In this document: positions 1 through 15,035 of the stretch, piece after piece | Layout: every line of letters starts with the position of its first letter | How positions within the stretch are numbered: position 1 is the first letter of the stretch | Notes under the pieces: generated by a model | What the model was told of the DNA's origin: nothing | Database searches by the model: none | Seen by the model: the letters and a program-made list of their open reading frames with translations, nothing else | Translations under genes and position numbers: made by a program | Virus record (IMG/VR): IMGVR_UViG_2565956611_000003 | Coordinates: 1 to 15,035 of that record | Reading direction: 5' to 3' (one strand) | Origin: a virus | Taxonomy: Duplodnaviria > Heunggongvirae > Uroviricota > Caudoviricetes | DNA length: 15,035 bases

Positions 1-789
1 AGTTTGCTCCTGCCATAACGTGAAGAAGCAATGACCTGGTGGTCCGTGACTTCCCTACGCTGGCATTATCCAGATCAGGTGATACGGGTATTTCTTACTA
101 ATTCCTGTTAGTAATTGATAATAAATAAGTTTTTAAGAATGCATAAATTAAAAGCCTCAAAACTGACCACACAACTGACCACACATTTCGTTGAAGCTCT
201 ACGAACAACGATGAACAATAACAAACAAAAGGGAAATTTGCTGGTGGTTTTGCGTAACCGTTATCATTTTCCGGCTATCCGTCATGAAGCTGGTGGATGA
301 TCTGCGTGGTGATTTCCACCATTCAGAGCAGGGGCGGTCATCATGACCATGCCATAACAAAAACCCCATATTCGTGGGTTTTCTGTGTTGTGGCTATTCT
401 GCCGTTGCCGTGCTGGTGGATATTTCCGGTATGTGGCTCACCATATCGGCATCAGGCCCACCAGCGTGAAGCGTTTTTCATTTTTCGCGGGTATAAAAAA
501 TCGATGGGGCTGGCAGTCCGGAAGACGTCAGGGTACAGAGATTTGACCCGCCCCTCCCTGTGCATGAGCACAATAAGTAACCGAAGGCGGAATTCCGCCC
601 TCGGTGCTCACATATGAGAAACGATATTTCTTACACCGATACCCTTTATTTGGGTATCGCGAGTAAGCCCCAAAATCTGGGTGTTACTCTTACTACCCAA
701 ACTACGGGTAGTTTCATAGTCGAGTTGCAGATCTGCAACTCGCCACCAGTTGCTAAGTGCATTTTTGCACTTTCGGTAATATCAACCAG

Positions 790-1080
790 TTACCGCCGTA
801 AGTGCTCCGGCTTCCTCCACTGGTAAGTATTTTTCGCGCTCTCCCTCCGTTGTTGAGAACGGCGACGGTATGCCAGCAACTCAAGAACTCTGGTTCGTAT
901 GTTGCGCATATCCACGCCGTTAAGCTCAATACCGTCACGGCGCATTACCTCAGCCACCACACGCGCGTAATTTTCGGCTATCACGCTGTCCGGCTGTGTA
1001 GCCTGTTCGTCAGGCTGCTGACTGATTCCGGTAATGCGGCGAATTATTTTTAGTAGATCAGTTTCAGTCATTCTCGTCAT
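790..1080 (-). CDS. Hypothetical small protein (96 aa) immediately downstream of terL
   Basis: ATG at 1080-1078 overlaps the terL stop (ATGA). The first ~75 residues look protein-like; the C-terminal ~20 residues are Arg-rich with rare codons (CGG, AGG), so the true 3' end is uncertain. Confidence 0.4.
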   Translation of the reverse strand: MTRMTETDLLKIIRRITGISQQPDEQATQPDSVIAENYARVVAEVMRRDGIELNGVDMRNIRTRVLELLAYRRRSQQRRESAKNTYQWRKPEHLRR

Positions 1081-2738
1081 ACCCCATCAAATGCCGCAAG
1101 TCGCTCTTTCTGGCTGTCGCTCATATCAAATGCAAATTCCTCATGCTCAGCCTGGAATGTGCCAAACGCCATCAGCGCCGCAACGCTCGGGTCTATCTTA
1201 TTGGATGATTTTTTCTTGTTCGGCTTGATATTGGCGTTCGCGTCACTCTGCATCACAACATTACTCATTGACCAGGCCAGCACCGGATCACCACGATGAA
1301 CAATCACCTTCCGGTTAACAAAAACTTCGAACGATTTCGCCGCCGGACTAAAACGAAGGTACGTTTGCGGGAACGGCTCCACCTCAAATCCCGCTCCCTG
1401 TAGCTGCGTCCTCAGGTGCGTGGCGTTCCATGTATCGAAACCCACCAGCCTGATATTGAAATTCTCTGCATCCGCCATGATGTCATCACGGATACGGTCA
1501 TAATCAATGCAGTCACCCGGTGTTGTGCGTATCCAGCCCGCCTTTGCCCACTGGCGATAGATGGCGCGGTTTTTATTGGCAGGGTTCTGTAGCTGAAATT
1601 CCGGTAGATAGTGACGTGAAACCAGCATAATCTTTTTACCGACCGGAAAGGCATAGCACACGCTGGAAATATCGCTGGTTGATGATAAGTCCAGCCCCGC
1701 ATAGCACTCCTGCCCGTATAAATCCGCCTCAGCGAACGTTCCGGCGCACTCCGCCCATGCACCGTTACCCATCCACGGCGTAGCCCCCTGACACCAGATA
1801 TTGAATCGCTTGGTGAGCATTTCCACCCACTGCGACGGAATACCCCGCGCTTTCTGGATGGTTGAGGCCAGTTTTTCACGATCGACGGAAACATCGATAT
1901 TGGGATTCGCCTTTATCCACATCGCCGGATCGTCAACCTCGCTTTCATCATCCAGCTCGTAAATCAGTACGAACATGGATTCGTTCACCTCTTCACCATC
2001 CAGTATCTGGCAGCAATAGTCGTAGTGTTGTTTACAGGCTGAAACAACGTTGCTCCCCGATGTGGTGATGGCAAATAACAGCCCCTCCGGACGCGCCCCC
2101 ATCCCCAGTTCAAGTGCGGAATAAACCCCGTTGTCTGGGTGCAGGTGATATTCATCCACAATGGCAAGACTCGGGTTTGTCCCCTCAATGGTTGCCGCTT
2201 TTGCTGCCAGTGGCTTTAACAGGCTGTTGGTTTTCGGGTGTATCACCTTGTGCGCCTGAATATTTACCCGCTTTCGTAACGGTCGGGATAAAAGGCACAT
2301 CTGACGCGCATCATCAAACACGATCCGCGCCTGATCACGACTCACGGCGGCGGTGTAAATATCCTGCTGCCCGTTTTCCATAACCAGAAACCAGTTAGCC
2401 AGGATAGCGGCGACCGTGGATTTGGCATTTTTTCGCGGTACTTCAATGAATGCGCTGGTGTATTTGCGCCGTCCGGTGGCCTTAACCTTAAATCCCAGGA
2501 TGCAGGCAAAGGCGAACTGCTGCCACGGCTCAAGTTCAATGGGGCTACCGCGCATTGCGCCTTTTACGTGCGGGCACACCCGGGAAAAGGCAATAAACCG
2601 CTCCACGACCTCCGGATCGAACGTGTAAAGGGAGTTTTCAAGGTCAGAAAAATACCGTTTAACAGCCTGTTTCAGTCGTTTACAGGCCGTAATTTTGCCG
2701 TTTTTTACGCCTTCTGCGTACTCATGCCAGGCGGTCAA
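1077..2738 (-). CDS. terL: Terminase large subunit (Terminase_1 / HK97-like family)
   Basis: 553-aa ORF with a Walker-A-like motif (VPRKNAKST) near the N-terminus and typical TerL size. Start is TTG at 2738 preceded by a strong SD (AGAGGAAGAGGA) and overlaps the terS 3' end by 17 nt. Sits directly after TerS and HNH. Confidence 0.9.
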   Translation of the reverse strand: MTAWHEYAEGVKNGKITACKRLKQAVKRYFSDLENSLYTFDPEVVERFIAFSRVCPHVKGAMRGSPIELEPWQQFAFACILGFKVKATGRRKYTSAFIEVPRKNAKSTVAAILANWFLVMENGQQDIYTAAVSRDQARIVFDDARQMCLLSRPLRKRVNIQAHKVIHPKTNSLLKPLAAKAATIEGTNPSLAIVDEYHLHPDNGVYSALELGMGARPEGLLFAITTSGSNVVSACKQHYDYCCQILDGEEVNESMFVLIYELDDESEVDDPAMWIKANPNIDVSVDREKLASTIQKARGIPSQWVEMLTKRFNIWCQGATPWMGNGAWAECAGTFAEADLYGQECYAGLDLSSTSDISSVCYAFPVGKKIMLVSRHYLPEFQLQNPANKNRAIYRQWAKAGWIRTTPGDCIDYDRIRDDIMADAENFNIRLVGFDTWNATHLRTQLQGAGFEVEPFPQTYLRFSPAAKSFEVFVNRKVIVHRGDPVLAWSMSNVVMQSDANANIKPNKKKSSNKIDPSVAALMAFGTFQAEHEEFAFDMSDSQKERLAAFDGV

Positions 2739-3078
2739 GTTCGTCCTCTTCCTCTGTTTCCGGTGGATTTCTGCGACGGCTTACCGGGTCAAAACCCAGC
2801 AAAGAAGCCATTTTGATCATTATTCTTTCTGCGTCAGCCTTTGCGCTCAGTGCGGGGTTTCTGCTCTCGCTGCCCTGACTGTTAACAATGCTGAACCCGC
2901 GCGTCGCAAGGTCTTCGACGGCTTTGCGGTATATAGAGTAGTTAACGCAATACAGTTCCAGATTGCTCCAGTCGGCGGGGGTAAGGTCTTCCCGCCCGGA
3001 AAGCTGGCGTGATTTTTCCTTCCACTGCCTGACCGCGATTTCATCCAGGTAAGCGGGGGCTTTTGGTGGTCTTGCCAT
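2722..3078 (-). CDS. terS: Terminase small subunit, P27 family
   Basis: Translation from the internal ATG at 3078 (MARPPKAPAYLDEIAVRQW...LELYCVNYSIYRKAVEDL...RNPALSA...GFDPVSRRR) fits the P27-type small terminase pattern. The ORF-track N-terminal extension to 3219 has non-protein-like composition and would cover the putative cos region. Confidence 0.8.
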   Translation of the reverse strand: MARPPKAPAYLDEIAVRQWKEKSRQLSGREDLTPADWSNLELYCVNYSIYRKAVEDLATRGFSIVNSQGSESRNPALSAKADAERIMIKMASLLGFDPVSRRRNPPETEEEDELDRLA

Positions 3079-3129
3079 GTTCTTTTTTCGCCCAATTATT
3101 TTCAAAAAAATTACCGTGCACAAAAATTT

Positions 3130-3189
3130 GAGGGGGCGGTCGGTGTCCGGCAGGGACGGTTTCGTCCTGAAAACCACCCCCACCCCCTC
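3130..3189. other. Candidate cos / packaging recognition region between HNH and terS
   Basis: 288-bp non-coding gap (3079-3366). GAGGGGG (3130-3136) and CCCCCTC (3183-3189) flank a GGACG-GTTT-CGTCC hairpin (3154-3167), with C5 tracts at 3176-3187. HNH-cos-terS-terL is the usual layout of HK97-like cos phages. Confidence 0.35.
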
Positions 3190-3366
3190 TGACGGCCTCA
3201 CCAGCGATTGCGAAAACATTCCATGACCTCGCGGTCACGGTCGGTTAATCGCTTCGCTGTGGTGCGTTTTGTGCGCCCTGTCCTGTTGGCTTTGTGCTCT
3301 GTCTCCTGTGTCTTCCATGTGTCACGCTGCCTTATCAGTCCACGTATCAGCCTGGTTTGCTCCTGT

Positions 3367-3807
3367 TCAGTCATCATCGCCATACATCCAGTTGTTACGG
3401 TGTGCCGCCCGTTCTTCCTGCTCGCGATACATGCCCGCTTTACGGTTTGCTTTCGTGGCTGGATCTTCTCGTGTCGTCTTACGGTTGTGGCACGTCTGGC
3501 ACAATGCCTGGTGATTCCACTCAGGCCAGAAGAGAACATCACCGCCGCCATTGATGGGAATGATGTGATCCACCACAAGAGCTGGCGTATAAATCCCCTT
3601 AGCCAGACAACGCACGCATAACGGGTTTTTGCTCAGGTACAGGGCGCGGTATTTGTCCCACTGTCGGGAATACCCGCGCGCGCGGCGGTGTCCCCGTCTG
3701 GCATCCTCTGCACGCCATGCAGCCCGCCTGTGCTCTTCACACTTGCCGGACTTCACGCGCTTATTACAGCCAGGCTCAGTGCATCGCCTTAATGGTTGCC
3801 ACGGCAT
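3367..3807 (-). CDS. HNH endonuclease (terminase-associated, phage packaging type)
   Basis: 146-aa ORF with CxxC...DHIIPINGGG...N...CQTCHNRKT, a classic HNH zinc-finger nuclease motif. ATG at 3807 overlaps the connector stop by 1 nt. Located immediately upstream of terS. Confidence 0.85.
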   Translation of the reverse strand: MPWQPLRRCTEPGCNKRVKSGKCEEHRRAAWRAEDARRGHRRARGYSRQWDKYRALYLSKNPLCVRCLAKGIYTPALVVDHIIPINGGGDVLFWPEWNHQALCQTCHNRKTTREDPATKANRKAGMYREQEERAAHRNNWMYGDDD

Positions 3808-4109
3808 CAGTACACCCCTACGTCACGATAAACTGACCAGAGCGCAGAAATAGCCATAGGCAGTTCCGAGTGCTCCACTGGTGAAACCGCTTCCCGGTTC
3901 TCGTACAGGAAAGCGATGTACATCAGGCAACCAACACGCATTGCCGGGGTAAATTCCAGCCCGTCTTCAAAACGTTTCCCGATATGCTTCTGGCAGGCTT
4001 CCAGCGCCGCATCGGTATACATTTTCAGAAGTTCGCCTTCACCGGATAAATCATCATCAAGTCGAAGATGTGCCCTGACTTCATCAGGTGTAATTCTGGC
4101 TTCACTCAT
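3807..4109 (-). CDS. Head-tail connector / adaptor protein, gp6-like
   Basis: 101 aa from ATG 4109 (MSEARITPDEVRAHLRLDDD...LLKMYTDAALEACQKHIGKRF...), matching the gp6-like head-tail connector pattern. SD GGGAGA lies in the portal 3' end; 8-nt overlap with the portal stop. The ORF-track GTG start at 4196 would sit deep inside the portal gene. Confidence 0.75.
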   Translation of the reverse strand: MSEARITPDEVRAHLRLDDDLSGEGELLKMYTDAALEACQKHIGKRFEDGLEFTPAMRVGCLMYIAFLYENREAVSPVEHSELPMAISALWSVYRDVGVY

Positions 4110-5316
4110 CTTTTCTCCCTTTAATTTCCACAGTCTGTTTCCATGCCTGGCTGAACTCATCACCACCTTCACGCGGCGGCATACCCTCACGCTCACGGGC
4201 TTCGTTCGGATTCATGATCCCGTTCTTAATCCCTTTCTCATACGTGGCATAACGTTCGGTGGGTGTGGCGCGTAATAAATCGGCTGAATCAAACTCAACC
4301 AGATAACGGGTACCAGGTACGGGAGAAGCCACCAGCAAAGCGGCCTTGATTTGCTGTTCGAAGTTCGCCAGCCACGGGCGCATTGTCATGGTCAGAAACG
4401 CGCGGCTTGCCTCGCTGAAATTGCTGTAGGTGCTGTTGCTGTATTCCTGCAGAAAAATAGGCGATACGTTGAACATGCGGGCGATGTCTTCAATGGAGAA
4501 GCGACGGGAGGCCAGCCATTCCGCATCCTGGTTACTCATTCCCAGTTGCCTGTAATCCATGCCCCCTTCAAGGATTGGCGTTTTTCCGGCATTTTTCGCC
4601 CCCTTGTAGCGTTCCAGAGCATCCAATGCCTGTTTACCTTTCACGCCGTCCAGCCATTCGCCTGACGTGATAATCCCTGCCGCCATCATGCCATCTTTCA
4701 TAATGCTGGCTCCGTGACGCTGTTGAGCAAGGCCAAGCCCCAGCGCCTCACGGCAAATCGTGACGGGGGAACGCCCCAGAAAGCCATCATCCGAGGCATA
4801 GCGGAGATGCAAAACTTCTTCCTGTAAATACGTGCGCACCGTTCCTGTACAGGGTTCGGTGATGGTATAGCGGTATTTGTGTGCGCCTGTGCGTTCCGGT
4901 ACAACACACCCCGGCGCATAAGGATGAAGTGATTTTGGCTGCCCGTCCTGCCCCCACTCAATAACCGCATAGGCGTTACCGTTCAGCAGGCAGTGACGCA
5001 TCATTGTGCGTTTAAACTGGTAAGGTGTCTGGCACGAATTAGGCTGCTCATTCAGCAGAATATCTACTGGGTGACTGTCCAGCCATTCCCGCGCCTCCCT
5101 GCCCTTGTCATTACGTACCAGATACAGATAACACGGCATCGTGGCCACCGCCTCAGCGATGACAGAAACCGCATTCATCACTGCAGGCAATGATTCAGCC
5201 GTCCCGGCAGAAACATATTCTCCGGATCCGGTATTCGGTACGCCGGACAGCGCCAGAAAATCATCAATGGACAGGTTACGCTGCTCGCTTTTTTTACGAC
5301 TAAAAGGCCACCACAT
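4102..5316 (-). CDS. Portal protein, HK97 family
   Basis: 405 aa from ATG 5316 (MWWPFSRKKSEQRNLSIDDFLAL...), 1 nt after the protease stop. Size and position between protease and connector fit a portal. The ORF-track TTG start at 5406 would overlap the protease gene by about 90 nt. Confidence 0.85.
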   Translation of the reverse strand: MWWPFSRKKSEQRNLSIDDFLALSGVPNTGSGEYVSAGTAESLPAVMNAVSVIAEAVATMPCYLYLVRNDKGREAREWLDSHPVDILLNEQPNSCQTPYQFKRTMMRHCLLNGNAYAVIEWGQDGQPKSLHPYAPGCVVPERTGAHKYRYTITEPCTGTVRTYLQEEVLHLRYASDDGFLGRSPVTICREALGLGLAQQRHGASIMKDGMMAAGIITSGEWLDGVKGKQALDALERYKGAKNAGKTPILEGGMDYRQLGMSNQDAEWLASRRFSIEDIARMFNVSPIFLQEYSNSTYSNFSEASRAFLTMTMRPWLANFEQQIKAALLVASPVPGTRYLVEFDSADLLRATPTERYATYEKGIKNGIMNPNEAREREGMPPREGGDEFSQAWKQTVEIKGRKDE

Positions 5317-5317
5317 A

Positions 5318-5878
5318 TCACAACCCCGCCAGCTCAGACCAGCGATGACGATTATTTCCTGTCGGACGTAATTCAGGGTGCTGTGCAAACAACGAACGGT
5401 GGGCAATCTCCACGCCAGATTCTGGATAAGCAGGCATCGACGTTATTGTGATTTCACGGAGTTCAGCGGCGGTTACGGTACGCAGATACGGTTTTTGCGC
5501 GATACTCCACTCCTCGCATAATGCGCGAAAACCAAAGCTCATTCCTGTAATGTCGCCACGCTCCACCAGCGTAAGCACATCTTTTCCAAGCTGGGTATCC
5601 GGCGGTGTCAGTTCAAAACGTAACCCGGTGTTATCCTCAGTCAGTACCAGAGTGCCGGATTTGGTGCGCCCCAGCAGTTGGGTATAGTCATGCTCATACA
5701 GGCAGCGCACATCATTACCCGTCGCCAGATAGTCAGCAAAAGCCCCCGGCGTGAACTGTTCGCGGAATTCGTCCCAGATAATTTCTGAAAGGCTGTTCCA
5801 GCGAACGGCATACCCCACCAGCTTTTTATTGCTGGCGGTCAGTTCAGATGTGCGGATTTCAAAATCGGTGTTTTTCAT
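5318..5878 (-). CDS. Prohead maturation protease, HK97 family (S78-type)
   Basis: 186 aa with VGYAVRWN...H...ITGMSFGF motifs typical of HK97 prohead proteases. ATG at 5878 with GGAG 8 nt upstream. Confidence 0.85.
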   Translation of the reverse strand: MKNTDFEIRTSELTASNKKLVGYAVRWNSLSEIIWDEFREQFTPGAFADYLATGNDVRCLYEHDYTQLLGRTKSGTLVLTEDNTGLRFELTPPDTQLGKDVLTLVERGDITGMSFGFRALCEEWSIAQKPYLRTVTAAELREITITSMPAYPESGVEIAHRSLFAQHPELRPTGNNRHRWSELAGL

Positions 5879-5897
5879 CGGTGTACTCCATAAAGCT

Positions 5898-5920
5898 GAA
5901 AAAGGAGGCCGCAGCCTCCT
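5898..5920 (-). terminator. Intra-operon stem-loop plus U-run (attenuator-like) between capsid and protease genes
   Basis: On the minus-strand transcript, 7-bp stem AGGAGGC/GCCTCCT with 4-nt loop, followed by UUUUU, in the 54-nt gap after the capsid stop (5933) and before the protease start (5878). Confidence 0.5.
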
Positions 5921-5932
5921 CCTTACTCATGA

Positions 5933-7102
5933 CTAGCCAGCTTTCATTTCCAGAATTTTGATGGCGTTTGAATCCACCACACCACCGCCCAGATATTTAT
6001 CCGTGTGGACCTTGTAGAATCCGGGTTCAGTAATGTTGTCCGGTCGGGTGCGAATCCCTGTTACATGATCAACGATGAAATAACCACGACTGAAATCGCC
6101 AACCGCTAGCGGTGCTTTTCCTGCGCCGATGTCCGGCATGGACTCCAGGCAGTAAACAGGACGACCAAGCAACATATCCGGCGCACCTTCTTTAAGGCTG
6201 TCGCGCCAGATATAATCGCCGTTCTCATTTTTCAGCTTCTGTAGTGTCCCTGCCGTGCCCGAGTTCATCACCCAGACGGCATTTTTGCGGTATTTCGCTT
6301 TCAGCTTGTAGAGAATGTCGATCAGTTCGTCCGCTGTAATGGCGGTTCCACTTGCCGCTACTATTTTTTCAATGGTGCCAAAAGCGCGGGTTTTGTCACT
6401 GGTCGCCGCACGGGTGTAAGCCATGAAGCCTTTCGGCTTGCCGTTACCGTCGCCATTAACAAAATCATCCTCTTCGGTGCTGGCGAACGTGTCGGCAATT
6501 TCGGAGGATAACCAGCCCAGAATATCCACCTCTGAAAAATCCAGGATTTCCTGCGTGGTTTTCGGGTAGGCGTAGATCGGATTCAACTTGATGGTTACGC
6601 GTTCAATTTTCGGGGTGTTGGTTTCACTGCGTGCGCTGCCTTCTGTGCCTCGTCCTACAGTTGCGCCGCCAGTGGAAACCAGTTTCTGAAACTCATTTGA
6701 TTTTGCGGTCTTCACGGTCGCGATCACGCGCATAACACTGTCATCCTGTAGCTGGCGCATGACTTCGCGATCAAGCTCAGGAATTACGGTATATCCGCCA
6801 TCCCTGCCGCTGTCAGTGCTGGTGGACAGTGATCGCACATCTCCGGTTACGATGTAGTTACGCAATTCATCAGATGATAATTTCTGGATGCCCGTTCCTG
6901 GCTTGCTGCGTTCTTCATCAGCCACAGACTCGAGGCGGGAAATTTCTGTGTCGAGGGCATCAGCTTTTGCACGCAGTTCATCAAACTGTTTGCCTTCTTC
7001 AGCGTTCAGACTACGGTTTTCACTGTCGGCTTTTTCCAGCAGGGATCGCATCTGGTTTTTCAGGGCGTTTTTTTGCTGGCGGAGTTCGATTAATTTCTTC
7101 AT
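5933..7102 (-). CDS. Major capsid protein, HK97 family
   Basis: 389 aa with an N-terminal coiled-coil delta-like region (MKKLIELRQQKNALKNQMRSLLEKA...) and a body containing DFVNGDGNGKPKGF, typical of the HK97 fold. First gene of the head operon. Confidence 0.9.
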   Translation of the reverse strand: MKKLIELRQQKNALKNQMRSLLEKADSENRSLNAEEGKQFDELRAKADALDTEISRLESVADEERSKPGTGIQKLSSDELRNYIVTGDVRSLSTSTDSGRDGGYTVIPELDREVMRQLQDDSVMRVIATVKTAKSNEFQKLVSTGGATVGRGTEGSARSETNTPKIERVTIKLNPIYAYPKTTQEILDFSEVDILGWLSSEIADTFASTEEDDFVNGDGNGKPKGFMAYTRAATSDKTRAFGTIEKIVAASGTAITADELIDILYKLKAKYRKNAVWVMNSGTAGTLQKLKNENGDYIWRDSLKEGAPDMLLGRPVYCLESMPDIGAGKAPLAVGDFSRGYFIVDHVTGIRTRPDNITEPGFYKVHTDKYLGGGVVDSNAIKILEMKAG

Positions 7103-7388
7103 GAAGGTTTTCTCGTATTGGTTAAGATTCAGGACGTGAAACCAACACGGGGGGAGCGCCGCCCGACACTCTCGGCATCTCGCAGATCAACCCGGCATCG
7201 CGCAGGGGGTCAGGCGGCATTGTGGCGGCTCACGTCTGAGTGCCACGCTCCAACATATACATAAAAATCAGTATGTAAACACCTGTCAGTCAGACCGAAC
7301 AACCACGAAAGAACACGAACAAATAATTTACAAAAGAAGTAAACCATGGCCTATTATTGCTGTCTCTGACTACAACAAAGGACGCATC

Positions 7389-7895
7389 ATGAATTTAAGC
7401 GCAATGGTATATCCTGATACTTTCATAATTAATGGCGAATCATTCAGAGGTAAAAGAAACGCAAAAGAAAACAAGGTATTAATTCCATATACAAATGAAC
7501 CGGAAGTAACTATTGGTCAACACATTATCCAGCGTGTCGGTAAAAACGAGATAAATCTAAAAATTATAGATATGAAGTTGCTTCCCAATGGAACCCGCAG
7601 ACAGGGAACCAATCATCCAAATATGTTGACTCTCTATATTGAAAATATCACGGGAAATGAACATATGACGCCAACTAAAAGTAATACATTTAACATTGGT
7701 TCAATTAGTGGTGATCAAGTGCAGATAGGTGAGCATAACCATATGCTGGTAAACATCAGCATCACTGAACTGGTTGAAAAAGTCGCTAAATCGGGGGATG
7801 TACAAGCCAAATCAGTATTAAAGCAGTTACTGGAAAACAGTACCGTTGCCAGCATTGTTGGGGCTGGCGCAAGTGCCCTAATAGGCTTACTGTAA
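7389..7895 (+). CDS. Hypothetical protein (168 aa), AT-rich cargo gene with hydrophobic C-terminal segment
   Basis: ATG 7389 with AAGGA 7 nt upstream. Visibly AT-rich compared with flanking genes. The C-terminus (STVASIVGAGASALIGLL) is hydrophobic and Gly/Ala-rich. Stand-alone plus-strand gene followed by a strong terminator. No family recognised. Confidence 0.6.
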   Translation: MNLSAMVYPDTFIINGESFRGKRNAKENKVLIPYTNEPEVTIGQHIIQRVGKNEINLKIIDMKLLPNGTRRQGTNHPNMLTLYIENITGNEHMTPTKSNTFNIGSISGDQVQIGEHNHMLVNISITELVEKVAKSGDVQAKSVLKQLLENSTVASIVGAGASALIGLL

Positions 7896-7932
7896 AAAAA
7901 TGGCCTGGATTTTACCAGGCCTTTATTATTTT
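7896..7932. terminator. Bidirectional rho-independent terminator
   Basis: GGCCTGG (7902-7908), loop ATTTTA, CCAGGCC (7915-7921), flanked by A8 upstream and TTTATTATTTT downstream, so U-runs on both strands. Sits between the convergent 168-aa gene and the minus-strand replication-module operon. Confidence 0.7.
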
Positions 7933-8227
7933 ACCGTTTCACGGGATCTCGCATTCTGCGCCTTATTTTCCACAGATATTCGATCATCGCTTCCACCTGC
8001 TCACGGTTGGTTGCGAAAATTTCCCCGGTCAGTGAGCTACGCAGAAAATCATGATGATCCACAACAAACAACGCATCGGAAGAAAGCAGACGGCGATATT
8101 TTTTTGCTGTCATGGTTTCCAGATCATCAAAATCATGAAACTTTTTATGTTGCTGGACTTCTTCAAATGTCACTGGAATGTCCCCTCTGTTGTCGCTAAA
8201 ACGGTATGTTGTCCCCGTACGGATCAT
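7931..8227 (-). CDS. Hypothetical protein (98 aa)
   Basis: Protein-like composition; last gene of the minus operon running from the iteron region; overlaps the SSB 3' end. The start is ambiguous (ATG 8227 or ATG 8113) and no strong SD is seen. Confidence 0.45.
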   Translation of the reverse strand: MIRTGTTYRFSDNRGDIPVTFEEVQQHKKFHDFDDLETMTAKKYRRLLSSDALFVVDHHDFLRSSLTGEIFATNREQVEAMIEYLWKIRRRMRDPVKR

Positions 8228-8621
8228 CGTGCTGACCCGTCTGCTGTTTTGCCCTGTTCAGTGCGTCAGTGGCCTGCCCCTGCTGGCCTTTTTTGCCGCC
8301 CGGTCGCGCTGTTCGCGCACTGATCACGCTGTCTGCGATAACCTGCCAGCCCTGCCGCGTTTCGCCGTTCTGGCCTGTCCACTGGCTTACCTGCATGTTA
8401 CCCGCCACGCTCACCAGTTCGCCTTTGTGGTGTTTTGCCAGTGCGTCGGCCTGTCTGCCAAACGCCAGGACGGATAACCACATCATCGCCGTTCCGTCAT
8501 CTGCCTGGCTGCACGGAAGGGGGACCGCCATACTAGCCATCGTCATTTGTGTACCCTTGCTGGTGGTCTTTAACTGCGGGTCAGCCACCAGCCGCCCGTA
8601 AGCCGCTATCTGTGCTGTCAT
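8196..8621 (-). CDS. ssb: Single-stranded DNA-binding protein (SSB-like, OB-fold) with acidic C-terminal tip
   Basis: 141 aa. The C-terminus ends ...DDPYGDNIPF, resembling the conserved SSB tail (DDDIPF). The N-terminal region aligns by eye to the SSB OB-fold (IAAYGRLVADPQL...; WLSVLAFGRQADALAKHHKGELVSVAGNMQVSQWTGQNGETRQGWQV). ATGA overlap with the upstream ORF. Confidence 0.7.
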   Translation of the reverse strand: MTAQIAAYGRLVADPQLKTTSKGTQMTMASMAVPLPCSQADDGTAMMWLSVLAFGRQADALAKHHKGELVSVAGNMQVSQWTGQNGETRQGWQVIADSVISARTARPGGKKGQQGQATDALNRAKQQTGQHDDPYGDNIPF

Positions 8622-8863
8622 GCTGTCTGCTCTCCGGTTTTAACGTTGATGGTTGTCACCTGTTCCGCTTCGGCAATCTCCCGTTCTGTCAGCGTGGCAA
8701 AGTTTGCAGCTGCCGTTGTCATGAATGCGCTAATCAGTTCGGGATGTGCTTTCGCATATCCTTCCCCGGCGTTGCGGTCGATGATTTTTATCGACACCCT
8801 TAACCAGTGTTCCGTCAAATCAAGGGCGTGCGATTGTGATTTTTTTGTGTGCTTCGCTGTCAT
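8618..8863 (-). CDS. Hypothetical protein (81 aa), first gene of the operon leaving the iteron region
   Basis: ATG at 8863; translationally coupled to ssb (ATGA). No family recognised. Confidence 0.45.
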   Translation of the reverse strand: MTAKHTKKSQSHALDLTEHWLRVSIKIIDRNAGEGYAKAHPELISAFMTTAAANFATLTEREIAEAEQVTTINVKTGEQTA

Positions 8864-8908
8864 AGGCTTTATCTCACAGCAGTAAATTAAAATTTTTGCG
8901 TTTTAACC

Positions 8909-9136
8909 CTTCACCTGTTCACCTTTTGATATTTTCCATTTAAATTCATACTGTTAAGGGGTGAACAGTTTCACAAAAACTATTCACCAACTGTTCACCA
9001 CTGTTCACCCTTGAAGCTCAATAAACAACCAAAAAGGTGAACAGTGAATAGTTTGGTGAACAGTTCATAAATAACTGTTCACCCTATAATATACTGATAT
9101 AAAAGATAATTATGACAGGCTGAACAGTGGTGAACA
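8909..9136. repeat. Iteron array / candidate origin of replication (P4-type TGTTCACC octamers plus AT-rich segment)
   Basis: Eight perfect octamers: TGTTCACC at 8916, 8992, 9002, 9076 and the reverse complement GGTGAACA at 8960, 9036, 9055, 9129. Degenerate copies near 8909, 8981, 9044, 9119. AT-rich stretch with TATAAT at 9085-9118. Lies directly 3' of the primase/helicase gene. Confidence 0.8.
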
Positions 9137-9150
9137 GTTATTCAATAAGT

Positions 9151-10968
9151 TTAATTTTTGCTATCGTCATTAGTGACCGATACACATGATGGCATCCAGT
9201 CTTCTGATTCCTCCGTCAGTGTCACGTTTGAACGAAAACCGTGCTTCGTTTTCCGTTTCATATACTCCCTGCCATATTCCGCCATTGCCCCCGGCATATC
9301 TTTACCGAAGCGCGTCAGTGTTACAGGTTTACCAAACCCATGTGCCCTCATATAAGCCAGATAGGCATGATAGAGATACCTGCGTGGGCTGAATGGCACA
9401 ATTTCAGCATTACCCACTAACAGGCCATCACACATTACCGACGCCATGAGATAGCCGCAGAAGTCCACCAGCGAATCCCCCTCTCGCTTTATCGCCAGTG
9501 CTTCTTCAGATTTCTGCTGCTCATATAACAGGCGTCTGGCTTCGTCCTGGTCAGCAAACCGTGTAAGCAGATGGCGAATCACTACCGCCAGCTCACCTTC
9601 TATTTTTTCCGCCAGCATTGGATCGCGTTCGTTCTCCGGTACAACTTCCGAAAAATTGAATATCACCCGACGACGTGAGATCCCCCCGCTGCGGTCACTG
9701 AATGACATGGCGTTATTGTTAACCGCCAGCACTACTGCCGGAATACGCGTTGAGTAGGGGGCTTTGTGTTTCGGGTCAATTGCCACCTTGTCACCGCCTG
9801 TAATAGCCTTAATCCCTGCCCCATCACCAGCGTAGCGGGTCATATCCGGCATGATAATCAGCGAAAAGCCAACCACTAACGCGCGTTCCCTTGCATCTTC
9901 CAGCGCCTTCATGCTTGCCGATACTGTGTTGGCCTTACCCGCCAGCATGGTGCAAATCTCCGCCATCACGCTTTTACCACTTCCCCCTGGACCTGTTACC
10001 TCAATGAATAACTGCCAGTCGTACCGGTTCGCCAGCACCATGAATAATGCAGCCAGTACGCGATCCGCCTTGCGGTCATTCTCAGCCACCGAACGGCGTA
10101 ACCACTTCCAGAAATTCGGCGCATGTGTTGCCAGCGTTTCCCCCTCTGCTGGTGGGCTGAAAGGTAATTCACTGGCAATTAACAACCAGTCGTTTTTGTT
10201 ATGCTCCCGAAAATTACCTGTTCTGGTATCAAATACCCCGTTACTGAATCCAATCAGGTTACGGGCTGTATTCCCCATTACAGGCAAACTTAACTTCATG
10301 GTATCGACCGCCGATTTAATGGCGTTCTGCGAATAGCTGATCTCCGCATCAATGAAAATCTGTGCCATAGCTCGCTGTAATTCTTTATCCTGTACTGGCT
10401 CCCATACAACGCCGTTGTAATGGTGAACAGTGTCAGAGTCAGCATGAATCGCCAGTTCACCGCCATAATGTGCCAGGAGAACTTCGCCGCGTTGACTTGC
10501 TCCCATCTGGTTAAGCGCCAGTGATGAAGCGTTATCGTCTTTTACCCGCTCTTTTTTCTTTACAGGCAGTTCAACTACCTTTTTCTTTTCCGCCTGCTCT
10601 GCCCGTTCACGTTCCAGATATTCGCGCCAGTTCTCCCGTTTCTGGCTGTGCATTCCTTCAGGGTAATAATCAGCATCCCTGACACCTGCCACTGCCAGTT
10701 TCTGCCCGATGGTATTAACAAGCCCCGGACGCAATAACCCCGCCTGATAGAGACGCACGCGATAGCGTCCGTCCGATACGATTTGCAGGTTGTCCAGTTC
10801 GGCAAGTTGTTGCTCTCCAAGCCAGACAGGTGGCACGTTATCGCCAGCCAGTCGCCCGTCCTGTTCCTGCCACTGTTTCGCATGTGCCCACGCATCACTA
10901 CCCGCAAAAATGATGACTTCCGTCATTTTGTCACGCGGCTGGTGTTTTAAATTTGGCGCTTTTTTCAT
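9151..10968 (-). CDS. Replication initiator, primase/helicase type (P4 alpha-like / D5-like SF3 helicase with Walker A)
   Basis: About 605 aa from ATG 10968 (SD GGAGAGAG upstream; ATGA overlap with the preceding ORF). Walker A motif TGPGGSGKS mid-protein; large multi-domain protein next to the iterons. The ORF-track start at 10983 is GTG. Confidence 0.8.
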   Translation of the reverse strand: MKKAPNLKHQPRDKMTEVIIFAGSDAWAHAKQWQEQDGRLAGDNVPPVWLGEQQLAELDNLQIVSDGRYRVRLYQAGLLRPGLVNTIGQKLAVAGVRDADYYPEGMHSQKRENWREYLERERAEQAEKKKVVELPVKKKERVKDDNASSLALNQMGASQRGEVLLAHYGGELAIHADSDTVHHYNGVVWEPVQDKELQRAMAQIFIDAEISYSQNAIKSAVDTMKLSLPVMGNTARNLIGFSNGVFDTRTGNFREHNKNDWLLIASELPFSPPAEGETLATHAPNFWKWLRRSVAENDRKADRVLAALFMVLANRYDWQLFIEVTGPGGSGKSVMAEICTMLAGKANTVSASMKALEDARERALVVGFSLIIMPDMTRYAGDGAGIKAITGGDKVAIDPKHKAPYSTRIPAVVLAVNNNAMSFSDRSGGISRRRVIFNFSEVVPENERDPMLAEKIEGELAVVIRHLLTRFADQDEARRLLYEQQKSEEALAIKREGDSLVDFCGYLMASVMCDGLLVGNAEIVPFSPRRYLYHAYLAYMRAHGFGKPVTLTRFGKDMPGAMAEYGREYMKRKTKHGFRSNVTLTEESEDWMPSCVSVTNDDSKN

Positions 10969-11264
10969 TTCTGCTCTCTCCACGCGGCAATCATGTTTTT
11001 TAGTTCCTGTAGTTTTTTATCAACATCCATACATGACACATGGTTATTTCTGGAAAGCGGGATTTCCCGACTGAATCTGCTAATAAAGATCTCCACGTTC
11101 AGCGAACTAAGAAATGAATAGCCATCACGGATAAAATACACACGGTCAAACATCAGTTCTTTTACCGTTACTCTGTTACCGTTCTTATCCAGATAAATAG
11201 CGCCGGGGATAATTTGGGGGTGTGCATAACCGCTGGCAGTCAAGCCAGATAAATACGTTCTCAT
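10965..11264 (-). CDS. Hypothetical protein (99 aa)
   Basis: ATG at 11264; stop overlaps the primase start (ATGA). Moderately AT-rich. No family recognised. Confidence 0.5.
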   Translation of the reverse strand: MRTYLSGLTASGYAHPQIIPGAIYLDKNGNRVTVKELMFDRVYFIRDGYSFLSSLNVEIFISRFSREIPLSRNNHVSCMDVDKKLQELKNMIAAWREQK

Positions 11265-11270
11265 GATTAT

Positions 11271-11591
11271 TTATCCCCGATTTGAATCAGTATTCGCTTT
11301 CTTTATAGCATTTAATGCATCTGTGGCATTTTCAATGGTGCACCGTAACGAAATATCAAAATGTCCAAGCATTGCCAGTAACAAACCGATATTACCCATA
11401 TCAATGCGCATGGCCTTTTCGTCATAGTCCTCATTTTCTGACGCATGCCACATCAGGCTACCAATTGACGCAACAGCCATTGATATATTGTCAGTAGCCC
11501 CATCCGCAGCGGAATAAACCTTTTTAGCAATATCATGCTCACAGTTAAAATGCGGATTAATCAGGTACTGGTAATTTGACATATCAGGCAT
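11271..11591 (-). CDS. Hypothetical protein (106 aa)
   Basis: ATG at 11591 preceded by a G7 run acting as SD; 6-nt gap to the next ORF. No family recognised. Confidence 0.5.
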   Translation of the reverse strand: MPDMSNYQYLINPHFNCEHDIAKKVYSAADGATDNISMAVASIGSLMWHASENEDYDEKAMRIDMGNIGLLLAMLGHFDISLRCTIENATDALNAIKKANTDSNRG

Positions 11592-11787
11592 GGCACCCCC
11601 CCTGACGAATACGGGCGGCGAATACCATCACGCAGCCAGCCGGGGATTGCTGGCGTGCTTCCTGTTCGCTGCTGGCCTCAATGGTAATCACGCGCGGTTG
11701 TGCCGTGCTCAGGGCGATAAAACGCCAGATGTATTTATTCAGGTTGTACGAGTCCCGCCCTTGCGGGTGTATGGTATGATTTCTCAT
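11584..11787 (-). CDS. Hypothetical small protein (67 aa from the internal ATG; ORF-track version starts at a TTG at 11877)
   Basis: ATG at 11787 with GAGG SD. First gene after the leftward promoter. The 3' end contains the G7 tract and overlaps the next gene by 8 nt; it may be the N-terminal part of a frameshifted longer gene. Confidence 0.4.
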   Translation of the reverse strand: MRNHTIHPQGRDSYNLNKYIWRFIALSTAQPRVITIEASSEQEARQQSPAGCVMVFAARIRQGGCHA

Positions 11788-11885
11788 AGCTGCCTCGATA
11801 CTCTCGTTATCGTTGGTGGTTAGACGCCCCGTATGTGTTTCCGGCACTGCGGGGCGTTGCTCTTTGTATTTCAACAATCCTTTCG

Positions 11886-11963
11886 GTGTGTTTCATGTTA
11901 TGAGCGCATGAAACACACGTCAAGGCTTTTTGTATTTCTTTTTTTGTGTATACTGAAACACAC
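11886..11963. promoter_or_regulatory. Divergent promoter/operator region with three TGAAACACAC sites
   Basis: Perfect 12-bp inverted repeat GTGTGTTTCATG (11886-11897) / CATGAAACACAC (11907-11918) overlaps a leftward TTGACG-17-TAACAT promoter (-35 at 11923-11918, -10 at 11900-11895, minus strand). A third TGAAACACAC (11954-11963) overlaps a rightward TATACT -10 (11949-11954) upstream of the 11985 gene. Confidence 0.5.
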
Positions 11964-11984
11964 CGATGATTAGGAGTTTCAGAA

Positions 11985-12290
11985 ATGGCAACGGCTAACA
12001 AAAACGCAAAATCACAACTGACAACTGTCAGAGTCCCACTAGATGTTATGCAAGGGATGGAATCCGTTAAGCTGGACGGCGAAAGCAATGCCGGATTTAT
12101 CGTAACCGCCATGCGCGGAGAAATAGCCCGCCGCCAAGCAGAAGGCAGCGGAGAAAATCCCCTTGTGTCGTCACTGGATGCCCTGGCTAAGGTCGAACAA
12201 ATCGGCATCAAAGCAGCGGAAGAAATCGGGCAGCTTGTCACCGTTGCACGCGAAGAACTCCAGCGTCGCAAGACCAAAGAACCAGAGTAA
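11985..12290 (+). CDS. Putative small DNA-binding regulator (101 aa; possible ribbon-helix-helix type)
   Basis: ATG 11985 with AGGAG 8 nt upstream; typical enterobacterial codon usage. N-terminal QLTTVRVPLDVMQGM resembles a beta-strand-then-helix RHH start; this is a weak inference. Convergent with alpA. Confidence 0.55.
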   Translation: MATANKNAKSQLTTVRVPLDVMQGMESVKLDGESNAGFIVTAMRGEIARRQAEGSGENPLVSSLDALAKVEQIGIKAAEEIGQLVTVAREELQRRKTKEPE

Positions 12291-12332
12291 TCACCATCAG
12301 CGCCGTGGTGTAAGGTATTACGGCGCATTGCT

Positions 12333-12521
12333 ATGCAGGACAACACAATGACCGATAAAGAATTGACCAAAACATTATCACCGGCACGGAAAAGACGGCG
12401 CAGAAAGATAGAGCATGAATCAGAAAGATTCGCGCCATGTGCTTTTGCTCTTGAGAAATTCCTTAAAGAGCACAGGAAAAAGCTCTCGTTGCAAACCTTG
12501 GAACGAACCAAATCTGACTGA
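12333..12521 (+). CDS. Hypothetical basic small protein (62 aa), doubtful
   Basis: Follows the 101-aa gene and precedes the 12590 terminator; contains an RKRRRRK stretch. Weak SD and several rare codons (AGA, AGG, CGG, ATA). Confidence 0.3.
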   Translation: MQDNTMTDKELTKTLSPARKRRRRKIEHESERFAPCAFALEKFLKEHRKKLSLQTLERTKSD

Positions 12522-12589
12522 TCACATTGCCCACCAGCCGCAAATGTGGCATTGTTGGTGATGCGTTCAAGTTTAGTGTGTATCCATTG

Positions 12590-12618
12590 GCGACCGCCCC
12601 CGGTCGTCTTTGTTTTAT
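12590..12618 (+). terminator. Rho-independent terminator for the plus-strand operon
   Basis: Stem CGACCG (12591-12596), loop CCCC, CGGTCG (12601-12606), followed by TCTTTGTTTT. No U-run on the opposite strand. Confidence 0.6.
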
Positions 12619-12635
12619 ATGTCATATGCTCCCCT

Positions 12636-12860
12636 TTACGCTGCCTTACCTGAATTAACGCGGTCACGGCTTTGCACCCAGTCCATAACTTCGGAAAGCA
12701 ACCAGCCTACAGAACGCCCCCCAAGATTACGGCGAGACGGAAAGCCCCCTTTCTTCTCCAGTTCGTAGCGTGTAGTACGGCTGACGCCTGTTAACTTACG
12801 ACATTCATCCTCACGAATTACGCGATCTGTTAGTGATTGAAATTGTGTATTTTGATTCAT
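12636..12860 (-). CDS. alpA: AlpA-family prophage transcriptional regulator (small HTH excisionase-like activator)
   Basis: 74 aa (MNQNTQFQSLTDRVIREDECRKLTGVSRTTRYELEKKGGFPSRRNLGGRSVGWLLSEVMDWVQ...) matches the AlpA/CP4-57 regulator pattern. ATG at 12860 with GAGGG SD. Position near the integrase is typical. Confidence 0.85.
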   Translation of the reverse strand: MNQNTQFQSLTDRVIREDECRKLTGVSRTTRYELEKKGGFPSRRNLGGRSVGWLLSEVMDWVQSRDRVNSGKAA

Positions 12861-12892
12861 AAAAACACCCTCGAACGTAACCGAACAAGGGC

Positions 12893-12920
12893 ATCTTATT
12901 TACCATAGCAGTTGGTGCAA
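12893..12920 (-). promoter_or_regulatory. Candidate sigma70 promoter for alpA
   Basis: Minus-strand TTGCAC (12920-12915), 16-bp spacer, TAAGAT (12898-12893), about 30 nt upstream of the alpA ATG. Confidence 0.35.
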
Positions 12921-12963
12921 TATTGGAAAAATAAACTTTATTCTAATTTATCGTTCTCCATGA

Positions 12964-13818
12964 TTAATTTTCATTAGATAACATTTTTCTTATTTTTTCT
13001 AAAGAATCGCTGCGCATTATTTTTTCTAAGAAGGGTTTTACAGTCTGAGCAATAGCAAAGGTGTCCTTTTCACCATCAGGATACAAAGATACGGCAAGCA
13101 CCCCTAATGAAATTTTTCTATCTGTAGACAACTCCCAAGATAATAAGTCAATTAATGGGATTATCTTATAATCAATAATTTTACGTCGTATGCTCTCCCA
13201 ACTTCCTGCAATTGGTTTGTCTGGCTCAACAATTGAAAGTTCACTACGCCATTTTGGTAATAGTTTTGTAAACGCTTCAATCAACTCATCATCTCTGTTA
13301 TGTAGTAAGTCAACAGAAACAAGCATATTATCTAATGTATCAGAAAGGAGATTCACTGGTTCACGCATCACAGCCCAAAACATCCCATTATCTTCTGATA
13401 TTAAACTTCCAACCATCTCATTATCTATGATGATTGGTTTATCCTTCCAATATCCTCTTTCCGCAGTCAGTTTATTAATCATTGATATATCAAACCTTGT
13501 TACAGGTTTAATTCCATCATCATAACTTAGCTCAATTAACTTCGGTTGCACTTTATGGTCATATTCTTTTTGTTTATCACAAAACCAATCGTCTTCTTTC
13601 AGCTCTCCAAATGGATCCCCGTAATTATTATGCAACGGGTATTCAGCACCAAACATAAATCCATATTCAGGCATCTCAGAATGTTTCATCGTTAAATCAT
13701 CTTGTCGCCAATATAATTGGCGAAATAGATCTTTATCCGACAAGTTTTCTAGGCAATCATATTTGCCTAAATCAAATGACTTTGGTAAATCTTTTTTACT
13801 ATTTACTTTTTTCGTCAT
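12964..13818 (-). CDS. Hypothetical protein (284 aa), AT-rich cargo gene between integrase and alpA
   Basis: ATG at 13818 overlaps the integrase stop (ATGA) with GAGGG SD. Markedly AT-rich compared with int and alpA. Acidic, soluble-looking protein; no family or catalytic motif recognised. Confidence 0.7.
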   Translation of the reverse strand: MTKKVNSKKDLPKSFDLGKYDCLENLSDKDLFRQLYWRQDDLTMKHSEMPEYGFMFGAEYPLHNNYGDPFGELKEDDWFCDKQKEYDHKVQPKLIELSYDDGIKPVTRFDISMINKLTAERGYWKDKPIIIDNEMVGSLISEDNGMFWAVMREPVNLLSDTLDNMLVSVDLLHNRDDELIEAFTKLLPKWRSELSIVEPDKPIAGSWESIRRKIIDYKIIPLIDLLSWELSTDRKISLGVLAVSLYPDGEKDTFAIAQTVKPFLEKIMRSDSLEKIRKMLSNEN

Positions 13819-15035
13819 TGTATCCCTCTCAATATCACAATATTTTCATTATATCCTGCAATCATATCAAGACGCTCAACCCATAGATTCAGTGCGTCCC
13901 GTTTCGCCTGCAAATAGCGTGAATGGTTATAGGTTTTTTGCTGACCTGGCATCTGATGCGCTGTGATGTGCTCCACGATATGCGGATCGACACCTAAATC
14001 ATTCAGCATAGTTGTAAACGTGTGTCGGAAATCATGCAGCGTCCAGTGTTCCTGCTTAAGCCGCTTATGCGCATTTCGTCCATATTGCGCCACCGTGGTA
14101 TCTTTTTTCAGTTCGCCGAGTAATAACCCAGTGTGTGCGTTTTGCTCCACCAGCTTCTGAATGAACGGCAAAATACCATCAGGAATAGGTCGGAATATTG
14201 TTACCTTCGTTTTGCTGTGCTCTTTTGGCACTGTCCACAACATTTCTTTCAGATCCCATTCTTTGATCTCTGAAAGTCTGATCTCTGCCGTTCTGCACCC
14301 GAACACAATTAACAAGCGCATTAACGCACTGTAATAGGGAGCGAACACATCACCATCAATAGCGCGTAGAATTTCTTTTAGTTCGCTGTTGCTGTGCACT
14401 CTCTCGCGGATTTCTGCTCTCTTACCCACATCAGTAACGATCAAATCGTCCAGGGCGTTGCTAAACGCGTAGCGCCGCCTGCGGCAAAACTTTAGCGCCT
14501 GTTTGCATGTCTGCATGACATGGCCCGCTGCTACTGGTGCTTTTTTTCGTACGCGGTCAAAACATGCGATCCACTGCCTTGTATCACACTTATCAAGGGG
14601 AATTGCCCCAATATGGCAAATGATGTGCTTATCCATACGCTGCACCAGCTTTATGTAATCTTTGCGGTTATCCTTCGCGTATTCCTCCAGCCAGTAGTTA
14701 ATCGCTTCCTTCACCGTAACGGGTTTTAGTGCTTCCTGTACTGTGGCGCACAACTCATAACGGGGGTTTTTACCCTCAGCCAGCCATGCCCGGCACAGTG
14801 TGCGTTTTTCCCTTGCGGCTTTCAGCGACAATTCAGGGTAAGCCCCCAGCTTTAACCGCTCTGCGGCAACCTCACGGCCTCCCGTTCGGTACCGGAAATA
14901 CCAGGTTAATTTGCCGCCCTTTGAGTGTTTAATCTCCAGCCCGCCCCCGTCGGAGTAAAAACGCTCTTTTTCTGCCTGGACAGCCGCCAATTTTTTTAAC
15001 GTCGAATCGCTCAGTTTGTTTAGTGCTTTTCCCAC
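13815..15035 (-). CDS. int: Tyrosine integrase, P4 family (5' end at or just beyond the window edge)
   Basis: 406 aa read to the window edge. C-terminal catalytic region with LHDFRHTF (HxxR) and a downstream Tyr (KTYNHSRYL). The N-terminal region (LSDSTLKKL...LGAYPELSLKAAREKR) resembles P4-type integrase arm-binding domains. The first codon in the window is GTG. Confidence 0.9.
   Translation of the reverse strand: MGKALNKLSDSTLKKLAAVQAEKERFYSDGGGLEIKHSKGGKLTWYFRYRTGGREVAAERLKLGAYPELSLKAAREKRTLCRAWLAEGKNPRYELCATVQEALKPVTVKEAINYWLEEYAKDNRKDYIKLVQRMDKHIICHIGAIPLDKCDTRQWIACFDRVRKKAPVAAGHVMQTCKQALKFCRRRRYAFSNALDDLIVTDVGKRAEIRERVHSNSELKEILRAIDGDVFAPYYSALMRLLIVFGCRTAEIRLSEIKEWDLKEMLWTVPKEHSKTKVTIFRPIPDGILPFIQKLVEQNAHTGLLLGELKKDTTVAQYGRNAHKRLKQEHWTLHDFRHTFTTMLNDLGVDPHIVEHITAHQMPGQQKTYNHSRYLQAKRDALNLWVERLDMIAGYNENIVILRGIQ

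Follow-up and report, generated by a model that had tools for sequence, protein, structure and literature searches.

What function is served by a cluster of palindromes that occupies non-coding DNA beyond the packaging genes of a phage-related element in E. coli? For the 15,035-nucleotide stretch of DNA analysed here (the window), an initial annotation had reported five such elements within about 180 bp and had proposed that they could be protein recognition or recombination sites, an element boundary, or a structured RNA. A repeat search recovered all five palindromes at the coordinates claimed for them, and their placement in non-coding DNA past the packaging genes was borne out (Table 1).

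The window holds a capsid-forming phage satellite (cf-PICI) of E. coli, integrated in the thiM riboswitch. Its first 1,100 bases match E. coli SMS-3-5 and 14 other strains among the matches listed with 100% identity, and in the annotated record (RefSeq) it begins just upstream of thiM. According to the RefSeq annotation, the island carries int and genes for an HTH regulator, an Icd-like protein, a DUF4222 protein, a primase, an SSB, the major capsid protein, protease, portal, connector, HNH protein, a small ORF, TerS (P27 family), TerL and a 93-aa hypothetical protein, nearly all on the minus strand. The same gene order has been reported for capsid-forming PICIs (10.1101/2022.09.08.507074).

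To map the att site, both junctions of the island were aligned with the empty thiM-rcnR site of K-12. A 14-bp core, ATACGGGTATTTCT, is common to the left junction, the right junction (which falls outside the window, in L001) and the empty site. It marks the true left boundary of the satellite, within the thiM TPP riboswitch, for which the match at 34-116 (minus strand), at 35 bits, falls short of the 54-bit cut-off. With the att core at 82-95, the palindromes are set back ~470 bp from the left end of the satellite, and the cluster is therefore not the boundary that the initial annotation had considered and that the alignment of junctions had been proposed to locate. Two tandem ACTGACCACAC repeats between the core and the cluster are probably integrase arm-type sites. 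A P4-type replication origin or crr was also considered for the cluster and rejected, as eight of nine TGTTCACC iterons are found at 8916-9136, downstream of the primase gene, and none in 559-800.

Prediction of secondary structure showed that 559-800 folds into about nine consecutive hairpins on either strand, with free energies of -96 kcal/mol on the plus strand (shuffles -55.6 +/- 4.7, z -8.7) and -103.6 kcal/mol on the minus strand (z -9.4), values equalled by none of 200 dinucleotide shuffles. When 184-nt windows across the 15 kb (323 in all, GC-corrected) were ranked by structure, 559-742 came first (z -4.1). Beyond the palindromes reported initially, the folds contain hairpins at 559-572, 615-633, 661-690, 755-772 and 775-796, and a larger imperfect palindrome with 33-nt arms that are 73% complementary spans 640-710. 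The cluster is composed of three satellite-specific modules: the nested palindrome (565-610), a conserved block (634-744) and a hairpin plus IHF-box unit (755-792). In a satellite record of 10.79 kb that is circular, phrog_1561 is followed by unit, block, nested palindrome, cos, attP and int. A known RNA family was rejected as an identification, given that Rfam 15 returned no match at the gathering threshold and none in 559-800 even at E <= 10.

Table 1. Features of the left part of the satellite and of its cos sites, with window coordinates
Feature	Position	Strand	Description
att core ATACGGGTATTTCT	82-95		14 bp; true left satellite boundary, within thiM TPP riboswitch
Two tandem ACTGACCACAC repeats	162-184	+	In ~70-bp segment repeated at the island's other end (junction alignment)
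Three Chi sites	240, 289, 412 (240-419)	+	Oriented for recognition by RecBCD travelling leftward from the cos-cut end
Second terminator-like hairpin, AAAACCC..GGGGTTTTTGTT	358-383	-	Between cos and att; minus-strand fold
Helper-phage-type cos (cos2)	476-558	-	Directly left of the cluster; cosN equivalent GGGGCTGGCA at 506-515, possibly to 522
Nested palindrome	565-610	-	Inner hairpin 580-605 and U-rich tail, intrinsic-terminator-like on the operon strand
Outer arms TGAGCAC/GTGCTCA	565-571 with 604-610		Repeat search
Inner palindrome	580-592 and 593-605		13-nt arms, 92% complementary; includes perfect GGCGGAATTCCGCC
Short A/U-rich hairpin GAGAAAC..UUCUUAC	615-633		Minimum-energy folds of both strands
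Satellite-specific block	634-744		110 bp; hairpins 637-659, 661-690 and 692-712 and the 22-bp palindrome 721-742
Hairpin CGATACCC-N7-GGGTATCG	637-659		Repeat search
Hairpin ACTACCC-N7-GGGTAGT	692-712		Repeat search
Perfect 22-bp palindrome	721-742		Repeat search
Chi-like octamer CCACCAGT	743-750	-	Exact Chi complement CCACCAGC here, directly after the 22-bp palindrome, in most relatives
Hairpin plus IHF-box unit	755-792	+	Hairpin AAGTGCATTTTTGCACTT, then IHF box TATCAACCAGTTA (780-792), which overlaps the upstream gene's stop codon
phrog_1561 family gene	790-1071	-	93 aa, last of the late operon; PHROG match E 2.6e-52
Diverged HK97/P27-type cos (cos1)	~3120-3190	-	Gap between HNH plus small ORF and TerS

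We examined how the cluster is distributed. The segment 540-790 is present in 704 of 5,426 complete E. coli genomes with a median of one place per genome (one copy per genome in 13% of genomes), and in every locus examined the cluster lies inside a satellite, 3´ of a phrog_1561 gene. All seven chromosomal contexts examined were satellites, which varied in integrase, insertion site and packaging module. Among the loci are an O157 cf-PICI adjoining ydgV (L004), satellites within prophage late genes (L003 and L005) and two other thiM-site islands, one with genes for a capsid protein, a decoration protein and TerS (L009) and the other with a protease-capsid fusion and DUF1441 (L008). A search of 559-800 against 50,697 phage records gave no match at E <= 1e-5. 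The plasmid collection yielded only a circularised satellite (the 10.79-kb circular record), a mis-filed chromosome and one partial match, and a scan of a genome collection with the phrog_1561 protein gave a single locus. The genome-wide check suggested at the outset for REP-type chromosomal repeats therefore excludes them, by copy number as well as by distribution. Literature searches with the sequences themselves found no description, and the hairpin-rich trailer appears to be undescribed in the PICI and cf-PICI literature searched.

Directly left of the cluster is a phage-type cos, which the initial annotation had overlooked. The segment 476-558 matches the genome ends of SfV, SfI, SfII, SfIV and ST64B and, in phiP27, the annotated cos-site, with identities of 82-96%: 95% to vB_EcoM-720R4, 92-96% to SfII and SfV (SfV, 96% over 47 bp; SfII, 93%) and 82% to phiP27. 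In an alignment with the 10-nt cos of phiP27, the counterpart in the window is GGGGCTGGCA; the last base of the SfI record falls at window position 506 and the first base of the SfV record at window position 522. Only 476-558 resembles phage ends, such that the cluster flanks a phage-type cos without belonging to it. Given the phage order HNH, cos, TerS, the cluster is on the HNH (last-packaged) side of cosN. Chi sites number 15 in the window, compared to 0.56 expected from shuffles; to the right of cosN, eight of 11 are in the orientation opposite to that of the three on the left. Both the number of Chi sites and their protective orientation support 506-515 as a real DNA end.

The second, diverged cos was identified by a short BLAST match to the phiP27 cos and by its recurrence, with sequence and position unchanged, in the O157 cf-PICI. 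As the latter shares this cos and no SfV-like cos was found in it, we take ~3120-3190 to be the satellite's own cos, and the cluster was accordingly rejected for this role. The helper-type cos at 476-558, on the other hand, is common to three thiM-site islands irrespective of packaging module. A lambda-type cos was likewise rejected: no match to the lambda-type cosN GGGCGGCGACCT with <=3 mismatches was detected near the cluster, and the cos1 and cos2 sequences of EcCICFT073 have no evident resemblance to it. This cf-PICI has two cos sites, its own diverged one and a helper-like att-proximal one that the cluster abuts, which gives concrete coordinates for packaging specificity.

The nested palindrome carries a terminator-like signal on the operon strand. 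Read from 605 to 580 on the minus strand, the inner hairpin has 11 bp, of which 8 are G-C pairs, a 4-nt loop and the tail TACTTATTGT, and it is flagged by a terminator scan; 565-610 folds on this strand with -30.9 kcal/mol (z -5.8). The initial annotation had stated that none of the palindromes has a clear U-run. This is correct for the plus strand but not for the operon (minus) strand, on which the inner palindrome has its U-rich tail; the palindromes at 637-659, 692-712 and 721-742 have no U-tract on the operon strand. The U-tract after the inner hairpin is interrupted (UUACUUAUUGU) and enclosed by the outer 7-bp stem. In 20 of 21 loci, the nested palindrome and the cos2 module (SfV-type cos) occur together, and the palindrome is absent from phage cos regions. 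For the second terminator-like hairpin, the terminator scan flags the plus-strand version, at 365-378. In a relative whose protein shares just 48% identity, four units and a Chi site precede a clean hairpin plus TTTTT terminator that reads the same way as the operon.

The 110-bp block is more conserved than the adjacent gene, with 98.6% identity between lineages (73 aligned columns) compared to 85-91%, and it is nearly invariant in loops as well as stems (fold z -7.8 and -8.0). Its middle hairpin encloses a degenerate IHF-like box, AAAATCTGGGTGTTA, around which two TACCC-N7-GGGTA palindromes are mirrored with centres ~54 bp apart. We also noted that AAAATCTGGGTGTTA resembles a degenerate copy of the IHF box of the unit. 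The block borders are sharp, with an IS-like end interrupting the block in one locus and a different palindrome replacing the left part in another, and the copy in the window is without a 9-bp GTAGTTTCC repeat present in most copies. Of 51 block copies found by pattern, 48 have a phrog_1561 gene facing them 49-789 nt away and two others are cut by contig ends. Conversely, 25 of 53 loci anchored on the phrog_1561 protein are without the block, which is thus dispensable for the satellite life style. In three loci (L017, L012 and L101), two block copies bracket an extra (third) cos variant. An nhmmer search of 212 loci for diverged block copies returned only the block's own reverse-strand self-matches. 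With 19 of 33 pairs invariant, one double change and a score reached by 114 of 500 shuffles, the block has too little variation for a covariation test. Wobble-type changes in block and unit hairpins are balanced between the strands, so that the folded species could be RNA of either strand or single-stranded DNA. A 22/23 match to the 22-bp palindrome in the KilA-N genes of SfII and Stx2a phages was set aside as chance because of its E value of ~0.08 and unrelated flanks.

The unit next to the gene contains the sole exact match in the window to the IHF consensus WATCAANNNNTTR; together with the upstream A/T tract, this consensus match makes 780-792 a predicted IHF site. In related satellites, the unit, a 5-6-bp hairpin with an A/T loop followed by TTTCG-AAAATATCAnCnnGTTA, is repeated up to about six times. 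Across 42 non-redundant 450-nt trailers, exact IHF-consensus matches numbered 48 in this orientation and 1 in the other, with 0.6 expected, an orientation lock that points to a function in double-stranded DNA. The unit stems comprise 24 different sequences in which complementarity is kept, a pattern that requires a single-stranded form. The short unit hairpins have a T-run 3´ of the stem on the plus strand, not on the operon strand.

Throughout the satellites examined, the cluster is accompanied by the neighbouring phrog_1561 gene. We found no Pfam family and no PDB sequence match for its product, and the AF2 model is helical, of low to modest confidence (pLDDT 69) and without a fold match. 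Only 39 cluster representatives among 1.8 billion belong to this very small family, which has an invariant basic C-terminal motif, RRR...YQWKKPERLRR. The basic C-terminus suggests nucleic-acid binding, and we take the motif to be reminiscent of arginine-rich RNA-binding motifs. The block and the hairpin/IHF-box arrays may give the first functional clue for this family.

Considering these features together, the reading we favor, tentatively and at somewhat below even chances, is that the cluster is a structured 3´ trailer and terminator of the late operon with predicted IHF-bound DNA beside cos. The region would be transcribed as the end of the operon mRNA, and the hairpins would fold in the RNA. 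The nested palindrome would halt RNA polymerase before it reaches cos, attP and int, and the upstream hairpins would form a nuclease-resistant 3´ end. At the DNA level, IHF would bend the consensus box(es) to give a compact nucleoprotein segment beside the packaging site. Since the loops of 634-744 are conserved as well as its stems, the block probably also is a specific protein-recognition platform, for which the phrog_1561 product is the obvious candidate.

A trailer that terminates and stabilises an mRNA needs no near-invariant loops, however, and the trailer reading explains 634-744 incompletely; for this reason we kept two rivals. One, which we regard as unlikely, is a packaging-specificity site, in which 634-744 and the IHF box(es) would act as a cosB-like accessory site that guides terminase to the satellite cos. 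The binder would be phrog_1561, alone or with the terminase small subunit, on mirrored palindromes joined by an IHF bend, as lambda gpNu1 does with R3-I1-R2 and Rpp-TerS with the PICI cosB. Such a site would fit the position of the block between phrog_1561 and cos in satellites relying on helper terminase, the bracketing of an extra cos variant by two block copies, the mirror symmetry around the IHF-like box, the invariant loops and the precedent of a PICI-specific cosB recognised by Rpp-TerS (PMC6739421). It is harder to reconcile with a block on the HNH side of cosN, when phage cosB is on the TerS side, and with the O157 cf-PICI, in which the block is 2.6 kb from the only cos. In addition, the block is common to satellites with three unrelated packaging modules and missing from about half of the phrog_1561 trailers, and comparisons of phrog_1561 with Rpp, TerS and solved structures revealed no similarity. 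The other rival, to which we give a distinctly low probability, is a regulatory RNA, either a small RNA derived from the operon 3´ UTR or hairpins bound by the arginine-rich tail of phrog_1561 in an N/nut-like manner. The four or five stable, tightly packed hairpins, the conservation of nucleotides above that of the neighbouring gene, the unit stems that vary while remaining complementary and the presumed likeness of the phrog_1561 tail to RNA-binding motifs all point in this direction. Speaking against it are the failure to match Rfam even at E = 10, a promoter scan that found none and no conserved promoter before the block in three left contexts, the lack of significant covariation or of strand bias among wobble-type changes, and the orientation-locked IHF consensus with its implication of double-stranded DNA. 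A further possibility, itself rather unlikely, is that 634-744 and the hairpin/IHF-box arrays are an unrecognised cis element specific to enterobacterial satellites, read by the invariant arginine-rich tail of phrog_1561 and IHF. In one version, the element would be a cosB-like packaging-specificity switch by which helper or satellite terminases could package different satellites; in another, it would be an N/nut-like RNA device for control of read-through where the late operon ends.

A recombination site, element boundary or REP-like repeat, as put forward in the initial annotation, now seems very improbable. The hairpins at 637-659 and 692-712, with inverted arms and a 7-bp spacer, do look like tyrosine-recombinase core sites, GATAC..GGGTAT also is found in the att core, and the 10-mer TATTTCTTAC is common to 625-634 and 89-98. 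However, this 10-mer is missing from most homologues, att was mapped elsewhere from both junctions and the empty site, and the block recurs unchanged in satellites that differ in integrase and insertion site, which largely refutes the recombination-site reading; the single copy per genome in a minority of genomes speaks against a REP-like repeat. Equally doubtful is a small protein gene on the plus strand, a 70-aa ORF at 614-826 that runs through the block. The frame is open with an in-frame ATG in two of three left contexts, the 9-bp indel preserves it and several changes in the 22-bp palindrome are synonymous in it, but a start codon is missing from the third left context and a frameshift disrupts one copy. 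Moreover, variable columns, at 17, 16 and 10 on codon positions 3, 1 and 2, are not concentrated at the third, the N- and C-terminal sequences bear no relation from one context to another, and there is no Pfam match.

PICI and cf-PICI satellites carry virulence and defence genes between enterobacteria, and packaging decides who mobilises them. In this setting, the block and the orientation-locked arrays offer a way into unexplored satellite biology. If the cluster is only a terminator trailer, it would be ordinary, yet useful for annotating the ends of satellites and the adjoining cargo hotspot.

Among known systems, the closest to the island as a whole are the EcCIEDL933-type cf-PICIs (10.1101/2022.09.08.507074, 10.1101/2025.02.11.637232), with which it shares the genes for capsid, protease, portal, connector, HNH, TerS and TerL and the variable region. 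The O157 cf-PICI carries the same block and differs in that the second, helper-like cos of the window's island is missing. In those two papers no cos is mapped and the non-coding region is undescribed; one PICI/cf-PICI paper describes the region after the packaging module as variable and expected to hold immune cargo. Like the lambdoid cos accessory sites (cosQ, I2 and cosB R3-I1-R2) and the cosB recognised by Rpp-TerS in EcCICFT073 (PMC6739421, PMC6092414), the cluster is non-coding, adjoins cosN at the PICI end opposite int, has an IHF-type box between mirrored repeats and places satellite-specific sequence beside a helper-type cosN. In contrast to these sites, the cosN here is of the HK97/SfV/P27 type and not the lambda GGGCGGCGACCT, and the block is on the HNH side and, in the O157 cf-PICI, also far from any cos. 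Unlike in Rpp-dependent PICIs, the neighbouring phrog_1561 is not an Rpp homologue by sequence, and it has no sequence match in the PDB despite the reported crystal structures of RppC and RppC-TerS (PMC6739421).

The nested palindrome is like intrinsic terminators in the G+C-rich stem, short loop and U-rich tail of its inner hairpin on the minus strand, as is the second hairpin with UUUUUGUU at 383-358, and unlike them in that its U-tract is interrupted and lies inside an outer stem; the other four palindromes are without U-tracts on the operon strand. REP/BIME elements occur as hundreds of dispersed intergenic copies in every E. coli chromosome, with a REP unit of ~35 nt. An informal comparison of the cluster with the REP sequence revealed no resemblance. 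In layout only, the cluster resembles BIME-1/RIP, in which short extragenic palindromes and an IHF-consensus box also follow the last gene of a transcription unit and hairpin potential is kept while sequences vary. It differs in being confined to one place per genome, within satellites in every locus examined, rather than dispersed, in having unit stems of 5-6 bp, and in the 110-bp block, which has no BIME counterpart. Both kinds of element to which the trailer relates, palindromes with IHF sites at operon ends and accessory DNA that flanks cos, are known ones.

The att-proximal 0.7-1 kb is common to the cf-PICI (capsid-forming phage satellite) of the window (98-1004) and two further thiM-site islands, L008 and L009, and comprises the arm sites, cos, the palindrome cluster and the 3´ part of the phrog_1561 gene. 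The packaging modules of the three islands differ, consisting of the cf-PICI set, of capsid, decoration protein and TerS, or of a protease-capsid fusion and DUF1441. One att-proximal segment combined with three different packaging modules implies that the modules are exchanged through recombination. A complete excised satellite is represented by L213 (NZ_CP148328.1), a circular record of 10,790 bp deposited under plasmids, which carries int, AlpA, primase, a protease-capsid fusion, DUF1441 and phrog_1561, with int joined to the trailer (the region 3´ of the phrog_1561 gene), cos and attP.

Across satellites whose packaging modules are otherwise unrelated, phrog_1561 is the final gene of the late operon, and the C-terminus of the encoded protein has RRR followed by the invariant motif Y-x-W-K/R-K-P-E-x-L-R-R. 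The cf-PICI paper reported that deletion of an unnamed "hypothetical gene 1792" severely lowers transfer; this may or may not be the phrog_1561 gene.

Positions of features in the window, and in related records where named
Feature	Position	Remarks
thiM TPP riboswitch aptamer, hybrid	34-116 (-)	35 bits vs gathering score 54
att core	82-95	
Tandem ACTGACCACAC repeats	162-184; L001 (record reaching the island's right junction) ~33075-33100	within ~70-bp segment present at each island end
Palindromes of types GTGGTGATTTCCACCAT and GGTCATCATGACC	305-350	far side of cos from palindrome cluster
att-proximal cos	476-558	95% identity to phage vB_EcoM-720R4; 92-96% to SfII and SfV
Block region without GTAGTTTCC	706-718	
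22-bp palindrome	721-742	22/23 bases matched at 1501-1523 of L214 (phage SfII gene SfII_46)
phrog_1561 gene	790-1071 (-)	
Diverged own cos of satellite	3120-3190	gap between HNH and TerS
P4-type iteron TGTTCACC, eight copies (as GGTGAACAGT / ACTGTTCACC)	8916-9136	A+T-rich, directly downstream of primase gene
Chi, examples	240, 289, 412 (+); 1442, 4329, 5563 (-)	
Third cos variant	L017 ~1063-1370	also in L012 and L101

The satellite's integration point lies in the thiM TPP riboswitch aptamer. Instead of the native 5´ half of the riboswitch and its promoter there is the island-supplied hairpin UUACUAA-CAGGA-AUUAGUAA, and regulation of thiMD in lysogens may therefore be altered. The tandem ACTGACCACAC repeats are probably integrase arm-type sites, located on both attP arms.

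Both cos sites of the window's cf-PICI are of the HK97/P27 type; of the two, L004, the O157 cf-PICI, carries the site in the HNH-TerS gap alone and lacks the att-proximal one. In some satellites with two copies of the conserved block (634-744 in the window), namely L017, L012 and L101, a third cos variant is flanked by these copies on both sides and is followed by three copies of GCGGGTTA, A+T-rich DNA containing an IHF consensus, and three copies of TAACCCGC, an array whose layout is cosB- or ori-like. One block copy in L012 is interrupted by an inverted repeat, which we take to be IS903-like.

The 9-bp direct repeat GTAGTTTCC is missing from the window's block copy and present in nearly all others, where it makes two mutually exclusive hairpins possible. 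The motif family of the palindromes beyond cos (TGGTCATTATGACCA) is found again in the trailers of other satellites. In SfII, Stx2a phages and others, the near-match to the 22-bp palindrome sits within KilA-N-domain genes and codes for ..SELQICNS..; since its E value is ~0.08 and the flanks are unrelated, this match is probably due to chance.

Chi (GCTGGTGG) occurs at 15 sites in the 15 kb window, compared to 0.56 expected from shuffles, with an orientation bias as if to shield cos-made DNA ends from RecBCD. The iteron stretch is likely the replication origin, and its repeats link the satellite replicon to the P4 alpha type.

Follow-up and report, generated by a model that had tools for sequence, protein, structure and literature searches.

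A probable capsid-forming PICI of Escherichia coli with a single neck gene, a structured capsid-gene leader and an attachment site in the thiM riboswitch

Gene content of the island

The window analysed here, a stretch of 15,035 nucleotides (IMGVR_UViG_2565956611_000003:1-15035), was annotated using Pfam, NCBIfam and PHROGs, with PADLOC additionally applied to the accessory genes. A single packaging operon on the minus strand begins with an HK97-fold major capsid protein (5933..7102; PF05065), which matches the solved cf-PICI capsid PDB 9gyi_B with E = 7e-154, and continues with an HK97-family prohead serine protease S78 (5318..5878; PF04586) and a portal protein (4102..5316; PF04860), all three domains scoring well above their cut-offs. 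These are followed by a gp6-like head-tail connector (Ad1), which is the sole neck gene (3807..4109; PF05135, TIGR01560, phrog_40), an HNH endonuclease that is a packaging cofactor (3367..3807; PF01844), the 61-residue orf61 (3198..3383; phrog_3173), a P27-family small terminase, TerS (2722..3078; PF05119/TIGR01558), and a large terminase, TerL (1077..2738; PF03354 with PF20441). A conserved 93-residue gene (790..1071, minus strand; phrog_1561) lies after terL. Between the HNH and TerS genes there is a conserved non-coding block, GGGGTGGGGG ... CCGACCGCCCCC TCAAATTTTTGTGCACGGTAATTTTTTTGAAAATAA (3096..3186, minus strand), the core of which does not vary, even among Pasteurellaceae loci. A break in the virion-derived record vB_KppS-Ant falls within the equivalent interval, and the block is likely to be a cos or terminase recognition site.

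The remaining genes include those for integration, regulation and replication, all on the minus strand. A tyrosine integrase with an arm-binding domain (13815..15035; PF13356, PF22022, PF00589), for which the nearest "phage" record is the cf-PICI-like vB_KppS-Ant (51% identity), is at the right end, and is accompanied by an AlpA regulator/excisionase (12636..12860; PF05930, E = 4.8e-16), a primase/SF3 helicase (pri-rep, 9151..10968; D5_N/DUF5906/Pox_D5) and a single-strand DNA-binding protein, SSB, recognized by its domain match (8196..8621). This int-alpA-primase arrangement is the Gram-negative PICI module. The preliminary description had called these parts P4-type, which is correct in the broad sense that the integrase has a P4/CP4-57-type arm-binding domain, but the primase scores only 95 bits against the TIGR01613 P4-family domain, under the 108.7-bit cut-off. 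The iterons that it also described are strongly enriched: TGTTCACC occurs nine times where 0.5 copies are expected, a count reached in 0 of 200 shuffles, and eight of the copies are grouped at 8916-9136, shortly after the 3' end of the primase gene. Within this origin-like region (8915..9137), which is next to an AT-rich patch, the iteron CTGTTCACC is present as eight exact copies and two with one mismatch, in both orientations.

Several smaller genes are interspersed. Two conserved hypothetical genes of 82 residues (7931..8179; phrog_1957) and 81 residues (8618..8863; phrog_1231), a DUF4222 protein (10965..11264; domain match), a 106-residue hypothetical gene (11271..11591; phrog_15327) and an Icd-like small protein (11584..11787; PHROGs and NCBIfam-type scans) are on the minus strand, and a YlcI/YnfO-family gene (11985..12290, plus strand; PHROGs) is divergent from the replication operon. 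There are also two accessory genes. One encodes the 168-residue orf168 (7389..7895, plus strand; phrog_5789) in a variable region of low GC content, and has no PADLOC, Pfam or NCBIfam match; the other encodes a DUF6387 protein recognized by its domain match (12964..13818, minus strand), lies where the GC content of the element is lowest (0.36-0.39), and has no PADLOC match. Every ORF of the element is intact, including all of those named in the preliminary description (capsid, protease, portal, connector, HNH, TerS, TerL, integrase and AlpA), and degraded structural genes, which would have spoken against its satellite reading, are not what we find.

Integration site and ends of the island

Both junctions were aligned with the empty K-12 site, which places the attL core, ATACGGGTATTTCT, at 82..95 and the second copy, attR, outside the window at the equivalent of 15223-15236, about 200 nt past its end. 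The 14-nt cores thus delimit an island of 15.14 kb, nearly all of which is held in the window, and the element starts at the att core rather than at 790 as first proposed. A direct repeat of a flanking tRNA or att core had been anticipated; the repeat is present, but the site is not a tRNA gene, and the att core lies instead within the thiM TPP riboswitch aptamer, which is split by the integration. The island is positioned between thiM and rcnR, with thiM and thiD as left neighbours and rcnR and rcnA as right neighbours, such that core genes, and no tail genes, are found past position 1 beyond terL.

Just inside the left end is a 70-nt repeat containing ACTGACCACACA twice in tandem (159..228, plus strand), with a second copy, 96% identical, just inside the right end (15069-15138; spacing 14910). 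Lying on either side of the attP core, these end repeats probably serve as arm sites for the integrase or as binding sites for AlpA. The variable region downstream of the packaging operon (229..789) contains no convincing gene, although it has a GC-rich hairpin (580-605) and a 22-nt palindrome (721-742), and it is not conserved in other cf-PICI loci.

Among 5426 complete E. coli genomes, 76 carry the attL junction, and at least eight complete genomes contain the whole window at or close to 100% identity. These near-identical copies are all at the one chromosomal site, and some of the host strains may be related; the identity could reflect inheritance rather than recent transfer.

Structured leader of the packaging operon

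The packaging operon has a structured 5' leader of about 145 nt (7103..7246, minus strand), identified by structure prediction and supported by covariation. It is composed of hairpin 1 (7246-7222), hairpin 2 (7218-7158) and a third hairpin, the 5' strand of which (7145-7129) pairs with the Shine-Dalgarno region (7114-7106). No match to any Rfam family was found for the leader, and the same structured capsid leader is present in the Klebsiella pneumoniae element KpCIDSM30104 (158 bits). A conserved structured leader ahead of the capsid gene is apparently undescribed. The region upstream of it (7252..7334, minus strand) contains a sigma-70-like promoter, TTTACA-16-TATGTT (7279 to 7252), and a near-invariant box, TTTGTAAATTATTTGT (7319-7334), with 12 of 16 columns invariant in the alignment.

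As modelled, the default fold probably hides the ribosome-binding site and so gates capsid translation. An alternative helix, pairing hairpin 1 with hairpin 3, would expose the capsid ribosome-binding site, and the covariation that points to it comes from just two divergent lineages. If gating does occur, the leader would hold back capsid synthesis until a helper- or island-derived signal is received.

Nature of the element and its relation to known systems

We evaluated the element against the membership criteria of Alqurainy et al. and the SatelliteFinder cfPICI model, which has 11 core components. The criteria also name helper-dependent induction, small (T=4) capsids made by the island, packaging of nothing but the island, the use of helper tails, and an attachment site that prophages do not occupy. 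Its length falls within the ~10-16 kb of such islands, it is bounded by att repeats with the tyrosine integrase terminal, it has its own capsid, protease, portal, connector, HNH, TerS and TerL genes, the packaging operon is ordered as in EcCIEDL933, and it has an AlpA-type regulator and a primase-replicase with its own origin (8 to 10 iterons). No tail, holin or lysis component was matched when every ORF of the element was scanned, and the 8-kb flanks on each side likewise contain no tail or lysis genes, in agreement with the absence of tail genes noted previously. The cfPICI-like reading is thus upheld, with modules and order as in prophage Sp7 of strain Sakai, the counterpart of EcCIEDL933, and we consider it highly probable that this is an intact cf-PICI of E. 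coli. Judged by its sequence, it is a further member of the experimentally described family, with the order of both EcCIEDL933 and KpCIDSM30104.

The prototype of the family, EcCIEDL933 from E. coli O157:H7, produces small capsids of its own and fills them with no DNA but its own; it needs nothing except tails from a helper, and its induction depends on alpA (Alqurainy et al., bioRxiv 10.1101/2022.09.08.507074). KpCIDSM30104 and the related EcCIGN02175 are described by He et al. (bioRxiv 10.1101/2025.02.11.637232). Homology to EcCIEDL933 and KpCIDSM30104 suggests the following cycle: alpA would be switched on by a helper phage, and the island would then excise, replicate from its own origin and build its own small HK97-type capsids. 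Its own HNH-TerS-TerL would cut and package island DNA, probably at the conserved orf61/TerS site, and the filled heads would be joined to tails from an HK97-like helper. The head-completion (stopper) protein is probably also taken from the helper, because the element encodes only the connector.

This last step reflects a departure from the prototypes. The head and packaging set had been called full, and the genes then listed are all correct, but the PF05521 head-completion ("adaptor") gene of prototype cf-PICIs is absent: no homologue was found in any frame of the window and 8-kb flanks, either by tblastn or with a profile HMM that recovered positive controls. The element therefore has 10 of the 11 core components and SatelliteFinder would class it as a 10-of-11 "Type B", a variant that its model accepts as cfPICI. 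In characterised cf-PICIs the adaptor and connector set tail compatibility. In SPP1 the PF05521-type family is also required to keep DNA in the head, so the element could be less autonomous, or defective. A genuine but transfer-defective cf-PICI lineage, in which loss of the adaptor gene leaves heads that fail in DNA retention or tail docking, is consistent with that absence, with the part that adaptor and connector play in tail use, and with the presence of a PF05521 gene in APEC17, which has the closest packaging module (98-99% identity in portal and TerL, the latter 99%). The APEC17 connector is only 56% identical. Against a defect, the rest of the operon is without decay, the portal and connector ORFs abut or overlap cleanly in the one-gene form, and, per SatelliteFinder, N-1 variants are in many cases complete, functional elements. 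The one-gene form is also present in about 150 of 534 E. coli genomes with a related head module, at identities from >99% down to ~75%, and in four other species (Leclercia, two Pantoea species and Erwinia psidii) on separate portal and TerL branches. The form is polyphyletic on both trees, which argues for a maintained variant rather than a one-off deletion, and we regard transfer deficiency as unlikely. A recurrent cf-PICI sub-type lacking its own head-completion protein would need a helper for both stopper and tail.

Much less probable is a decayed HK97-like prophage, now an immobile remnant stripped of tail, lysis and immunity genes. Its head and terminase genes are indeed phage homologues, and tail and lysis genes are absent, but the 15.1-kb unit is precisely att-bounded, carries the PICI-type int-alpA-primase-iteron module, and has only intact ORFs that are identical across genomes. 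Moreover, the gene order is unlike that of HK97-like phages, connector identity to true phages is at most 34-40%, and intact loci from many species, as well as EcCIEDL933, which is mobile in experiments, keep the same order and size. A strict P4-like satellite that remodels and uses helper P2-type capsids can be dismissed as scarcely credible, since AlpA, the arm-binding-domain integrase and the sub-threshold P4-family similarity of the primase are outweighed by gene content that already contradicts it, with its own capsid, portal, protease and terminase, none of which P4 encodes, and no ORF matching Psu, Sid, Delta or Epsilon in Pfam, PHROGs and NCBIfam scans of the element.

We therefore favour an intact cf-PICI. 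More tentatively, and with somewhat less than even confidence in the combination, we propose that the enterobacterial cf-PICIs have in common this leader as a cis-regulatory RNA, which would begin the packaging-operon transcript and gate capsid synthesis, that the element belongs to a recurrent stopper-borrowing sub-type, and that insertion of this particular island disconnects thiMD from its TPP riboswitch.

The element shares with HK97-like temperate phages (HK97, HK022, HK106) the HK97-fold capsid, S78 protease, portal and gp6-like connector, as well as packaging by HNH, P27-type TerS and TerL, but genes for tail, lysis and immunity are missing, and sequence identity to true phages is low. 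A complete HK97-like prophage was rejected, as the tail module and lysis cassette are absent from the element and both flanks. Portal, protease and capsid genes stand in the reverse order and precede the terminase genes; this arrangement, described earlier as inverted, does differ from HK97-like phages, but is standard in the cf-PICI family and is seen in every informative related locus. With phage P4 there is likeness in the arm-binding-domain integrase, the AlpA-type regulator, a primase-helicase related to the P4-family domain and the iteron-type origin logic, whereas the element lacks psu, delta and sid, and has its own head and terminase with a cos-like site tied to its own TerS. Classical Gram-negative PICIs (EcCICFT073, EcCIED1a) have a similar int-alpA-primase/rep left half and alpA-dependent induction logic, but use helper capsids and a helper terminase redirected by Rpp, and are without portal, connector and TerL.

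Comparison with EcCIEDL933 was made through Sp7, which, on the evidence of its capsid, is the same element: the Sp7 capsid carries D257, K290, D295, E319 and R345, the residues cited in the EcCIEDL933 paper, and its residues 1-202 match the aligned chain of PDB 9gyi without a difference. The size class is the same (15.1 kb here and 15.4-15.5 kb there), as is the order int, alpA, primase, SSB, capsid, protease, portal, connector, HNH, small ORF, TerS, TerL and 93-residue ORF. Identities are high for TerL (93%), TerS (88%), HNH (85%) and portal (81%), with 77% for orf61 and 73% for the 93-residue protein and ECs_1599, but lower for integrase (66%), capsid (62% overall, 63-64% in local alignments) and connector (56%). 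From its position and the gene numbering, orf61 is likely to be the counterpart of EcCIEDL933 gene 1792, mutation of which severely lowers transfer. The elements also differ in att site (the thiM riboswitch here, the phoQ/roxA region in Sakai), in the PF05521 adaptor gene ECs_1593, found in Sp7 but not here, and in cargo, with orf168 and DUF6387 here and pchE there.

The element of K. pneumoniae ATCC 13883 (locus L031), which we take to be DSM 30104 and the host of KpCIDSM30104, has adaptor and connector genes where only the connector is present here, and its integrase and AlpA are just 51% and 47% identical. Its operon order is nonetheless identical, with closely related portal (87%), TerS (85%), protease (84%), TerL (82%), capsid (76%) and primase (75%), and this gene order recurs in the other loci, from enterobacteria and Pasteurellaceae, in which the packaging operon is intact.

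Gene content and limits of the island

Scans of the window with Pfam, NCBIfam and PHROGs recovered all of the genes named in the preliminary description. The minus strand carries a tyrosine integrase that includes an arm-binding domain (13815-15035), a DUF6387 gene (12964-13818), AlpA (12636-12860), then an Icd-like gene and two small genes, a D5-type primase/SF3 helicase (9151-10968), and an 81-aa gene, an SSB and an 82-aa gene between the primase and the capsid operon. On the same strand a single packaging operon begins with the capsid gene (5933-7102) and continues with an S78 protease, the portal, a gp6-like connector (3807-4109), HNH, a 61-aa gene, a P27-type TerS and TerL (1077-2738), and is closed by a 93-aa gene. 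There are two plus-strand genes, a YlcI/YnfO gene and a 168-aa gene (7389-7895). The proposal that this is a satellite resembling the phage-inducible chromosomal islands that form capsids (cf-PICIs) is borne out by the gene content and by a gene order like that of the Sakai prophage Sp7, and the element is an intact-looking further member of this already known family. Three features, all identified by computation, are worth follow-up: the att site in a riboswitch, the structured capsid leader and the one-gene neck.

The 168-aa and DUF6387 genes occupy low-GC variable slots, of the kind thought to hold cf-PICI immune or defence systems (He et al., bioRxiv 10.1101/2025.02.11.637232). PADLOC gave no match for either gene, nor did Pfam or NCBIfam for the 168-aa one. 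PADLOC's one match among the accessory ORFs, assigning orf93 as BrxA, has E = 0.007 and is not usable. In the 560 nt that follow the 93-aa gene there is no credible gene, nor is this stretch conserved in related loci. The iterons reported earlier are enriched far above chance, with nine occurrences of TGTTCACC where 0.5 are expected; eight of these extend to the 9-mer CTGTTCACC and lie within a stretch of 223 bp immediately downstream of the primase gene, in a cluster that adjoins an AT-rich patch.

E. coli CS5L and several further complete genomes match the window at 100% identity, and SMS-3-5 matches it at 99.9% or more. In these genomes position 1 is directly adjoined on the left by thiM and thiD, with rcnR and rcnA to the right; no tail genes therefore follow terL, in agreement with the lack of tail genes noted from the window itself. 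When the two junctions are compared with the unoccupied site of K-12, a 14-nt core, ATACGGGTATTTCT, is seen at 82-95 and again 188 nt past the window end. The element is thus 15.14 kb long and starts about 700 nt to the left of position 790, where its start had been placed. The flanking tRNA that had been suggested as the att site was dropped, as a tRNA search of the window found none, and the core lies inside the thiM TPP aptamer.

A 70-nt direct repeat (96% identical) is present at 159-228 and 15069-15138 (23069-23138 in locus L001, which extends past the window), and each copy holds ACTGACCACACA twice in tandem. We considered these repeats as the element ends, but the K-12 empty-site alignment puts the 14-nt core further out, such that both copies are internal. 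In the circular form they would flank the att core on both sides, and they probably contain integrase/recombinase arm sites or sites for AlpA. PGAP calls a 53-aa hypothetical protein over the arm repeat (139-300, plus strand) in some genomes only, and this is probably spurious.

In K-12 the aptamer containing the core reaches 71 bits (gathering score, 54). In the lysogen, the thiM-side copy (34-116, minus strand) scores only 35 bits, with P1 and P2 replaced by island sequence, and the 5' part of the aptamer is left 15 kb away beside rcnR (L001 23223-23290), presumably together with the thiMD promoter. Across the whole element Rfam gives no match at the gathering threshold, and the only sub-threshold match of note is this broken TPP aptamer. 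A consensus scan of the island's left 1 kb for outward-reading promoters found none except one upstream of a strong hairpin. The attL junction in the thiM aptamer is present in 76 of 5426 complete E. coli genomes, and our literature search found nothing relevant linking thiM to prophage or island integration. Integration in a riboswitch aptamer ties the satellite's presence to how a vitamin-salvage operon of the host is regulated.

Leader and candidate packaging sequences of the capsid operon

Upstream of the capsid gene there is a near-invariant box, TTTGTAAATTATTTGT (7319-7334, minus strand), in which 12 of 16 columns are invariant among 15 aligned loci, and a conserved sigma-70-like promoter (TTTACA-16-TATGTT, 7279 to 7252, minus strand). 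A short upstream ORF starting from ATGTATAT was rejected, as its ATG is missing in several lineages and the TAnnnT -10 pattern is kept. A leader of about 145 nt begins at the predicted transcription start (near 7245), and three hairpins are predicted within it on the minus strand: H1 (7246-7222), the long and variable H2 (7218-7158), and H3, in which 7145-7129 is paired with the Shine-Dalgarno region (7114-7106). Single-sequence folds give the same three hairpins in 9 of 10 lineages, that of Pantoea formicae folding into an alternative helix, and the window's leader is more stable than shuffled versions (z = -2.9).

With a covariance model the leader was located in 57 loci, comprising the enterobacterial cf-PICI loci searched and 31 IMG/VR contigs, and in none of the Pasteurellaceae loci. 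Such a model was required because RNAalifold on a plain MAFFT alignment recovers H1 alone, the variable H2 being misaligned; the IMG/VR scan used the AT-rich 16-mer box, and 49 of the 80 loci fetched with it are chance matches without a leader. In the model-guided alignment, which is itself fitted to the structure so that the counts are biased towards it, 93% of cells are paired over the whole leader (38-56% with the partners slid), with compensatory changes in 16 of 31 pairs. Pairing is 100% for H1, 97% for the base of H2 and 90% for H3, with compensatory changes in 4/9, 9/10 and 2/10 pairs, respectively. The alternative helix pairs the loop and 3' half of H1 with the 5' strand of H3; its core is 95-100% paired, with compensatory changes only in the Sp7-type and Leclercia lineages. 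Forcing it costs 0 to 11 kcal/mol (about 5 for most sequences) and about halves pairing of the ribosome-binding region.

We prefer the interpretation that the leader would act as a translational switch with off as its default state; an antitermination element of the put type or an element that stabilises the 5' end is also possible. No Rfam family matches the leader beyond noise, and neither a promoter nor a leader is discussed by Alqurainy et al. (bioRxiv 10.1101/2022.09.08.507074) or He et al. (bioRxiv 10.1101/2025.02.11.637232). The conserved leader offers a handle on the control of packaging-gene expression in cf-PICIs. Three Erwinia tracheiphila loci (L034, L038 and L040) retain the leader together with only the first 66-142 capsid codons and look like decayed cf-PICI remnants. 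A 394-nt contig of Streptomyces sp. NTH33 (L036, coverage 0.9) encodes a sequence 86% identical to the N-terminus of the window's capsid and carries an exact copy of the leader's last 32 nt, and is probably enterobacterial contamination of that assembly.

Within the operon, the region between the 61-aa gene and TerS (3096-3186, minus strand) contains GGGGTGGGGG, then CCGACCGCCCCC, then TCAAATTTTT.....GAAAATAA, with a G-run/C-run inverted pair preceding the TCAAATTTTT...GAAAATAA element, and the core of this block is invariant from E. coli to Pasteurellaceae. The cos site of HK97 lies between its HNH and TerS genes, and by this analogy of position the block is likely to be cos or a terminase site. 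The virion-derived record 'Escherichia phage vB_KppS-Ant' (LR881103.1, L164; 16.5 kb) breaks within the conserved block; we did not accept its ends as cos ends, as about 85 nt of the block are missing and the break is only suggestive. This record was deposited as a phage and has the size and gene content of a cf-PICI; a 766-aa gene after its TerL, annotated as a tape measure protein, is probably mis-annotated cargo.

The one-gene neck

In Sp7, the Klebsiella pneumoniae cf-PICI KpCIDSM30104 and most relatives, the portal and HNH are separated by two genes, encoding a PF05521 head-completion protein (the adaptor, in Penadés group usage) and a PF05135 connector, and in the characterised islands this pair sets tail compatibility (He et al., bioRxiv 10.1101/2025.02.11.637232). 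In the window the portal and connector genes overlap by 8 nt and PF05521 is absent. Searches of the window and its flanks with tblastn and with a profile HMM based on 16 head-completion sequences found no PF05521; this HMM recovers the controls and also the divergent Pasteurellaceae genes. The island of E. coli APEC17 has a packaging module with 96.5% DNA identity to the window (98-99% for the portal and TerL proteins) and carries a PF05521 gene. The window's connector forms a long separate branch, and the neck cassette looks as if it has been swapped. Recent acquisition of the connector from a known phage was dismissed, as the best true-phage identities are 34-40%.

The one-gene neck recurs in Leclercia, Pantoea formicae, P. 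rodasii and Erwinia psidii, in loci on separate branches of the portal and TerL trees, and in about 150 of 534 E. coli genomes in which a related head module is present. Islands of this type would probably borrow the stopper, too, from the helper. Their transfer might instead be poor or absent altogether, which we consider unlikely; by the SatelliteFinder scheme the window's element would count as 'Type B' (10-of-11) within cfPICI, and the authors of that tool describe this class as often functional. Adaptor-less islands are not mentioned by He et al. (bioRxiv 10.1101/2025.02.11.637232), and a recurrent natural lineage of them tests both what share of the neck has to come from the satellite's own genes and whether tail-less capsids keep their DNA without a stopper of their own.

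The APEC17 cf-PICI (L003) is inserted within terL of an HK97-like prophage, the two terL halves being at 5017-5760 and 21197-21638. The prophage head and neck genes adjoin the island in a helper-embedded arrangement, and the island's head-completion protein resembles that of the surrounding prophage (63% identity).

Comparison with known cf-PICIs

Among records related to the island, 'Pasteurella phages Pmp8 and Pmp7' (OR544139.1 and OR544138.1; 15.3 and 10.7 kb) were deposited as phages, are of similar size and have the connector. The Pasteurellaceae genome 'Macca' has an unusually high copy number, with about ten separate loci containing a cf-PICI-type capsid module, some of them truncated (L020-L022, L025, L026, L028, L030, L032, L037 and L039).

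A scan of one genome per species yielded 39 related loci, and all of the intact ones share the window's gene order, including that of the K. pneumoniae type strain ATCC 13883, which we equate with DSM 30104, the strain that harbours KpCIDSM30104. The capsid-first, terminase-last order that had been described as inverted is indeed present, but it is the norm of this family and not unusual. The neck aside, Sp7 (15,461 bp) has the same order and shares the small ORF that separates HNH from TerS as well as the 93-aa ORF following TerL. Identity to the window is 93% for TerL, 88% for TerS, 85% for HNH, 81% for the portal, 62% for the capsid (global alignment) and 56% for the connector.

The 385-aa Sp7 capsid matches PDB chain 9gyi_B and has D257, K290, D295, E319 and R345, the residues cited for the capsid of EcCIEDL933, the prototype E. 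coli cf-PICI (Alqurainy et al., bioRxiv 10.1101/2022.09.08.507074); Sp7 is the counterpart of that island. As a cf-PICI the window's element is ordinary, belonging to a family already characterised genetically and structurally and with hundreds of catalogued members. Activation of EcCIEDL933 is helper-induced and alpA-dependent, and the island forms its own small capsids, packages itself exclusively and relies on the helper for tails only (Alqurainy et al., bioRxiv 10.1101/2022.09.08.507074); by homology, the same mechanism would apply to the element described here.

Follow-up and report, generated by a model that had tools for sequence, protein, structure and literature searches.

The window analysed here, that is the whole stretch of 15,035 nt of DNA, carries every gene around its HNH-terS region on the minus strand. 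The minus-strand order starts with an integrase, DUF6387, DUF4222, a D5-type primase-helicase and SSB, as assigned by Pfam, and goes on with the major capsid protein, prohead protease, portal, head-tail connector, HNH, a small ORF, terS and terL. Among the genes concerned with packaging, the HNH endonuclease gene (3367-3807, minus strand; Pfam PF01844, E 8e-10; PHROG 144, E 5e-45; also so annotated by RefSeq) is followed by only one more gene before the predicted right genome end; terS, of the P27 family, occupies 2722-3078 on the minus strand (PF05119, E 1.6e-23; PHROG 83); and terL, with ATPase as well as nuclease domains, occupies 1077-2738 on the same strand (Pfam PF03354, E 4e-26; PF20441, E 3e-52). 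On the plus strand, opposite to these genes, a 168-aa ORF (7389-7895) stands between the capsid module and the replication module; Pfam gives no match for it, and in RefSeq it is a hypothetical protein.

The 15-kb window shows neither tail nor lysis genes, nor does the RefSeq-annotated SMS-3-5 island, which is flanked by thiM and whose boundaries are approximate. The island falls within the size range of capsid-forming PICIs (cf-PICIs), about 10-18 kb; its gene content and order are those of a cf-PICI, judged by the Pfam matches and by how RefSeq annotates this island in SMS-3-5, and the gene order in the window is the one published for cf-PICIs (bioRxiv 10.1101/2022.09.08.507074). What the window holds is a capsid-forming PICI of E. 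coli, related to the prototype EcCIEDL933, in whose host, EDL933, the copy of the region is 84.8% identical in DNA. The HNH-terS region is found in 515 of the 5426 complete E. coli genomes and is chromosomal in all of them. Some E. coli genomes hold up to five separate copies of it (558 places in the 515 genomes), which means that a single chromosome can hold several related cf-PICI-like islands.

Between HNH and terS, the first-pass annotation had described a non-coding gap of 288 bp (3079-3366). In fact most of this interval is filled by a conserved minus-strand gene of 58-61 aa (3198-3383, with its start at 3383 or 3374; RefSeq WP_001251188.1), and the intergenic DNA proper shrinks to 3079-3197, or 119 bp. 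The small ORF overlaps the HNH stop codon, and its own stop codon stands 10 nt ahead of the G-run described below. In identical islands RefSeq lists it as a hypothetical protein of 61 aa, and a match to PHROG 3173 covers its entire length with E 5e-27. In diverged relatives it is kept as a protein of 50-58 aa with a conserved C-terminal RDRExxECFRNR, and its pairwise identity by codon position is 0.70/0.72/0.60. This small basic PHROG 3173 ORF is conserved in enterobacterial cf-PICIs and absent from the Pasteurella cf-PICI Pmp8.

The intergenic DNA, read along the minus strand toward terS, has a layout that is shared with the elements compared below: a G-run, a spacer of 30-33 nt, the motif AC^CG(N8)^ where the carets mark the predicted nicks, then TCAAATTTT, and finally an A/T-tract. 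The G-run proper, G5TG5 (3174-3187, minus strand), is part of a conserved block A, GGGGGTGGGGGTGGTTTTCAGGAC (3164-3187, minus strand), which would be located close to the right end in the packaged genome; the G-run is a candidate termination or nuclease-positioning signal. From the G-run a spacer of 31 nt, variable in sequence and fixed in length, leads to the predicted nick (3143-3173, minus strand). Here the alignment to phi644-2 and HK97 places a predicted cosN with the 10-nt 3' overhang 5'-CGACCGCCCC-3' (3133-3142, minus strand). The predicted nicks, between 3133 and 3132 on the minus strand and between 3143 and 3142 on the plus strand, come from alignment only with an uncertainty of about 4 nt either way, and their context is CAC^CGACCGCCCC^CTCAAA. 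The predicted right end would read ...CTGCCGGACAC plus the 3' overhang, while the predicted left end would begin CTCAAATTTTTGTGC from 3132 downward (in a longer form 5'-CTCAAATTTTTGTGCACGG...), with CTCAAATTTTT (3122-3132, minus strand) as its first bases. At about +22 to +37 from the predicted cut comes the A/T-tract ATTTTTTTGAAAATAA (3096-3111, minus strand), a putative equivalent of a TerS site, and the terS ATG at 3078 stands 54 nt after the predicted cut, as compared with position 50 in the HK97 and phi644-2 records. The motif pair occurs once in the window, where 0 are expected by chance. Two further features were noted in this DNA. By eye only, an IHF-like core TCAANNNNTTG was seen to overlap TCAAATTTTTG; and at 3108-3129 there is a lineage-specific palindrome centred on GTGCAC with A/T runs on either side (AAATTTTTGTGCACGGTAATTT), which is missing in most relatives because they have ACGCAC there.

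To see which of these bases are conserved, the relatives were gathered by two routes, one by way of the TerS protein, free of DNA bias, and one by way of a DNA pattern, and they amount to 102 distinct intergenic sequences, 69 of which enter the alignment A1. All identities given here are pairwise means over the 67 unique loci found through TerS. The third codon positions of HNH, the small ORF and terS have an identity of 0.60-0.72. By the same measure block A (3187-3164) reaches 0.93, CACCGACCGCCCC 0.84, CTCAAATTTTT (3132-3122) 0.995 and the A/T-tract block 0.97 (measured over 3110-3095); the variable core of the spacer, 18 nt at 3146-3163, stays at 0.70, which is close to neutral, and the final 16 nt ahead of the terS ATG stay at 0.61. 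Blocks at 0.93-0.995 against third codon positions at 0.60-0.72 indicate strong purifying selection on specific non-coding blocks. Moreover, the spacer is 31 nt long in 43 of the 44 distinct spacers and 32 nt in the other one, and it measures 30-33 nt in HK97, phi644-2, Quink, Pmp8, ST64B and AbIPP1; this fixed length points to a helical-phase constraint. In Pmp8, whose TerS is 61% identical, the same layout is found without the small ORF. The predicted overhang itself differs by lineage, with CGACCGCCCC for the window and CACCCGCCCC for the Klebsiella cf-PICI.

The layout was compared with the joined genome ends of cos phages whose termini are mapped or deposited, the published termini being those in PMC2920897 and PMC11331095. 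A profile of the cf-PICI intergenic DNA, made from the 69 relatives in A1 and run with nhmmer in a search space of 0.16 Mb, matches the join of right end and left end in the Burkholderia phage phi644-2 with E 2.8e-5. The match is gapless across the junction of ACCGCCCGCTTC and GTCAAATTTTCACGC, and no gaps occur from ACCGCCC via TCAAATTTT to ACGC. The genome of phi644-2 has 10-base 3' extensions, the right one being 5'-CGCCCGCTTC-3' (PMC2920897); its record ends ...GGGGAGGGGGGTG, 30 nt, GGGAC CGCCCGCTTC and begins GTCAAATTTTCACGC..., the last gene being HNH and the first a PF05119 TerS. The predicted cut aligns without gaps to that of phi644-2, which reads ACC GCCCGCTTC before and GTCAAATTTT after the cut, as well as to that of HK97, which reads GAC CGCCGCCAAA before and GTTTGAATTT after it. 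The left-end equivalents of CTCAAATTTTT, namely GTCAAATTTT in phi644-2 and GTTTGAATTT in HK97, both stand at record position 1. The HK97 record (NC_002167) ends ...GGGCAGGGGGGGGG, 32 nt, ATGAC CGCCGCCAAA and begins GTTTGAATTTAACGCTAACCCGATTTTTTTAG..., and the record of the mycobacteriophage Quink ends ...GAGGGGGTGGGGGTGG, 32 nt, GGGGAC CGCTTGTCA. By nhmmer alone Quink is not significant (E 16) and no match to HK97 is reported, so the likeness to these two rests on short shared motifs and their spacing. The MAFFT alignment A2 of six junctions (the window, the Klebsiella and Pasteurella cf-PICIs, HK97, phi644-2 and Quink) is almost gapless, with G5, the ACC at the nick and TTT invariant. ST64B and AbIPP1 have the same layout at their HNH-terS junctions, and the G-run is at the same position in HK97, phi644-2, Quink, Pmp8, ST64B and AbIPP1. 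The cut in the window had at first been anchored on the second CGCC, with the overhang CGCCCCCTC(A); this placement was dropped after the gapless profile alignment to phi644-2, because that alignment restored the common spacing in which ACGC or GTGC lies 22 nt from the first overhang base.

Part of this DNA is also found in mycobacteriophages. When the intergenic DNA was compared with phage records by blastn, an exact 22-mer, GTCAGAGGGGGTGGGGGTGGTT (window 3172-3193, minus strand), was found in 152 mycobacteriophages, all of the genus Kostyavirus with genomes of about 75 kb. In 152 of 152 it lies 38-60 nt from the right record end (for example 76526-76547 in NC_022330), and its position relative to the cut is as in the window. 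Because of this 22-mer near right ends, the termini of phages that have a TerS of the present family, or the HNH-terS arrangement, were examined.

As for the left-end side, the minimal TerS site of HK97 has been mapped to +15 to +29, with T16, a G:C pair at 21 and an essential A-tract at 24-29 (PMC11331095), and all these published features fit the coordinates of the HK97 record. There CGATTTTTTTAG, at +21 to +32, is the counterpart of ATTTTTTTGAAAATAA in the window; in position and in composition the invariant A/T-tract block at +22 to +37 agrees with the mapped HK97 site, although the two TerS belong to different sequence families. In fact the TerS of the window has no detectable similarity to HK97 TerS by BLASTP (E 4), HK97 TerS has no PF05119 match, and no protein similarity of the present TerS to solved structures was found. 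The transfer of HK97 TerS binding to this element therefore rests on DNA similarity and position only, and the TerS-DNA contacts of HK97 are not transferable residue by residue.

Invariant non-coding blocks directly upstream of terS might also be expected of transcription control, that is, the A/T-tract and the G-run could be binding sites of a regulator or a promoter for terS-terL, and not packaging signals at all. One weak promoter-like match does exist, on the opposite strand only; the coding strand has no sigma-70-like match. Moreover the blocks are common to unrelated phages exactly at their genome termini, and the A-tract corresponds to the TerS site that was mapped in HK97, which together make an explanation by transcription extremely improbable.

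The inverted repeat in this region requires a separate treatment, since it had been the structural argument of the first-pass annotation for a cos site: GAGGGGG...CCCCCTC arms around an inner hairpin, with C5 tracts. These elements are all present. On the plus strand GAGGGGGCGG at 3130-3139 pairs with CCACCCCCTC at 3180-3189, so that the repeat extends over 3130-3189 and encloses the inner hairpin GGACGGTTTCGTCC at 3154-3167 and two C5 tracts; CCACCCCCACCCCCTC lies at 3174-3189. The arms, GAGGGGG(CGG) and (CCA)CCCCCTC, are 10 nt long, 90% complementary and 40 nt apart. The intergenic fold is moderately better than shuffles: the 122-nt intergenic strand folds as RNA with -45.1 kcal/mol and z -2.64 (1 of 200 shuffles as good), and as DNA with z -2.25 (4 of 200 as good). 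With such arms, which remain pairable in 81.5% of cells across the relatives in A1, a cos site that is recognised through an extruded hairpin or cruciform rather than through linear motifs would be conceivable. The relatives speak against it. The whole hairpin shows no covariation in A1, with 69.9% of cells paired as against 69.5% in column shuffles; both-side changes are seen in 1 of 14 outer-stem pairs and in 5 of 21 pairs overall, no more than in shuffles; the inner hairpin is paired in 47% of cells; and RNAalifold on A1 retains 7 G-C pairs, its covariation term being -0.16. The outer stem is pairable only because both of its arms are conserved. Furthermore HK97 and Quink, whose ends were inspected, have the G-run with no obvious matching C-rich arm, and stems of the nick-adjacent and spacer dyads, taken sequence by sequence, are no longer than in shuffles (3.8 vs 3.2 nt). 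One of these candidates, a short dyad just upstream of the nick (GTCC/GGAC, CCTC/GAGG, GGTGCC/GGCACC), had looked compensatory by eye, and it was rejected as well, with a fixed-column pairing of only 41.7%. A structure-dependent cos is therefore unlikely. The structural argument finds no support, and the hairpin is best read as incidental, a by-product of a G-run opposite a C-rich nick site; conservation marks the G-run, the nick motif and the A/T-tract as the signals, and not the fold.

The same hairpin might instead serve transcription, as an intrinsic terminator or attenuator placed between the head genes, HNH and small ORF on the one side and terS-terL on the other, with the cos located elsewhere. 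The strong GC-rich stem is indeed followed by AAATTTTTG on the coding strand. Nevertheless the terminator scan did not call it, because AAA separates the T-run from the stem; covariation is lacking, and Rfam gives no match at E up to 1 on both strands of 2900-3500. A terminator here would also cut terS-terL off from the operon, and it is these bases that line up with the physical ends of HK97 and phi644-2. We consider it very improbable, and return to the linear motifs of a cos site.

Evidence of a different kind comes from DNA that had been packaged into particles. The record vB_KppS-Ant (GenBank LR881103), linear and 16.5 kb long, has the gene content of a cf-PICI. It opens 22 nt ahead of terS and closes in block A, ...GGTTTTCAGGAC, and it is without exactly 69 nt that are present in the chromosomal copy of K. 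pneumoniae ATCC 13883 (NZ_KN046818), a strain which we take to be the same type strain as DSM 30104. The missing 69 nt consist of 21 nt, then the predicted overhang CACCCGCCCC, then 38 nt, the predicted Klebsiella cut being ...AGGCAC^CACCCGCCCC^CTCAAATTTT (locus L207, 3728-3850, in NZ_KN046818). The sequenced DNA of vB_KppS-Ant came from particles released by K. pneumoniae DSM 30104, by way of Nextera XT libraries (PMC8006926), and the packaged DNA of KpCIDSM30104, the element hosted by DSM 30104, is reported to concatemerise through cohesive ends (bioRxiv 10.1101/2025.02.11.637232). Since transposase libraries under-sample linear ends, DNA ended by cos should give a linear assembly that misses tens of bases per side. 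A second particle-derived record, PQ569648, breaks on either side of the same region, though the breaks in both records could also be assembly failures at homopolymer-rich DNA.

The labels of these two records deserve a remark. LR881103.1 is titled 'Escherichia phage vB_KppS-Ant', and in its own paper vB_KppS-Ant is called a filamentous ssDNA prophage (PMC8006926); by gene content it is the cf-PICI of K. pneumoniae DSM 30104. After terL it has a 2.3-kb gene annotated as tape measure protein; at that place the window offers no more than a 96-aa ORF (790-1080, PHROG 1561). PQ569648.1, 'Klebsiella phage P12620-1' (106.5 kb), is apparently a chimeric assembly of a large phage and a cf-PICI (88000-106503), the cf-PICI part running from the terS start codon to the last codons of the small ORF. 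Contig ends in general were also tried as a proxy for termini, and none lay at the predicted cut among 80 IMG/VR TerS loci, about 120 pattern loci and 73 metagenome contigs; the contigs that end nearby (L061, L241, L233) do so at unrelated positions, and contig ends are thus evidence neither way.

Headful packaging, or a cos elsewhere, is unlikely in view of the type of TerL, the homology described above, and the cohesive ends reported for cf-PICI DNA (bioRxiv 10.1101/2025.02.11.637232). From the sequence comparisons, window 3096-3187 (minus strand) is very probably the HK97-type cos site of a capsid-forming PICI. It lies between HNH and terS together with the cognate TerL, as in HK97-type phages, with the small ORF interposed, and the similarity continues across a mapped cut, both in the profile match to phi644-2 and in A2. 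The earlier proposal of a cos between HNH and terS, cut by the TerS, TerL and HNH of the island, hence finds support in the similarity to mapped cos ends, and its placement is also favoured by the purifying selection on the non-coding blocks and by the particle-derived linear assembly of a relative, which brackets the predicted cut. The exact nick positions, the binding of TerS and the role of HNH we infer by homology. A cos between HNH and terS is what one expects of a cf-PICI, and the prediction of the cut at base level is what is added here; no position or sequence of a cf-PICI cos was found in the preprints and papers searched, final journal versions aside.

In HK97, TerS binds the A-tract inside the left end, stalls, and positions TerL at cos, where HNH stimulates cleavage and a 10-nt 3' overhang is left (PMC11331095, PMC9410871). 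By analogy, a packaging mechanism can be proposed for the island. After induction the island would replicate into concatemers, on which its TerS would bind the A/T-tract at 3096-3111, about 22-37 bp inside the left end. TerL, positioned by TerS and aided by the HNH endonuclease, would nick the strands 10 nt apart and leave the 10-nt 3' overhang 5'-CGACCGCCCC-3' (3142-3133). Packaging would then proceed from the terS end toward decreasing window coordinates, round the unit genome, and would stop at the next cos, whose G-run lies 31 bp before the nick. Such a mechanism with the three proteins of the island itself fits the report that cf-PICIs package by their own HNH-TerS-TerL, and exclusively their own DNA (bioRxiv 10.1101/2022.09.08.507074).

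The role of the G-run calls for some more consideration. A G-run placed 30-33 bp upstream of the AC^CG nick is common to HK97 and to elements of Burkholderia, Salmonella, Acinetobacter and Pasteurella, and its distance of about three helical turns, kept across phyla, suggests a protein contact on the helix face of the nick. A tentative proposal, to which we give somewhat less than an even chance, is that the G-run is an undescribed and near-universal third element of HNH-associated 3'-cos sites, either as a cosQ-like termination signal or as a place where HNH or the TerL nuclease docks; a separate proposal, equally tentative, is that the PHROG 3173 protein is a lineage-specific cos accessory factor. 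The position of its gene, adjoining cos, suggests a packaging accessory role for this protein.

Among the known systems, HK97 (TerS gp1, TerL gp2, HNH gp74) is alike in having HNH upstream and terS downstream, about 50 nt after the cut, and in a G-run that ends 32 nt before the nick, the nick reading GAC^CGCCGCCAAA^G there and CAC^CGACCGCCCC^C here. It also has ACGC or GTGC at about +12 to +15, GATTTTTTT at about +22, which coincides with the mapped TerS-binding site, a 10-nt 3' overhang, and an HNH that stimulates its TerL cleavage. HK97 differs in its TerS, which is without detectable similarity and not of PF05119, and in its overhang sequence. Moreover HK97 is a complete phage in the order terS-terL-portal-protease-capsid, whereas here the head genes precede HNH and a small ORF lies between HNH and cos. 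The Burkholderia phages phi644-2, phiE125 and phi1026b are closer in having a PF05119 TerS, with HNH as the last gene, and phi644-2 gives the best DNA match, gapless over the nick and TCAAATTTT, with published 10-nt 3' extensions; however, their TerS is 34% identical, the overhang is CGCCCGCTTC, and they are full siphoviruses of another host. EcCIEDL933 and KpCIDSM30104 (the same as vB_KppS-Ant) belong to the same element family, with the same gene order and the same intergenic blocks. The cos of lambda (cosQ-cosN-cosB) is alike in its plan, with a nick site, a TerS-binding region on the left-end side and an upstream element on the right-end side, and the G-run is found on the side where lambda has cosQ. 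Nevertheless lambda is not of the same family: it makes 5' overhangs, does without an HNH, and its TerS is of the gpNu1 type, with R sites and an IHF site. The overhangs of lambda cos are 12 nt long and 5'. In one of the papers on HK97 they are given as '10-nt 5' overhangs' (PMC9410871).

The present result leaves the current picture of cf-PICI function unchanged. The capsids that cf-PICIs make for themselves take up no DNA but that of the cf-PICI, while the tails are borrowed from unrelated phages, and with such self-only packaging it is the cos that defines what gets mobilised. The prediction spans the cut positions, the overhang, the putative TerS site and the G-run together with their lineage variants. 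At base level it bears on the packaging specificity of satellites and helpers and on the engineering of cf-PICI delivery particles, and it makes the role of HNH testable. Moreover, the conserved layout could be used to annotate cos sites, and with them the true genome ends, in HK97-like phages and satellites by sequence alone.

Follow-up and report, generated by a model that had tools for sequence, protein, structure and literature searches.

A hairpin and U run conserved behind the capsid gene of a capsid-forming PICI as a predicted leaky terminator

The stretch of DNA analysed here (the window, 15,035 nucleotides) is 100% identical to a chromosomal island of Escherichia coli SMS-3-5, where RefSeq places it between thiM and rcnR, and of many other strains. 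Capsid-forming PICIs (cf-PICIs) are defined by head and packaging genes of their own and by the lack of tail or lysis genes (PMC10085698; bioRxiv 10.1101/2022.09.08.507074), and from its gene content we assign the window to this class as a satellite of ~15 kb. For replication and integration, the island encodes an integrase, an AlpA regulator and a primase/replicase, together with an SSB; for packaging, it encodes capsid, protease, portal, connector, HNH, TerS and TerL, all with Pfam matches (Table 1). Tail and holin/lysis genes are absent from the RefSeq annotation of the island in E. coli SMS-3-5. A preliminary description, made from the sequence alone, had named the capsid, protease, portal and terminase genes around the junction of interest, and the Pfam assignments agree with it throughout.

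All head genes are encoded on the minus strand. The packaging operon runs capsid, protease, portal, connector, HNH, small ORF, TerS and TerL, the same order as in the prototype EcCIEDL933, and both Pfam and RefSeq confirm the earlier statement that the capsid gene comes first. By RefSeq coordinates, the junctions within the head block overlap or are at most 1 nt apart, with the exception of a 54-nt spacer between the capsid and protease genes and 119 nt before TerS; a 5-nt gap follows TerL. A promoter scan returned a single promoter-like site upstream of the operon on the minus strand, and found none on that strand between 7252 and 1071.

Several further features of the island deserve mention. 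One connector gene lies between the portal and HNH genes, where EcCIEDL933 has two, for head closure and connector (locus L084, E. coli EDL933, 6530-7161). The 119-nt noncoding gap before TerS (within 3079-3240, minus strand), the only other sizeable gap of the operon, has a hairpin just upstream (3240-3221) and is probably the cos region, judging by the HK97-type arrangement of HNH and TerS. At 7902-7921, the stem GGCCUGG-loop-CCAGGCC, bordered by a T run at either end, forms a bidirectional terminator between the minus-strand replication genes and a plus-strand gene; besides the site at 5899-5920, it is the only canonical terminator of the window. On the opposite strand, just before the packaging operon, a 168-aa ORF (7389-7895, plus strand) has no Pfam match; according to the cf-PICI authors, this slot should hold variable genes for immunity or accessory functions.

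Table 1. Features of the island and of the capsid-protease junction, in window coordinates.
Feature	Position	Strand	Details
Phage_integrase	13815-15035		Pfam
Phage_AlpA (AlpA-family regulator, PF05930)	12636-12860		Pfam
D5_N/Pox_D5 primase	9151-10983		Pfam
Promoter-like site	7252-7279	-	TTTACA-16-TATGTT; sole one upstream of the operon on the minus strand (promoter scan)
Conserved structured leader	7106-7246	-	~145 nt between promoter-like site and capsid ATG
Leader H1	7222-7246	-	GUGGCACUCA-GACG-UGAGCCGCCAC; invariant GACG tetraloop
Leader H2	7158-7218	-	sequence variable, always self-complementary
Leader H3	7106-7143	-	3' arm over weak capsid SD
Major capsid gene, 389 aa, HK97 fold family	5933-7102	-	PF05065 Phage_capsid, 1.9e-71; RefSeq 'phage major capsid protein'
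AAGG 5' of stem	5921-5924	-	A-U and G-U pairing with U tract; A-tract-like extension (MFE fold)
Predicted terminator hairpin	5903-5920	-	AGGAGGC 5920-5914, loop UGCG 5913-5910, GCCUCCU 5909-5903
U5 tract	5899-5903	-	first U able to pair with A5920; CAGCUUU next
Protease SD GGAG	5886-5889	-	7 nt before ATG; GGAG conserved in spacer alignment
Prohead serine protease gene	5318-5878	-	PF04586 Peptidase_S78, 6e-46
Portal	4102-5316	-	Pfam and RefSeq
Head-tail connector	3807-4109	-	Pfam and RefSeq
HNH	3367-3807	-	Pfam and RefSeq
Hypothetical small ORF	3198-3383	-	RefSeq coordinates
TerS	2722-3078	-	Pfam and RefSeq
TerL	1077-2738	-	Pfam and RefSeq

The capsid stop codon (TAG, 5935-5933, minus strand) is followed by UCAUGAGUAAGG and then by the stem of a 7-bp hairpin containing five G-C pairs (-13.3 kcal/mol on folding); the placement of a hairpin and U5 at 5898-5920 in the preliminary description is exact on the minus-strand sequence. 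In the minimum free energy (MFE) fold, pairing of A and G residues with the U tract lengthens the stem to 11 bp (-17.1 kcal/mol). The AGGAGGC stem starts 12 nt past the capsid stop codon (8-12 nt for the start of the hairpin), and the whole hairpin falls within the noncoding 54-nt spacer. Downstream of the U run come CAGCUUUAU, the protease Shine-Dalgarno (SD) sequence, 7 nt and the ATG at 5878, which lies 21 nt beyond the U tract. At five residues this tract is shorter than the canonical 7-9 nt, which predicts a terminator of moderate strength. A further helix (AAAGCUG/CAGCUUU) flanks the hairpin in the MFE fold, stacking on it without competing; it is not evident in relatives and we treated it as chance.

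We compared the site with a strict terminator pattern (perfect 6-bp stem, at least five G-C pairs, 3-8 nt loop and T-rich tail). Only two loci in the whole 15-kb window match, the 5899-5920 site and the terminator at 7902-7921, against an expectation of 0.05 matches per dinucleotide-shuffled window. A promoter and terminator scan that allows G-T stem extension did not list 5899-5920, because the extension absorbs the U tract. Rfam gave no matches at gathering score in the window, and over 5800-7400 only chance-level snoRNA matches (E ~2). On its sequence, we regard the hairpin with its U run as a genuine motif of an intrinsic terminator, located on the sense strand and not due to chance.

To place the motif in its family, we collected relatives with a capsid profile, obtaining 80 loci from one-genome-per-species contigs (61-76% capsid identity; Enterobacterales including Xenorhabdus and Photorhabdus, Orbaceae and Pasteurellaceae) and 80 further loci from viral contigs (76-100% identity). 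The protease gene is next after the capsid gene wherever both are present, as in 77/77 analysable genome loci. A GC hairpin lies directly past the capsid stop codon in ~71 of these 77, mostly as GGGG(C)-loop-(G)CCCC, and in 86 of the 90 distinct capsid-protease spacers from genome loci and viral contigs pooled. Among the distinct spacers, the stem is followed by T at +1 (91%), +2 (88%) and +3 (86%), and less strictly at +4 and +5 (56% and 59%), compared with a spacer background of 28%. The stem starts 4-18 nt past the capsid stop and always ends 20-26 nt upstream of the protease ATG. The loop varies freely in sequence and length (TTCG, TGCG, TACG, ACAGC, TATAT, GAAAA and others), and at least ten stem variants occur, every one of them able to pair.

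Beside the family form GGGGC/GCCCC, we found the compensated stems GGGGU/ACCCC, GGGAU/AUCCC, CGGGGC/GCCCCG, GGGGCGA/UCGCCCC, GGGGCU/AGCCCC and GGGGCG/CGCCCC, and EcCIEDL933 has AAGGGGC-UUAAAA-GCCCCUU-U in the same place. At one stem position, the family has G-C, E. coli M15 has G.U (GGGGGC/GCCUCC; locus L085, 1690-1725, minus strand) and the window has A-U (GGAGGC/GCCUCC); the M15 stem is an evolutionary intermediate between the other two. In 28 near-identical contigs, changes are confined to the loop (UGCG to UUCG) and to positions downstream of the U tract, leaving the stem untouched. These comparisons rest on hairpins extracted sequence by sequence; RNAalifold on a MAFFT alignment of 63 spacers, in which the 5' arms were misaligned, returned only four uninformative pairs and was excluded from covariation. 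Free loops, compensated stems, a conserved T run and fixed placement therefore argue that selection acts on a hairpin followed by a U run, and not on a particular sequence.

The hairpin is lost in six loci (L020, L027, L034, L045, L049 and L071; spacers of 1-18 nt) and is therefore dispensable, and in many Xenorhabdus relatives the U tract is reduced to U3, so that termination may be slight at some homologous sites. Two long-gap loci were considered as exceptions and rejected, as the hairpin remains attached to the capsid gene in both. One is a Testudinibacter element (L039, 4232-5026), in which a 264-aa ORF of unknown function is inserted between the hairpin and the protease gene; the other is from Xenorhabdus kozodoii (L036, 2685-4516), where a capsid/protease duplication has left a truncated protease and a second capsid copy.

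Taken with the operon layout, the hairpin and U5 probably constitute a leaky intrinsic (Rho-independent) terminator between the capsid and protease genes, giving a molar excess of capsid mRNA. Some RNA polymerases would release a capsid-only mRNA of ~1.3-1.4 kb ending in a protective 3' hairpin, which would add to the stability of the capsid message, and the remainder would continue into the protease, portal, connector, HNH, TerS and TerL genes. Read-through is obligatory, because the 21 nt before the protease ATG are too short for a promoter and the promoter scan showed nothing farther down the strand. As no particle can be built without protease, portal, HNH and terminase, some polymerases have to pass the hairpin, and termination is at most partial. 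Such leakiness is expected from the short U tract (U5, then CAGCUUU), the 7-bp stem and the position of the hairpin 8-12 nt after the stop codon. At this distance, a ribosome finishing the capsid gene should hinder folding of the hairpin and weaken the terminator, by analogy with tR2 in E. coli, which is repressed nearly completely when only a few bp separate it from a stop codon, ranges from 0.12 to 0.8 in efficiency at 17-18 bp, and reaches ~0.9 only beyond ~30 bp (PMC4824070). An excess of capsid mRNA would fit a head with ~235-240 capsid subunits per 12 portal subunits; the EcCIEDL933 head has T=4 geometry, with 240 capsid positions and the portal in place of one penton (bioRxiv 10.1101/2025.02.11.637232).

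The preliminary description had proposed a partial terminator after a capsid-first gene that lowers expression downstream, and this reading proves largely right in kind. The sequences show the motif, the low odds of its arising by chance, its conservation in the family with compensatory changes and the obligatory nature of read-through; actual termination, its efficiency and its effect on protein ratios we infer from these. The sequence is best accounted for by a partial terminator through which the capsid share rises, but the further proposal that the hairpin sets head-protein stoichiometry has to allow for more than transcription. Capsid protein is required in the largest amount, yet its gene has only a weak SD, GAGAAAACCUUCAUG (GAGA/GGAA; window 7100-7120, minus strand), inside the conserved leader hairpin H3, whereas the protease gene has a good GGAG at optimal spacing (5876-5889); head-protein ratios therefore depend on translation too.

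Classical attenuators (trp and his leader peptides, riboswitches, T-boxes) place a hairpin and U tract upstream of the structural genes and regulate read-through there; this regulation requires an antiterminator fold that competes with the terminator, and a 5' leader able to sense ribosome stalling, a ligand or tRNA. The cf-PICI site, in contrast, is intercistronic, and folding of 5870-5945 gave the terminator hairpin and the stacking flank helix only, with no alternative antiterminator fold. The label 'attenuator' used in the preliminary description is for this reason not retained: lacking a competing fold or sensor, 5899-5920 is not a classical attenuator, and would work like a constitutive leaky terminator.

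The cf-PICI papers that we read contain no mention of a terminator or promoter, and our literature search returned no direct description of terminators in cf-PICIs or after capsid genes; work on SPP1 and Pseudomonas terminators did not bear on the question. The closest precedent is annotated in HK97 (NC_002167), the archetypal phage for such head modules. Immediately behind the major head gene gp5, its record marks 5192-5213 as 'terminator, putative', with similar annotations after the portal gene and flanking the major tail gene. The sequence after gp5 reads GGGCGGG-GAAA-CCCGCCC-UUUU, with the next ATG 5 nt on. The two systems share a head-module family (HK97-type capsid, S78 protease and portal), and the HK97 element, likewise putative, has a GC stem of 7 bp, a tetraloop and U4, and starts a few nt past the capsid stop in a polycistronic late operon. 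They differ in gene order: in HK97, capsid comes fifth, behind TerS, TerL, portal and protease, and a terminator behind it is therefore unable to lower portal or protease transcripts relative to capsid, whereas in a cf-PICI the capsid gene is first and the same device can therefore create a real transcript gradient.

Partial termination behind capsid genes is otherwise familiar. In T7, the hairpin terminator T-phi, which is of partial efficiency, comes straight after the major capsid gene (gene 10), and read-through is required for the distal late genes; unlike the site described here, it acts on T7 RNA polymerase and not on that of the host, and gene 10 is not the first of its unit. PhiX174 has leaky Rho-independent terminators (T_J, T_F, T_G and T_H) after individual capsid-related genes, yielding nested mRNAs; at T_J, T_F and T_G, no more than 20-40% of transcription is blocked (bioRxiv 10.1101/2020.03.05.979765). 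PhiX174 differs in belonging to the Microviridae, with unrelated proteins and several successive terminators, and in that termination is measured there and predicted in cf-PICIs. A cellular parallel is reported for ABC importer operons of cellulolytic Clostridia, where an intercistronic stem-loop after the gene of the most abundant subunit lowers downstream expression (PMC9045158); these are Firmicutes operons unrelated to virion assembly. A partial terminator after the capsid gene is thus an ordinary, known device.

Upstream of the capsid gene lies a second element, a structured leader whose conservation exceeds that of the proteins. From 26 diverse sequences, RNAalifold predicted 18 pairs, with double compensatory changes at 11, and H1 is never broken; the fold has z = -2.8. 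Within a phage collection, the leader is confined to cf-PICI-like records, and it has no Rfam match. EcCIEDL933 (L084, 10140-10310, minus strand) retains H1, with the same GACG loop and a covarying inner stem, as well as H2; its leader further contains GUCCUGG...CCAGGAC and U8 adjoining the capsid AUG, a terminator-like hairpin that suggests antitermination control. No such terminator-like hairpin was found in the leader of the window itself. Farther upstream, a box TTTTGTAAATTATTTGTTCG (7316-7335, minus strand) lies ~40-60 nt upstream of the -35-like hexamer and is common to the window, EcCIEDL933 and most Enterobacterales relatives, making it a candidate regulator binding site. In several relatives (L015, L016 and L017), a hairpin and T run (for example, CCCCUCUAUUUUUGAGGGG-UUUC) is present ~180-190 nt upstream of the capsid ATG, ending right at the -35 of the presumed packaging promoter, and may be a terminator of upstream transcription or part of promoter control.

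Other roles for the hairpin at 5899-5920 must be weighed against a leaky terminator. It could chiefly stabilise mRNA, in which case the operon would be transcribed as a single RNA with negligible termination, endonucleases would cut downstream and the hairpin would block 3'-to-5' exonucleases, leaving the capsid segment to outlive the distal segments by differential decay, as known from the puf, pap and malEFG operons. A stable GC hairpin at the 3' end of the most-needed cistron is consistent with this, as are the relatives that keep the stem with U2-U3 only. So too are the similar hairpins of HK97, which lie inside a late operon read by a Q-modified, terminator-resistant polymerase, and a purely 3'-stabilising function is attractive for the HK97 hairpin. 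The GCUUU just past the U tract would fit the loose preference of RNase E, but this possible site is not conserved in relatives. A U tract would be superfluous for a stabiliser. T is nevertheless strongly conserved at +1 to +3 (86-91%), with enrichment at +4 and +5, and in most cases the T run exceeds in length the A run upstream that is available for pairing; we therefore think it unlikely that stabilisation is the chief role. The two functions are compatible, as termination would likewise leave the hairpin at the 3' end of the RNA. Very improbable, by comparison, is a structural or translational spacer or a chance palindrome, whether insulating protease translation or offering AGGAGG as a stand-by or pause site. 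The preliminary description had pointed to this SD-like sequence, which is indeed present in the 5' arm, and a 23-aa ORF (5859-5930) overlaps the region. However, the AGGAGG appears incidental: relatives have GGGGC stems in its place, it lies ~40 nt before the protease ATG with no start codon following at SD distance, and a separate GGAG serves the protease gene, so we rejected it as a functional SD. The 23-aa ORF starts upstream of AGGAGG and was rejected, as it is not conserved in relatives; the compensated stem and T run argue against chance.

The leader raises a different alternative, that 5899-5920 is a conditional terminator in an operon under antitermination control. AlpA of the satellite, a helper factor or a put-like RNA would modify polymerase at the promoter-proximal leader and so let it read through, and unmodified polymerase (basal or leak transcription) would stop, making the hairpin a safety stop more than a stoichiometry device; in EcCIEDL933-type elements, unmodified polymerase would already stop at the leader terminator. 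If a modified polymerase does transcribe the operon, termination at 5899-5920 would be minor. The covarying leader just downstream of the promoter-like site (11/18 pairs doubly compensated), the H1-like hairpins in 86/142 distinct upstream regions, and the EcCIEDL933 sequence of H1 and H2 followed by a hairpin and U8 at the capsid AUG are all consistent with such control. The island also encodes an AlpA-family regulator (PF05930); AlpA is required for cf-PICI induction (bioRxiv 10.1101/2022.09.08.507074), and the AlpA of P. aeruginosa is a Q-like antiterminator that bypasses intrinsic terminators (PMC7969949, PMC9371919), so antitermination of the operon, modulating read-through at 5899-5920, is conceivable, if improbable. 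Homology between the satellite and P. aeruginosa AlpA proteins is, however, not established: a PDB search with the island AlpA gave only 8c3t, an 'AlpA family' protein (E 1.4e-7), and did not recover the P. aeruginosa AlpA chains. The leader of the window, moreover, lacks a terminator-like hairpin, matches no known antitermination RNA family and could instead be a 5' stabiliser or translational element. In the HK022 record, put sites are not annotated. We regard a conditional terminator as quite unlikely. The most far-reaching version is a speculative one that we would not favour: the leader would make polymerase terminator-resistant on induction (through AlpA, a helper factor or a put-like RNA), 5899-5920 would set a conditional ratio of capsid to machinery, and the leader would represent a new, cf-PICI-specific class of cis-regulatory RNA.

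Of the two elements, the upstream leader is the one that deserves further work. If the leaky terminator works as predicted, it would provide a one-step account of how a 15-kb satellite makes its shell protein in large excess over portal, protease and terminase, and would explain in functional terms why cf-PICIs, unusually, have the capsid gene in first place. This would leave the general view of phage gene expression unaltered, and would be of use for the annotation of cf-PICIs and the engineering of their particles.

Follow-up and report, generated by a model that had tools for sequence, protein, structure and literature searches.

A conserved, probably structured RNA leader precedes the capsid operon of a capsid-forming phage satellite and may gate its ribosome-binding site

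The GC-rich block at 7140–7260 of the 15,035-nucleotide viral DNA analyzed here (the window) is very probably the core of a transcribed, structured, cis-acting leader of ~145 nt (7246–7103, minus strand), as judged from comparative alignments and folding models. The models further lead us to favor, with somewhat better than even confidence, the reading that this 5′ leader RNA controls expression of the capsid operon after transcription initiation, by gating of the ribosome-binding site; the specific mechanism of gating that we set out below is put forward more tentatively. The first-pass annotation had described the block as a GC-rich leader of the capsid operon, with a 13-nt direct repeat that would bind an activator of a promoter devoid of good sigma70 elements. 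The base composition (GC fraction 0.62–0.70 over 7120–7260, compared with 0.32–0.45 in the flanks) and the assignment as the leader of a separate capsid operon both stand, whereas the missing sigma70 promoter and the role of the repeats as activator sites do not. The features discussed are collected in Table 1.

[quoted passage not shown] They are 10–18 kb in length and comprise an integrase, regulation and replication modules and a packaging module of their own, without tail or lysis genes (bioRxiv 10.1101/2025.02.11.637232). The window is identical to the E. coli SMS-3-5 locus between thiM and rcnR (RefSeq annotation), in which the annotation shows each of these modules, with int, alpA, primase and SSB genes followed by capsid, protease, portal, connector, HNH, TerS and TerL genes, and with tail and lysis genes absent; by gene content, the island as a whole is a cf-PICI. 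Its AlpA is a 74-residue Phage_AlpA/Xis-like protein (Pfam PF05930, 4.8e-16), and Pfam and PHROGs searches with the neighboring small proteins gave no function. Of 5426 complete E. coli genomes, 168 retain the segment 7000–7335, with identities as low as 71%, and comparison among these genomes marks the DNA past ~7336 as variable cargo. The bidirectional terminator in the window (found by a terminator scan) ends the replication operon on the minus strand and sets the plus-strand cargo gene apart from the capsid promoter region, and in relatives an intrinsic terminator lies directly upstream of the conserved promoter region; the capsid operon thus forms a transcription unit of its own. The packaging operon is ~6.5 kb long, and the scan predicted no strong intrinsic terminator inside it in the window. 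The GC-rich block was also considered as a cos site, which should coincide with the physical ends of packaged DNA and adjoin terS as in HK97, and rejected: in the linear record LR881103, obtained from induced particles, the first base lies 22 nt ahead of terS and the last within a G-rich element equivalent to window ~3160–3195, with the leader internal at 12.1–12.3 kb (these ends may not be true termini).

Table 1. Features of the capsid-operon leader and its surroundings (window coordinates).
Feature	Position	Strand	Description
HK97-type major capsid gene	5933–7102	−	First gene of packaging operon; RefSeq annotation; Pfam PF05065 on homologues
Stem-loop 3 (SL3)	7106–7143	−	5′ arm GGUUUCACGU (7143–7134) with ACG-A-GAAAACC (7116–7106)
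Pyrimidine-rich tract	7144–7157	−	GCUCCCCCCGUGUU; C6 run is the complement of the G6 run at 7149–7154
Stem-loop 2 (SL2)	7158–7218	−	Base helix GCCGCCUGAC (7218–7209) with GUCGGGCGGC (7167–7158); inverted repeat I1
Stem-loop 1 (SL1)	7222–7246	−	Invariant 25-mer GUGGCACUCAGACGUGAGCCGCCAC at predicted transcript 5′ end
Sigma70-like promoter of capsid/packaging operon	7252–7279	−	−35 TTTACA (7279–7274), 16-nt spacer, −10 TATGTT (7257–7252)
Three 10-nt phased units	7293–7322	−	TTGTTCGTGT / TCTTTCGTGG / TTGTTCGGTC; between box and −35; possible regulator sites
Upstream box	7319–7332	−	TGTAAATTATTTGT; nearly invariant; candidate activator DNA site or promoter-upstream element
Bidirectional intrinsic terminator	7902–7921	both	7-bp stem with six GC pairs; T-runs on either strand

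The promoter that the first-pass annotation had not seen lies on the capsid strand, upstream of the block. It matches the consensus at nine of 12 positions, has A2 and T6 of the −10 hexamer and a spacer within the 16–18 nt of sigma70 sites, and was one of only six such sites in a promoter scan of the 15 kb. Of 142 distinct relatives, 141 have a TAnnnT hexamer in the corresponding place; the −35 is TTTAC[AT] in 70 of them and poor (TTTTCT) in about half. From the consensus match, transcription is predicted to start most likely at about 7246–7244, and, as the promoter lies upstream of it, the GC-rich block would be transcribed. Further upstream, the box is invariant in alignment A1, has an offset of 86 or 87 nt from the leader hairpin in 136 of the 142 distinct upstream regions, is kept in the sister lineage L073 despite a different leader, and has no second copy in the window. 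The phased units that follow it include TTGTTCG at 7316–7322 and 7296–7302, and a comparable GTTCG-N5-GTTCG arrangement is present upstream of alpA. Several known types of site were considered and rejected: a sigma54 promoter (the TGGCAC in the 25-mer has no GC at −12 spacing), LexA, CRP, TyrR, IHF and RfaH-ops sites (no match to the box or leader was convincing on reading), and the P2-type TGT-N12-ACA dyad (a single chance match in the window, not conserved).

Over 240 loci, in hosts that range from Escherichia to Proteus and Erwinia, carry the leader. Its first hairpin, SL1, is exact in 235 of 244 pattern matches among the loci examined and is carried by 77 of 80 IMG/VR capsid loci. Exact copies occur at 36 loci of 36 genome records across Enterobacterales, in genera that include Erwinia, Pantoea, Serratia, Proteus, Providencia, Klebsiella and Pectobacterium; every copy precedes the capsid ATG, and the motif has no other occurrence in the island. 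A lineage with the same gene order and capsids 46% identical has the same layout, in which a short hairpin and a long, covarying one are followed by a pyrimidine tract and by a hairpin that covers the SD/AUG; covariance model R1 matches it weakly (E = 3e-5 to 5e-3). In the closest sister lineages the leader is missing, or is replaced by a different leader that has an intrinsic terminator directly before the ATG; neither a third capsid lineage (P0127) nor a metagenome scan yielded new leaders. The whole window has no match in Rfam 15 at gathering thresholds, and relaxing the search to E up to 10 over 7050–7400 returned only a spurious opposite-strand snoRNA (22 bits, compared with a gathering score of 55). 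A literature search for the 25-mer core found no paper or description of the leader.

Support for an RNA fold comes in part from SL2, for which pairing is conserved and sequence is not. RNAalifold recovers both SL1 and SL2, with seven of eight SL2 pairs compensatory, and among 100 distinct leaders (related sequences, not independent ones) all 11 SL2 pairs have compensatory changes and 95.8% of cells are paired. When the 100 leaders are aligned to R1, 97.9% of all cells are paired, compared with 38–48% when the partners are slid, and none of 500 shuffles reached all five structure measures. About 70 cells in SL2 are G-U pairs, which would be A-C mismatches on the opposite strand, and the structure therefore fits only minus-strand RNA; consistent with this strand, the fold z score is −3.05, compared with −2.04 for the plus strand. 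SL3 is 98.3% paired, with wobble changes only and no double compensations in the 100 leaders; its 3′ arm overlaps a weak Shine–Dalgarno region (GAGA, −12 to −9), and GGTTTCACGTC within the SL3 region is invariant in the leader alignment. The GGCGGC-type motifs pointed out in the first-pass annotation (GGCGGCAT at 7213–7220 and GGCGGCTC at 7224–7231) and its G6 run are all present; the motifs are stem arms and the run, CCCCCC in the capsid sense, is the complement of the C-tract. Across the 100 leaders the tract after SL2 is 50% C, 29% U and 8% G, and it is U-rich in the manner of a terminator (at least five U in the first 9 nt) in only ~7. No intrinsic-terminator attenuator was found in the window, where SL2 is followed by GCUCCCCCC and the terminator scan of 7103–7250 is empty, and the search for coding potential in the leader gave only short, unconserved ORFs, with leader length varying. 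A boxA-like UCUUAAC in the SL3 loop was considered and discarded, being one base short and insufficiently conserved.

The 13-nt repeat that had drawn attention to the block is real: CGGCATCTCGCAG (7173–7185) and CGGCATCGCGCAG (7193–7205) agree at 12 of 13 positions with a start-to-start distance of 20, and read CTGCGCGATGCCG and CTGCGAGATGCCG in the sense of the minus-strand capsid gene. It is also beyond chance: when the block or the entire intergenic region is shuffled with its dinucleotides preserved, only 6–7 of 1000 shuffles give a 13-mer pair (≤1 mismatch, within 60 nt). Both copies lie in the variable tip of SL2 (7208–7168) and are confined to an E. coli sub-lineage (13 of 100 distinct leaders), where they represent a tandem duplication, 20 nt long and since diverged, of a mini-hairpin unit (CUGCGAGAUGCAG) of which 32/100 other leaders have a single copy; five of the 13 repeat-bearing sequences have an unmatched substitution in one copy, and no convincing third copy exists elsewhere in the window, with none near alpA. 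On the comparative evidence, the repeats are a lineage-specific duplication in a variable tip, not a conserved functional core. The original proposal held that the repeats, at two-turn spacing, bind AlpA or a helper late activator that switches on a sigma70-poor late promoter. Their statistical excess, the need for AlpA in cf-PICI induction (bioRxiv 10.1101/2022.09.08.507074), and the poor −35 in about half of the relatives with the conserved box and phased GTTCG-like repeats upstream all speak for some such activation, but the reported repeats stand 47–79 nt downstream of the conserved −10, within the transcribed leader, at the tip of a covarying stem, and are missing from most relatives, with unmatched substitutions and no extra copy near alpA or elsewhere. 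The proposal is largely refuted by these comparative data, and we consider it highly improbable. An AlpA-type activator could still act at the capsid promoter via the other, upstream repeats, which is conceivable because of that same combination of weak −35, box and 10-bp phasing; the association between AlpA clade and upstream-repeat type was not clean, as ~8 of 22 clade-B islands have the other repeat type. The original finding thus needs a correction: its conspicuous repeats are what a duplication in a dispensable stem tip has left behind, not a regulatory site.

In contrast to the tip of SL2, SL1 barely varies. The nine variants among the 244 pattern matches carry the compensatory changes G4A + C22U and A10C + U15G. 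The sequence UCACGUC at 7139–7133, in SL3, is complementary to GACGUGA in the SL1 loop; this alternative helix is 96.5% paired, with pair 15/141 being UA in 93 leaders and GC in seven. In the only variant lineage, the A10C, U15G and downstream A-to-C changes occur together, so that the SL1 inner stem and the long-range helix are both kept. Two different positions thus covary with position 15 of SL1, which hints at alternative or pseudoknot pairing, although the covariation comes from a single clade and represents one or two evolutionary events. Concerted TGAG to GGAG changes in three protein-recognized DNA half-sites would explain the SL1 and long-range covariation equally well. A search of IMG/VR for further covariation, in the form of G or U at the covarying SL3 position, found no such lineage, its single match being coding sequence. 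That no loop or bulge base of SL1 varies indicates that some macromolecule recognizes this sequence specifically, a point that weighs against the favored reading.

These elements can be combined into a model for ribosome-binding-site gating. Transcription would start at ~7246 from the conserved sigma70-type promoter, and the leader would act after initiation, its RNA folding into the 25-nt SL1 at the 5′ end, SL2, a single-stranded C/U tract and SL3. In the proposed ground state the ribosome-binding site is hidden by SL3, to which base pairs between AUGAARAAA and the pyrimidine tract are often added. The site would open once the SL1 loop (AGACGUGA) pairs with the SL3 5′ arm (UCACGUCU), so that translation could proceed and the long operon would be spared Rho-dependent polarity arising at the C-rich tract. 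Candidate triggers for the switch are an island, helper-phage or host protein, or folding kinetics. The state with all three stem-loops is the predicted minimum-energy fold in 80 of 100 leaders, and the predicted unpaired probability over positions −14 to +5 is 0.40, compared with 0.56 with shuffled leaders (lower in 39 of 40), a modest occlusion effect in related, non-independent sequences. Occlusion is weakest for the window sequence, because the minimum-energy fold of its sub-lineage forms a different 3′ hairpin (GUGUUGGUU/AACCAAUAC) that leaves the ribosome-binding site open. More speculatively, the leader could represent an undescribed class of RNA switch specific to capsid-forming satellites, in which a 25-nt hairpin toggles between its inner stem and a pseudoknot-like helix with the ribosome-binding-site hairpin in response to a specific signal; such a breadth of claim we regard as possible at best.

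Three other explanations of the leader were weighed against gating. Antitermination, in which nascent SL1 and SL2 either modify RNA polymerase directly, as HK022 put does, or load an antiterminator protein for read-through of Rho-dependent or intrinsic stops along the packaging operon, would suit the position of two stem-loops directly behind the predicted start; in broad outline this is how putL is built, whose two stem-loops occupy ~70 nt beginning at +3, close behind PL (PMC9378689). An SL1 invariant at every base would fit contact with conserved host machinery, the element spans hosts from Proteus to Escherichia, and a long, untranslated, C-rich leader would otherwise invite Rho. The terminator abutting the capsid ATG in L073, and a terminator between the upstream box and the −10 in another subfamily, indicate that terminator read-through is part of regulation in the group, and the missing or terminator-bearing leaders of the sister lineages mean that the logic of the group could be antitermination rather than translational gating. 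Against this stand the lack of a strong predicted intrinsic terminator in the packaging operon of the window, the failure of R1 to find anything in the HK022 immunity region expected to hold putL and putR (22–32 kb, E up to 1), and the empty Rfam searches. Loading of a Q- or AlpA-type protein is likewise opposed by the sequence, as no TAnnnT or NAnnnT pause element of −10 type is conserved in the 25-mer (+1 to +25; CACAAT occurs only in the sub-lineage of the window), the spacer TACTGATTTTTATGTA lacks GGGACG, the element of P. aeruginosa AlpA, and that AlpA is much larger than the one here. SL3 and the complementarity between the SL1 loop and SL3 are also left unexplained, and we judge antitermination to be unlikely overall.

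Slightly less probable again is an operator acting at the level of DNA, in which the quasi-palindromic 25-mer and its inverted copy 100 bp downstream (AGACGTGA/TCACGTCT) bind a repressor or activator, possibly with looping, and SL2 is incidental or separate. Invariance that reaches into the loop and bulge is seen more typically where a protein recognizes the sequence than in a simple hairpin, the 25-mer overlaps the predicted start site (a classic place for an operator), and in the variant lineage TGAG becomes GGAG at all three copies and GTGGC/GCCAC becomes GTGAC/GTCAC symmetrically, as a change of protein specificity would also produce. However, no DNA-binding protein common to all leader-bearing islands was found, and the replication modules, small upstream proteins and AlpA clades vary among islands with identical 25-mers; the motif is nowhere else in the island, and SL2, which separates the two sites, owes its conservation purely to compensatory changes that include G-U pairs, an RNA signature on this strand. 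About as improbable as the operator is a passive mRNA element, either a processing site or a structured leader whose 5′ hairpin stabilizes the operon mRNA against RNase E and 5′-end-dependent decay. A 5′-terminal hairpin protects mRNAs such as ompA, the nucleotide predicted to come first in the transcript is also the first of SL1, a capsid message has to be plentiful, and SL2 would need only to be a stem; yet such an element requires neither 25 invariant bases nor a loop complementary to a site 100 nt downstream, nor a hairpin over the ribosome-binding site. Ribosome-binding-site gating thus remains the reading that we prefer.

The leader probably controls when capsids are made. It forms a strictly conserved control region between a variable cargo (“immune system”) hotspot and the packaging operon, and is the obvious candidate for timing control, as the timing and dosing of capsid production are not addressed in the cf-PICI papers bioRxiv 10.1101/2022.09.08.507074 and 10.1101/2025.02.11.637232. 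If the RNA-switch reading is true, a protein (from satellite, helper or host) or metabolite signal would time capsid production independently of the AlpA-driven early operon. The leader presents a small, defined experimental target, consisting of a 25-nt invariant hairpin, one alternative helix and one promoter, and its combined sequence and structure provide a signature with which genomes can be searched for cf-PICIs and for the edge of the cargo hotspot. Engineered satellite “drones” could also make use of it as a regulatory part.

Among known systems, the Ogr/Delta late promoters of P2 and P4 share with the capsid promoter a satellite late operon, expression after helper induction and, in about half of the relatives, a weak −35; they differ in their TGT-N12-ACA dyad at −55, which is not conserved here (the chance match, near −47, is missing from the closest relatives), and no Ogr/Delta-like zinc-finger gene is annotated in the island. 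The loading sites of lambda Q, 21Q and P. aeruginosa AlpA resemble it in their constitutive-looking promoter, conserved initially transcribed region and late operon, and the island does encode an AlpA, but no ABE (GGGACG) or QBE-like site is present between −35 and −10 here, no −10-like pause element is conserved, no terminator lies directly downstream in the window, and the DNA-contact residues of the P. aeruginosa protein extend up to residue 142. The HK022 putL and putR elements are non-coding and cis-acting, as the leader very probably is, have two stem-loops right after a phage-type promoter, where SL1 and SL2 are predicted to lie too, and, again like the leader, occur in elements related to enterobacterial phages of HK97/HK022 type (PMC9378689); in comparison, the leader is roughly double their length, adds a third hairpin, placed over the ribosome-binding site, and a variable SL2 tip, and its first hairpin is invariant whereas put sites differ mutually, with no match in sequence or structure. 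Translational riboregulators that hide a ribosome-binding site through alternative pairing, such as riboswitches and RNA thermometers, and leaders coupled to Rho-dependent attenuation (for example that of PMC5314796) differ in that no Rfam riboswitch or leader family matches and in that the site is only moderately occluded in prediction, and open in the sub-lineage of the window. What they share with the leader is a long 5′ UTR with mutually exclusive helices (predicted here), one of them over the SD/AUG, and an unstructured, C-rich and G-poor tract upstream of the ORF.

The 15-kb island of E. coli SMS-3-5 that lies between thiM and rcnR is identical to the window, and it has the organisation published for capsid-forming PICIs (cf-PICIs; bioRxiv 10.1101/2022.09.08.507074; 10.1101/2025.02.11.637232), with no tail or lysis genes in the island annotation. 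The minus-strand capsid gene and a divergent cargo gene stand 286 nt apart; the GC-rich block (GC 0.62-0.70 vs 0.32-0.45 in the flanks) lies in this gap, and its features must be interpreted on the minus strand. The first-pass annotation was right to call it the leader of the capsid operon, and wrong to find no good sigma70 promoter. A promoter scan identified a sigma70-like promoter by consensus match, one of six such sites in the 15 kb (shuffles give 19), and a TAnnnT hexamer stands at exactly the same position in 141 of 142 distinct related upstream regions. The -35 hexamer reads TTTAC[AT] in 70 of the 142, most others being of a poor TTTTCT type. The block thus lies downstream of the promoter, within the predicted transcript.

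Features of the capsid-operon leader and its surroundings
Feature	Position	Strand	Remarks
Integrase, DUF6387, AlpA, Icd-like, primase, SSB, small ORFs (in order)		-	
alpA	12636-12860	-	
Hairpin upstream of alpA	12858-12891	-	CCCUUG...CGAGGG + T-run
82-aa protein	7931-8179	-	phrog_1957; no Pfam match
Bidirectional terminator	7902-7921	both	terminator scan; closes replication operon
Cargo gene, function unassigned	7389-7895	+	168 aa; phrog_5789; no Pfam match; GC about 0.35; after small ORFs, before capsid
Cargo hotspot	7336-7900		left edge sharp at about 7336
Upstream box TGTAAATTATTTGT	7332-7319	-	nearly invariant in relatives
Sigma70-like promoter TTTACA-16-TATGTT	7279-7252	-	
Invariant 25-mer GTGGCACTCAGACGTGAGCCGCCAC (SL1)	7246-7222	-	
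Two GGCGGC motifs	within 7213-7231		SL1 3' arm and SL2 5' arm
SL2 tip	7208-7168	-	
13-nt repeats CGGCATCTCGCAG and CGGCATCGCGCAG	7173-7185 and 7193-7205		12/13; spacing 20
GATC (Dam) site	7186-7189		between the 13-nt copies
GCGCCGCCC	7157-7165		most of SL2 3' arm
G6 run	7149-7154		complement of C6 run
Capsid gene	5933-7102	-	first packaging gene
Prohead protease, portal, connector, HNH, TerS, TerL (in order)			after capsid
G-rich element GGCCGTCAGAGGGGGTGGGGGTGGTTTTCAGGAC...	~3079-3197	-	between post-HNH small ORF and terS; likely cos

Conservation of this region is extensive. Of 5426 complete E. coli genomes, 168 retain positions 7000-7335, at identities down to 71%, and an alignment of eight leaders revealed the invariant 25-mer. 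Exact copies were found at 36 loci in a collection with one genome per species, each time some 110-130 nt upstream of a capsid ATG, in Erwinia, Pantoea, Serratia, Rahnella, Proteus, Providencia, Klebsiella, Citrobacter, Enterobacter, Kosakonia and Pectobacterium, among others, and in 77 of 80 IMG/VR capsid loci. A phage collection gave just three matches: a 106-kb Klebsiella phage record, and two records of 3.8 kb (a fragment) and 16.5 kb (particle-derived) that resemble cf-PICI DNA more than complete phages. Five leader copies (L009, L023, L026, L030, L037) are present in one Erwinia tracheiphila genome (contig JBHMFM010000001.1); several are degenerate and look like decaying cf-PICIs, showing 13-nt box-leader deletions, loss of the -10, a GGTTTCACATC mutation or a frameshift at the start of the capsid gene. 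The distance from the upstream box to the leader is fixed at 86-87 nt in 136 of 142 distinct upstream regions; one subfamily carries a covarying intrinsic terminator between box and -10, and the other, to which the window belongs, has a good -35 in its place.

RNAalifold analysis of 39 distinct leaders predicted a stem-loop formed by the 25-mer (SL1) and a long stem (SL2), in which 7 of 8 pairs were compensated. When 100 distinct leaders were aligned with a covariance model (R1), 97.9% of cells were paired, vs 38-48% with partners slid by 1-3 columns; for all five measures, 0 of 500 shuffles did as well, and all 11 SL2 pairs showed changes on both sides. About 70 cells in SL2 are G-U, which would be A-C on the opposite strand, and the fold z-score is better for the minus strand (-3.05) than for the plus strand (-2.04); both results assign the structure to the capsid-sense RNA. 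The SL2 tip varies freely in length and sequence.

It is in this tip that the 13-nt repeats fall. They and the G6 and GGCGGC motifs are present as annotated, and only 6-7 of 1000 dinucleotide-preserving shuffles held a repeat of equal quality, so chance is not the source of the repeat. The two copies, present in 13 of 100 leaders, are a diverged 20-nt duplication of a mini-hairpin, CUGCGAGAUGCAG, which 32 other leaders have once. Substitutions in the repeats build up unmatched, in contrast to the 25-mer, which is identical in 235 of 244 pattern matches and shows paired changes only in the remaining nine. The G6 run reflects a C/U-rich tract that follows SL2 family-wide (50% C, 29% U, 8% G). 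The Dam site in the tip is confined to the window-type sub-lineage.

In SL3, invariant GGUUUCACGUC, 3' of the C-tract, pairs with ACG-GAAACC; the 3' arm of this hairpin reaches into the weak Shine-Dalgarno region (GGAA or GAGA, -12 to -9). UCACGUCU is complementary also to AGACGUGA, located in the loop and inner stem of SL1, and the helix between them is 96.5% paired. The sole variant lineage (GTGACACTCCGRCGGGAGCCGTCAC; 9 loci) changed G4A with C22U, A10C with U15G and GGTTTCACGTC to GGTTTCCCGTC, all together, so U15 covaries with both alternative partners; this fits a switch or an H-type pseudoknot, with one or two evolutionary events behind it. Minimum-energy folding gives SL1+SL2+SL3 in 80 of 100 leaders, often lengthened by pairs between the pyrimidine tract and AUGAARAAA, and the predicted unpaired probability from -14 to +5 is 0.40 vs 0.56 in shuffled leaders (lower in 39 of 40). 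The window's sub-lineage departs from this pattern: it favours a hairpin of its own, GUGUUGGUU/AACCAAUAC, which is predicted to leave the ribosome-binding site open.

Beyond the observed conservation, covariation, strand and position relative to a conserved promoter-like element and ribosome-binding site, we infer that transcription of the block begins near 7246 and that the block acts in cis, post-initiation. Our best guess, held tentatively, is that the leader would gate capsid translation, with SL3 competing against the SL1-loop helix as the gate, and that Rho polarity on the operon would be controlled as a result. Antitermination, put-like or factor-loaded, is unlikely in our estimation: an R1 search of the HK022 immunity region gave no match between the leader and put, the cis-acting antiterminator RNAs of HK022, and no Q/AlpA-type loading site is present in the leader region. 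An intrinsic attenuator is ruled out for the window leader by the terminator scan and the tract composition.

The covariation in the variant lineage could also be accounted for by concerted changes in three DNA half-sites. A DNA operator, against which the G-U pairs in SL2 speak, ranks slightly below antitermination, and passive mRNA stabilisation or processing we consider about as improbable as the operator. The reading of the repeats as activator sites is very hard to sustain, given their position downstream of the promoter in the SL2 tip, their presence in few leaders and their unmatched substitutions. Activator control of the promoter itself, via the -86 box and 10-bp phased GTTCG-like repeats (7322-7293), is possible and is compatible with each of these mechanisms.

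Several neighbouring elements deserve mention. Homology among islands ends at ~7336, beyond which cargo differs (DUF3775, two-gene cassettes, PerC-like, ProQ/FinO-like), in agreement with the variable region noted ahead of the packaging operon (bioRxiv 10.1101/2025.02.11.637232); the window's cargo gene is a candidate for a defence or accessory function. In many leader-bearing islands the replication operon ends with the gene for the 82-aa protein, while others have one for a 111-aa protein (phrog_7232), unrelated to it, at this place; the 82-aa protein is a possible regulator, though not universal. The loop of the alpA-upstream hairpin, which abuts the alpA ATG, holds GTTCG-N5-GTTCG. Related islands carry the same repeat there in opposite orientation (GCTCTCGAAC-N5-CGAACGAGAGC + T7), and in a second AlpA clade GCCTCCAC...GTGGAGGC covers the alpA Shine-Dalgarno; alpA itself thus looks attenuated or occluded. 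The phased repeat upstream of the capsid promoter is similar; its association with AlpA clade is imperfect. LR881103, a linear record derived from induced particles, has its end exactly at ...GGTTTTCAGGAC beside terS and restarts 22 nt before it, so the leader is probably not cos.

The leader is not coding and has no Rfam family match, a literature search found no occurrence of the 25-mer core, and the packaging-operon promoter is not discussed in the two cf-PICI papers (bioRxiv 10.1101/2022.09.08.507074; 10.1101/2025.02.11.637232). What precedes the capsid gene is a structured leader RNA, strongly conserved in the packaging operons of cf-PICIs and apparently undescribed so far. More distant lineages differ. 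The P0121 type (capsid 66% identical) is mostly leaderless; there the capsid gene, which carries a strong Shine-Dalgarno, comes directly after another ORF. L073 (IMG/VR UViG_2778261565_000016, 1200-1500; capsid 81% identical) keeps the upstream box ahead of an unrelated leader of ~240 nt, which has at its end, directly against the capsid ATG, a strong intrinsic terminator, GUCCUGGUG...CAUCAGGAC + U8; it also has a perfect 10-nt tandem, CGTGGTTGTT x2. The P0124 type (capsid 46% identical) shares the order replication-leader-capsid-protease-portal-HNH, and gives weak R1 matches (E = 3e-5 to 5e-3). Its leader has a like layout in unrelated sequence (short hairpin, long covarying hairpin, pyrimidine tract, tract-SD/AUG hairpin), so the architecture appears to predate the invariant sequence. 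HK97-type phages have the order portal-protease-capsid, opposite to the capsid-protease-portal of the window (4102-7102), where the first gene to follow the leader is the capsid gene; the 46%-identical lineage (L247) is arranged like the window.

Follow-up and report, generated by a model that had tools for sequence, protein, structure and literature searches.

A RHIM-like motif and a conserved hydrophobic tail in a small cargo protein of a capsid-forming PICI of Escherichia coli

What does a lone plus-strand gene do between the capsid and the replication modules of a phage satellite? The question is raised by the gene at positions 7389 to 7895 of the window, i.e., the whole stretch of 15,035 nucleotides that was analysed. 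The window is a capsid-forming PICI (cf-PICI) and is 100% identical to one in E. coli SMS-3-5. An earlier note on the same DNA had described an AT-rich gene with the layout of a moron, whose hydrophobic C-terminus could be a membrane anchor or a pore-forming helix. From the protein's anatomy and its relatives, we infer with a probability of roughly 40% that the product is an effector of abortive infection or exclusion which works as a single protein and is switched by RHIM-like self-assembly.

An accessory gene in a variable slot

The locus comprises the following features:

7103 to 7335, no strand assigned: divergent intergenic region of the backbone, upstream of the capsid gene and ending in the conserved TTTACAAAA
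7336 to 7895, plus strand: cargo cassette, consisting of a leader of about 53 nt and the ORF, missing in islands with an empty slot
7341 to 7352, plus strand: left copy, AAACCATGGCCT, of a 12-nt direct repeat (family D4); right copy, AAAAAATGGCCT, at 7895 to 7906; 10 of 12 positions identical
7378 to 7382, plus strand: Shine-Dalgarno sequence AAGGA, read from the sequence, 6 nt before the ATG
7389 to 7895, stop codon included, plus strand: ORF of 168 aa with an ATG start
7902 to 7921, both strands: bidirectional intrinsic terminator, GGCCTGG-ATTTTA-CCAGGCC, with an A-run before and a T-run after it
11985 to 12290 and 12333 to 12521, plus strand: two small genes farther right in the window

The 168-aa ORF and its own Shine-Dalgarno sequence, both proposed in the earlier note, were confirmed. 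In the identical SMS-3-5 island, the ORF is annotated as WP_001053662.1 (hypothetical protein), and phrog_5789 (unknown function) matches it end to end. Since 98 full-length homologues of the protein were found and 16 columns are invariant in an alignment of 87 sequences, the ORF is a genuine gene under selection and not a chance reading frame. It is AT-rich as claimed, with a GC content of 0.379 against about 52% in the flanks and 0.488 window-wide. Across 7201-7800, the GC content is 0.365-0.40, whereas the capsid module has 0.51-0.53 and the SSB region 0.52-0.61. In every host examined, the gene is AT-richer than its surroundings. The description as the only plus-strand gene in a minus-strand region holds for positions 1077 to 11877, but the two small genes listed above lie on the plus strand beyond it.

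The hairpin at 7902-7921 scores as a terminator on each strand and separates the gene from a convergent 82-aa gene (7931-8179). The bidirectional terminator was thus rightly recognised, but not its supposed insulation of the cassette. It is retained in empty-slot islands with compensatory changes in the stem and therefore does not specifically insulate the cassette. Common to the convergent operon of the replication module, it is a backbone element and not a part of the cassette. As for the promoter, a consensus scan found none on the plus strand for the gene, and the sole promoter-like site in the 7103-7335 region reads in the minus direction (7279->7252). Visual inspection offers TTTACA (7327-7332) and TATTAT (7352-7357) with a 19-nt spacer, at best a weak promoter. 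Scans of the window for Rfam families and tRNAs gave no matches.

The borders of the cassette follow from comparison with related islands. In one alignment (A1), the backbone identity ends after TTTACAAAA (7327-7335) and restarts at the A-run and the terminator. The 7103-7335 region is conserved in both empty and occupied islands. The left-flank sequence was found in 406 E. coli genomes, and the cassette alone in 51 of 5426. About 70 E. coli genomes have an empty slot, as does the prototype EcCIEDL933, which is transferred by the helper phage HK106 (bioRxiv 10.1101/2022.09.08.507074). Elsewhere, the same slot holds an unrelated 157-aa gene or a two-gene version. The earlier note had suggested looking for different genes at this junction and had held that conservation in all related elements would make the gene a core gene. 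The junction does carry different genes, the gene is absent from the empty islands, and the layout of a moron is borne out by the polymorphic slot.

Presence or absence and replacement at a fixed site of syntenic islands, by which accessory cargo of cf-PICIs is recognised, were both observed, and the gene is dispensable. It is accessory cargo, lying immediately upstream of the packaging module in a region known to vary. The regions on either side of the packaging operon of cf-PICIs are described as variable and "expected to encode immune systems" (Penades lab, bioRxiv 10.1101/2025.02.11.637232). The family recurs in this slot in cf-PICIs of six genera, from Escherichia to Proteus, and is therefore a long-standing preferred cargo, not a one-off. 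The right copy of the direct repeat runs into the first bases of the terminator. The repeat may be the scar of an insertion, although a short repeat in two copies could also be chance.

Protein anatomy and the RHIM-like motif

The protein can be divided into four segments:

7389 to 7658, plus strand: small N-terminal beta-barrel (aa 1-90), confidently modelled, the variable "head" of the wider family
7683 to 7757, plus strand: RHIM-like motif NTFNIGSISGDQVQIGEHNHMLVNI (aa 99-123), with the core VQIG..N at aa 111-117 (7719-7739)
7758 to 7838, plus strand: amphipathic helices SITELVEKVAKSGDVQAKSVLKQLLEN (aa 124-150)
7839 to 7892, plus strand: C-terminal hydrophobic glycine-zipper tail STVASIVGAGASALIGLL (aa 151-168)

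In the AF2 model, the barrel and the helices are confident, with helices 125-135 and 138-149 at pLDDT 82-93. D137, A140, K141, L148, and N150 are invariant or nearly so. The hydrophobic Gly/Ala-rich C-terminus, already pointed out in the earlier note, corresponds to the last 17 residues, TVASIVGAGASALIGLL. They have a Kyte-Doolittle mean of 1.91 and form the sole strongly hydrophobic stretch of the protein, with one small residue per four positions (A154, G158, S162, G166). Nearly all family members end exactly at the tail, and it is the most conserved segment (entropy of 0.68 bits, against 0.77 for the motif and 1.27 for the barrel). In some relatives, the tail is amphipathic or charged, and some tails of the wider family end in ...KLFGG. 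The membrane anchor or Abi toxin envisaged in the earlier note is plausible. Rather than forming a pore, however, the 17-residue tail may bind the membrane peripherally or build a helix bundle. The protein does not resemble a holin, as its single hydrophobic segment lies at the very C-terminus without a charged tail. No lysis genes were found in the island.

Homology to a head-assembly or scaffolding protein had been named as another ground for counting the gene as core, but neither a PF05521-type profile match nor a position in the packaging operon was found. The PilZ domain, whose fold scores are similar to those of neck proteins, was considered and rejected. The PilZ signature, RxxxR / D-x-S-x-x-G, is not conserved; in the window protein, the spacing is off by one and K replaces S. 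A BFVD fold search gave no meaningful match (TM-scores <=0.35).

The most telling feature of the protein, overlooked in the earlier note, is the conserved RHIM-like motif at its middle. AlphaFold leaves the conserved stretch NTFNIGSISGDQVQIGEHNHM unfolded, with pLDDT <50 over aa 93-118. The motif scores below 50 despite a conservation second only to that of the tail.

Q112, G114, and N117 are invariant in the 87 sequences and nearly invariant across relatives with variable N-domains. The RHIM core tetrad is present as V111-Q112-I113-G114 and is followed by N117 at +3. The RHIMs of RIPK1 and RIPK3 (PF12721; 8ib0, 9m6m, 7dac, 7da4) share the core [IV]-Q-[IV]-G-x-x-N-x-[ML], which reads VQIGEHNHM here, IQIGNHNYM in RIPK1 (8ib0), and VQVGDNNYL in RIPK3 (7dac). 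RHIM is the only Pfam match of the window protein (E=0.014, residues 110-119), at 15.4 bits and hence below the gathering threshold of 20 bits. No other Pfam family is matched by as many members (7 of 31 and 7 of 37 in two sets; best E=4e-4). A 28-column profile of the motif, run against 177,635 PDB sequences, gave six matches, five of which are RIPK1/RIPK3 RHIM amyloid cores; the best two have E=0.02. The sixth is flagellin, so similar strings occur in ordinary folds. All these RHIM statistics are marginal, and the motif is short and N/Q/G-rich. The canonical G-phi-Q-phi-G is not matched exactly, as G-D-Q-V-Q-I-G has two extra residues. Over about 10 residues, the likeness to RHIM may be homology or convergence. 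Moreover, the motif is internal (aa 99-123 of 168), unlike the terminal motifs of BASS, HET-s, and RHIM adaptor systems.

The motif could be an ordinary oligomerisation element or beta-hairpin, e.g., of a strand-swapped dimer, and the product a constitutive, tail-anchored protein of the inner membrane which does not kill but blocks phage, either by superinfection exclusion or by disturbing DNA entry or assembly. This is the strongest of the alternatives, though an unlikely one. The flagellin match and the sub-threshold RHIM scores agree with it, and so does a weak match of the full-length profile to CsrA over the GxQVxIG hairpin (E=0.12). CsrA was the only PDB match of the whole profile; the alignment partly places a His-tag on HPH, and a CsrA-like fold was rejected as a chance match or at best a local hairpin resemblance. 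The failure of AlphaFold at the motif could be explained by the monomer run, and a tail at the extreme C-terminus fits an anchor. Moron sites of prophages and satellites also often hold exclusion genes (He et al. 2024, PMC11364771). An ordinary hairpin is nonetheless at odds with five of the six PDB matches being RHIM amyloid cores. As for exclusion, N-terminal or multiple TM helices are usual in known Sie-type proteins, which argues against that role.

A modular family and its neighbourhoods

A search of 1.84 billion representative proteins found 241 relatives. Many of them share only profile positions ~90-168 and have unrelated N-domains. The last ~70 aa form a module which, among Gammaproteobacteria, is joined to no fewer than 10 unrelated N-domains, and it is this C-module, not the barrel, that is conserved in the family. 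One member with a variable N-domain (P0156) is found on a 2.8-kb contig. The product belongs to a previously undescribed modular family of small mobile-element proteins. Neither Pfam nor NCBIfam gave a match above threshold for the window protein, and no PADLOC-DB 2.0 model matched it at E<=0.01; a match of the DefenseFinder type is likewise absent. In the literature, no paper was found that names WP_001053662, WP_000365446, WP_001293446, or phrog_5789.

A profile search of genome contigs gave six loci. In L015, L019, L023, and L024, a family member has an adjacent partner gene on the same strand, whose product of 236-254 aa keeps the motif and has lost the hydrophobic tail. N..Q.G..N is invariant in the partners. 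Over 21 motif positions, the identity is 8.86 within cognate pairs against 7.88 between pairs, and 120 of 5040 permutations reach the observed sum. The retention of the motif in tail-less partners and the similarity within pairs speak against an ordinary hairpin. Partners of this kind show that motif-only "capping" variants evolve in the family. The motif region of the partner also has pLDDT <50, and its fold is a generic helical bundle whose best matches, designed repeats and RRF, are uninformative.

The window gene is solitary, as a motif HMM matches no other ORF in the window; a two-protein "signalling" scheme therefore cannot apply to it directly. The sharing of one motif by two adjacent gene products, as in BASS, was seen in the four paired loci and not in the window. 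A C-terminal effector motif with an N-terminal NLR/TGP motif and a Bell-type domain was not found. No NB-ARC, NACHT, TPR, or PIN partner occurs in any locus or among the 241 relatives, and no NLR or Bell partner was found. A search of a 5.8-billion-protein set with the C-module gave fragments for the most part, with no large NLR-like protein bearing the motif.

Several homologues have neighbourhoods typical of defence genes. Distant ones directly adjoin PADLOC candidate defence genes, namely PDC-S31 (Xanthomonas), PDC-S60 (Shewanella), and a subtilase at the end of a Pseudomonas P2-like prophage. In a lambdoid phage of E. coli, a further homologue occupies the lysis-packaging moron site.

A role in the life cycle of the satellite or in interference with its helper is less probable than a non-killing exclusion protein. 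In such a role, the barrel would mimic a head-closure or stopper protein and bind the portal-adaptor of the helper, capping or sequestering heads at the membrane while sparing tails for cf-PICI capsids, or it would tune the timing of lysis. cf-PICIs do need the tails of their helper (bioRxiv 10.1101/2022.09.08.507074), and the gene is divergent from the capsid operon and adjoins its upstream region. The recurrence of homologues in the same slot in cf-PICIs of six genera would also fit a satellite-specific role. However, the functional EcCIEDL933 and ~70 other E. coli islands do without the gene, and homologues are found far from capsid genes, on Xanthomonas and Shewanella chromosomes and in the P2-like prophage. 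Furthermore, the L023 and L024 islands already carry a true Phage_HCP gene besides the family member, and conservation resides in the C-module and not in the barrel that would do the mimicking.

A decoy that co-assembles through the RHIM-like motif with a host amyloid defence and poisons it, protecting satellite or helper as viral RHIMs block necroptosis, is very improbable: viral and bacterial pathogens do subvert host RHIM signalling by RHIM motifs (bioRxiv 10.1101/2024.11.07.622273) and tail-less partners keep the motif, but no motif-bearing host protein turned up beyond the family itself, and the one amyloid defence known from E. coli relies on another motif (BASS11). Moreover, a decoy would not need the strictly conserved tail, and the neighbours are defence candidates rather than anti-defence genes.

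Known systems and a possible mechanism

A membrane effector switched by self-assembly would have a counterpart in E. coli. In Bab/Agp (E. coli ECOR25, BASS11), signalling through an amyloid motif sets off an Abi response that targets the membrane (Ibarlosa et al., bioRxiv 10.1101/2024.11.07.622273). Both are small E. coli proteins borne by mobile genetic elements, with a globular domain, a Gly/Asn/Gln-rich beta-motif of ~20-25 aa which AlphaFold leaves disordered, and a hydrophobic membrane-targeting helix. Both also occupy a defence hot spot of prophages or satellites, and the four paired relatives have an adjacent gene sharing the motif. The two differ in the motif (BASS11 there, RHIM-like here) and its place (C-terminal there, internal here). 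Moreover, the membrane helix is a C-terminal Gly-zipper here and the N-terminal helix of the Bell domain there, and a beta-barrel takes the place of the helical Bell domain. The window gene has neither a TPR-GreA/B-PIN (Agp) nor an NLR partner.

The BASS3 (RHIM-like) Bell-NLR pairs of Actinobacteria and Cyanobacteria (Dyrka et al., bioRxiv 10.1101/2020.01.06.895854) share the phi-Q-phi-G core, Pfam RHIM matches at or below threshold, and, at some loci, motif sharing between adjacent genes. These pairs were reported specifically from multicellular bacteria, whereas the present family is found in unicellular Gammaproteobacteria. Their Bell effectors bear the motif C-terminally and their NB-ARC/NACHT NLRs N-terminally, whereas it is internal here, without NLR or Bell, with the spacing G-x-x-phi-Q-phi-G. 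With RIPK1/RIPK3, the proposed logic would also be shared, as homotypic assembly leads to membrane-permeabilising death. There is no kinase or MLKL-like partner here, and the amyloid is putative.

Multimerisation can turn a weak affinity for membranes into a strong one. CBASS Cap15 combines a small beta-barrel with short membrane helices, and the C-terminus of MinD is a membrane-targeting helix that depends on oligomerisation; the ...KLFGG tails resemble such a membrane-targeting amphipathic helix. In contrast to Cap15, the domain order is reversed, and no CD-NTase or other signal generator is nearby.

As for Tai (He et al. 2024, PMC11364771), it is likewise one small gene, of unknown family, in the accessory region of satellites, occurs at the lysis-packaging junction of lambdoid phages, and goes unrecognised by PADLOC. 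Tai proteins have neither a hydrophobic tail nor a RHIM-like motif, and the Tai slot of PICIs adjoins pri, not the capsid gene. The comparison with TaiEcA (phi80 orf63) gave an hhalign probability of 0.15%, and the families are unrelated. HepS (Nature 2026, PMC13043305) is a HEPN nuclease and not relevant.

A variable, sensor-like head, a stretch resembling RHIM, and a membrane tail in one protein point to a probable membrane attack triggered by phage. The N-domain would keep the protein soluble and inactive until it meets a cue. An oligomeric product of the phage is the probable cue, with a hint of a head or connector component from the neck-protein-like fold. Crowded copies would then nucleate homotypic, possibly amyloid, assembly via the RHIM-like motif. 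The resulting array of weak membrane helices could insert through the glycine zipper and collapse the inner membrane. Such toxicity may have an anti-phage effect, stopping a competitor phage or limiting the helper to the island's benefit.

A more specific version is tentative, with the odds against it. It would see here a RHIM-type amyloid switch in satellites and prophages of unicellular Gammaproteobacteria, in which sensor, motif, and membrane helix are united in one polypeptide, an analogue of necrosome/MLKL or NWD2/HET-S. The tail-less partner, where present, would template or cap the assembly, and the ~70-aa module would be a new portable death effector carried by ten or more different sensor heads.

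Even without amyloid, the gene remains a dispensable, horizontally shuffled cargo with a conserved membrane tail. If the proposed mechanism is true, the RHIM-like motif, hitherto tied to animal necroptosis, fungal PP motifs, and the NLR pairs of multicellular bacteria, would function in mobile elements of E. coli as well, in a far simpler architecture of one gene and 168 aa. The C-terminal module of ~70 aa, unannotated in Pfam, NCBIfam, and PADLOC, would become defined as a portable effector whose sensor heads can be exchanged. Furthermore, the variable region upstream of the cf-PICI capsid operon, where immune genes are expected, would gain a concrete occupant.

The island and its AT-rich gene

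The window is a phage satellite with a minus-strand layout, as judged from the ORF map and Pfam hits, and the E. coli SMS-3-5 island between thiM and rcnR is 100% identical to it. The gene set is that described for capsid-forming PICIs (cf-PICIs; bioRxiv 10.1101/2022.09.08.507074), arranged as follows.

Minus strand, in order: integrase, DUF6387, AlpA-type regulator, Icd-like, DUF4222, D5-type primase, SSB, two small genes
Minus strand, after the two small genes: HK97-type major capsid protein, prohead protease, portal, connector, HNH, TerS, TerL

No gene of the island is more AT-rich than DUF6387 (12964-13818, minus strand; GC 0.338), which lies between integrase and AlpA-type regulator and may likewise be accessory or variable. 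A connector is present, and the head-closure family Phage_HCP is absent between connector and portal (3807-5316); it is found in EcCIEDL933, the prototype cf-PICI, and in several related cf-PICIs (compare L023 4615-4953, L024 4687-5025, L025 1-298). This difference matches the variable connector/adaptor region noted for cf-PICIs (bioRxiv 10.1101/2025.02.11.637232).

The target gene (7389-7895, plus strand, 168 aa) was found as an earlier note, made from the sequence alone, had described it. A Shine-Dalgarno sequence (AAGGA) lies 6 nt upstream of the ATG, its GC of 0.38 contrasts with about 0.52 in the flanks, and mean hydropathy over the 17 C-terminal residues is 1.91, in line with the hydrophobic C-terminus noticed there. 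The bidirectional terminator is a 7-bp GC-rich hairpin (7902-7921) with an A-run and a T-run on either side, scoring in both directions. Since 98 full-length homologues (167-171 aa) share 16 invariant columns, the ORF is a genuine gene under selection. Its GC is below that of its surroundings in all hosts examined.

Cargo at the capsid-replication junction

A 1151-bp query comprising the gene and both flanks matched 162 E. coli genomes, 51 of which carry the target gene at this slot between capsid operon and replication module. The junction is uninterrupted in 68-77 genomes, a two-gene version is present in 20, and 9-10 carry an unrelated 157-aa gene, whose product (WP_001293446.1) received no assignment in Pfam, NCBIfam or PHROG.

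L003 2798-3271, same strand as the target: 157-aa alternative cargo gene
L005 3530-4003, same strand as the target: 157-aa alternative cargo gene

Alignment of occupied and unoccupied islands delimits a clean cassette, with backbone identity up to TTTACAAAA (7327-7335) and again from the A-run and terminator. The earlier note had read the gene as a moron, had proposed a search for different genes at this junction, and had taken presence in all related elements as the mark of a core gene. The slot is empty in L002, L004 and EcCIEDL933, and these empty slots, the two kinds of replacement and the cassette-clean alignment confirm the cargo interpretation, which is in itself ordinary. EcCIEDL933, which lacks the gene, is still moved by its helper phage (bioRxiv 10.1101/2022.09.08.507074), and the gene is therefore dispensable for satellite capsid formation and transfer. 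The cf-PICI authors themselves regard the stretches on either side of the packaging operon as variable, a place 'expected to encode immune systems' (bioRxiv 10.1101/2025.02.11.637232).

The terminator had been seen as part of an insulated gene. The hairpin is retained in empty islands, where its stem has changed in a compensatory way; its role is therefore to end the replication-module operon, and it lies outside the cassette. The cassette edges carry a 12-nt direct repeat, AAACCATGGCCT at 7341-7352 and AAAAAATGGCCT at 7895-7906, which may be an insertion scar. Its left copy resembles a degenerate duplicate of the A-run together with the left stem arm of the backbone terminator, a likeness which suggests that cassettes go in at the terminator. 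A similar AAAAAAT duplication accompanies the 157-aa cassette of L003. Of 5426 complete E. coli genomes, 406 contain the backbone just left of the cassette (7290-7335, …CCACGAACAAATAATTTACAAAA), far more than contain any single cargo type; this backbone stretch is a convenient marker of the cf-PICI hot spot.

The same position holds a homologue (51-79% identity) in cf-PICIs of Klebsiella, Pluralibacter, Kluyvera, Winslowiella and Proteus, and in two metagenomic islands; the target family is a favoured occupant of the slot. A homologue also lies in PQ569648.1, 'Klebsiella phage P12620-1' (106.5 kb), which ends in a cf-PICI-like segment (L013, 96498-106503) with HNH, connector, portal, protease and capsid genes. 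This record may be chimeric, or the satellite may have been co-assembled with the phage.

A modular protein with a RHIM-like motif

The protein has no match in Pfam, NCBIfam or PADLOC, and its sole family match, over the full length, is phrog_5789, of unknown function. AlphaFold2, supplied with an 87-sequence alignment (mean pLDDT 81), predicted three parts: a six-stranded beta-barrel (aa 1-90, pLDDT about 90), a poorly modelled stretch (aa 93-118, pLDDT <50) and helices (aa 125-167, pLDDT 82-93). The best-conserved internal sequence, NTFNIGSISGDQVQIGEHNHM, falls within the poorly modelled stretch; column entropy is 0.77 bits for aa 101-117 and 1.27 for the barrel. Only the C-terminal tail STVASIVGAGASALIGLL is better conserved (0.68 bits). 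Its small residues recur at every fourth position (A154, G158, S162, G166), a glycine-zipper pattern typical of self-associating membrane helices.

At relaxed E-values, the only Pfam family matching the protein is RHIM (PF12721; E=0.014, residues 110-119), its 15.4 bits falling below the 20-bit cut-off. RHIM is also the Pfam family with the most matches among members (7/31 and 7/37 in two sets, best E 4e-4). A motif-only profile (28 columns, 23 diverse members) searched against all 177,635 distinct PDB sequences gave six matches, namely two RIPK1 RHIM peptides (E=0.02), three RIPK3 RHIM constructs (E=2-3) and one flagellin (E=0.19). The statistics of both searches are marginal, and the motif is a short one of simple composition. 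Because flagellin is among them, similar strings do occur in ordinary folds. The motif and the RIPK1/RIPK3 RHIMs have [IV]-Q-[IV]-G-x-x-N-x-[ML] in common, whereas the target has two extra residues at the canonical G-phi-Q-phi-G. At the level of sequence, the motif can be called RHIM-like; common descent and amyloid formation would go beyond this likeness.

Searching 1.84 billion representative proteins with a profile yielded 241 relatives. Many are about 145-250 aa long and match profile positions ~90-168 only; their heads show no relation to the barrel or to one another and fall into at least 10 types, among them zinc ribbons, DUF2513 or winged-helix-like domains, and helical domains. The shared module reads NIGxIxxxxVQVGNxNxQ..NIxxxELVEKVAxSxDxEAKSxLKxLLENSTVASxxGAGASxLLxLL, and the protein ends where it ends. 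G114 is invariant, and Q112, N117, A140, K141, L148, N150 and G158 are nearly so. Three wider-family proteins (P0095-P0097) have about 80% module identity to typical members and different heads, which indicates that heads were swapped recently. Variable heads on a constant C-terminal module are what would be expected of one effector placed on different sensors.

Three other members (P0171, P0173, P0182) end in …E[VL]L[AL]KLFGG and not in a fully hydrophobic tail. We take this ending to resemble the amphipathic membrane-targeting sequence of MinD, an analogy which hints that membrane binding by the tail may depend on oligomerisation.

Four loci have a pair of same-strand genes in the slot, a 236-254-aa partner and, immediately downstream, the 168-aa homologue. 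These loci come from E. coli MS20657 (L015), Winslowiella (L019) and two metagenomic cf-PICIs (L023, L024).

L015: partner 4263-5027, target homologue 5057-5566
L019: partner 6924-7658, target homologue 7704-8207
L023: partner 8199-8954, target homologue 9001-9507
L024: partner 8268-8978, target homologue 9001-9507

In the partner, a helical N-domain, conserved but of uninformative fold, is followed by the motif of the target (e.g., FNIATVNSQYVQLGTNNN), over which exactly the AlphaFold pLDDT drops below 50. Partners range from a full canonical module (P0265) to forms with the hydrophobic tail replaced by polar sequence, degenerate or missing; N..Q.G..N is invariant throughout. Among seven cognate pairs, motif identity was 8.86/21 within and 7.88/21 between pairs (observed sum reached in 120/5040 exact permutations), a likeness that is only suggestive, the pairs being few and phylogenetically related. 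Adjacent genes sharing a motif are a hallmark of amyloid signalling pairs (bioRxiv 10.1101/2020.01.06.895854), whereas the window gene is solitary, the motif occurring in no other window ORF; its two-gene relatives do share it.

Neighbourhoods and proposed function

Outside satellites, homologues occur at the cargo end of a Pseudomonas P2-like prophage and in variable parts of the Xanthomonas and Shewanella chromosomes. All three directly adjoin genes matching PADLOC candidate defence families.

L006 7278-9922 (Pseudomonas): subtilase match, E=6e-24
L009 8900-9844 (Xanthomonas): PDC-S31 match, E=2e-23
L010 8655-9494 (Shewanella): PDC-S60 match, E=2e-30

In the Pseudomonas locus, a weak HEPN_RiboL-PSP protein is encoded directly upstream. 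In a lambdoid E. coli phage, a 28%-identical relative is found between Rz and the terminase genes, at the lysis-packaging junction, a site which also hosts Tai and other moron defences (PMC11364771). The target itself is not Tai (hhalign probability against phi80 TaiEcA, 0.15%).

We tentatively read the product, with a probability of roughly 0.4, as a one-protein effector of abortive infection or exclusion that would pass from RHIM-like assembly to membrane disruption. The head would hold the protein inert until it binds a cue, plausibly an oligomeric late phage product. Clustering would then nucleate homotypic assembly via the motif, and the multiplied glycine-zipper tails would insert into and disrupt the inner membrane, with toxicity as the predicted phenotype. 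In two-gene versions, the tail-less partner could act as sensor, template or cap. E. coli Bab/Agp demonstrates that such a motif can drive membrane-targeting abortive infection (bioRxiv 10.1101/2024.11.07.622273). Of this picture, the cargo status, the anatomy, the modularity, the likeness to RHIM, the motif sharing and the defence-type neighbourhoods are observed, and assembly, membrane insertion, toxicity, trigger and phenotype are predicted.

The conserved tail might instead belong to a constitutively anchored exclusion protein acting without amyloid, which we consider unlikely; the RHIM resemblance and the motif-sharing partners speak against it. A satellite-specific factor interfering with the helper as a neck-protein mimic would suit the favoured slot and seems less probable still, homologues being also found in chromosomes. 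That the motif serves an anti-defence RHIM-like decoy is very improbable.

For the assembly-controlled effector, the computational evidence is consistent, each piece being marginal, and the reading is directly testable with one small gene. As the protein departs from several features that define RHIM and BASS, it should be filed under neither. A literature search turned up neither the family nor its accessions. The novelty lies in the protein, which represents a modular family that lacks annotation and has a conserved module uniting a RHIM-like motif and a glycine-zipper tail. The family is distributed across satellites and prophages of Gammaproteobacteria, in some cases with a motif-sharing partner. 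Its nearest known kind are amyloid-motif-controlled membrane effectors, of which it is a predicted variant.

Follow-up and report, generated by a model that had tools for sequence, protein, structure and literature searches.

An iteron array 3′ of the initiator gene is the probable replication origin of a capsid-forming PICI-type phage satellite

Gene organization of the satellite island

The window (the whole 15,035-bp stretch of DNA analysed here) is a capsid-forming PICI-type (cf-PICI) satellite island. Its genes are arranged in the order integrase, DUF6387, HTH regulator, Icd-like, DUF4222, a ‘DNA primase family protein’ (the initiator) and an array of short repeats, past which lie an 81-aa gene, ssb, two small genes, and the genes for the major capsid, prohead protease, portal, head-tail connector, HNH, TerS and TerL proteins. 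This gene order is the architecture described for cf-PICIs (bioRxiv 10.1101/2022.09.08.507074), and the island has the gene content of a PICI and of a cf-PICI, with int, an AlpA-type regulator, pri-rep and its own capsid, portal, protease, HNH, TerS and TerL genes. Tail and lysis genes are absent, as judged from Pfam and from the RefSeq annotation that E. coli SMS-3-5 has for its identical island, and no sid, delta, psu or epsilon/ash genes are annotated in the island, which has its own HK97-type capsid module instead; the element is not P4-like in gene content.

The 801-bp segment at 8600-9400 is 100% identical to the chromosomal island of SMS-3-5 and to many other strains, and with this segment as a query at least 80% of its length is matched in 531 of 5,426 complete E. 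coli genomes. The SMS-3-5 island is located between thiM and rcnR (RefSeq annotation), and is entered as ‘PICI? HNH; terL’ in Table S2 of Fillol-Salom et al. 2018 (PMC6092414). One relative, at 74.5% identity, has been deposited as a phage (‘Escherichia phage vB_KppS-Ant’, LR881103.1, 16.5 kb; our locus L001) with the source given as ‘induced prophage’. It has cf-PICI gene content together with some extra genes, its initiator C-terminal region and iteron counts agree with those of a Klebsiella locus (L010), and the record seems to represent a packaged satellite and not a phage.

The genes and coding segments next to the array are as follows.

8196-8621, minus strand: ssb (Pfam SSB, E=1.8e-15, and annotation)
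8618-8863, minus strand (the initiator strand): 81-aa gene, directly downstream of the proposed origin
9151-10968, minus strand: initiator gene (‘Pri-Rep’; RefSeq ‘DNA primase family protein’), 605 aa from the ATG at 10968
9190-9480, minus strand: coding region for the origin-binding domain (homology to PDB 1KA8)
9226-9258, minus strand: codes for KRKTKHGFRSN, the segment that covaries with the iteron word

The 81-aa protein has no match in Pfam or NCBIfam, and its gene is positioned as is an 85-aa gene in EcCICFT073 (see below). The terminase genes are ~6 kb away from the array.

Iterons in the initiator-ssb interval

The octamer TGTTCACC is present in nine copies in the window, where 0.52 are expected from 200 dinucleotide-preserving shuffles; the shuffle maximum is four, and none of the 200 reached nine. 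Eight of the perfect copies are within a 221-bp segment (8916-9136) and are in both orientations. The initial annotation had counted eight perfect and about four degenerate copies, and we find eight perfect, two with one mismatch and two with two mismatches. All four degenerate copies are in register, and relatives have iterons at those sites.

8916+, 8960-, 8992+, 9002+, 9036-, 9055-, 9076+, 9129-: perfect TGTTCACC
8981+: degenerate iteron, one mismatch (TATTCACC)
9119-: degenerate iteron, one mismatch (TGTTCAGC)
8908+: degenerate iteron, two mismatches (CCTTCACC)
9043-: degenerate iteron, two mismatches (TATTCACT)

The first iteron is 14 bp past the initiator stop codon (9151-9153), and the far end of the array is 45 bp from the ATG (8863) of the 81-aa gene. 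With its flanking elements the full feature is ~8884-9150, a little wider than the 8909-9136 interval of the initial annotation.

The array is composed of two inverted copies of a ~100-bp unit, with a centre near 9022 (inverted-repeat pairs I1 and I2). Along the plus strand, a rightward pair (8908, 8916) is followed by a 36-bp AT spacer, a leftward iteron (8960), 13 bp, three rightward iterons (8981, 8992, 9002) and 26 bp leading to the second module, which has three leftward iterons (9036, 9043, 9055), 13 bp, a rightward iteron (9076), a 35-bp AT spacer and a leftward pair (9119, 9129).

8884-8899: A/T tract AAATTAAAATTTTTGC beside the outermost iteron pair
8908-9009: distal ‘crr-like’ module, an inverted copy of the ori-like unit that aligns with P4 crr units
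8924-8959: 36-bp spacer of the crr-like module, 78% A+T
9010-9035: 26-bp linker and dyad centre between the modules (layout and inverted-repeat pairs I1, I2)
9036-9136: initiator-proximal ‘ori-like’ module, colinear with P4 ori
9084-9118: 35-bp spacer of the ori-like module, 80% A+T, with the length and place of the P4 ori spacer

The spacer at 9084-9118 corresponds to the AT-rich stretch noted initially at 9085-9118, and is the strongest candidate for the place where the strands first separate; the second spacer (8924-8959) was not part of that annotation. The A-run/T-run (AAAA..TTTT) is next to the outermost iteron pair in every relative, whichever iteron word is used, and bending or a priming site are possible roles. 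A candidate IHF site in the distal spacer was dropped because it is seen in this sequence only and relatives are without it. No RNA family is found in the window (Rfam).

There is no second iteron cluster anywhere in the island when the window is scanned for perfect and near copies of TGTTCACC. The ninth perfect copy (10422-10429, minus) and a one-mismatch copy (10454-10461, plus) are both inside the initiator gene. We considered the 10422 copy, together with that at 10454, as an analogue of the second origin of P4, and rejected it because close relatives do not have TGTTCACC at these positions and because one stray copy is near the chance expectation; these intragenic copies are probably there by chance.

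The initiator protein

The initiator consists of an N-terminal TOPRIM-like domain, D5_N, an SF3 helicase (DUF5906) and a C-terminal origin-binding domain, and has Pfam matches to D5_N, DUF5906 (SF3 helicase) and Pox_D5. The mechanical open reading frame extends to a GTG at 10983 (610 aa), and residues 502-598 of this longer frame match the origin-binding domain of P4 alpha (PDB 1KA8; phmmer, E=3e-24, 98/100 residues). Overall the initiator shares 50.7% identity with P4 alpha over aa 150-600, 48% with EcCICFT073 Pri-Rep and 86% with EcCIRM13514 Pri-Rep.

The N-terminus is of a different kind. Residues 1-165 have no sequence match in Pfam, NCBIfam or PDB, the EGYATA motif is missing, and there is no BLAST similarity to P4 alpha residues 1-300; the P4-type primase domain is replaced by an unrelated 150-aa TOPRIM-like domain that does not have the catalytic acidic residues. 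The ‘primase’ label is shaky because of both the missing EGYATA domain and the lack of catalytic acidic residues in its replacement. Among the loci compared, three unrelated N-terminal modules are fused to a common core of D5_N, SF3 helicase and binding domain.

Window type: the window, EcCICFT073 (64% identity in the N-terminus), EcCIRM13514, L004, L008, L010, L011, L061
P4 EGxATx primase type: P4, L012, L017, L018, L043-45, L044, L052
Third type: Serratia L013-16

Comparison with the P4 origin

The C-terminal domain of P4 alpha is reported to bind type I iterons. The initial annotation had identified TGTTCACC with this P4 iteron, and the GenBank record of P4 (NC_001609) bears this out, labelling the word and near copies of it ‘ori type 1 repeat’. 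The record has six type 1 repeats at ori (9310-9413) and five in each of two 120-bp crr units (‘cis required region for replication’, 4291-4590). The crr units are directly 3′ of the alpha gene, past a terminator, and ori is ~4.5 kb away.

The comparison of iteron number and spacing that had been proposed shows that the two modules of the array have separate counterparts in P4. The proximal module is colinear with ori (9310-9413) at 79% column identity, shares its 43-bp and 10-bp start-to-start spacings, and has its 35-bp AT spacer at the exact place of the 35-bp AT spacer of P4 ori. The distal module aligns with both of the 120-bp crr units. Once the iterons are removed, 25-26 of the 36 positions in the distal spacer are identical to the crr spacers (z = 4.2-4.4 relative to shuffled sequences), and the resemblance of the proximal spacer alone to that of P4 ori is modest (21 of 35 positions, z ~2.6-2.8). 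Each crr unit opens with an A-run/T-run (4291-4305, 4471-4485) like the tract beside the outer iteron pair of the island (8884-8899), and both modules are oriented to the initiator gene as are their P4 counterparts.

The island thus has the same 8-bp iteron as P4, a homologous origin-binding domain and a homologous D5_N and SF3 helicase core, and there are departures of several types. The island has one fused cluster with the modules 26 bp apart, whereas ori and crr of P4 are separated by ~4.5 kb; P4 has two crr units and the island one crr-like module; and the three type II repeats at P4 ori are not matched by a type II array in the island, where a search for CAYTTAAAGY with up to one mismatch gives two scattered matches, with four expected by chance. 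A terminator is annotated in P4 between alpha and crr, and none is predicted between the island initiator gene and the array; P4 alpha has the EGYATA primase domain that the island initiator does not. We note a single CATTTAAATT in the distal spacer (8937-8946, plus), which resembles the type II repeat with one mismatch and is within the chance expectation.

The description of the array as a P4-type origin therefore holds for the iteron word and the binding domain, but not for the separate ori and crr, the type II repeats, the primase domain or the P4 gene content. Similarly, the array is directly 3′ of the initiator gene, as had been proposed, but in P4 that place is occupied by crr and not by ori. 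Downstream of the initiator genes of P4 and its closest relatives (L035, L036) there are only a terminator and crr-type units. The compact two-module origin is found with all three N-terminal types, including EGxATx (L012, L044, L052), and the split arrangement of P4 thus looks like the exception among the loci examined.

Relationship to PICI origins

In the SaPI rep-ori of Staphylococcus aureus, two iteron sets reportedly flank an AT-rich region. The array resembles SaPI origins in being 3′ of an initiator-helicase gene and in having two iteron sets around AT-rich DNA, although the iteron sequences are unrelated. Fillol-Salom et al. (PMC6092414) stress the same origin logic, and verified experimentally a Pri-Rep-dependent origin in the PICI EcCICFT073. 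[quoted passage not shown] The main text of that report refers to the relationship of Pri-Rep to alpha only as ‘distant homology’ and does not mention the shared iteron word; the iteron sequences are listed in its Fig. 2a.

The island and EcCICFT073 have DUF4222, the initiator, the origin region, a small ORF and ssb in the same order. In EcCICFT073 there is a 288-bp intergenic region, then the 85-aa gene, then ssb, and the intergenic layout matches that of the island element for element with the words TGTCTACC, TATCTACC and TCTCTACC. The two differ in that the island uses TGTTCACC where EcCICFT073 has TGTCTACC/TATCTACC, with a corresponding difference in the binding-domain segment, and in that the island is a capsid-forming PICI with its own capsid, portal and terminase genes. 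The initiator gene of EcCIRM13514, whose Pri-Rep is one of the four alleles compared in PMC6092414, is followed by a TGTTCACC array as in the window.

The array thus has the position and structure of a PICI origin, being immediately 3′ of pri-rep with its iteron sets flanking AT-rich DNA (12 iterons, two spacers). It belongs to the already described class of PICI origins, with an iteron and a binding domain of P4 type. We assign it to this class because the architecture, the position and the host element fit, and because several defining features of the P4 replicon are missing.

The whole initiator-plus-origin cassette is exchanged between PICIs. In E. coli 042 (EcCI042; L077, 5325-5524) there is a RepA-family helicase with ~6 copies of an AAGTGAG-type repeat, and the repeats separate the initiator gene from a small ORF and ssb, as they do in the window. 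We set EcCI042 aside as a detailed comparison, its initiator and its word both being different.

Covariation of the iteron word and the binding domain

Scanning one genome per species yielded 72 loci. Layout was examined in 17 loci, of which 15 have the arrangement [>>]-AT-[<]-[>>>]...[<<<]-[>]-AT-[<<]; the exceptions are L007, which is rearranged, and L043, in which the next gene follows the proximal module and the distal one is missing. Six iteron words occur across the loci.

TGTTCACC: Escherichia, Raoultella, Kluyvera, Pluralibacter, Citrobacter, Klebsiella, Serratia marcescens, Rahnella
TGTCTACC: L007 (rearranged), L011, L012, EcCICFT073
TGTCCGCC: L014, L015
TGTCCACC: L016
TCTCTACC: L052
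TGTGCACC, mixed with TGTTCACC: Proteus L043 (proximal module only) and L045 (from raw sequence)

Alignment of the C-terminal domains shows that the word tracks one short segment past a conserved ‘EY’. The remainder of the domain is close to the window sequence in L007, L011, L012 and L014-16.

TGTTCACC, window clade: KRKTKHG-[IFL]RSN
TGTTCACC, P4: KRHTKQG-IQTN
TGTCTACC, L007, L011, L012: R(A/K)(K/Q)CT(K/R)GPDKGR(V/T)I(T/S)N, with a 5-residue insertion (GPDKG)
TGTCCGCC: KAESKKKATRGRIQSN
TGTCCACC: KERATRGPSKGNYQSN
TGTGCACC: KFKTKRG-YYYN
EcCICFT073: TRKVKGV-TQTN

A set of 80 viral-contig loci gives a similar picture, with TGTTCACC as the top word in all 79 analysable relatives that have KRKTK[HL]G. 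These relatives have 56 distinct downstream sequences, of which 36 are identical in iteron orientation and have spacers of 35 and 36 bp, and the proximal spacer is 35 bp in most of the 56. Comparison of nine TGTTCACC-type origins, drawn from eight genera, shows no variation in the iteron cores; the spacers differ in sequence but remain A+T-rich and of constant length. Such a pattern would follow if the iterons are recognised by the C-terminal domain and if selection acts on the length of the spacers and on how readily they melt.

From these alignments, a single short and swappable segment of the winged-helix domain seems to determine iteron specificity in this family of initiators. We take the segment that covaries to be the wing of this domain; a full-length AlphaFold model of the initiator (pLDDT 41) is too poor to place it. 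In L007 (Escherichia ruysiae), which has the rearranged TGTCTACC iterons, the initiator frame from the first in-frame Met is only 470 aa, and this may be a decaying or recombinant copy.

Transcription across the array

The initial annotation held that the region must also contain the promoter for the 81-aa gene and ssb, and this is not borne out: a consensus scan of 8500-9500 finds neither a sigma-70-like promoter nor an intrinsic terminator on either strand. A perfect TATAAT at 9085-9090 (plus) was rejected, since no -35 element that could serve it is present and P4 does not share it. Read-through from the initiator gene into the 81-aa and ssb genes is the simplest interpretation, because PICIs of Gram-negative bacteria are described as being transcribed in one direction and as needing the activator AlpA for induction (PMC6092414). 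If so, transcription crosses the array, and it probably runs through the origin. A weak promoter overlapping the outer iterons is possible, and a coupling of replication to ssb expression, which had also been suggested, is speculation.

Function of the array

We conclude that 8884-9150 is very probably the vegetative replication origin of this capsid-forming PICI-type satellite. Upon induction by a helper phage, the initiator would be made, with its D5_N, SF3 helicase and C-terminal winged-helix domain of the P4 alpha origin-binding type. The C-terminal domain would bind directly to the ~12 TGTTCACC iterons, which in each ~100-bp inverted module form a tandem pair and opposed iterons around a 35/36-bp, ~80% A+T spacer. 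Cooperative binding would then load a hexameric helicase on one of the spacers, presumably that of the ori-like module, and the spacer would open for theta-type replication, with SSB from the gene just downstream coating the unwound DNA. In P4 terms, the proximal module would be the equivalent of ori, and the distal module that of a single crr unit, with the two joined in one compact cis-acting site.

Plasmid iteron-binding initiators often autoregulate, and with the array being intergenic and upstream of the 81-aa and ssb genes, the repeats could instead be mainly an operator or promoter through which the initiator or another regulator controls these genes. The lack of predicted promoters and terminators in 8500-9500 argues against this, as does the presence of an equal array before unrelated downstream genes in relatives, and the homologous EcCICFT073 region is needed for replication (PMC6092414); we regard it as quite unlikely as the main function, and an operator function could be a secondary role. 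Another reading is that the cluster is only a crr-like cis enhancer, with the true origin elsewhere in the island. The cluster is at the position of P4 crr and its distal half resembles a crr unit, but its proximal half is colinear with P4 ori itself, the only other candidate in the window is the unconserved copy at 10422, and in EcCICFT073 the initiator gene and the region downstream of it sufficed for plasmid replication (PMC6092414), which makes an origin elsewhere very improbable.

A further possibility is that the array is an origin that is fired or primed mainly by a host or helper protein (e.g. DnaG) or by the alpha protein of a co-resident P4-type element, and it arises because the island protein is without primase chemistry: nothing in its first 165 aa is recognisable as a primase, the TOPRIM-like fold has no catalytic residues, and TGTTCACC is also recognised by P4 alpha. 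The helicase and binding domains are intact, however, and EcCICFT073, with the same N-terminal type, shows the ~100-fold lower transfer upon deletion of pri-rep and needs pri for AlpA-driven replication (PMC6092414), so that we consider this unlikely. That the array is a chance or low-complexity repeat, or a packaging (cos/pac) site, has nothing in its favour beyond the AT-richness of the region; the count was not reached in any of the 200 shuffles, the layout is conserved across genera with compensating changes of the word, the terminase genes are well removed from it, and the likelihood of this explanation is negligible. An origin recognised by the island’s own initiator is thus the reading we prefer.

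Implications for satellite replication

The array region would define the minimal cis-acting replicon of a widespread satellite, refining a known class of origins without overturning current understanding. In the PICI and cf-PICI papers searched, we did not find the organization into two inverted modules, one ori-like and one crr-like, nor the covariation of the word with the binding segment, nor the lack of a recognisable primase active site.

These observations can be combined in a broader reading, which we put forward tentatively and as rather doubtful when taken as a whole: P4-like satellites and cf-PICIs would share initiator-iteron specificity and engage in cross-talk, the split origin of P4 would be derived, and the segment past ‘EY’ would act as a switch. 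The two E. coli satellite families are unrelated, P4-like satellites depending on P2 and cf-PICIs on helper phage tails. If the reading is correct, P4 alpha and the cf-PICI initiator could each fire or titrate the origin of the other element, with cross-activation or interference between co-resident satellites as a consequence. The segment would then be a specificity switch through which lineages escape such cross-talk, and the separate ori and crr would represent the break-up of an ancestral compact two-module origin. The puzzling need of P4 for a distant crr may be a relic of that arrangement.

Follow-up and report, generated by a model that had tools for sequence, protein, structure and literature searches.

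The closest described relative of ORF99, one of the two small genes reported here, is RgdR (ECs1581), the DUF4222 prototype, which is encoded on O-island 51 (CP-933C, Sakai Sp7). RgdR upregulates LEE1, lowers motility and increases Congo-red binding, and its RGD motif has been linked to T3S activation (PMC3378721). The protein binds DNA weakly and non-specifically, and deletion of rgdR in EHEC led to host-level phenotypes; the reported phenotypes come from EHEC, mostly with plasmid expression (PMC3378721). RgdR has been described as present in all E. coli PICIs analysed (PMC6092414). The second point of comparison is P4, whose left operon consists of a cI/Icd-like ORF, epsilon, ORF151, ORF106 (DUF5375) and alpha. 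Its operon logic is shared with the locus described below: an AlpA/ORF88-type regulator, an Icd-like ORF, a small gene overlapped by it, further small genes and the replicase. That P4 ORF106 and the island gene that we call ORF106 have equal lengths (106 aa) is a coincidence.

The window, i.e., the whole stretch of 15,035 nucleotides analysed here, matches E. coli SMS-3-5, with 100% for the stretch used as query. In the RefSeq annotation, the matching region of ~15 kb lies between thiM and rcnR, with the gene order int, DUF6387, AlpA-type regulator, YlcI, Icd-like, ORF106, DUF4222, primase, and SSB, followed by capsid, protease, portal, connector, HNH, and small and large terminase. It thus has an integrase, AlpA, a replicase and its own capsid-to-terminase genes, and tail genes are absent; AlpA, SSB and the replicase are supported by Pfam matches. 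Judged by its gene content, the element is a capsid-forming PICI-type satellite integrated in the E. coli chromosome, in agreement with the satellite context that an earlier sequence-only reading had suggested. The published papers on capsid-forming PICIs and on EcCIMP1 make no mention of small genes of the ORF106 or ORF99 type. The features around these two genes are as follows:

11895–11923, minus strand: sigma-70-like promoter candidate (TTGACG, 17-nt spacer, TAACAT), from a consensus scan only
11584–11787, minus strand: Icd-like gene, 67 aa (NCBIfam NF033153, 1.6e-19; RefSeq annotation)
11271–11591, minus strand: ORF106, 106 aa, ATG start
10965–11264, minus strand: ORF99, 99 aa, ATG start, a DUF4222 protein
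9151–10968, minus strand: replicase, 605 aa (Pfam D5_N, DUF5906, Pox_D5)

Both small genes were confirmed where they had been proposed, on the minus strand. Their placement between a switch region and the primase held on the replicase side, but the Icd-like gene separates the switch region from ORF106, so that the order on the minus strand is Icd-like gene, ORF106, ORF99, replicase. The moderate AT-richness ascribed to the pair was borne out as well, with a GC content of 0.40–0.42 vs ~0.52–0.54 in the replicase and the Icd-like gene. Reading the junctions directly, we found that the 3′ end of the Icd-like gene (...TGC CAT GCC TGA) contains the ORF106 ATG, an 8-nt overlap (ATGCCTGA). ORF106 stops with TAA, and ATAATC separates this stop from the ORF99 ATG, which has a Shine-Dalgarno-like GGGGA site 9 nt upstream; the junction is a 9-nt gap. 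ORF99 ends in AAATGA, and the replicase ATG at 10968, preceded by a Shine-Dalgarno-like GGAGAGAG site, overlaps its stop (ATGA), the coupling that had been noticed before. The GTG at 10983 chosen by the ORF lister as replicase start is unnecessary, and the RefSeq start is likewise the ATG. In the consensus scan, the promoter candidate, upstream of the Icd-like gene and divergent from the YlcI/YnfO gene, was the sole minus-strand site, with no promoter-like site directly upstream of the pair, and no terminator-like sites were found on the minus strand from the candidate down to 9151. The early operon likely starts at this candidate. Searched for a C4/CI-type antisense RNA, the region 5′ of the Icd-like gene had no Rfam match at the gathering threshold, and a permissive Rfam search gave one chance-level match only. 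ORF106 and ORF99 are more than chance frames, because their alleles (50 and 48 distinct) are all intact, pN/pS is 0.33 for ORF106 and 0.32 for ORF99, and both are annotated as coding sequences in RefSeq. Purifying selection acts on both genes.

The sequence-only reading had called both products unrecognisable, which stands for ORF106 and not for ORF99. ORF99 scores 60 bits for Pfam DUF4222 (PF13973), where the cutoff is 27 (residues 17–67, E 1.6e-16), and it aligns with RgdR over 99/99 residues, gap-free, at 30% identity (E 8e-13). On this similarity, it is clearly assigned to the RgdR/DUF4222 family as a divergent allele. Its relatives number 714, nearly all of them 99 aa long, and G7, A10, S11 and G12 are invariant in an alignment of 42 sequences. 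Like RgdR, ORF99 has 99 aa, is basic (pI 9.4), resides on the same type of island and directly precedes the replicase gene as the final small gene, overlapping it by ATGA. Unlike RgdR, it belongs to a separate allele group (only 30–36% identical), carries a net charge of +3.7 vs +11.6, and follows ORF106, whereas ECs_1578–1580 precede RgdR in Sakai. ORF99 also has P20-G21-A22 where RgdR has its RGD motif (residues 20–22). RgdR's phenotypes may for this reason not transfer to ORF99; its family membership is unaffected.

The structure searches proposed earlier gave no informative fold match for ORF106. The ORF99 model predicts a disordered N-terminal tail, which holds the conserved SG(L/F)TASG motif, a Tudor/SH3-like barrel (residues ~21–60) and a C-terminal helix (78–98). 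The predicted fold resembles the N-terminal domain of CarD/CdnL, the C-terminal domain of UvrD/PcrA and the KOW of NusG/Spt5; with 8–17% identity to such Tudor-like RNA-polymerase-interacting domains and a very common fold, this is no more than a resemblance and not membership. ORF106 is acidic (pI 4.8), and its AF2 model (pLDDT 78.8) suggests a two-helix hairpin with helices at 19–51 and 58–104. Foldseek of this model against PDB and BFVD found no significant match (best E 0.13 and 0.27), the hits listed being generic helical hairpins (spectrin repeat, EsxB, UvsY). PDB sequence searches with ORF99 and ORF106, by single sequence and by profile, gave nothing significant, and the matches of the predicted folds are generic for both the beta-barrel of ORF99 and the helical hairpin of ORF106.

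ORF106 had no match in Pfam, NCBIfam or PADLOC. It matches phrog_15327 at 2e-71, with PHROGs giving only families of unknown function. The family is tiny, with 15 matches in an exhaustive HMMER search of 1.84 billion representatives. Three long HMMER matches (1222, 1651 and 1346 aa, with 4–12 stretches each) were TPR/Ig-like repeat proteins and were set aside as repeat-driven artefacts. The family is seen only in the pre-replicase operon slot, where distant homologues (29–42% identical) also occur in other satellites; they usually overlap an upstream small gene, which is Icd-like in locus L003. Alternative cassettes occupy this slot in other islands, such as ECs_1578–1580 in Sakai, and neither these nor P4 epsilon, ORF151 and ORF106 show similarity to ORF106.

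We next describe the replicase, to which ORF99 is coupled. Its residues 145–595 are similar to that half of P4 alpha which comprises the helicase and origin-binding parts, with 51% identity to P4 alpha residues 320–771 and a match to PDB 1KA8 at 3e-24. The first ~320 aa of P4 alpha had no match in the replicase, and neither did any zinc-ribbon or TOPRIM family in Pfam. Its own first ~140 aa (10549–10968) are set apart as a conserved N-terminal module, which shares 69% identity with Sakai ECs_1582 over 140 aa, the remainder of the two proteins being unrelated. This module is conserved in most DUF4222-carrying loci.

DUF4222 keeps its position across a range of such proteins. Among viral contigs, the replicase start overlaps the end of DUF4222 in 73/73 loci, and the same order is found with replicase bodies of the DUF927 and AAA_25 types and in other genera. 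In three e14/SfIV-like phages and K-12 e14, the start of an O-like initiator gene is overlapped or closely preceded by a DUF4222 ORF (Pfam 3.2e-19). These lambdoid phage ORFs at the ymfM locus share with ORF99 the DUF4222 core domain and the place immediately 5′ of, or overlapping, the initiator gene. They differ in being short (59–73 aa) and without the SGLTASG tail and C-terminal helix found in ORF99, and the initiator that follows them is of the O-like winged-helix type instead of an SF3 helicase. Searches of the phage collection with ORF106 and ORF99 (tblastn and blastn) gave nothing; only RgdR's core domain found matches among phages.

We favour, at about even confidence, the reading that the satellite's early operon includes both ORFs as real genes that are translated together, with ORF99 a host-directed member of the RgdR family, ORF106 a protein-binding cassette, and no toxin-antitoxin pair between them. 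That the genes are real, their family membership, predicted folds, synteny and linkage are shown by the analyses above and below, and it is targets and modes of action that we infer. The ATGA overlap suggests that ORF99 would be synthesised in step with the replication initiator. As satellite or phage replication begins, ORF99 may then act on a shared host component (e.g., the machinery of transcription or of the nucleoid), and not on the initiator. Because DUF4222 sits in the pre-initiator slot of several unrelated initiator types, a host component is the more plausible target, and such a target agrees with the pleiotropy of RgdR and with the weak and non-specific way in which it binds DNA. 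The phenotypes ascribed to RgdR, measured in EHEC and mostly with plasmid expression, may be side effects and not its native role. ORF106 would be an exchangeable cassette gene, translationally coupled to the Icd-like ORF, whose product probably works by binding another protein, be it from host, helper phage or island, and is neither an enzyme nor a regulator that binds DNA.

A direct role in replication is equally compatible with the invariable replicase coupling and the conserved N-terminal module. ORF99, possibly together with ORF106, could work directly with the replicase as a loader, as an origin-specificity factor or as a partner of the 140-aa N-terminal module, which we regard as possible but doubtful. 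Such a role would explain the translational coupling to the initiator, with its ATGA in 73/73 loci, and is favoured by the retention of the module next to DUF4222 (45–99% identity) despite swapped replicase bodies. The O-like initiators adjoined by DUF4222 in lambdoid phages, the weak DNA binding of RgdR (PMC3378721) and the pairing of a basic ORF99 with an acidic ORF106 point the same way. However, the downstream initiators are mutually unrelated (P4-alpha-type helicase, DUF927, AAA_25, O-like). In Xenorhabdus, the gene downstream of DUF4222 encodes a Zn-ribbon/TOPRIM primase that the N-terminal module does not match, and DUF4222 and this primase are separated by an ORF106-like gene, the gene order being reversed. 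Conversely, locus L007 has the module without DUF4222. Clear homology to a helicase loader, which would have spoken against the sequence-only reading, was looked for and not found: family searches gave no known replication accessory protein, and loaders such as DnaC and lambda P showed no similarity. The host-level phenotypes of the rgdR deletion in EHEC also argue against such an accessory role (PMC3378721).

For ORF106, the comparison with P4 raises another reading, in which it would be functionally analogous to P4 epsilon or P1 Ant, an anti-repressor or helper-directed protein coupled to the Icd-like ORF that derepresses or interferes with a helper prophage. P4 epsilon occupies the slot of ORF106 and likewise overlaps the last 8 nt of its Icd-like ORF. 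Among viral contigs, this overlap is kept in 67/71 loci, and it is kept also for the distant homologue in L003. The presence of other cassettes in this slot elsewhere, as in Sakai, and a small, non-enzymatic and, by its model, helical product are consistent with such a function. Against it, 4 loci carry an extra ~450 nt between the Icd-like gene and ORF106, and ORF106 showed no relation to the epsilon 'Derepression' family (PF25738), with no Pfam match at E≤0.1, none by BLASTP and an hhalign probability of 0.2%; epsilon is also absent among the viral fold matches listed. PICIs are moreover described as helper-induced, not helper-inducing. We therefore consider an epsilon-like function of ORF106 unlikely. 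The helper-interference or anti-defence role raised by the sequence-only reading gained no support for ORF106 from the analysis, and may nonetheless apply to it. None of P4 epsilon, ORF151 and ORF106 is detectably homologous to ORF99 either, the N-terminus of ORF151 giving only a weak match to DUF4222 (BLASTP E 0.14, hhalign probability 21%).

A broader proposal is that DUF4222 is a general host-takeover factor of Enterobacterales temperate phages and satellites, encoded just ahead of the initiator gene and overlapping it, that would target the nucleoid or transcription machinery, for instance by antagonising H-NS or as a Tudor-like protein that binds RNA polymerase, and that ORF106 is, separately, a new epsilon-like helper-directed factor in capsid-forming PICIs. 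RgdR's three phenotypes resemble those of H-NS loss. We hold this combination to be improbable.

Finally, we turn to the linkage of the two genes. In E. coli, ORF106 and ORF99 each occur in 474 genomes and at 513 places. Both are present in 74/75 viral-contig loci at a constant 9-nt spacing with mosaic flanks; a scan of genome contigs with a back-translated pattern, which was narrow, returned only 6 loci. Only among the E. coli alleles do the two always occur together, and at the family level each is separable. ORF106-family genes occur without DUF4222 in L003, L007 and L011, DUF4222 occurs without ORF106 in RgdR-type loci, and a natural recombinant joins ORF106 to an RgdR-type DUF4222. We conclude that ORF106 and ORF99 form a block linked in recombination and do not make up a toxin-antitoxin module, even if their perfect co-occurrence in E. 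coli could stem from a functional pairing instead of linkage alone.

RgdR variants expressed alone from a low-copy plasmid gave regulatory phenotypes (PMC3378721). A toxin-antitoxin-like pair, as had been suggested earlier, or an abortive-infection pair, in which one protein is toxic and its partner neutralises it, would suit the tight two-gene block with its equal E. coli counts, the acidic and basic partners and the GC below that of the flanks, but is highly improbable, given that neither ORF has a toxin-antitoxin or defence match in Pfam, NCBIfam or PADLOC, that the pair lies within a replication operon with no promoter-like site immediately 5′ of it, that ORF106 starts within the upstream gene and ORF99 ends within the replicase gene, which is not an autonomous bicistronic unit, that each family is found without the other and in a recombinant, that the order is reversed in Xenorhabdus, and that the words 'toxic' and 'toxicity' are absent from the text on singly expressed RgdR (PMC3378721).

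As conserved small early genes of a common E. coli satellite class, the pair is in itself routine. RgdR/DUF4222, mainly known as an EHEC virulence regulator, appears here as a widespread module tied to the initiators of satellites and lambdoid phages. This suggests that the family natively serves the cycle of the mobile element itself, and it opens a testable route to the mechanism of RgdR. The Icd-coupled slot houses the helper derepressor in P4, and thus PICI cassettes in this slot are candidate factors in satellite-helper or satellite-host interactions.

A separate observation concerns the DUF4222 ORFs of the e14/SfIV-like phages. They are missing from the annotation and run in another reading frame within the annotated ymfM gene. 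At the e14 'cell division inhibitor YmfM' (SfiC) locus, the DUF4222 frame is the one under purifying selection, and the phenotype credited to ymfM may need re-attribution.

The ORF listing returned two small genes at the coordinates and lengths that the sequence-only reading had proposed:

11271-11591, minus strand, ORF106, 106 aa
10965-11264, minus strand, ORF99, 99 aa

Both are genuine protein-coding genes, since all distinct natural alleles (50 for ORF106 and 48 for ORF99) are intact, with pN/pS of 0.33 and 0.32, respectively. Read directly on the minus strand, the ORF106 ATG lies inside the 3′ end of an Icd-like gene (...TGC CAT GCC TGA), giving an 8-nt overlap. Its TAA stop is followed after 6 nt by the ORF99 ATG, which has a GGGGA site 5′ of it. 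ORF99 ends in AAATGA and overlaps the replicase ATG (10968) as ATGA, confirming the proposed coupling into the primase start, with GGAGAGAG preceding that start. The AT-richness also held (GC 0.40–0.42 vs ~0.52–0.54 in both flanks). Both ORFs share one reading frame, only the TAA and 6 nt separating them (10965-11591, minus strand). Their suggested position between switch region and primase needed one amendment: the pair does lie 5′ of the primase, and the Icd-like gene (NCBIfam match 1.6e-19) separates the switch region from ORF106. The sole promoter-like site on the minus strand here (11923-11895) is 5′ of the Icd-like gene, and no terminator-like site was found inside the operon. Between the promoter-like site and the Icd-like gene, the leader carries a GC-rich hairpin (11823-11858, minus strand, GACGCCCCG...CGGGGCGUC); the 121-nt operon leader has a folding energy of −26.4 kcal/mol (z = −2.35), matches no Rfam family and has no detectable C4/CI RNA.

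Remote-homology searches assigned ORF99 to DUF4222/RgdR, and structure searches with Foldseek against the PDB and viral models returned only generic hairpins for ORF106. The description of both genes as uncharacterised stands for ORF106, a rare and genuinely unannotated family, and falls for ORF99. ORF99 matches Pfam DUF4222 far above threshold and belongs to a family already noted in PICIs, RgdR being encoded in all E. coli PICIs analysed in one survey (PMC6092414). RgdR (ECs1581) has 99 aa and is encoded in EHEC O-island 51/CP-933C; it is an activator of LEE1 and type III secretion and a repressor of motility, raises Congo-red binding and shows weak, non-specific binding to DNA (PMC3378721). 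In Sakai prophage Sp7, no other small gene separates ECs_1581 from the replicase ECs_1582, and the two overlap by 4 nt, the same arrangement as in the window. ORF99 aligns to ECs_1581 without gaps over all 99 residues (30% identity, E 8e-13) and carries PGA at the position of RgdR's RGD motif. A profile search gave 714 relatives, nearly all of 99 aa, in two groups, RgdR-type and ORF99-type. The AlphaFold2 model, built on a 42-sequence alignment, has a confident beta-barrel core (pLDDT about 90, residues ~21–60), a C-terminal helix (78–98) and an N-terminal tail that is disordered, yet holds the invariant G7, A10, S11 and G12.

All 73 viral-contig loci that could be scored have the replicase start overlapping the DUF4222 end; the overlap recurs with DUF927-type or AAA_25-type replicase bodies, and distant alleles in Buttiauxella, Citrobacter and Shigella show it too. 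In Erwinia the two genes are separated by a 66-aa ORF, and in Xenorhabdus DUF4222 is followed by an ORF106-like gene and then a Zn-ribbon/TOPRIM primase, which does not match the ~140-aa N-terminal module of the replicase. In e14/SfIV-like lambdoid phages the RgdR core domain matches an unannotated ORF just 5′ of the start of an O-like initiator, or overlapping it. Since the initiators downstream of DUF4222 are not related to one another, we infer a host component, not the initiator, as the partner shared by DUF4222 proteins. A direct accessory role in replication, which such constant placement would suit, appears rather unlikely on this evidence, and homology to a helicase loader, which the sequence-only reading had set against its own proposal, was found for neither protein. 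We give about an even chance to ORF106 and ORF99 being co-translated early-operon adaptor proteins, one host-directed and one an exchangeable cassette; ORF99 would then be a Tudor-like, host-directed RgdR-family factor made together with the initiator.

The lambdoid ORFs (in loci retrieved from other records) are as follows:

L104:3502-3681 (E. coli K-12 NC_000913.3, about 1204001-1204180), e14 DUF4222 ORF
L099:2938-3159, e14/SfIV-like DUF4222 ORF
L100:2938-3159, e14/SfIV-like DUF4222 ORF

This unannotated ORF (Pfam 3.2e-19) lies out of frame within the 3′ half of ymfM, annotated as a 'cell division inhibitor', and runs into the beginning of the O-like replication gene. Across the domain region in K-12, phage 720R4 and SfIV, six of six substitutions are synonymous in the DUF4222 frame; by pairwise counts in the 3′ part of ymfM, four of five alter the YmfM protein. 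The K-12 copy lacks an ATG or GTG start and would begin at TTG or depend on frameshifting. The phenotype ascribed to SfiC/YmfM may have to be reassigned.

ORF106 had no match in Pfam, NCBIfam or PADLOC, and its only PHROG match, phrog_15327, has no assigned function. Among 5.8 billion proteins, a word-indexed search turned up 19 close relatives, and HMMER run exhaustively on 1.84 billion cluster representatives gave 15 matches. Three long repeat proteins among the latter were artefacts; the credible distant homologues are three proteins of about 100 aa (27–42% identity). These occupy the same pre-replicase operon in other integrase/AlpA satellites, their start overlapping an upstream small gene (Icd-like in L003), with other small proteins downstream and then replicases of three different types. 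The AF2 model of ORF106 is a two-helix hairpin (pLDDT 78.8) and the protein is acidic (pI 4.8); from size, fold and charge, protein binding would be the most economical role. The slot is occupied in Sakai by ECs_1578-1580 and in P4 by epsilon, the helper derepressor, which likewise shares 8 nt with the end of the Icd-like/cI ORF; ORF106 is therefore one of several exchangeable Icd-coupled cassettes. That shared slot and overlap would also suit an epsilon-like, helper-directed factor, but neither sequence nor profile similarity to epsilon was found, and we consider this reading improbable. Under the adaptor reading, ORF106 would be the exchangeable acidic hairpin cassette of the early operon. 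Four of 71 loci (L014, L018, L036 and L038) lack the usual 8-nt overlap, because an insertion of about 450 nt, presumably an additional gene, separates ORF106 from the Icd-like gene. In two loci the distant homologue is followed by a conserved basic protein of 112–122 aa (L003:6306-6674 and L007:6300-6638; 57% mutual identity, pI about 9.6, a helix-turn-helix-like segment by eye, no Pfam family), a second case of an acidic hairpin, then a small basic protein, before a replicase.

Among 5,426 complete E. coli genomes, ORF106 and ORF99 each occur in 474 genomes at 513 places. ORF106 is directly 5′ of an ORF99-type allele in 74 of 75 viral-contig loci, the exception being a contig end, at a constant spacing of 9 nt. 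Around them, identity of the Icd-like gene spans 47–99%, and 15 loci have a swapped replicase body, so the two genes form a linked block in mosaic surroundings. This linkage can be broken: L003, L007 and L011 carry ORF106-family genes without DUF4222, most DUF4222 genes have upstream neighbours other than ORF106, and the order is reversed in Xenorhabdus. One contig holds a natural recombinant (L103:587-1213): ORF106 (95% identical) precedes a DUF4222 gene of the RgdR type, in which the first ~7 residues (MRTYLSG) agree with the N-terminus of the ORF99 type. The apparent breakpoint is a short way into the DUF4222 gene from its 5′ end. Since each family is found without the other, neither protein has toxin-antitoxin or defence homology and no promoter-like site was found directly 5′ of the pair, the suggested toxin-antitoxin pair, for all its tight linkage, is very improbable. 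With an acidic helical protein recurring beside a small basic one in this slot, ORF106 and ORF99 may still be partners in some form.

E. coli SMS-3-5 and other strains match a 1.1-kb query stretch (10800-11900) at 100% identity, and the matching annotated region sits between thiM and rcnR. Its order is integrase, DUF6387, AlpA-type regulator, YlcI/YnfO (opposite strand), Icd-like, hypothetical (ORF106), DUF4222 (ORF99), DNA primase family protein, hypothetical, SSB, hypothetical, major capsid, prohead protease, portal, connector, HNH, and small and large terminase, the layout of a capsid-forming PICI. The replicase is 51% identical to P4 alpha residues 320-771, the helicase and origin-binding parts (PDB 1KA8 at 3e-24); the first ~320 aa of P4 alpha are unmatched and zinc-ribbon/TOPRIM Pfam matches are absent. 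Its first ~140 aa (10549-10968, minus strand) form a separate module (phrog_2850, no Pfam match), 69% identical to the N-terminus of Sakai ECs_1582, the remainder of both proteins being unrelated. This module also heads DUF927-type and AAA_25-type replicases elsewhere and usually adjoins DUF4222 (45–99% identity), with exceptions; L007 has it without DUF4222.

Two low-GC genes (0.32–0.40) lie where satellites typically carry cargo; they have no PADLOC match and may be accessory or defence genes:

12964-13818, minus strand, DUF6387 protein, 284 aa, between int and alpA
7389-7895, plus strand, 168-aa opposite-strand ORF between the replication and capsid modules

L105 (NZ_CP148328.1, pZ1323HEC0475-3), a complete circular 10,790-bp 'plasmid' record, carries int, an HTH regulator, YlcI, Icd-like, ORF106, DUF4222 and primase genes, but its packaging module differs (ClpP-protease/capsid fusion, tail assembly protein, DUF1441); it looks like an episomal or excised satellite with the early module in common.

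Follow-up and report, generated by a model that had tools for sequence, protein, structure and literature searches.

A G7 run at the junction of an icd-like gene and its downstream neighbour in a phage satellite of Escherichia coli: a probable Shine-Dalgarno element between two overlapping genes

A 15,035-nt stretch of viral DNA (the window, by which we mean the whole stretch analysed) carries a run of seven G residues at the point where two small open reading frames meet. Our analyses indicate that these are very likely two genuine genes, ORF1 and ORF2, joined by a start/stop overlap with a Shine-Dalgarno (SD) element, and probably translationally coupled or tightly co-translated. The initial annotation of this DNA had placed three readings side by side, a homopolymer sequencing error, a slipped-strand phase-variable switch and two genuinely separate overlapping genes. 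The last of these agrees with the data: frame and overlap are conserved in E. coli and in other genera, the pN/pS of ORF2 is 0.25 and stand-alone homologues of ORF2 exist.

The junction lies on the minus strand and is made up of the following elements.

11584-11787, minus strand: ORF1, a 67-aa host cell division inhibitor Icd-like protein with its ATG at 11787 (NF033153; RefSeq WP_012311676.1)
11271-11591, minus strand: ORF2, a 106-aa conserved hypothetical protein (phrog_15327; RefSeq WP_001113141.1)
11596-11602, minus strand: the G7 run, C7 on the plus strand, read directly from the sequence
11584-11591, minus strand: ATGCCTGA, the 8 nt in which the start of ORF2 and the stop of ORF1 overlap, read directly

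The nucleotide sequence of the minus-strand junction is ...GCC GCC CGT ATT CGT CAG GGG GGG TGC CAT GCC TGA, in which the G7 run codes for Gly-Gly near the C-terminus of the Icd-like ORF1, in its variable tail. The ORF1 TGA occupies 11586-11584 and the ORF2 ATG 11591-11589; with ORF1 as the reference, ORF2 is read in the +1 frame. Upstream of the ORF2 ATG, A11603 and the G7 run (AGGGGGGG) are followed by a TGCC spacer of 4 nt. Removal of one G from the run of the window gives ...RIRQGGAMPDMSNYQ... and a single ORF of 171 aa, while the addition of two G's likewise gives a single ORF, of 172 aa. The run, the 8-nt overlap, the offset by one frame and the fusion of about 170 aa on loss of a single G were all found as the initial annotation had described them, and the 171-aa ORF exists in strain elppa10. 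The window is 100% identical by BLAST to E. coli SMS-3-5 (NC_010498.1), for which the RefSeq annotation has both genes at identical coordinates.

No other G or C run in the window is seven or longer. Since 1.2 runs of this kind are expected under a first-order Markov model of the window, with a probability of 0.71 that one or more occur, the presence of the run is statistically unremarkable. Where it lies is no accident, since it occupies the SD site of ORF2.

Junctions were read at 27 E. coli loci. The distance from the CAG/AAG codon through the ATG was exactly 16 nt in 22 of 22 unfused junctions from complete E. coli genomes, while the G run within these constant-spacing junctions ranged in length from 2 to 9 (CAGGAGGTG, AAGGAGGTG, CAGGGGGTG, CAGGGGGTA, G7 and G9). 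The stop overlap was retained in every frame-preserving E. coli copy read. Canonical SD variants were CAGGAGGTG (L023) and AAGGAGGTG (L017); the commonest E. coli variant was CAGGGGGTG (G5-T-G), and further variants were CAGGGGGTA, CAGGGGGGG (window, L020) and CAGGGGGGGGG followed by CC (L041). The same positions double as Gly, Glu or Val codons in the variable ORF1 C-terminal tail.

Comparison with eight other genera (Escherichia ruysiae, Cedecea, Citrobacter, Rahnella, Rosenbergiella, Enterobacter, Superficieibacter and Intestinirhabdus) revealed CAGGAGGTG, GTGGAGGTG, CGAGAGGTG or CAGGGGGTG at the same position, followed by a 5-nt spacer and ATGNNTRA. The ATGNNTRA overlap was 8 nt in seven of the eight and 11 nt in Cedecea. 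The Klebsiella satellite LR881103 carries CGGGAGGGGCACCATGCGTGA at the SD position together with the ATGNNTRA overlap, and an E. coli sister module, with a different downstream gene, has an 11-nt overlap. The earlier suggestion that the run covers the SD of the downstream ORF is borne out by relatives, which have the canonical AGGAGGTG in this place. An invariant G7 in homologous elements, which the initial annotation had envisaged for two separate genes, was not what we saw: the tract varies, but mostly by substitutions that keep the two-gene frame.

Duplexes of all these variants with the 3' end of 16S rRNA gave -10.8 to -15 kcal/mol (-13.9 for the window), as against a mean of -1.6 +/- 2.5 kcal/mol for random 16-mers of the window, 0.7% of which were at -9 or lower. 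Because all variants pair strongly with the 16S rRNA 3' end, the run can be assigned as the Shine-Dalgarno element of ORF2.

The following course of events would fit these sequences. The G7 run would act as the SD of ORF2 from within the last codons of ORF1, in an early leftward operon of the satellite. It would be a degenerate AGGAGGTG, altered by an A to G and then by a T to G substitution, in which G-U wobble still permits a strong duplex with the 3' end of 16S rRNA. Ribosomes ending ORF1 at the TGA (11586-11584) would find themselves 5 nt beyond the ORF2 ATG (11591), which would itself be presented 4 nt downstream of the purine run. As a by-product, uninterrupted runs of G7-G9 might undergo rare -1 or +2 events that fuse ORF1 to ORF2.

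A start/stop overlap on the same strand and an SD inside the upstream ORF at functional spacing, the hallmarks of a coupled pair, are both present, and translational coupling of ORF1 and ORF2 is probable on this analysis. Against coupling, the strong SD could support fully independent initiation. Folding of 111 nt around the junction gave no significant RNA structure masking the SD (z = -0.53), and nothing in the local structure therefore calls for translation of the upstream ORF.

The same segment could be read as a site of programmed recoding, in which a prfB-like +1 frameshift or transcriptional slippage yields some Icd-ORF2 fusion from the G7 template. In prfB an SD-like element lies 3 nt upstream of a shift-prone codon, which is followed by UGA. 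The junction bears a superficial likeness to this layout, with AGGGGGGG, a spacer and GCC UGA, and a +1 shift at GCC-UGA enters the ORF2 frame. The spacer is however 6 nt long and not 3 nt, the last codon ahead of the stop is variable (GCC, GCT, GAC, GTG, GCG, GCA, GGC) and offers no +1 re-pairing, and a -1 slip on the G run leads into the wrong frame and to a stop after about 12 codons. Moreover the run is interrupted in most alleles and is accompanied by no stimulatory structure. Programmed +1 (prfB type) and -1 frameshifting were rejected because of the 6-nt spacing, the variable codon that does not re-pair and the wrong -1 frame, and recoding of any kind appears highly improbable.

Searches with the ORF2 protein matched phrog_15327 (E = 2e-71) and no Pfam or NCBIfam family. 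The pN/pS pooled over 15 E. coli loci was 0.245, which indicates that ORF2 is under purifying selection. Relatives are scarce, only 15 having been found among the 1.84 billion representatives searched. Stand-alone homologues (P0140, P0146 and P0147) are 100-102 aa long and 29-42% identical to ORF2. A 102-aa homologue in Superficieibacter (cf. P0140) stands behind an Icd-like gene at the same junction, and the two-gene arrangement therefore persists at 42% identity. The AlphaFold2 model of ORF2 is all-helical with four helices and of low confidence (pLDDT 53, pTM 0.31; shallow alignment of 6 sequences).

ORF1 matched the NCBIfam model NF033153 over positions 1-48 of 48 with 69.6 bits (cutoff 25, E = 1.7e-19) and phrog_6196 with E = 4.6e-43. 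Its pooled pN/pS of 0.68 has no useful meaning, since the sequences sampled belong to three or more divergent Icd-like modules. Database proteins called Icd-like with 214-300 aa were considered as natural fusions and rejected, as they are N-terminal over-extensions with a normal tail end.

The two genes are also modular. A single ORF2 is found downstream of at least three divergent Icd-like variants, and in 98 genomes the Icd-like variant of the window is followed by a different gene (MCNNT...). When the 651-nt region was aligned by BLAST, many alignments ended at query positions 303-318, which is the junction. To judge from these alignments, the block '...VFAARIRQ + SD + ATG' behaves as a boundary between exchangeable modules.

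A 96-nt junction query found matches in 472 of 5,426 complete E. coli genomes. An evenly spaced sample of 60 rows from these matches revealed that the span equalled that of the query in all and that two genes were annotated in 59; in the remaining row the match was partial and concerned a copy whose ORF2 is truncated. The frequency of G5-type alleles is based on this 60-row sample and on exact-match queries, and not on all 472 sequences. The exact-match queries gave the following counts.

G7-TGCC, the allele of the window: 21 exact matches, two genes
G6-TGCC: 0 exact matches, fused if present
G8-TGCC: 0 exact matches, shifted and not fused
G4-TGTGCC: 0 exact matches, fused if present
G9-CC, with an additional T to G substitution: 9 exact matches, two genes
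G9-TGCC, strain ST648: 1 exact match, fused
G8-CC, strain elppa10: 1 exact match, fused

All frame-preserving copies seen are annotated with two genes in RefSeq. The sister module matched 98 genomes and was unfused in 60 of 60 sampled rows. These counts suggest that G7 is a genuine minor allele. An error in the sequencing or assembly of the window, with a true tract of G6 (or G9) and one protein of about 171 aa, would be in keeping with the reputation of homopolymers as classic error sites and with the few assemblies that carry fused ORFs. The 96-nt G7 junction is, however, identical in 21 independently sequenced complete genomes, all other alleles and genera conserve its frame relation, and the ORF2 homologues stand alone. 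The chance of such an error is practically negligible, and this part of the initial annotation finds no support for the window.

Fused alleles were found in two complete genomes. Strain ST648 (CP008697) carries a 172-aa ORF (...RIRQGGGAMPDM...) and strain elppa10 (CP083478) a 171-aa ORF identical to the fusion that the initial annotation had predicted. In both, PGAP annotates an 'incomplete' Icd-like pseudogene and a normal ORF2. ST648 differs from the window by 3 SNPs and by a GG insertion, the sole indel in 15,035 nt, while elppa10 differs from strain M505 by 160 SNPs and by a deletion of one G, the sole indel in 25,096 nt. The other homopolymers of the window, including eleven 7-nt A/T runs, showed no length change. 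Among about 34 complete genomes whose tract is long (G7 or more), 2 had frame-fusing length variants, and none was detected among G5-type copies. Uninterrupted G7-G9 alleles thus seem, from these comparisons, to be the most indel-prone site of the region.

Further fused proteins came from a protein search that used the hypothetical fusion as query and was biased toward fused forms. They carried G4-TGTGCC (P0001, P0002, P0007 and P0136, from Logan assemblies), G6-CGCC (P0016 and P0135, from one NCBI assembly and two Logan assemblies) or G4-TGCACC (P0021, from one NCBI draft). The unfused cluster P0003 has 1,694 members. The 36-member P0001 cluster was considered as a common fused form and rejected, since most of its members are normal 106-aa proteins or partial ones that were clustered with the longest sequence. 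Additional frameshifts elsewhere in P0007, P0010 and P0013 (Logan/ENA) indicate error-prone reads in these entries. Single-protein homologues, which the initial annotation had proposed to look for, were therefore found in small number (ST648, elppa10 and the draft and Logan proteins), but ORF2 homologues also stand alone and unfused forms prevail.

These alleles bear on the slipped-strand switch, in which the G tract would toggle reversibly and at high frequency between separate proteins and an Icd-ORF2 fusion. Each of the frame-fusing variants of the two complete genomes is the sole indel against a near relative, every indel allele found (G9-TGCC, G8-CC, G4-TGTGCC, G6-CGCC and G4-TGCACC) restores a single ORF, and in some lineages the tract was lengthened by substitution from G5 to G7 to G9. 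The G5-T-G interruption is nevertheless present in the large majority of E. coli copies, with GGAGG in some and AGGAGGTG in other genera, and the two-gene frame is kept in all 21 exact G7 and 9 exact G9-CC copies. Exact G6 and G8-TGCC alleles are absent from the complete genomes, the protein search favoured fused forms and the frameshifts of P0007, P0010 and P0013 point to read errors. A run of seven G is also short for a contingency locus in E. coli, which is mismatch-repair proficient.

A slippery tract is not conserved, because most copies have G5-T-G and other genera have AGGAGGTG. The tract is not inert either, since fused length variants exist in two complete genomes and in draft and Logan backgrounds. 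The phase-variable switch of the initial annotation accordingly keeps the two long-tract genomes with fusing variants and the few draft and Logan alleles on its side, and has against it the interrupted tract of most copies; we consider it unlikely. Any biological consequence of the fusions themselves is putative, and it appears decidedly unlikely that an uninterrupted G7-G9 run serves as a heritable, reversible switch to an Icd-ORF2 fusion that alters host cell division or satellite induction. The fused alleles appear, from the sequences compared, to be sporadic mutations or assembly errors and no conserved switch.

The two overlapping genes belong to an island that in strain SMS-3-5 lies between rcnR and thiM and measures about 14.5 kb in the RefSeq annotation. 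It holds genes for an integrase, a DUF6387 protein and an AlpA-family regulator (Pfam for AlpA), together with a divergent YlcI/YnfO gene. The operon follows in the order Icd-like, ORF2 (hypothetical), DUF4222, D5/P4-type primase, a small ORF and SSB. Beyond the operon are genes for the major capsid protein, prohead protease, portal, head-tail connector, HNH, TerS and TerL, while tail genes are absent. The features next to the two genes are as follows.

10965-11264, minus strand: DUF4222 gene (PF13973, E = 1.6e-16; RefSeq coordinates)
9151-10968, minus strand: D5/P4-type DNA primase family protein, a satellite replication gene (Pfam D5_N, Pox_D5 and DUF5906; RefSeq)
11895-11923, minus strand: promoter-like site TTGACG-17-TAACAT upstream of ORF1 (consensus scan, in which sites were no more numerous than in shuffles)
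11872-11932, no strand assigned: inverted repeat that spans the promoter-like site, its arms 26 nt long and 81% complementary (repeat search)

The DUF4222 gene, which begins 6 nt past the stop of ORF2, shares 4 nt with the start of the primase gene, and a second 4-nt overlap joins SSB to the gene preceding it; start/stop overlaps are in this way found elsewhere in the operon. The primase scored 95.1 bits against TIGR01613, under the cutoff of 108.7 of that model. Judged by position only, the promoter-like site is likely the start of the leftward operon, and the inverted repeat around it is a candidate operator to which a regulatory role might be ascribed.

The junction is ordinary, is already annotated as two genes in RefSeq and matters little beyond correct annotation. 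Caution is advised with fused 'Icd-like' ORFs of about 171 aa and with the 'incomplete' pseudogenes of PGAP (ST648, elppa10), which result from a change of 1-2 nt in the tract. Many 'Icd-like' database proteins are over-extended, as described above. The locus illustrates how a ribosome-binding site may drift into a homopolymer and thereby become a local hot spot for indels. If the fused alleles were real and reversible, the locus would offer a modest and testable case of a phage satellite with phase variation.

Several known systems resemble parts of this arrangement. With int, alpA, rep/primase and a full capsid and packaging module but no tail genes, the island has the gene set of a capsid-forming PICI (cf-PICI), and its gene content (int, AlpA, primase/rep, capsid, packaging, tail-less) is like that of the prototype EcCIEDL933. 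It fits the cf-PICI description of bioRxiv 10.1101/2022.09.08.507074, in the searched text of which the SMS-3-5 island is not named. By its genes, the window is best classed as a capsid-forming PICI-type phage satellite of E. coli. The Icd-like/ORF2 module is not confined to such elements, and in elppa10 and M505 it sits in a different, non-capsid-forming island at cspD-clpS.

The icd-ant1 pair of the P1 immI operon resembles ORF1-ORF2 in having a small Icd-type ORF whose stop is overlapped by the start of the next gene. In the P1 GenBank record icd extends over 48470-48691 and ant1 over 48688-49731, an overlap of 4 nt, whereas the overlap in the satellite is 8 nt (ATGCCTGA). Coupling of icd and ant is stated on the basis of a note in this record, that icd is 'apparently required for expression of ant', and of PMC8198154, according to which icd participates in regulating ant. 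The downstream gene of P1 is Ant, while the 106-aa ORF2 of the satellite is without detected similarity to Ant, and a C4-type antisense RNA as in P1 was not found in the window by Rfam search with E up to 1. P1 Icd inhibits cell division via FtsZ (PMC11897509); ORF1 is classed as Icd-like by the family model, and inhibition of FtsZ by it is putative. The resemblance of ORF1 to P1 Icd appears remote, as tblastn with ORF1 against 50,697 phage records did not retrieve P1 and gave the satellite-like LR881103 as the sole match.

Contingency loci of Neisseria, Haemophilus and Campylobacter share with the window a coding poly-G tract whose length sets the frame and, as far as the assemblies show, varies among strains. 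The tract studied here is, in contrast, not conserved as a repeat and is shorter than typical; it is located at a gene junction and SD and not early in an ORF, and its length variants are rare. The E. coli host is, moreover, mismatch-repair proficient.

The junction also has the layout of coupled overlapping genes with ATGA or ATGNNTGA junctions, which lie on the same strand, overlap by start and stop and have a strong SD 4-6 nt upstream, inside the upstream ORF, as is the case here. Compared with these there is no essential difference, and the only peculiarity of the window is that in the G7 allele the SD has mutated to a homopolymer.

Analysis of the tract of seven G residues read as the Shine-Dalgarno (SD) sequence of ORF2 revealed a frame-preserving G9 allele, CAGGGGGGGGGCC, at positions 96-104 of E. 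coli locus L041 (NZ_OZ501679.1), where the ORF1 tail reads QGGGHA*. This allele is present in nine complete genomes and originated by an additional T->G substitution, which indicates that the SD sequence has drifted stepwise, from AGGAGGTG to AGGGGGTG, then to G7 and finally to G9. The junction of locus L010 (strain HS13-1) carries the variant CAGGGGGTATGCCATG, in which an additional out-of-frame ATG precedes the start codon of ORF2 by 5 nt.

The database entries P0139, P0141 and P0145 are very large proteins (1,222-1,651 aa) whose TPR-like repeats (...LATTLGNLGLILQDLGQYEEAK...) match residues ~20-106 of ORF2 in 4-12 repeated stretches, and these matches hint at a TPR-like helical hairpin within ORF2. 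Decayed copies of ORF2 were identified in two loci. In L021 (strain LR-31) codon 9 is changed from TAC to the stop codon TAG and is followed by a different downstream sequence, and in L013 (strain CFS3292) the 3' end is truncated by an IS1A insertion and 102 aa remain.

The following features of the window were found upstream of the Icd-like gene (ORF1):

11807-12667, minus strand: long spurious ORF, antisense through the YlcI/YnfO gene
11872-11932: inverted repeat with 26-nt arms, 81% complementary, enclosing the promoter-like site
11895-11923, minus strand: promoter-like site TTGACG-17-TAACAT, inside the inverted repeat

The inverted repeat and the promoter-like site lie between the Icd-like gene and the divergent YlcI/YnfO gene and are candidates for the operator/promoter that controls the leftward operon. 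In other strains the counterpart of the spurious antisense ORF shares its reading frame with the Icd-like ORF, and many database proteins named Icd-like or ash family (214-300 aa) are N-terminal over-extensions of a ~67-aa protein; the entries concerned are P0023, P0033, P0039, P0068 and P0100.

The chromosomal flank of the island is marked by the following match:

34-116, minus strand: TPP riboswitch-like match (RF00059, 35.1 bits, E = 0.00088), under the RF00059 gathering score of 54.3

According to the SMS-3-5 annotation thiM is directly downstream of this match, its start being just past the left end of the window.

The module YlcI / Icd-like / ORF2 / DUF4222 / primase / SSB was also found in loci L043 and L044 (elppa10 and M505), in a different, smaller satellite, which is integrated between cspD/yljB and clpS and carries DUF1441 and a ClpP-like protease-capsid fusion gene. 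The regulatory-replication module is therefore common to the cf-PICI (capsid-forming PICI) and another PICI type.

Follow-up and report, generated by a model that had tools for sequence, protein, structure and literature searches.

Background

A ribbon-helix-helix (RHH) protein has an N-terminal arm followed by a strand, and the paired strands of the dimer read the DNA; the motif is defined by a G-x-S/T/N turn between the helices and by an R-h-P-x-D/E junction leading from the strand into the first helix. Two RHH repressors, Mnt and Arc, are found in the immI region of phage P22, together with the divergent promoters Pant and Pmnt and the sar antisense RNA. Mnt is an RHH protein with a C-terminal oligomerisation helix. 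Other RHH autoregulators that act through repeated sub-sites include omega (of pSM19035), CopG, ParG, and the antitoxins TacA, ParD, and CopA. The Stl proteins are helix-turn-helix proteins, unrelated to RHH.

In Gram-positive PICIs, the regulator is divergent from the replication operon, and the integrase lies on the regulator's side (PMC6092414). For Gram-negative PICIs, AlpA-dependent induction is established; whether they have any repressor has been described as unclear, and the difference from the repressor-based Gram-positive PICIs has been called a mystery (PMC6092414). The "Bro zone" of Gram-negative PICIs contains Bro-type proteins and immunity RNAs (PMC10111431). The paper on capsid-forming PICIs (cf-PICIs) describes induction via AlpA only, and a survey of E. 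cloacae names "YlcI/YnfO, Icd" in cf-PICIs without comment. In the Gram-negative PICI literature that was searched, AlpA is the only reported regulator.

Here we consider a stretch of 15,035 nt (the window) that carries such an element. Within it, the region 11865-11966 is best explained, on comparative grounds, as an operator for the 101-aa protein of the YlcI/YnfO family that is encoded next to it (YlcI), and YlcI probably binds this array of sites and represses the leftward promoter, PL.

The satellite and its genes

At 100% identity, the window matches the sequence of E. coli SMS-3-5 (NC_010498.1), in which, according to the RefSeq annotation, thiM and rcnR flank an island of ~15 kb. The first block of this island consists of the integrase, DUF6387, and an AlpA-type regulator, after which the YlcI/YnfO-family protein and a small hypothetical protein are encoded on the opposite strand. 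The leftward genes then follow in the order Icd-like protein, hypothetical protein, DUF4222, primase, and SSB, and beyond SSB lie the genes for major capsid, protease, portal, connector, HNH, TerS, and TerL. Pfam and NCBIfam matches (AlpA, D5-type primase, SSB, NF041551, and the Icd-like model) agree with RefSeq. The island has the size (~15 kb) and the content of a cf-PICI: int, alpA, and primase, its own capsid, protease, portal, connector, TerS, and TerL, and no tail genes. Judged from these genes, the window is a cf-PICI-like satellite of E. coli SMS-3-5.

The leftward operon that PL is proposed to control (9151-11787, - strand) starts with the icd-like gene (11587-11787), which encodes a 67-aa protein, continues with a hypothetical gene of 106 aa and DUF4222, and ends with the D5-type primase gene (9151-10983). 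A dense iteron field, with at least nine copies of GGTGAACAGT, is present at 8912-9142, downstream of the primase gene. On the + strand, ylcI (11985-12290), the gene for the proposed RHH repressor, is apparently co-transcribed with orf62 (12348-12521), which encodes a small basic protein (57 aa in RefSeq). A terminator-like hairpin with a T-run (12589-12618, + strand) would end the ylcI-orf62 unit. This hairpin lies 18 nt before the 3' end of the convergent alpA gene and has no T-run on the - strand, so that leftward transcription from alpA could, speculatively, run antisense through orf62 and ylcI.

An array of phased sites across predicted divergent promoters

A sequence-only reading of this region had described a three-site operator. 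Its three exact copies of TGAAACACAC are present, at 11886-11895 (- strand), 11909-11918 (+ strand), and 11954-11963 (+ strand), but three is an undercount: an unbiased search for the best-repeated 8-mer returns five phased TGTRTTTC sites, which together form an array from 11865 to 11962. These sites (S0 to S4) are located at -120, -98, -75, -54, and -30 relative to the ATG of the 101-aa gene, with successive spacings of 22, 23, 21, and 24 bp; a spacing of 21-24 bp is wider than is usual for classical RHH operators. S0 (11865-11872, + strand) is a TGTATTTC variant located early in the transcribed leader that precedes the leftward operon. S1 (11887-11894) and S2 (11910-11917) are perfect copies and belong to the two arms of a perfect 12-bp inverted repeat, GTGTGTTTCATG at 11886-11897 (+ strand) and, at 11907-11918 (- strand), an arm that reads CATGAAACACAC on the + strand, separated by 9 nt. 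S3 (11931-11938, + strand) is again a TGTATTTC variant, at about -27 of the rightward promoter, PR, and S4 (11955-11962; repeat 11954-11966, - strand) is the third exact copy (TGAAACACACCGA on the + strand), located over the PR start region. Complementarity between 11883-11895 and 11954-11966 is 13/13. A 14-nt direct repeat (11859-11872 and 11925-11938, spacing 66 bp) contains S0, and a sixth TGTRTTTC copy is present at 11834-11841.

One alternative is that these are chance repeats in an AT-rich intergenic region, and when the 10-mer is counted by itself with up to one mismatch, the number of copies is not significant (4 copies for an expectation of 1.39, a count that 11 of 200 shuffles also attain). 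For the TGTRTTTC core, however, 7 copies are found in 15 kb against 1.23 expected, a count that is reached in 0 of 200 shuffles, and 6 of the 7 fall inside 11834-11962. Furthermore, as described below, the sites are kept across genera while the spacers drift, and class-specific arrays occur at the same positions in other loci. There is thus next to no chance that the repeats are functionless.

The near-consensus leftward promoter that had been proposed, TTGACG-17-TAACAT, is recovered by a consensus scan on the - strand at 11923-11895 (score 9/12, 17-bp spacer), with the -35 hexamer TTGACG at 11918-11923 and the -10 hexamer TAACAT at 11895-11900. As the sequence-only reading had also stated, the perfect inverted repeat lies over the spacer and -10 of this promoter: the left arm, with S1, overlaps the -10 element and the start region, and the right arm, with S2, fills the spacer and touches the -35 element. 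In most class-1 relatives (the window's own class, defined below) a TAnnnT-like hexamer is found at the PL -10 position despite a variable S1-S2 spacer. At the PL -35 element, GTCAAG on the + strand hardly varies within class 1, and all classes have a related box. For PR, a -10 hexamer, TATACT, was read by eye at 11949-11954 (+ strand), and a TAnnnT hexamer is found at this position, just before the last site, in all classes. The third copy of the half-site, which had been described as overlapping the -10 of the rightward promoter, is abutted by TATACT at 11954; this promoter has no recognisable -35 element, and the consensus scan called no rightward promoter because there was no -35 match.

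From the positions of the -10 hexamers, PL would start near 11888 and PR near 11961. The S1/S2 inverted repeat was also considered as a hairpin in RNA, a reading rejected because the predicted PL start falls inside S1. Counted from the sequence, site centres lie at about -2.5, -26, and -47 relative to each predicted start, which is, on these predictions, the geometry of repression; S0 would lie at about +20 in the PL leader. A somewhat different division of labour would be a two-way switch of the Mnt type, in which YlcI represses PL and activates the -35-less PR from S2 and S3, or a YlcI that is mainly a nucleoprotein organiser. P22 Mnt represses Pant and stimulates Pmnt, PR lacks a -35 element, S3 lies where that element would be, and S2 lies near -47 of PR. 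Against this reading, the perfect S4 lies over the PR -10/start region, a position typical of repression, and we regard it as unlikely.

The class of the sites follows the N-terminus of YlcI

A total of 174 related loci were compared; those fetched were 13 from other genera, 80 from metagenomes, and 80 from viral contigs (via an alignment of 24 relatives). Protein classes were defined by the N-terminal strand, YlcI residues 12-17. The window belongs to class LTTVRV (class 1), which has 72 loci and the site TG-TGTT-TCA (TGTGTTTCA). In class MTTIRV (39 loci) the site is TGTATATC(TC)AC, in class SLTARI (30 loci) TG-TAAG-nCA, in class QISIRI (10 loci) TG-TGAT-TCA (TGTGATTCA), in class QLNARF (4 loci) TG-GTAT-TCA (TGGTATTCA), and in class IKNVRV (3 loci) GTGTGCAT. 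Class MKNIRF has 9 loci, and five classes consist of one locus each. TG-GGAT-TCA is the site of class QINARF, and GTGTGTATTT that of class LKNIRI. The layout is common to every locus and includes the divergent gene, a TTGAC-type leftward -35, and a TAnnnT -10 that immediately precedes the last site. What differs by class is the sequence of the repeats: there are ~12 protein classes, each with a site of its own at the same positions. In most classes the sites occur at about the same five offsets from the ATG, and a class-specific site near -120 is found in several other classes as well. Site orientation varies between classes.

When each locus was assigned to its best-matching core and this assignment was compared with the protein class, the concordance was 72/72, 36/36, 30/30, 10/10, and 9/9 in the five classes with at least 9 loci, and it was complete in all classes with at least 3 loci. 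A de novo 8-mer test carried out for each class was significant in some classes only (fraction of shuffles reaching the observed value, 0.003-0.39) and missed the 6-7 bp core of SLTARI. Because this statistic is patchy, the argument rests on the positions of the sites and on the comparison across classes.

Within class 1, which contains 23 distinct sequences from Escherichia, Xenorhabdus, Photorhabdus, and Serratia, the sites and promoter hexamers are conserved at 0.91-1.00, while the intervening spacers are at ~0.7. The majority fractions in these 23 sequences are 0.99 for S1, 0.97 for S2, and 1.00 for S4; the apparent 0.70 for S3 reflects a 1-nt alignment shift, as TGTATTTC is present in 23/23. 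A search of 2.9 million viral contigs for the inverted repeat (GTGTGTTTCA-N(10-16)-TGAAACACAC) found it in 46, and in 45/45 evaluable contigs an LTTVRV-class ylcI starts exactly 66 nt downstream.

In the E. coli classes MTTIRV, SLTARI, and QISIRI, the protein shares 90-97% identity with the window's YlcI over residues 21-50 and 90-94% over residues 51-98, but only 40-68% over residues 1-20. This pattern suggests that residues 1-20, the N-terminal arm and the beta-strand, would determine site specificity. The strands of LTTVRV and MTTIRV differ by conservative changes only (L12M, V15I), yet the operators are different; thus, the N-terminal arm must also contribute, or the recognition model is incomplete. 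The operator adjoins the N-terminal codons, and some co-inheritance is expected from linkage by itself. Therefore, what carries the argument is that four to five copies change together in each class, and that the other genes can be eliminated.

These comparisons also bear on whether a helper-phage or host factor, and not YlcI, binds the sites. In favour of such a factor, induction of Gram-negative PICIs depends on helper-phage factors (PMC6092414). However, E. coli-like loci that share a single architecture have at least 7 site types among them, which speaks against a host factor. In addition, the site type follows the first 20 residues of the YlcI encoded in cis with no exception in classes of at least 3 loci, the inverted repeat is never found without a matching ylcI among the 45 evaluable cases in the 2.9 million viral contigs, and a tblastn search of 50,697 phage records with full-length YlcI gave no match. 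We therefore think it distinctly unlikely that the binder is encoded outside the island.

Natural mosaics exclude the neighbouring proteins

Besides the 101-aa protein, the sequence-only reading had named AlpA and the 67-aa Icd-like protein as candidate binders. The comparison of the 174 loci singles out the 101-aa protein, and natural mosaics exclude AlpA and the Icd-like protein as specificity determinants. One locus, L171, matches the window at ~100% identity between 11085 and ~11805 and again beyond 12445 but differs within 11805-12445, with the most divergent block at 11845-12045. Its primase, AlpA, DUF6387, and integrase are 100% identical to those of the window at the protein level, but it encodes an SLTARI protein and carries TGTAAG sites, unlike the TGTGTTTC array of the window. 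In a second locus, L081, orf62 is 100% identical and the Icd-like protein 91% identical, but the operator is of the MKNIRF type; here the divergent block is 11885-12125. When AlpA, orf62, Icd-like, primase, and integrase proteins were each clustered at 90% identity, clusters contained up to 4-5 operator classes, and the adjusted Rand index between cluster and operator class was 0.20-0.29 for these five proteins over all loci. Together, the mosaics and the mixed clusters mean that none of AlpA, orf62, Icd-like protein, primase, or integrase can set specificity, and these five were ruled out as determinants.

With these proteins excluded, the readings of the array as iterons or as excisionase sites are removed as well. 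The idea that the repeats are sites for AlpA or integrase, or iterons for the primase/replication initiator, has some appeal, since AlpA is the known activator of Gram-negative PICIs (PMC6092414) and phased repeats of ~22 bp resemble iterons. It is nevertheless extremely improbable: different sites accompany identical AlpA, integrase, and primase proteins in L171, on which ground the array was rejected as a set of replication-origin iterons; the clusters of all three proteins hold several operator classes each; and the iteron field at 8912-9142 is separate from the array.

The YlcI/YnfO family and its predicted fold

The 101-aa protein matches the YlcI/YnfO model NF041551 over residues 9-50 with 63.2 bits (cut-off 30), and its RefSeq product name is likewise YlcI/YnfO family. 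The PHROGs entry for YlcI is of unknown function, and a literature search found no paper assigning a function to the YlcI/YnfO family. The C-terminal half of ylcI (12085-12290) is present in 654 of 5,426 complete E. coli genomes. By eye, no comparable array is seen at the YlcI of K-12 (DLP12), which adjoins cos/nohD, and K-12 YlcI therefore provides no support by analogy. PADLOC found nothing when run on YlcI, orf62, DUF6387, and two hypothetical proteins.

In an AF2 model, YlcI has an extended segment followed by two helices (H19-28 and H35-54), and the modelled N-terminus superposes on solved RHH DNA-binding domains. Two sequence features agree with this. G32-E33-S34 fits the G-x-S/T/N turn, with E33 invariant among 24 relatives, and R16-x-P18, of which R16 and P18 are invariant in the same relatives, fits the strand-helix junction (R-h-P-x-D/E). 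Curated RHH sequence models give no significant match to YlcI, with only sub-threshold matches in Pfam (18 of the 24 members hit PSK_trans_fac, at best with E 0.0011 and 16 bits, where the cut-off is 28), and a profile search of PDB sequences with YlcI returned no RHH chain. An hhalign comparison with P22 Mnt gave a probability of 0.9% and placed LTTVRVPLDVMQGM on the Mnt segment HFNFRMPMEVREKL without statistical support. Thus, since no curated RHH sequence model reaches threshold, the assignment of an RHH DNA-binding fold to YlcI rests on structure, and the predicted structure supports it. The C-terminal helical half, a domain of ~50 residues, is conserved. In the profile search of PDB sequences, residues 45-86 gave only a weak helix-hairpin-helix-like match to Hef (E 0.004), which is not relied on here.

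The best structural matches of the YlcI model are RHH antitoxins, with TacA, ParD/PrpA, and MazE among those listed, and ylcI is followed by a small basic ORF in one apparent unit closed by a terminator. Both features would suit an addiction pair of the toxin-antitoxin kind formed by ylcI and orf62, with the repeats as an autoregulatory operator unrelated to replication control. However, the majority of MTTIRV loci, and likewise of loci from other genera, gave no detected match to orf62, orf62 is freely exchanged relative to the YlcI class, and it matches no toxin family. Moreover, two perfect sites straddle the divergent promoter PL, which a toxin-antitoxin operator does not need. An addiction pair is thus a very improbable account of the locus.

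A candidate antisense RNA in the leader

A candidate cis-antisense RNA unit is located on the + strand at 11772-11872. It starts with an extended -10-like box, TGGTATGAT (TGnTAnnnT, 11772-11780), which is antisense to the first icd-like codons and predicts a start near 11787, and it includes a terminator hairpin (11823-11858), followed by a T-rich tail, that is conserved in all classes. In 32 diverse loci, pairing on the + strand is complete, at 350/350 stem cells (40 with G-U), compared with 310/350 if read on the - strand, and the T-rich tail follows the hairpin on the + strand only. The TAnnnT box is present in 66/66 distinct sequences, at the same position wherever this was checked, and has the extended TGnTAnnnT form in 32; it is kept even where the encoded Icd-like N-terminus differs. 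The predicted RNA fold has a free energy of -37.1 kcal/mol (z = -4.65). The candidate RNA, of 80-85 nt (from about 11787 to 11870), would be complementary to the start codon and the ribosome-binding site of the icd-like gene, as well as to almost all of the PL leader. Rfam searches of the whole window at the gathering threshold gave nothing relevant and no C4 or isrK, and neither family was found in 11500-12700 at E values up to 5.

In the O157:H7 island L175, no ylcI is annotated, and an unannotated ORF of 57 aa with an Arc-like N-terminus is present at the same place. The sub-threshold matches of this ORF are to Arc (E 0.038) and to YlcI_YnfO_N (E 0.0014), and L175 carries a repeated palindrome of its own, AATGGTAATTACCATGT.

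A model for control of the replication operon

In the proposed mechanism, dimers of YlcI, probably joined through the C-terminal domain, would occupy the five sites, which are about two helical turns apart. Binding to the perfect sites S1 and S2 would cover the -10 element, start region, and spacer of PL, the strong promoter, and would thereby turn off the icd-like/DUF4222/primase replication operon. Binding to S3, a weaker variant, and to the perfect S4 would cover the spacer and start region of the weak PR, so that YlcI would also limit its own synthesis. PL would be repressed tightly and PR more weakly. The view of the sequence-only reading, that the arrangement is a repressor or autoregulatory switch on the back-to-back promoters of the replication module, is supported by the comparative evidence; that the switch works by repression is what we infer from the positions of the sites. 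A swappable, immunity-type cassette with at least 12 specificity types would then be made up of the leader and operator together with the initial ~20 codons of ylcI.

A broader reading, which we offer tentatively and hold to be possible but not probable, is that the ylcI cassette provides the master repressor that has been missing from many Gram-negative PICIs and cf-PICIs, and so corresponds to Stl/Rpr. This swappable cassette would combine an RHH repressor with a five-site operator and an antisense RNA resembling sar, define at least 12 hetero-immune groups, and lock the replication operon independently of AlpA. Under this broader reading, the inducing signal might be a helper-phage inducer that targets the conserved C-terminal domain, or convergent transcription driven by AlpA might circumvent the lock; in other islands the slot might be filled by shorter, Arc-like versions, for example the 57-aa ORF of L175.

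The locus offers a testable repressor candidate with a defined operator, and it points to a function for the YlcI/YnfO family, which is uncharacterised. The window and L171, being essentially alike except for the cassette, provide ready-made specificity controls. The O157:H7 island L175 illustrates that the regulator can be overlooked entirely by current annotation. Should it be confirmed, the cassette would be relevant to the engineering of PICI-based delivery vehicles and to predicting which satellites can coexist.

Comparison with known systems

The layout resembles that of Stl/Rpr in SaPIs and Gram-positive PICIs in that ylcI is divergent from the replication operon and the integrase lies on the ylcI side; it differs in that alpA is located between ylcI and int and converges on ylcI. 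The position of the array, between alpA/vis and the replication operon, is also that of P4/P1 immunity (CI/c4 RNA upstream of kil or icd-ant operons) and of the "Bro zone" (PMC10111431); the first gene is Icd-like, as in P1 immI, and a candidate RNA element lies in the leader. Unlike the C4/CI RNAs of P4 and P1, however, the candidate RNA described here is antisense to the leader, is not processed from it, and has no Rfam match to C4 or isrK; furthermore, the candidate repressor here is a protein.

Among RHH regulators, the array differs from the operators of omega, CopG, ParG, and the RHH antitoxins in that its sub-sites of ~9-11 bp are ~22 bp apart and are not contiguous. YlcI itself differs from these proteins in having a conserved 50-residue C-terminal domain and no obligatory partner toxin.

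The design as a whole is classical and closest to that of P22 immI. Like Mnt, YlcI is, by its modelled fold, a small RHH repressor candidate with an extra C-terminal helical domain. As in immI, its operator overlaps back-to-back promoters, one leading to a short regulatory unit and the other to a potentially harmful operon, and, like sar, the candidate antisense RNA covers a ribosome-binding site in the proposed repressed operon. YlcI differs from Mnt in having no significant sequence similarity to it, although the strand register RxP-x-E/D does align. The operator has five sites ~22 bp apart where immI has a single operator, and the operon encodes an Icd-like first gene and a satellite primase where that of immI encodes an antirepressor. 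Finally, the element is a satellite and not a phage; what is new is this satellite context.

A candidate antisense RNA and repeats around the operator array

The leader of the icd-like gene, the first part of the operon transcribed leftward from PL to the primase gene, is overlapped on the + strand by a candidate cis-antisense small RNA (11772-11872). Its elements are an extended -10-like box, TGGTATGAT (11772-11780), and a terminator hairpin (11823-11858) followed by a T-rich tail. The candidate RNA is complementary to the PL leader and to the ribosome-binding site and start codon of the icd-like gene. When pairing within the hairpin stem was scored across 32 loci, all 350 cells paired on the + strand (40 of these as G-U), versus 310 of 350 on the - strand. 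No Rfam match was found for the candidate at 11772-11872.

Within the loop of the leader hairpin lies a sixth exact TGTGTTTC (11834-11841), which is 31 bp from site S0 of the operator array, is out of phase with the array, and is restricted to the sub-group of sequences to which the window belongs. An inverted repeat, CTGAAAC...GTTTCAG (11953-11959/11975-11981), flanks the ribosome-binding site of ylcI; in the Xenorhabdus and Photorhabdus loci it is ATGAAAC...GTTTCAT, having changed on both sides. With its 5' arm located before the predicted start of PR, the ylcI promoter, this repeat may represent either an RNA hairpin or an extra weak site.

The ylcI-orf62 unit and alpA

Between ylcI and orf62 there is a perfect 7-bp GC-rich stem, GCGCCGT...ACGGCGC (12300-12326), with no T-run on either strand; a near-identical stem-loop, differing by one loop base, is present in the O157:H7 PICI-like island (L175:5009-5035). 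The unit ends at a terminator-like hairpin on the + strand (12589-12618). Since this hairpin is one-directional and the convergent alpA gene (12636-12860, - strand) has its 3' end 18 nt away, alpA transcripts could read through, antisense, across orf62 and ylcI towards PL.

Other features of the satellite

Downstream of the primase gene is a 265-bp gap that contains a dense field of at least nine GGTGAACAGT/ACTGTTCACC repeats in both orientations (8912-9142), probably the replication origin iterons of the satellite; these repeats are unrelated in sequence to the operator sites. The interval between the integrase gene and alpA, the usual place for an accessory gene, is occupied by a gene for a 284-aa DUF6387 protein (12964-13818, - strand), which is absent from most related loci and has no match in PADLOC.

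YlcI and its relatives

The C-terminal half of YlcI (residues 45-101; 12117-12287) is common to different specificity classes. Within its predicted long helix I73-G74 is invariant, and the half weakly matches Hef (1x2i), in a helix-hairpin-helix-like manner (E 0.004). In the O157:H7 island, the slot of ylcI is occupied by an unannotated 57-aa ORF resembling the P22 repressor Arc (MSTPLEKRSPPYQMRLPEDF...; L175:4825-4998, + strand); what RefSeq shows there instead is an Icd-like pseudogene, partial and on the other strand. Two copies of AATGGTAATTACCATGT (L175:4782-4828) lie upstream of this ORF.

The family takes its name from YlcI of E. coli K-12 DLP12 (64 aa, DUF3950; L176:3752-3946), upstream of which no comparable site array was seen by eye. 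K-12 ylcI belongs to a lambdoid cryptic prophage, in which it adjoins the cos/nohD region; this context differs from the satellite setting of the window.

Follow-up and report, generated by a model that had tools for sequence, protein, structure and literature searches.

The locus between alpA and the replication genes of the island analyzed here is proposed to be the immunity or commitment switch of an Escherichia coli capsid-forming PICI (cf-PICI), built on the vis-eta/kil skeleton of phage P4 with a protein repressor replacing the CI RNA, and we give this reading an even chance of being correct. As far as can be read from the sequence, the arrangement resembles a one-way switch between silence and induction. 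The candidate repressor, YlcI, is encoded together with a small second gene, orf57, on the plus strand of the window (the whole stretch of 15,035 nucleotides that was analyzed). An earlier note on this DNA had described these two open reading frames as a mini-operon convergent with alpA; both were found, and the account that it gave of the operon and terminator geometry was borne out. The long reading frame antisense to the operon, the relation to Icd and to P4 Eta, and the regulatory zone of the PICI had escaped it.

Positions 11800-12900 of the window were 100% identical to E. coli SMS-3-5 and to many other strains, and the RefSeq record of the identical island places it between thiM and rcnR. 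The minus-strand genes in that record are int, DUF6387, alpA, an Icd-like gene, two small genes, the primase gene, and ssb, followed 3' of ssb by an HK97-type capsid, protease, portal, connector, HNH, and the small and large terminase. The only plus-strand genes are the ylcI-orf57 pair and one 168-aa ORF. Integrase, alpA, primase, and the island's own capsid and packaging genes were all present and tail genes were absent, which matches the gene set described for cf-PICIs (bioRxiv 10.1101/2022.09.08.507074). Judged from its genes, the window is taken to be a complete phage-satellite island of this capsid-forming type.

The alpA gene (12636-12860, minus strand) was assigned from its match to Pfam Phage_AlpA (E = 4.8e-16) and is an AlpA-type HTH gene in RefSeq. 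Members of the AlpA family are activator/excisionase-like master inducers of Gram-negative PICIs; induction of these islands depends on AlpA, which the helper phage turns on (PMC6092414; bioRxiv 10.1101/2022.09.08.507074). The Icd-like gene (11584-11787, minus strand), which corresponds to the C-terminal domain of P4 Kil/Eta, matched NCBIfam NF033153 at 69.6 bits. It is the first gene of the replication operon, and its ATG at 11787 has a GAGG of its own.

YlcI and its putative operators

The ylcI gene (11985-12290, plus strand) encodes 101 aa and takes its name from the RefSeq entry for an identical protein of the YlcI/YnfO family. The match to NCBIfam NF041551 scored 63.2 bits against a cutoff of 30 and covered aa 9-50. 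Homologues numbered 216 across the Enterobacterales, and none was found in the phage genome collection. For 14 loci, pN/pS was 0.29 in the gene's own frame; the correlated antisense frame had 0.42 and the remaining four frames 0.99-1.69. From these ratios ylcI is judged to be a real gene, with purifying selection in its own frame only. The possibility that it is the shadow of a real minus-strand gene was rejected on the own-frame ratio and on the observation that the minus-strand ORF is unconstrained outside the overlap. The synteny was constant in Xenorhabdus, Photorhabdus, Enterobacter, Serratia, Pantoea, and Phytobacter: in every case ylcI points away from the replication operon and is convergent with alpA/int. 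The arrangement is common, since ylcI-like DNA was present in 711 of 5426 complete E. coli genomes.

The AlphaFold models of YlcI gave an N-terminal domain, about aa 9-54, consisting of an extended segment and two helices (pLDDT 87); a long helix makes up the C-terminal part (aa 59-97). This order of an N-terminal beta-strand and then two helices is the monomer topology of ribbon-helix-helix (RHH) proteins, and an RHH-like fold is predicted for YlcI. Sequence searches returned a weak Pfam match to PSK_trans_fac, an RHH antitoxin-type family (E = 0.02, below cutoff), while a PDB-sequence profile search gave only a weak HhH-like match in the C-terminal half. Similarity to Arc of phage P22 was also weak, with an hhalign probability of 8% against an approximate Arc sequence. 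YlcI is regarded as a candidate repressor for which we infer DNA binding.

Exact copies of TGAAACACAC were located at 11886-11895, 11909-11918, and 11954-11963 and nowhere else in the 15 kb window. They define three putative operators, of which O1 (TCGGTGTGTTTCA, 11883-11895) and O3 (TGAAACACACCGA, 11954-11966) are perfect 13-nt inverted copies of each other. The promoter scan placed a promoter-like site for the icd-primase operon, TTGACG-17-TAACAT, on the minus strand at 11895-11923; O1 lies at its -10/+1 boundary and O2 (CATGAAACACACG, 11907-11919) covers its -35 and spacer. The corresponding site in relatives reads TTGACG/TAACAT in L002 and TTGACA/TAAAGT (10/12) in L005. The ylcI promoter was deduced from sequence and alignment and from its -10 hexamer only (TATACT, 11949-11954, plus strand), the -35 being poor and the scan making no call; the hexamer is TATAAT in Xenorhabdus and Photorhabdus. 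O3 adjoins this hexamer, at the -10/+1 boundary. The three TGAAACACAC sites thus cover the divergent ylcI and icd promoters and lie on their -10/-35 elements.

The comparison of the sites with the beta-strand of YlcI covered 13 genome loci, 6 E. coli loci, and a further 80 IMG/VR loci. Among the genome and E. coli loci, LTTVRVP was paired with TGAAACACAC, SLTARIP with GTGTAAG/CTTACAC, (I/V)KNVR(I/V)P with GTGTGTATTTA or GTGTGCATYC, and QINARFP with TGAATCCCA, with others besides, and the repeats of each beta-strand class occupied the same positions. Among the IMG/VR loci, KSQLTTVRVP was accompanied by three copies of GAAACACA in 43 loci and by two copies in one more, at AlpA identities of 46-100%. 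KSQSLTARIP was accompanied by three to four copies of CTTACA in 17 loci, some of which had 100% identical AlpA, and KSQMTTIRVP was paired with TGTGAGATAYA. The association was perfect in the 80 loci and independent of the AlpA allele. Such co-variation would be expected if YlcI were a repressor acting at these sites, and physical linkage could contribute to it, as the sites are within 100 bp of the ylcI 5' end.

orf57 and the plus-strand terminator

The second gene, orf57 (12348-12521, plus strand), encodes a small basic protein of 57 aa that is a hypothetical protein in RefSeq and belongs to PHROG 21027. The earlier note had considered this frame doubtful and had read it as 62 aa. The present data indicate that it is probably a real gene that starts at ATG 12348, which has AGGA 7 nt on its 5' side; the alternative ATG at 12333, which gives the 62-aa frame, is missing in L017. 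The lowest pN/pS was in its own frame (0.35), and the 24 aligned homologues had the core ERFAPCAFALEKFLKE in common and differed by in-frame indels. It was found in Escherichia and Shigella only and is missing from the non-Escherichia loci that keep ylcI. Pfam, NCBIfam, and PADLOC gave no match to orf57. Possibly it is cargo that is cotranscribed with the repressor; when the island is silent, both orf57 and the larger cargo that occupies this slot in relatives may be expressed alongside the repressor gene.

An RHH gene followed by a small ORF would also be expected if ylcI-orf57 were a self-regulating accessory module unrelated to induction, either an RHH antitoxin with a small toxin or exclusion or defense cargo. 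This explanation is considered very unlikely. The below-cutoff PSK_trans_fac match fits it, as does the variable cargo 3' of ylcI, which is orf57 here and a 178-aa probable membrane protein in L070. Against it, two of the three putative operators lie on the -35 and -10 elements of the promoter for the replication operon, and the position of ylcI is constant in every genus while orf57 is confined to Escherichia. Type II toxin-antitoxin pairs have a toxin-family partner that is conserved with the antitoxin, which orf57 is not, and PADLOC found no defense-system match for ylcI, orf57, DUF6387, the 168-aa ORF, or related cargo.

The ylcI-orf57 operon ends at an intrinsic terminator (12589-12618, plus strand) with its stem at 12589-12608 and the tail UUUGUUUUAU. 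On the plus strand the hairpin folded at -16.2 kcal/mol (z = -3.6). It is deduced to be unidirectional, because the same hairpin on the minus strand is weaker (-10.5 kcal/mol) and is followed by CAAUGGAUAC, with no U tract. This confirms the plus-only terminator that had been proposed as the end of the operon. The terminator was kept in L017-L020. L005 and L013 also had plus-only terminators 3' of ylcI, in which the stems differed by compensatory changes and the tail TTTGTTTTAT was identical, and for this reason the asymmetry is deduced to be conserved. L002 had a plus-only terminator at the same place with a different U-rich tail. Between the two genes there is a second plus-strand hairpin (12300-12326; -17.7 kcal/mol, z = -1.5, not significant), the stem of which was kept in the alignment of L015-L020. 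It was not assigned as a terminator because it has no U tail.

The earlier note had also stated that no terminator is evident downstream of alpA on the minus strand. This held for the interval from 12636 to 12521, where the terminator scan found no minus-strand terminator-like site, and scans of the corresponding region of L002, L005, and L013 likewise found none. It held less well farther on, as three weak minus-strand candidates were found inside ylcI at 12152-12127, 12139-12126, and 12031-12018; one minus-strand hairpin inside ylcI folded at -25 kcal/mol with the tail CUAUUUCUCC. Base composition gave a C/G ratio of about 1, which is uninformative either way as a Rho signal.

The long minus-strand reading frame

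Opposite the operon, the minus strand carries an ORF of 272 codons (12625-11807, 819 nt) that bridges alpA and the Icd-like gene. Its ATG at 12625 lies 10 nt after the alpA stop TAA and behind the Shine-Dalgarno sequence AGGGGAG, the junction reading TAA-AGGGGAGCAT-ATG. Its own stop, TAA at 11809-11807, lies 19 nt before the ATG of the Icd-like gene, and a stop codon and a frame shift separate the two in the window. Between these points the frame crosses, in antisense, the plus-strand terminator, orf57, ylcI, the ylcI promoter, and the three operators, together with the icd promoter. A conserved minus-strand hairpin (11823-11858) followed by conserved CUCUAACCA lies at the 3' end of the ORF in the icd-operon leader, and three of its pairs had compensatory changes among 13 loci.

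The probability of an open frame was about 0.002-0.003 for the 110 window codons that lie outside the plus-strand genes, and from 3e-3 to 6e-8 per locus for the 95-258 such codons of individual loci. Equivalent ORFs were found in 11 other loci and in 48 distinct IMG/VR cassettes. Among intact genome loci the frame was open for 270-473 codons and the two remaining minus frames for 13-87; the corresponding figures for the IMG/VR cassettes, which are close relatives and hence not independent tests, were 190-485 and 25-113. The long ORF was absent from L007 and L011, where alpA and int are not nearby and, in L011, transposase-like ORFs are present; both look like decayed islands. The ORF start abuts or overlaps the stop of the upstream minus-strand gene in most genome loci (TGATG, TAATG, or ATGA), and other coupled starts have TGA or TAA and then a G-rich Shine-Dalgarno sequence. 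The upstream gene is alpA or a gene that lies between alpA and the ORF.

The coupling to alpA is not universal, because a plus-strand cargo gene splits the ORF from alpA in 26 of the 48 distinct IMG/VR cassettes, those of the L059 and L070 types. The cargo in these groups is the 178-aa probable membrane protein, encoded between ylcI and alpA, and the ORF starts just past ylcI. An ATG-based coupling test was positive for 12 of the 48 cassettes; this test is crude and misses non-ATG starts.

At the protein level, pN/pS of the ORF outside the overlap was 0.78 in the relatives, compared with 0.78-0.91 for the five control frames. This part of the product is rich in S, L, R, and C, and its length differs by more than 100 codons between close relatives. 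No family or domain match was found for the window ORF, including the Bro and ASH domains. From these comparisons the open frame is judged to be maintained in evolution without constraint on the protein. Minus-strand pseudogenes that PGAP labels "BRO-N" or "Icd-like incomplete" in relatives were traced to translations of the long ORF and were set aside, as there is no Bro-N signal in the window. PGAP alternates in this region between ylcI and pseudogene fragments of the antisense ORF.

The frame runs into the Icd-like gene in 9 of 12 loci to give a single product of 243-400 aa, and it does so in most IMG/VR cassettes as well. This fusion is a point in favor of regarding the long ORF as a functional Eta-like protein, mostly fused to Icd/Kil, with ylcI and orf57 as overprinted antisense genes. 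P4 itself makes both Eta and Kil from nested frames. The YlcI family, moreover, has only 1 Tyr in 2237 residues, and since Tyr is nearly absent from it, the antisense frame is kept open. We nevertheless regard this explanation as quite unlikely, because the part of the ORF beyond the overlap has the same pN/pS as the control frames, because the composition, the variable length, and the missing domain match speak against it, and because a stop codon and a frame shift precede icd in the window. It is not exclusive of the preferred reading and is compatible with it.

Another explanation, also judged unlikely, is that AlpA acts only in trans. The alpA transcripts would then be stopped inside the cassette by Rho or by weak hairpins, AlpA would activate the icd promoter or counter YlcI, and the ORF would be a decaying Eta/Bro relic into which the RHH cassette was inserted. 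AlpA is indeed a DNA-binding activator of its own promoter (PMC6092414), and the minus-strand hairpins inside ylcI could serve as the stops. The L059 and L070 types, in which the ORF is split from alpA, presumably still work as islands, and the ORF has no family match. A relic would be expected to accumulate stop codons, however, and 95-258 nongenic codons have stayed open across six genera, with large changes in length and no constraint on the amino acids. In the window, as in most of the genome loci, the ORF start is coupled to the stop codon of the gene before it. Furthermore, no site common to the alpA promoter region and the icd promoter, whether TGAAACACAC-like or other, was found.

The preferred reading, in which the alpA strand is read through the cassette, is supported indirectly by the comparison, because the coupled ORF spans the cassette, is open in nearly all intact relatives, and mirrors P4 eta.

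The proposed switch and related systems

In the quiescent state, YlcI would be made from its own weak promoter and would bind the three TGAAACACAC operators, of which two would shut the internal icd-primase promoter and one would limit its own synthesis. The ylcI-orf57 transcript would end at the plus-only terminator and hence would never run antisense into alpA. On induction, the helper phage would turn alpA on, and AlpA would then activate its own promoter, an activity published for other PICIs (PMC6092414). The alpA transcripts, meeting no minus-strand terminator, would continue through orf57, ylcI, and the ylcI promoter into the icd-primase operon. The 272-codon ORF coupled to alpA would keep ribosomes on this RNA, so that Rho could not terminate it, as for P4 eta. 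Read-through would express the replication operon independently of the repressed promoter, and this bypass may be its main purpose. Synthesis of the repressor would at the same time be lowered by collision, promoter occlusion, and antisense pairing, making induction self-reinforcing. This scheme agrees in part with the transcriptional interference that the earlier note had suggested, and it offers a reason why read-through would survive; a protein-repressor variant of the P4 eta/kil immunity region describes the locus better.

The closest counterpart is the eta region of P4. There, eta is coupled to the alpA homologue and contains a constitutive internal promoter, "Eta translation prevents termination," and as a result upstream transcripts read through the immunity region; the long Eta and the short Kil are both made, from nested frames (PMC10111431). 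P4 Eta was found to consist of a Phage_ASH domain (E = 3.8e-23) and an Icd-like domain at aa 147-194 (NF033153, 73 bits), and the latter is common to Eta and the window. In both systems the alpA homologue (orf88/vis in P4) is followed by a coupled long ORF with an Icd-like/Kil domain at or right after its end, and the replication genes lie downstream, including a primase that is about 50% identical. The bridge ORF is accordingly the positional analogue of P4 eta, and the promoter-like site of icd within it is the analogue of P4 PLE.

The two systems differ in the immunity factor. In P4 it is a processed RNA from the same strand that causes premature termination, and no such RNA was found in the window, which instead has a protein-repressor operon antisense inside the ORF, with its own promoter, operators, and terminator. 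The Rfam models C4 and isrK matched P4 at 74.9 and 60.8 bits; the window had no match to either, whether the cutoff was the gathering threshold or E <= 10, and neither did ten ylcI-type loci at the gathering threshold. A P4/P1-type immunity RNA in the icd leader was rejected on the basis that Rfam was empty there and the same models find P4 CI and seqA. The CI RNA is absent from the window. The window ORF also does not have the Phage_ASH/Bro domain of Eta.

Among PICIs, the order of int, alpA, a variable zone, replication genes, and late genes is that of the AlpA-regulated islands, for which EcCICFT073, EcCIEDL933, and EcCIMP1 were the published examples compared, with self-amplifying alpA transcription. 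For Gram-negative PICIs, Williams and colleagues described a "Bro zone" that lies between alpA and the genes for replication. These islands have been described as unidirectional, and the existence of a repressor was left open (PMC6092414). The window differs from them in having a counter-oriented cassette with an RHH candidate repressor between alpA and the replication genes, and no mention of a ribbon-helix-helix protein was found in the PICI literature searched. SaPIs and other Gram-positive PICIs are held silent by Stl/Rpr, a repressor that is divergent from the replication/excision operon (PMC6092414). The repressor gene is divergent from the replication operon in the window too, but Stl is of a protein family unrelated to YlcI and is inactivated by binding a helper-phage protein.

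Two switches of temperate phages share parts of the layout. The immI region of P22, with the RHH repressors Arc and Mnt, Pant/Pmnt, and the sar antisense RNA, resembles the layout proposed for the window in that small RHH repressors act on closely spaced opposed promoters and antisense transcription is part of the control. Mnt has a C-terminal helical oligomerization region that is comparable to the C-terminal helix of YlcI. To our knowledge, the P22 region is not embedded in a translated antisense ORF, and the genes that it regulates differ from those of the window. In the convergent-promoter interference switches of coliphages 186 (pR/pL) and P2 (Pe/Pc), the lytic unit faces the repressor unit. 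As proposed for the window, the repressor unit has no protecting terminator, and the stronger lytic promoter is expected to suppress it by elongating across. The window promoters are about 900 bp apart, however, versus about 60 bp, and its repressor unit appears to have a terminator that protects the activator gene, while the invading transcript would be translated.

A broader proposal is offered tentatively, at somewhat below an even chance. YlcI-type RHH proteins would be the master repressors that have been missing for a large class of Gram-negative PICIs, their genes being embedded antisense in a translated bridge ORF; AlpA-driven, ribosome-protected read-through would both bypass the repressed promoter and silence the repressor, and the ORF would be selected for being translated rather than for its protein, although the opposite strand holds a full operon with promoters, operators, and terminator. 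No description of this arrangement was found in the literature searched. For the silencing of Gram-negative PICIs, the locus offers a concrete candidate repressor, and it links these islands mechanistically to the P4 eta/kil system, the RNA immunity factor being replaced by a protein. It also provides a natural case of a long ORF that is apparently kept only for its translation, with a whole operon antisense to it, a case of interest for Rho polarity, overlapping genes, and genome annotation. As cf-PICIs are under development as delivery vehicles, knowledge of their off-switch would be useful.

Flanks of the operator cluster

A minus-strand hairpin at 11823-11858 sits in the leader of the icd operon, whose first gene is Icd-like, where the bridge ORF (the long minus-strand frame 12625-11807, antisense to ylcI, orf57 and the operators) reaches its 3' end. 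This hairpin is kept in 13 loci with three compensatory pairs, and a conserved CUCUAACCA follows it. Read on the plus strand, the same hairpin is terminator-like, folding at -25.8 kcal/mol ahead of a U-rich tail. Neither the C4 nor the isrK family of Rfam matched it. The operator cluster itself is flanked by a 14-nt direct repeat, GCTYTTTGTATTTC, at 11859-11872 and 11925-11938, of which the TTTGTAT core is kept in Xenorhabdus and Photorhabdus and not in the other operator classes. This repeat may belong to the ylcI promoter, or a second factor may act there.

The int end and the plus-strand genes

At the other end of the region, the DUF6387 gene (12964-13818) shares 4 nt with the stop of int (13815-13818), and because of this overlap int and DUF6387 may be co-transcribed, possibly together with alpA. 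Upstream of alpA, no promoter-like site came out of a consensus scan. In the Photorhabdus (L003, 7326-7394) and Pantoea (L012, 7770-7838) islands, the stretch from int to alpA carries the Rfam int-alpA RNA motif (RF02996), for which the window gave no match at the gathering threshold.

Downstream of ylcI, the place of orf57 is taken in two groups of close relatives by an AT-rich plus-strand gene for a 178-aa probable membrane protein (3651-4187 in L070, with an equivalent in L059), which is convergent with alpA. This replacement suggests a cargo slot that is expressed along with the repressor, and PADLOC returned no match for the 178-aa protein. Besides ylcI-orf57, the only plus-strand gene of the island encodes a 168-aa hypothetical protein (7389-7895, between ssb and the capsid gene), for which PADLOC likewise found no match. 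Homologues of ylcI were also observed on small, island-sized "plasmids", NZ_CP148328.1 (10.8 kb), CP018459.1 (17 kb) and NZ_CP142848.1 (10.5 kb), which are probably excised circular satellites assembled as plasmids.

Antisense frame, annotation and YlcI composition

In other E. coli genomes, PGAP placed minus-strand pseudogene fragments at 3494-4438 (L015), 1990-2406 (L018) and 2075-2330 (L019), under the labels "Icd-like incomplete", "hypothetical incomplete" and "BRO-N incomplete", while both the plus-strand RHH gene of L015 (3822-3995; 57 aa, weak Arc match) and its orf62 (4038-4226) were left out. It was therefore concluded that annotation is misled by the long antisense ORF.

Within YlcI, residues 60-97 (12162-12275) weakly matched the Hef HhH domain (E = 0.005) in a helix-hairpin-helix-like hit that has the invariant I73-G74 at its centre; for this C-terminal half AlphaFold predicts a single long helix instead of a helix-hairpin-helix. 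Short variants of 59-65 aa in other E. coli islands (L016, L018 and L019) do not have the C-terminal region. Tyrosine accounts for one of the 2237 residues in the family alignment of 22 members (A1). Since a Tyr codon following a pyrimidine-ending codon yields a stop codon in the antisense bridge frame, this scarcity indicates that the overlap may have shaped the composition of the YlcI family.
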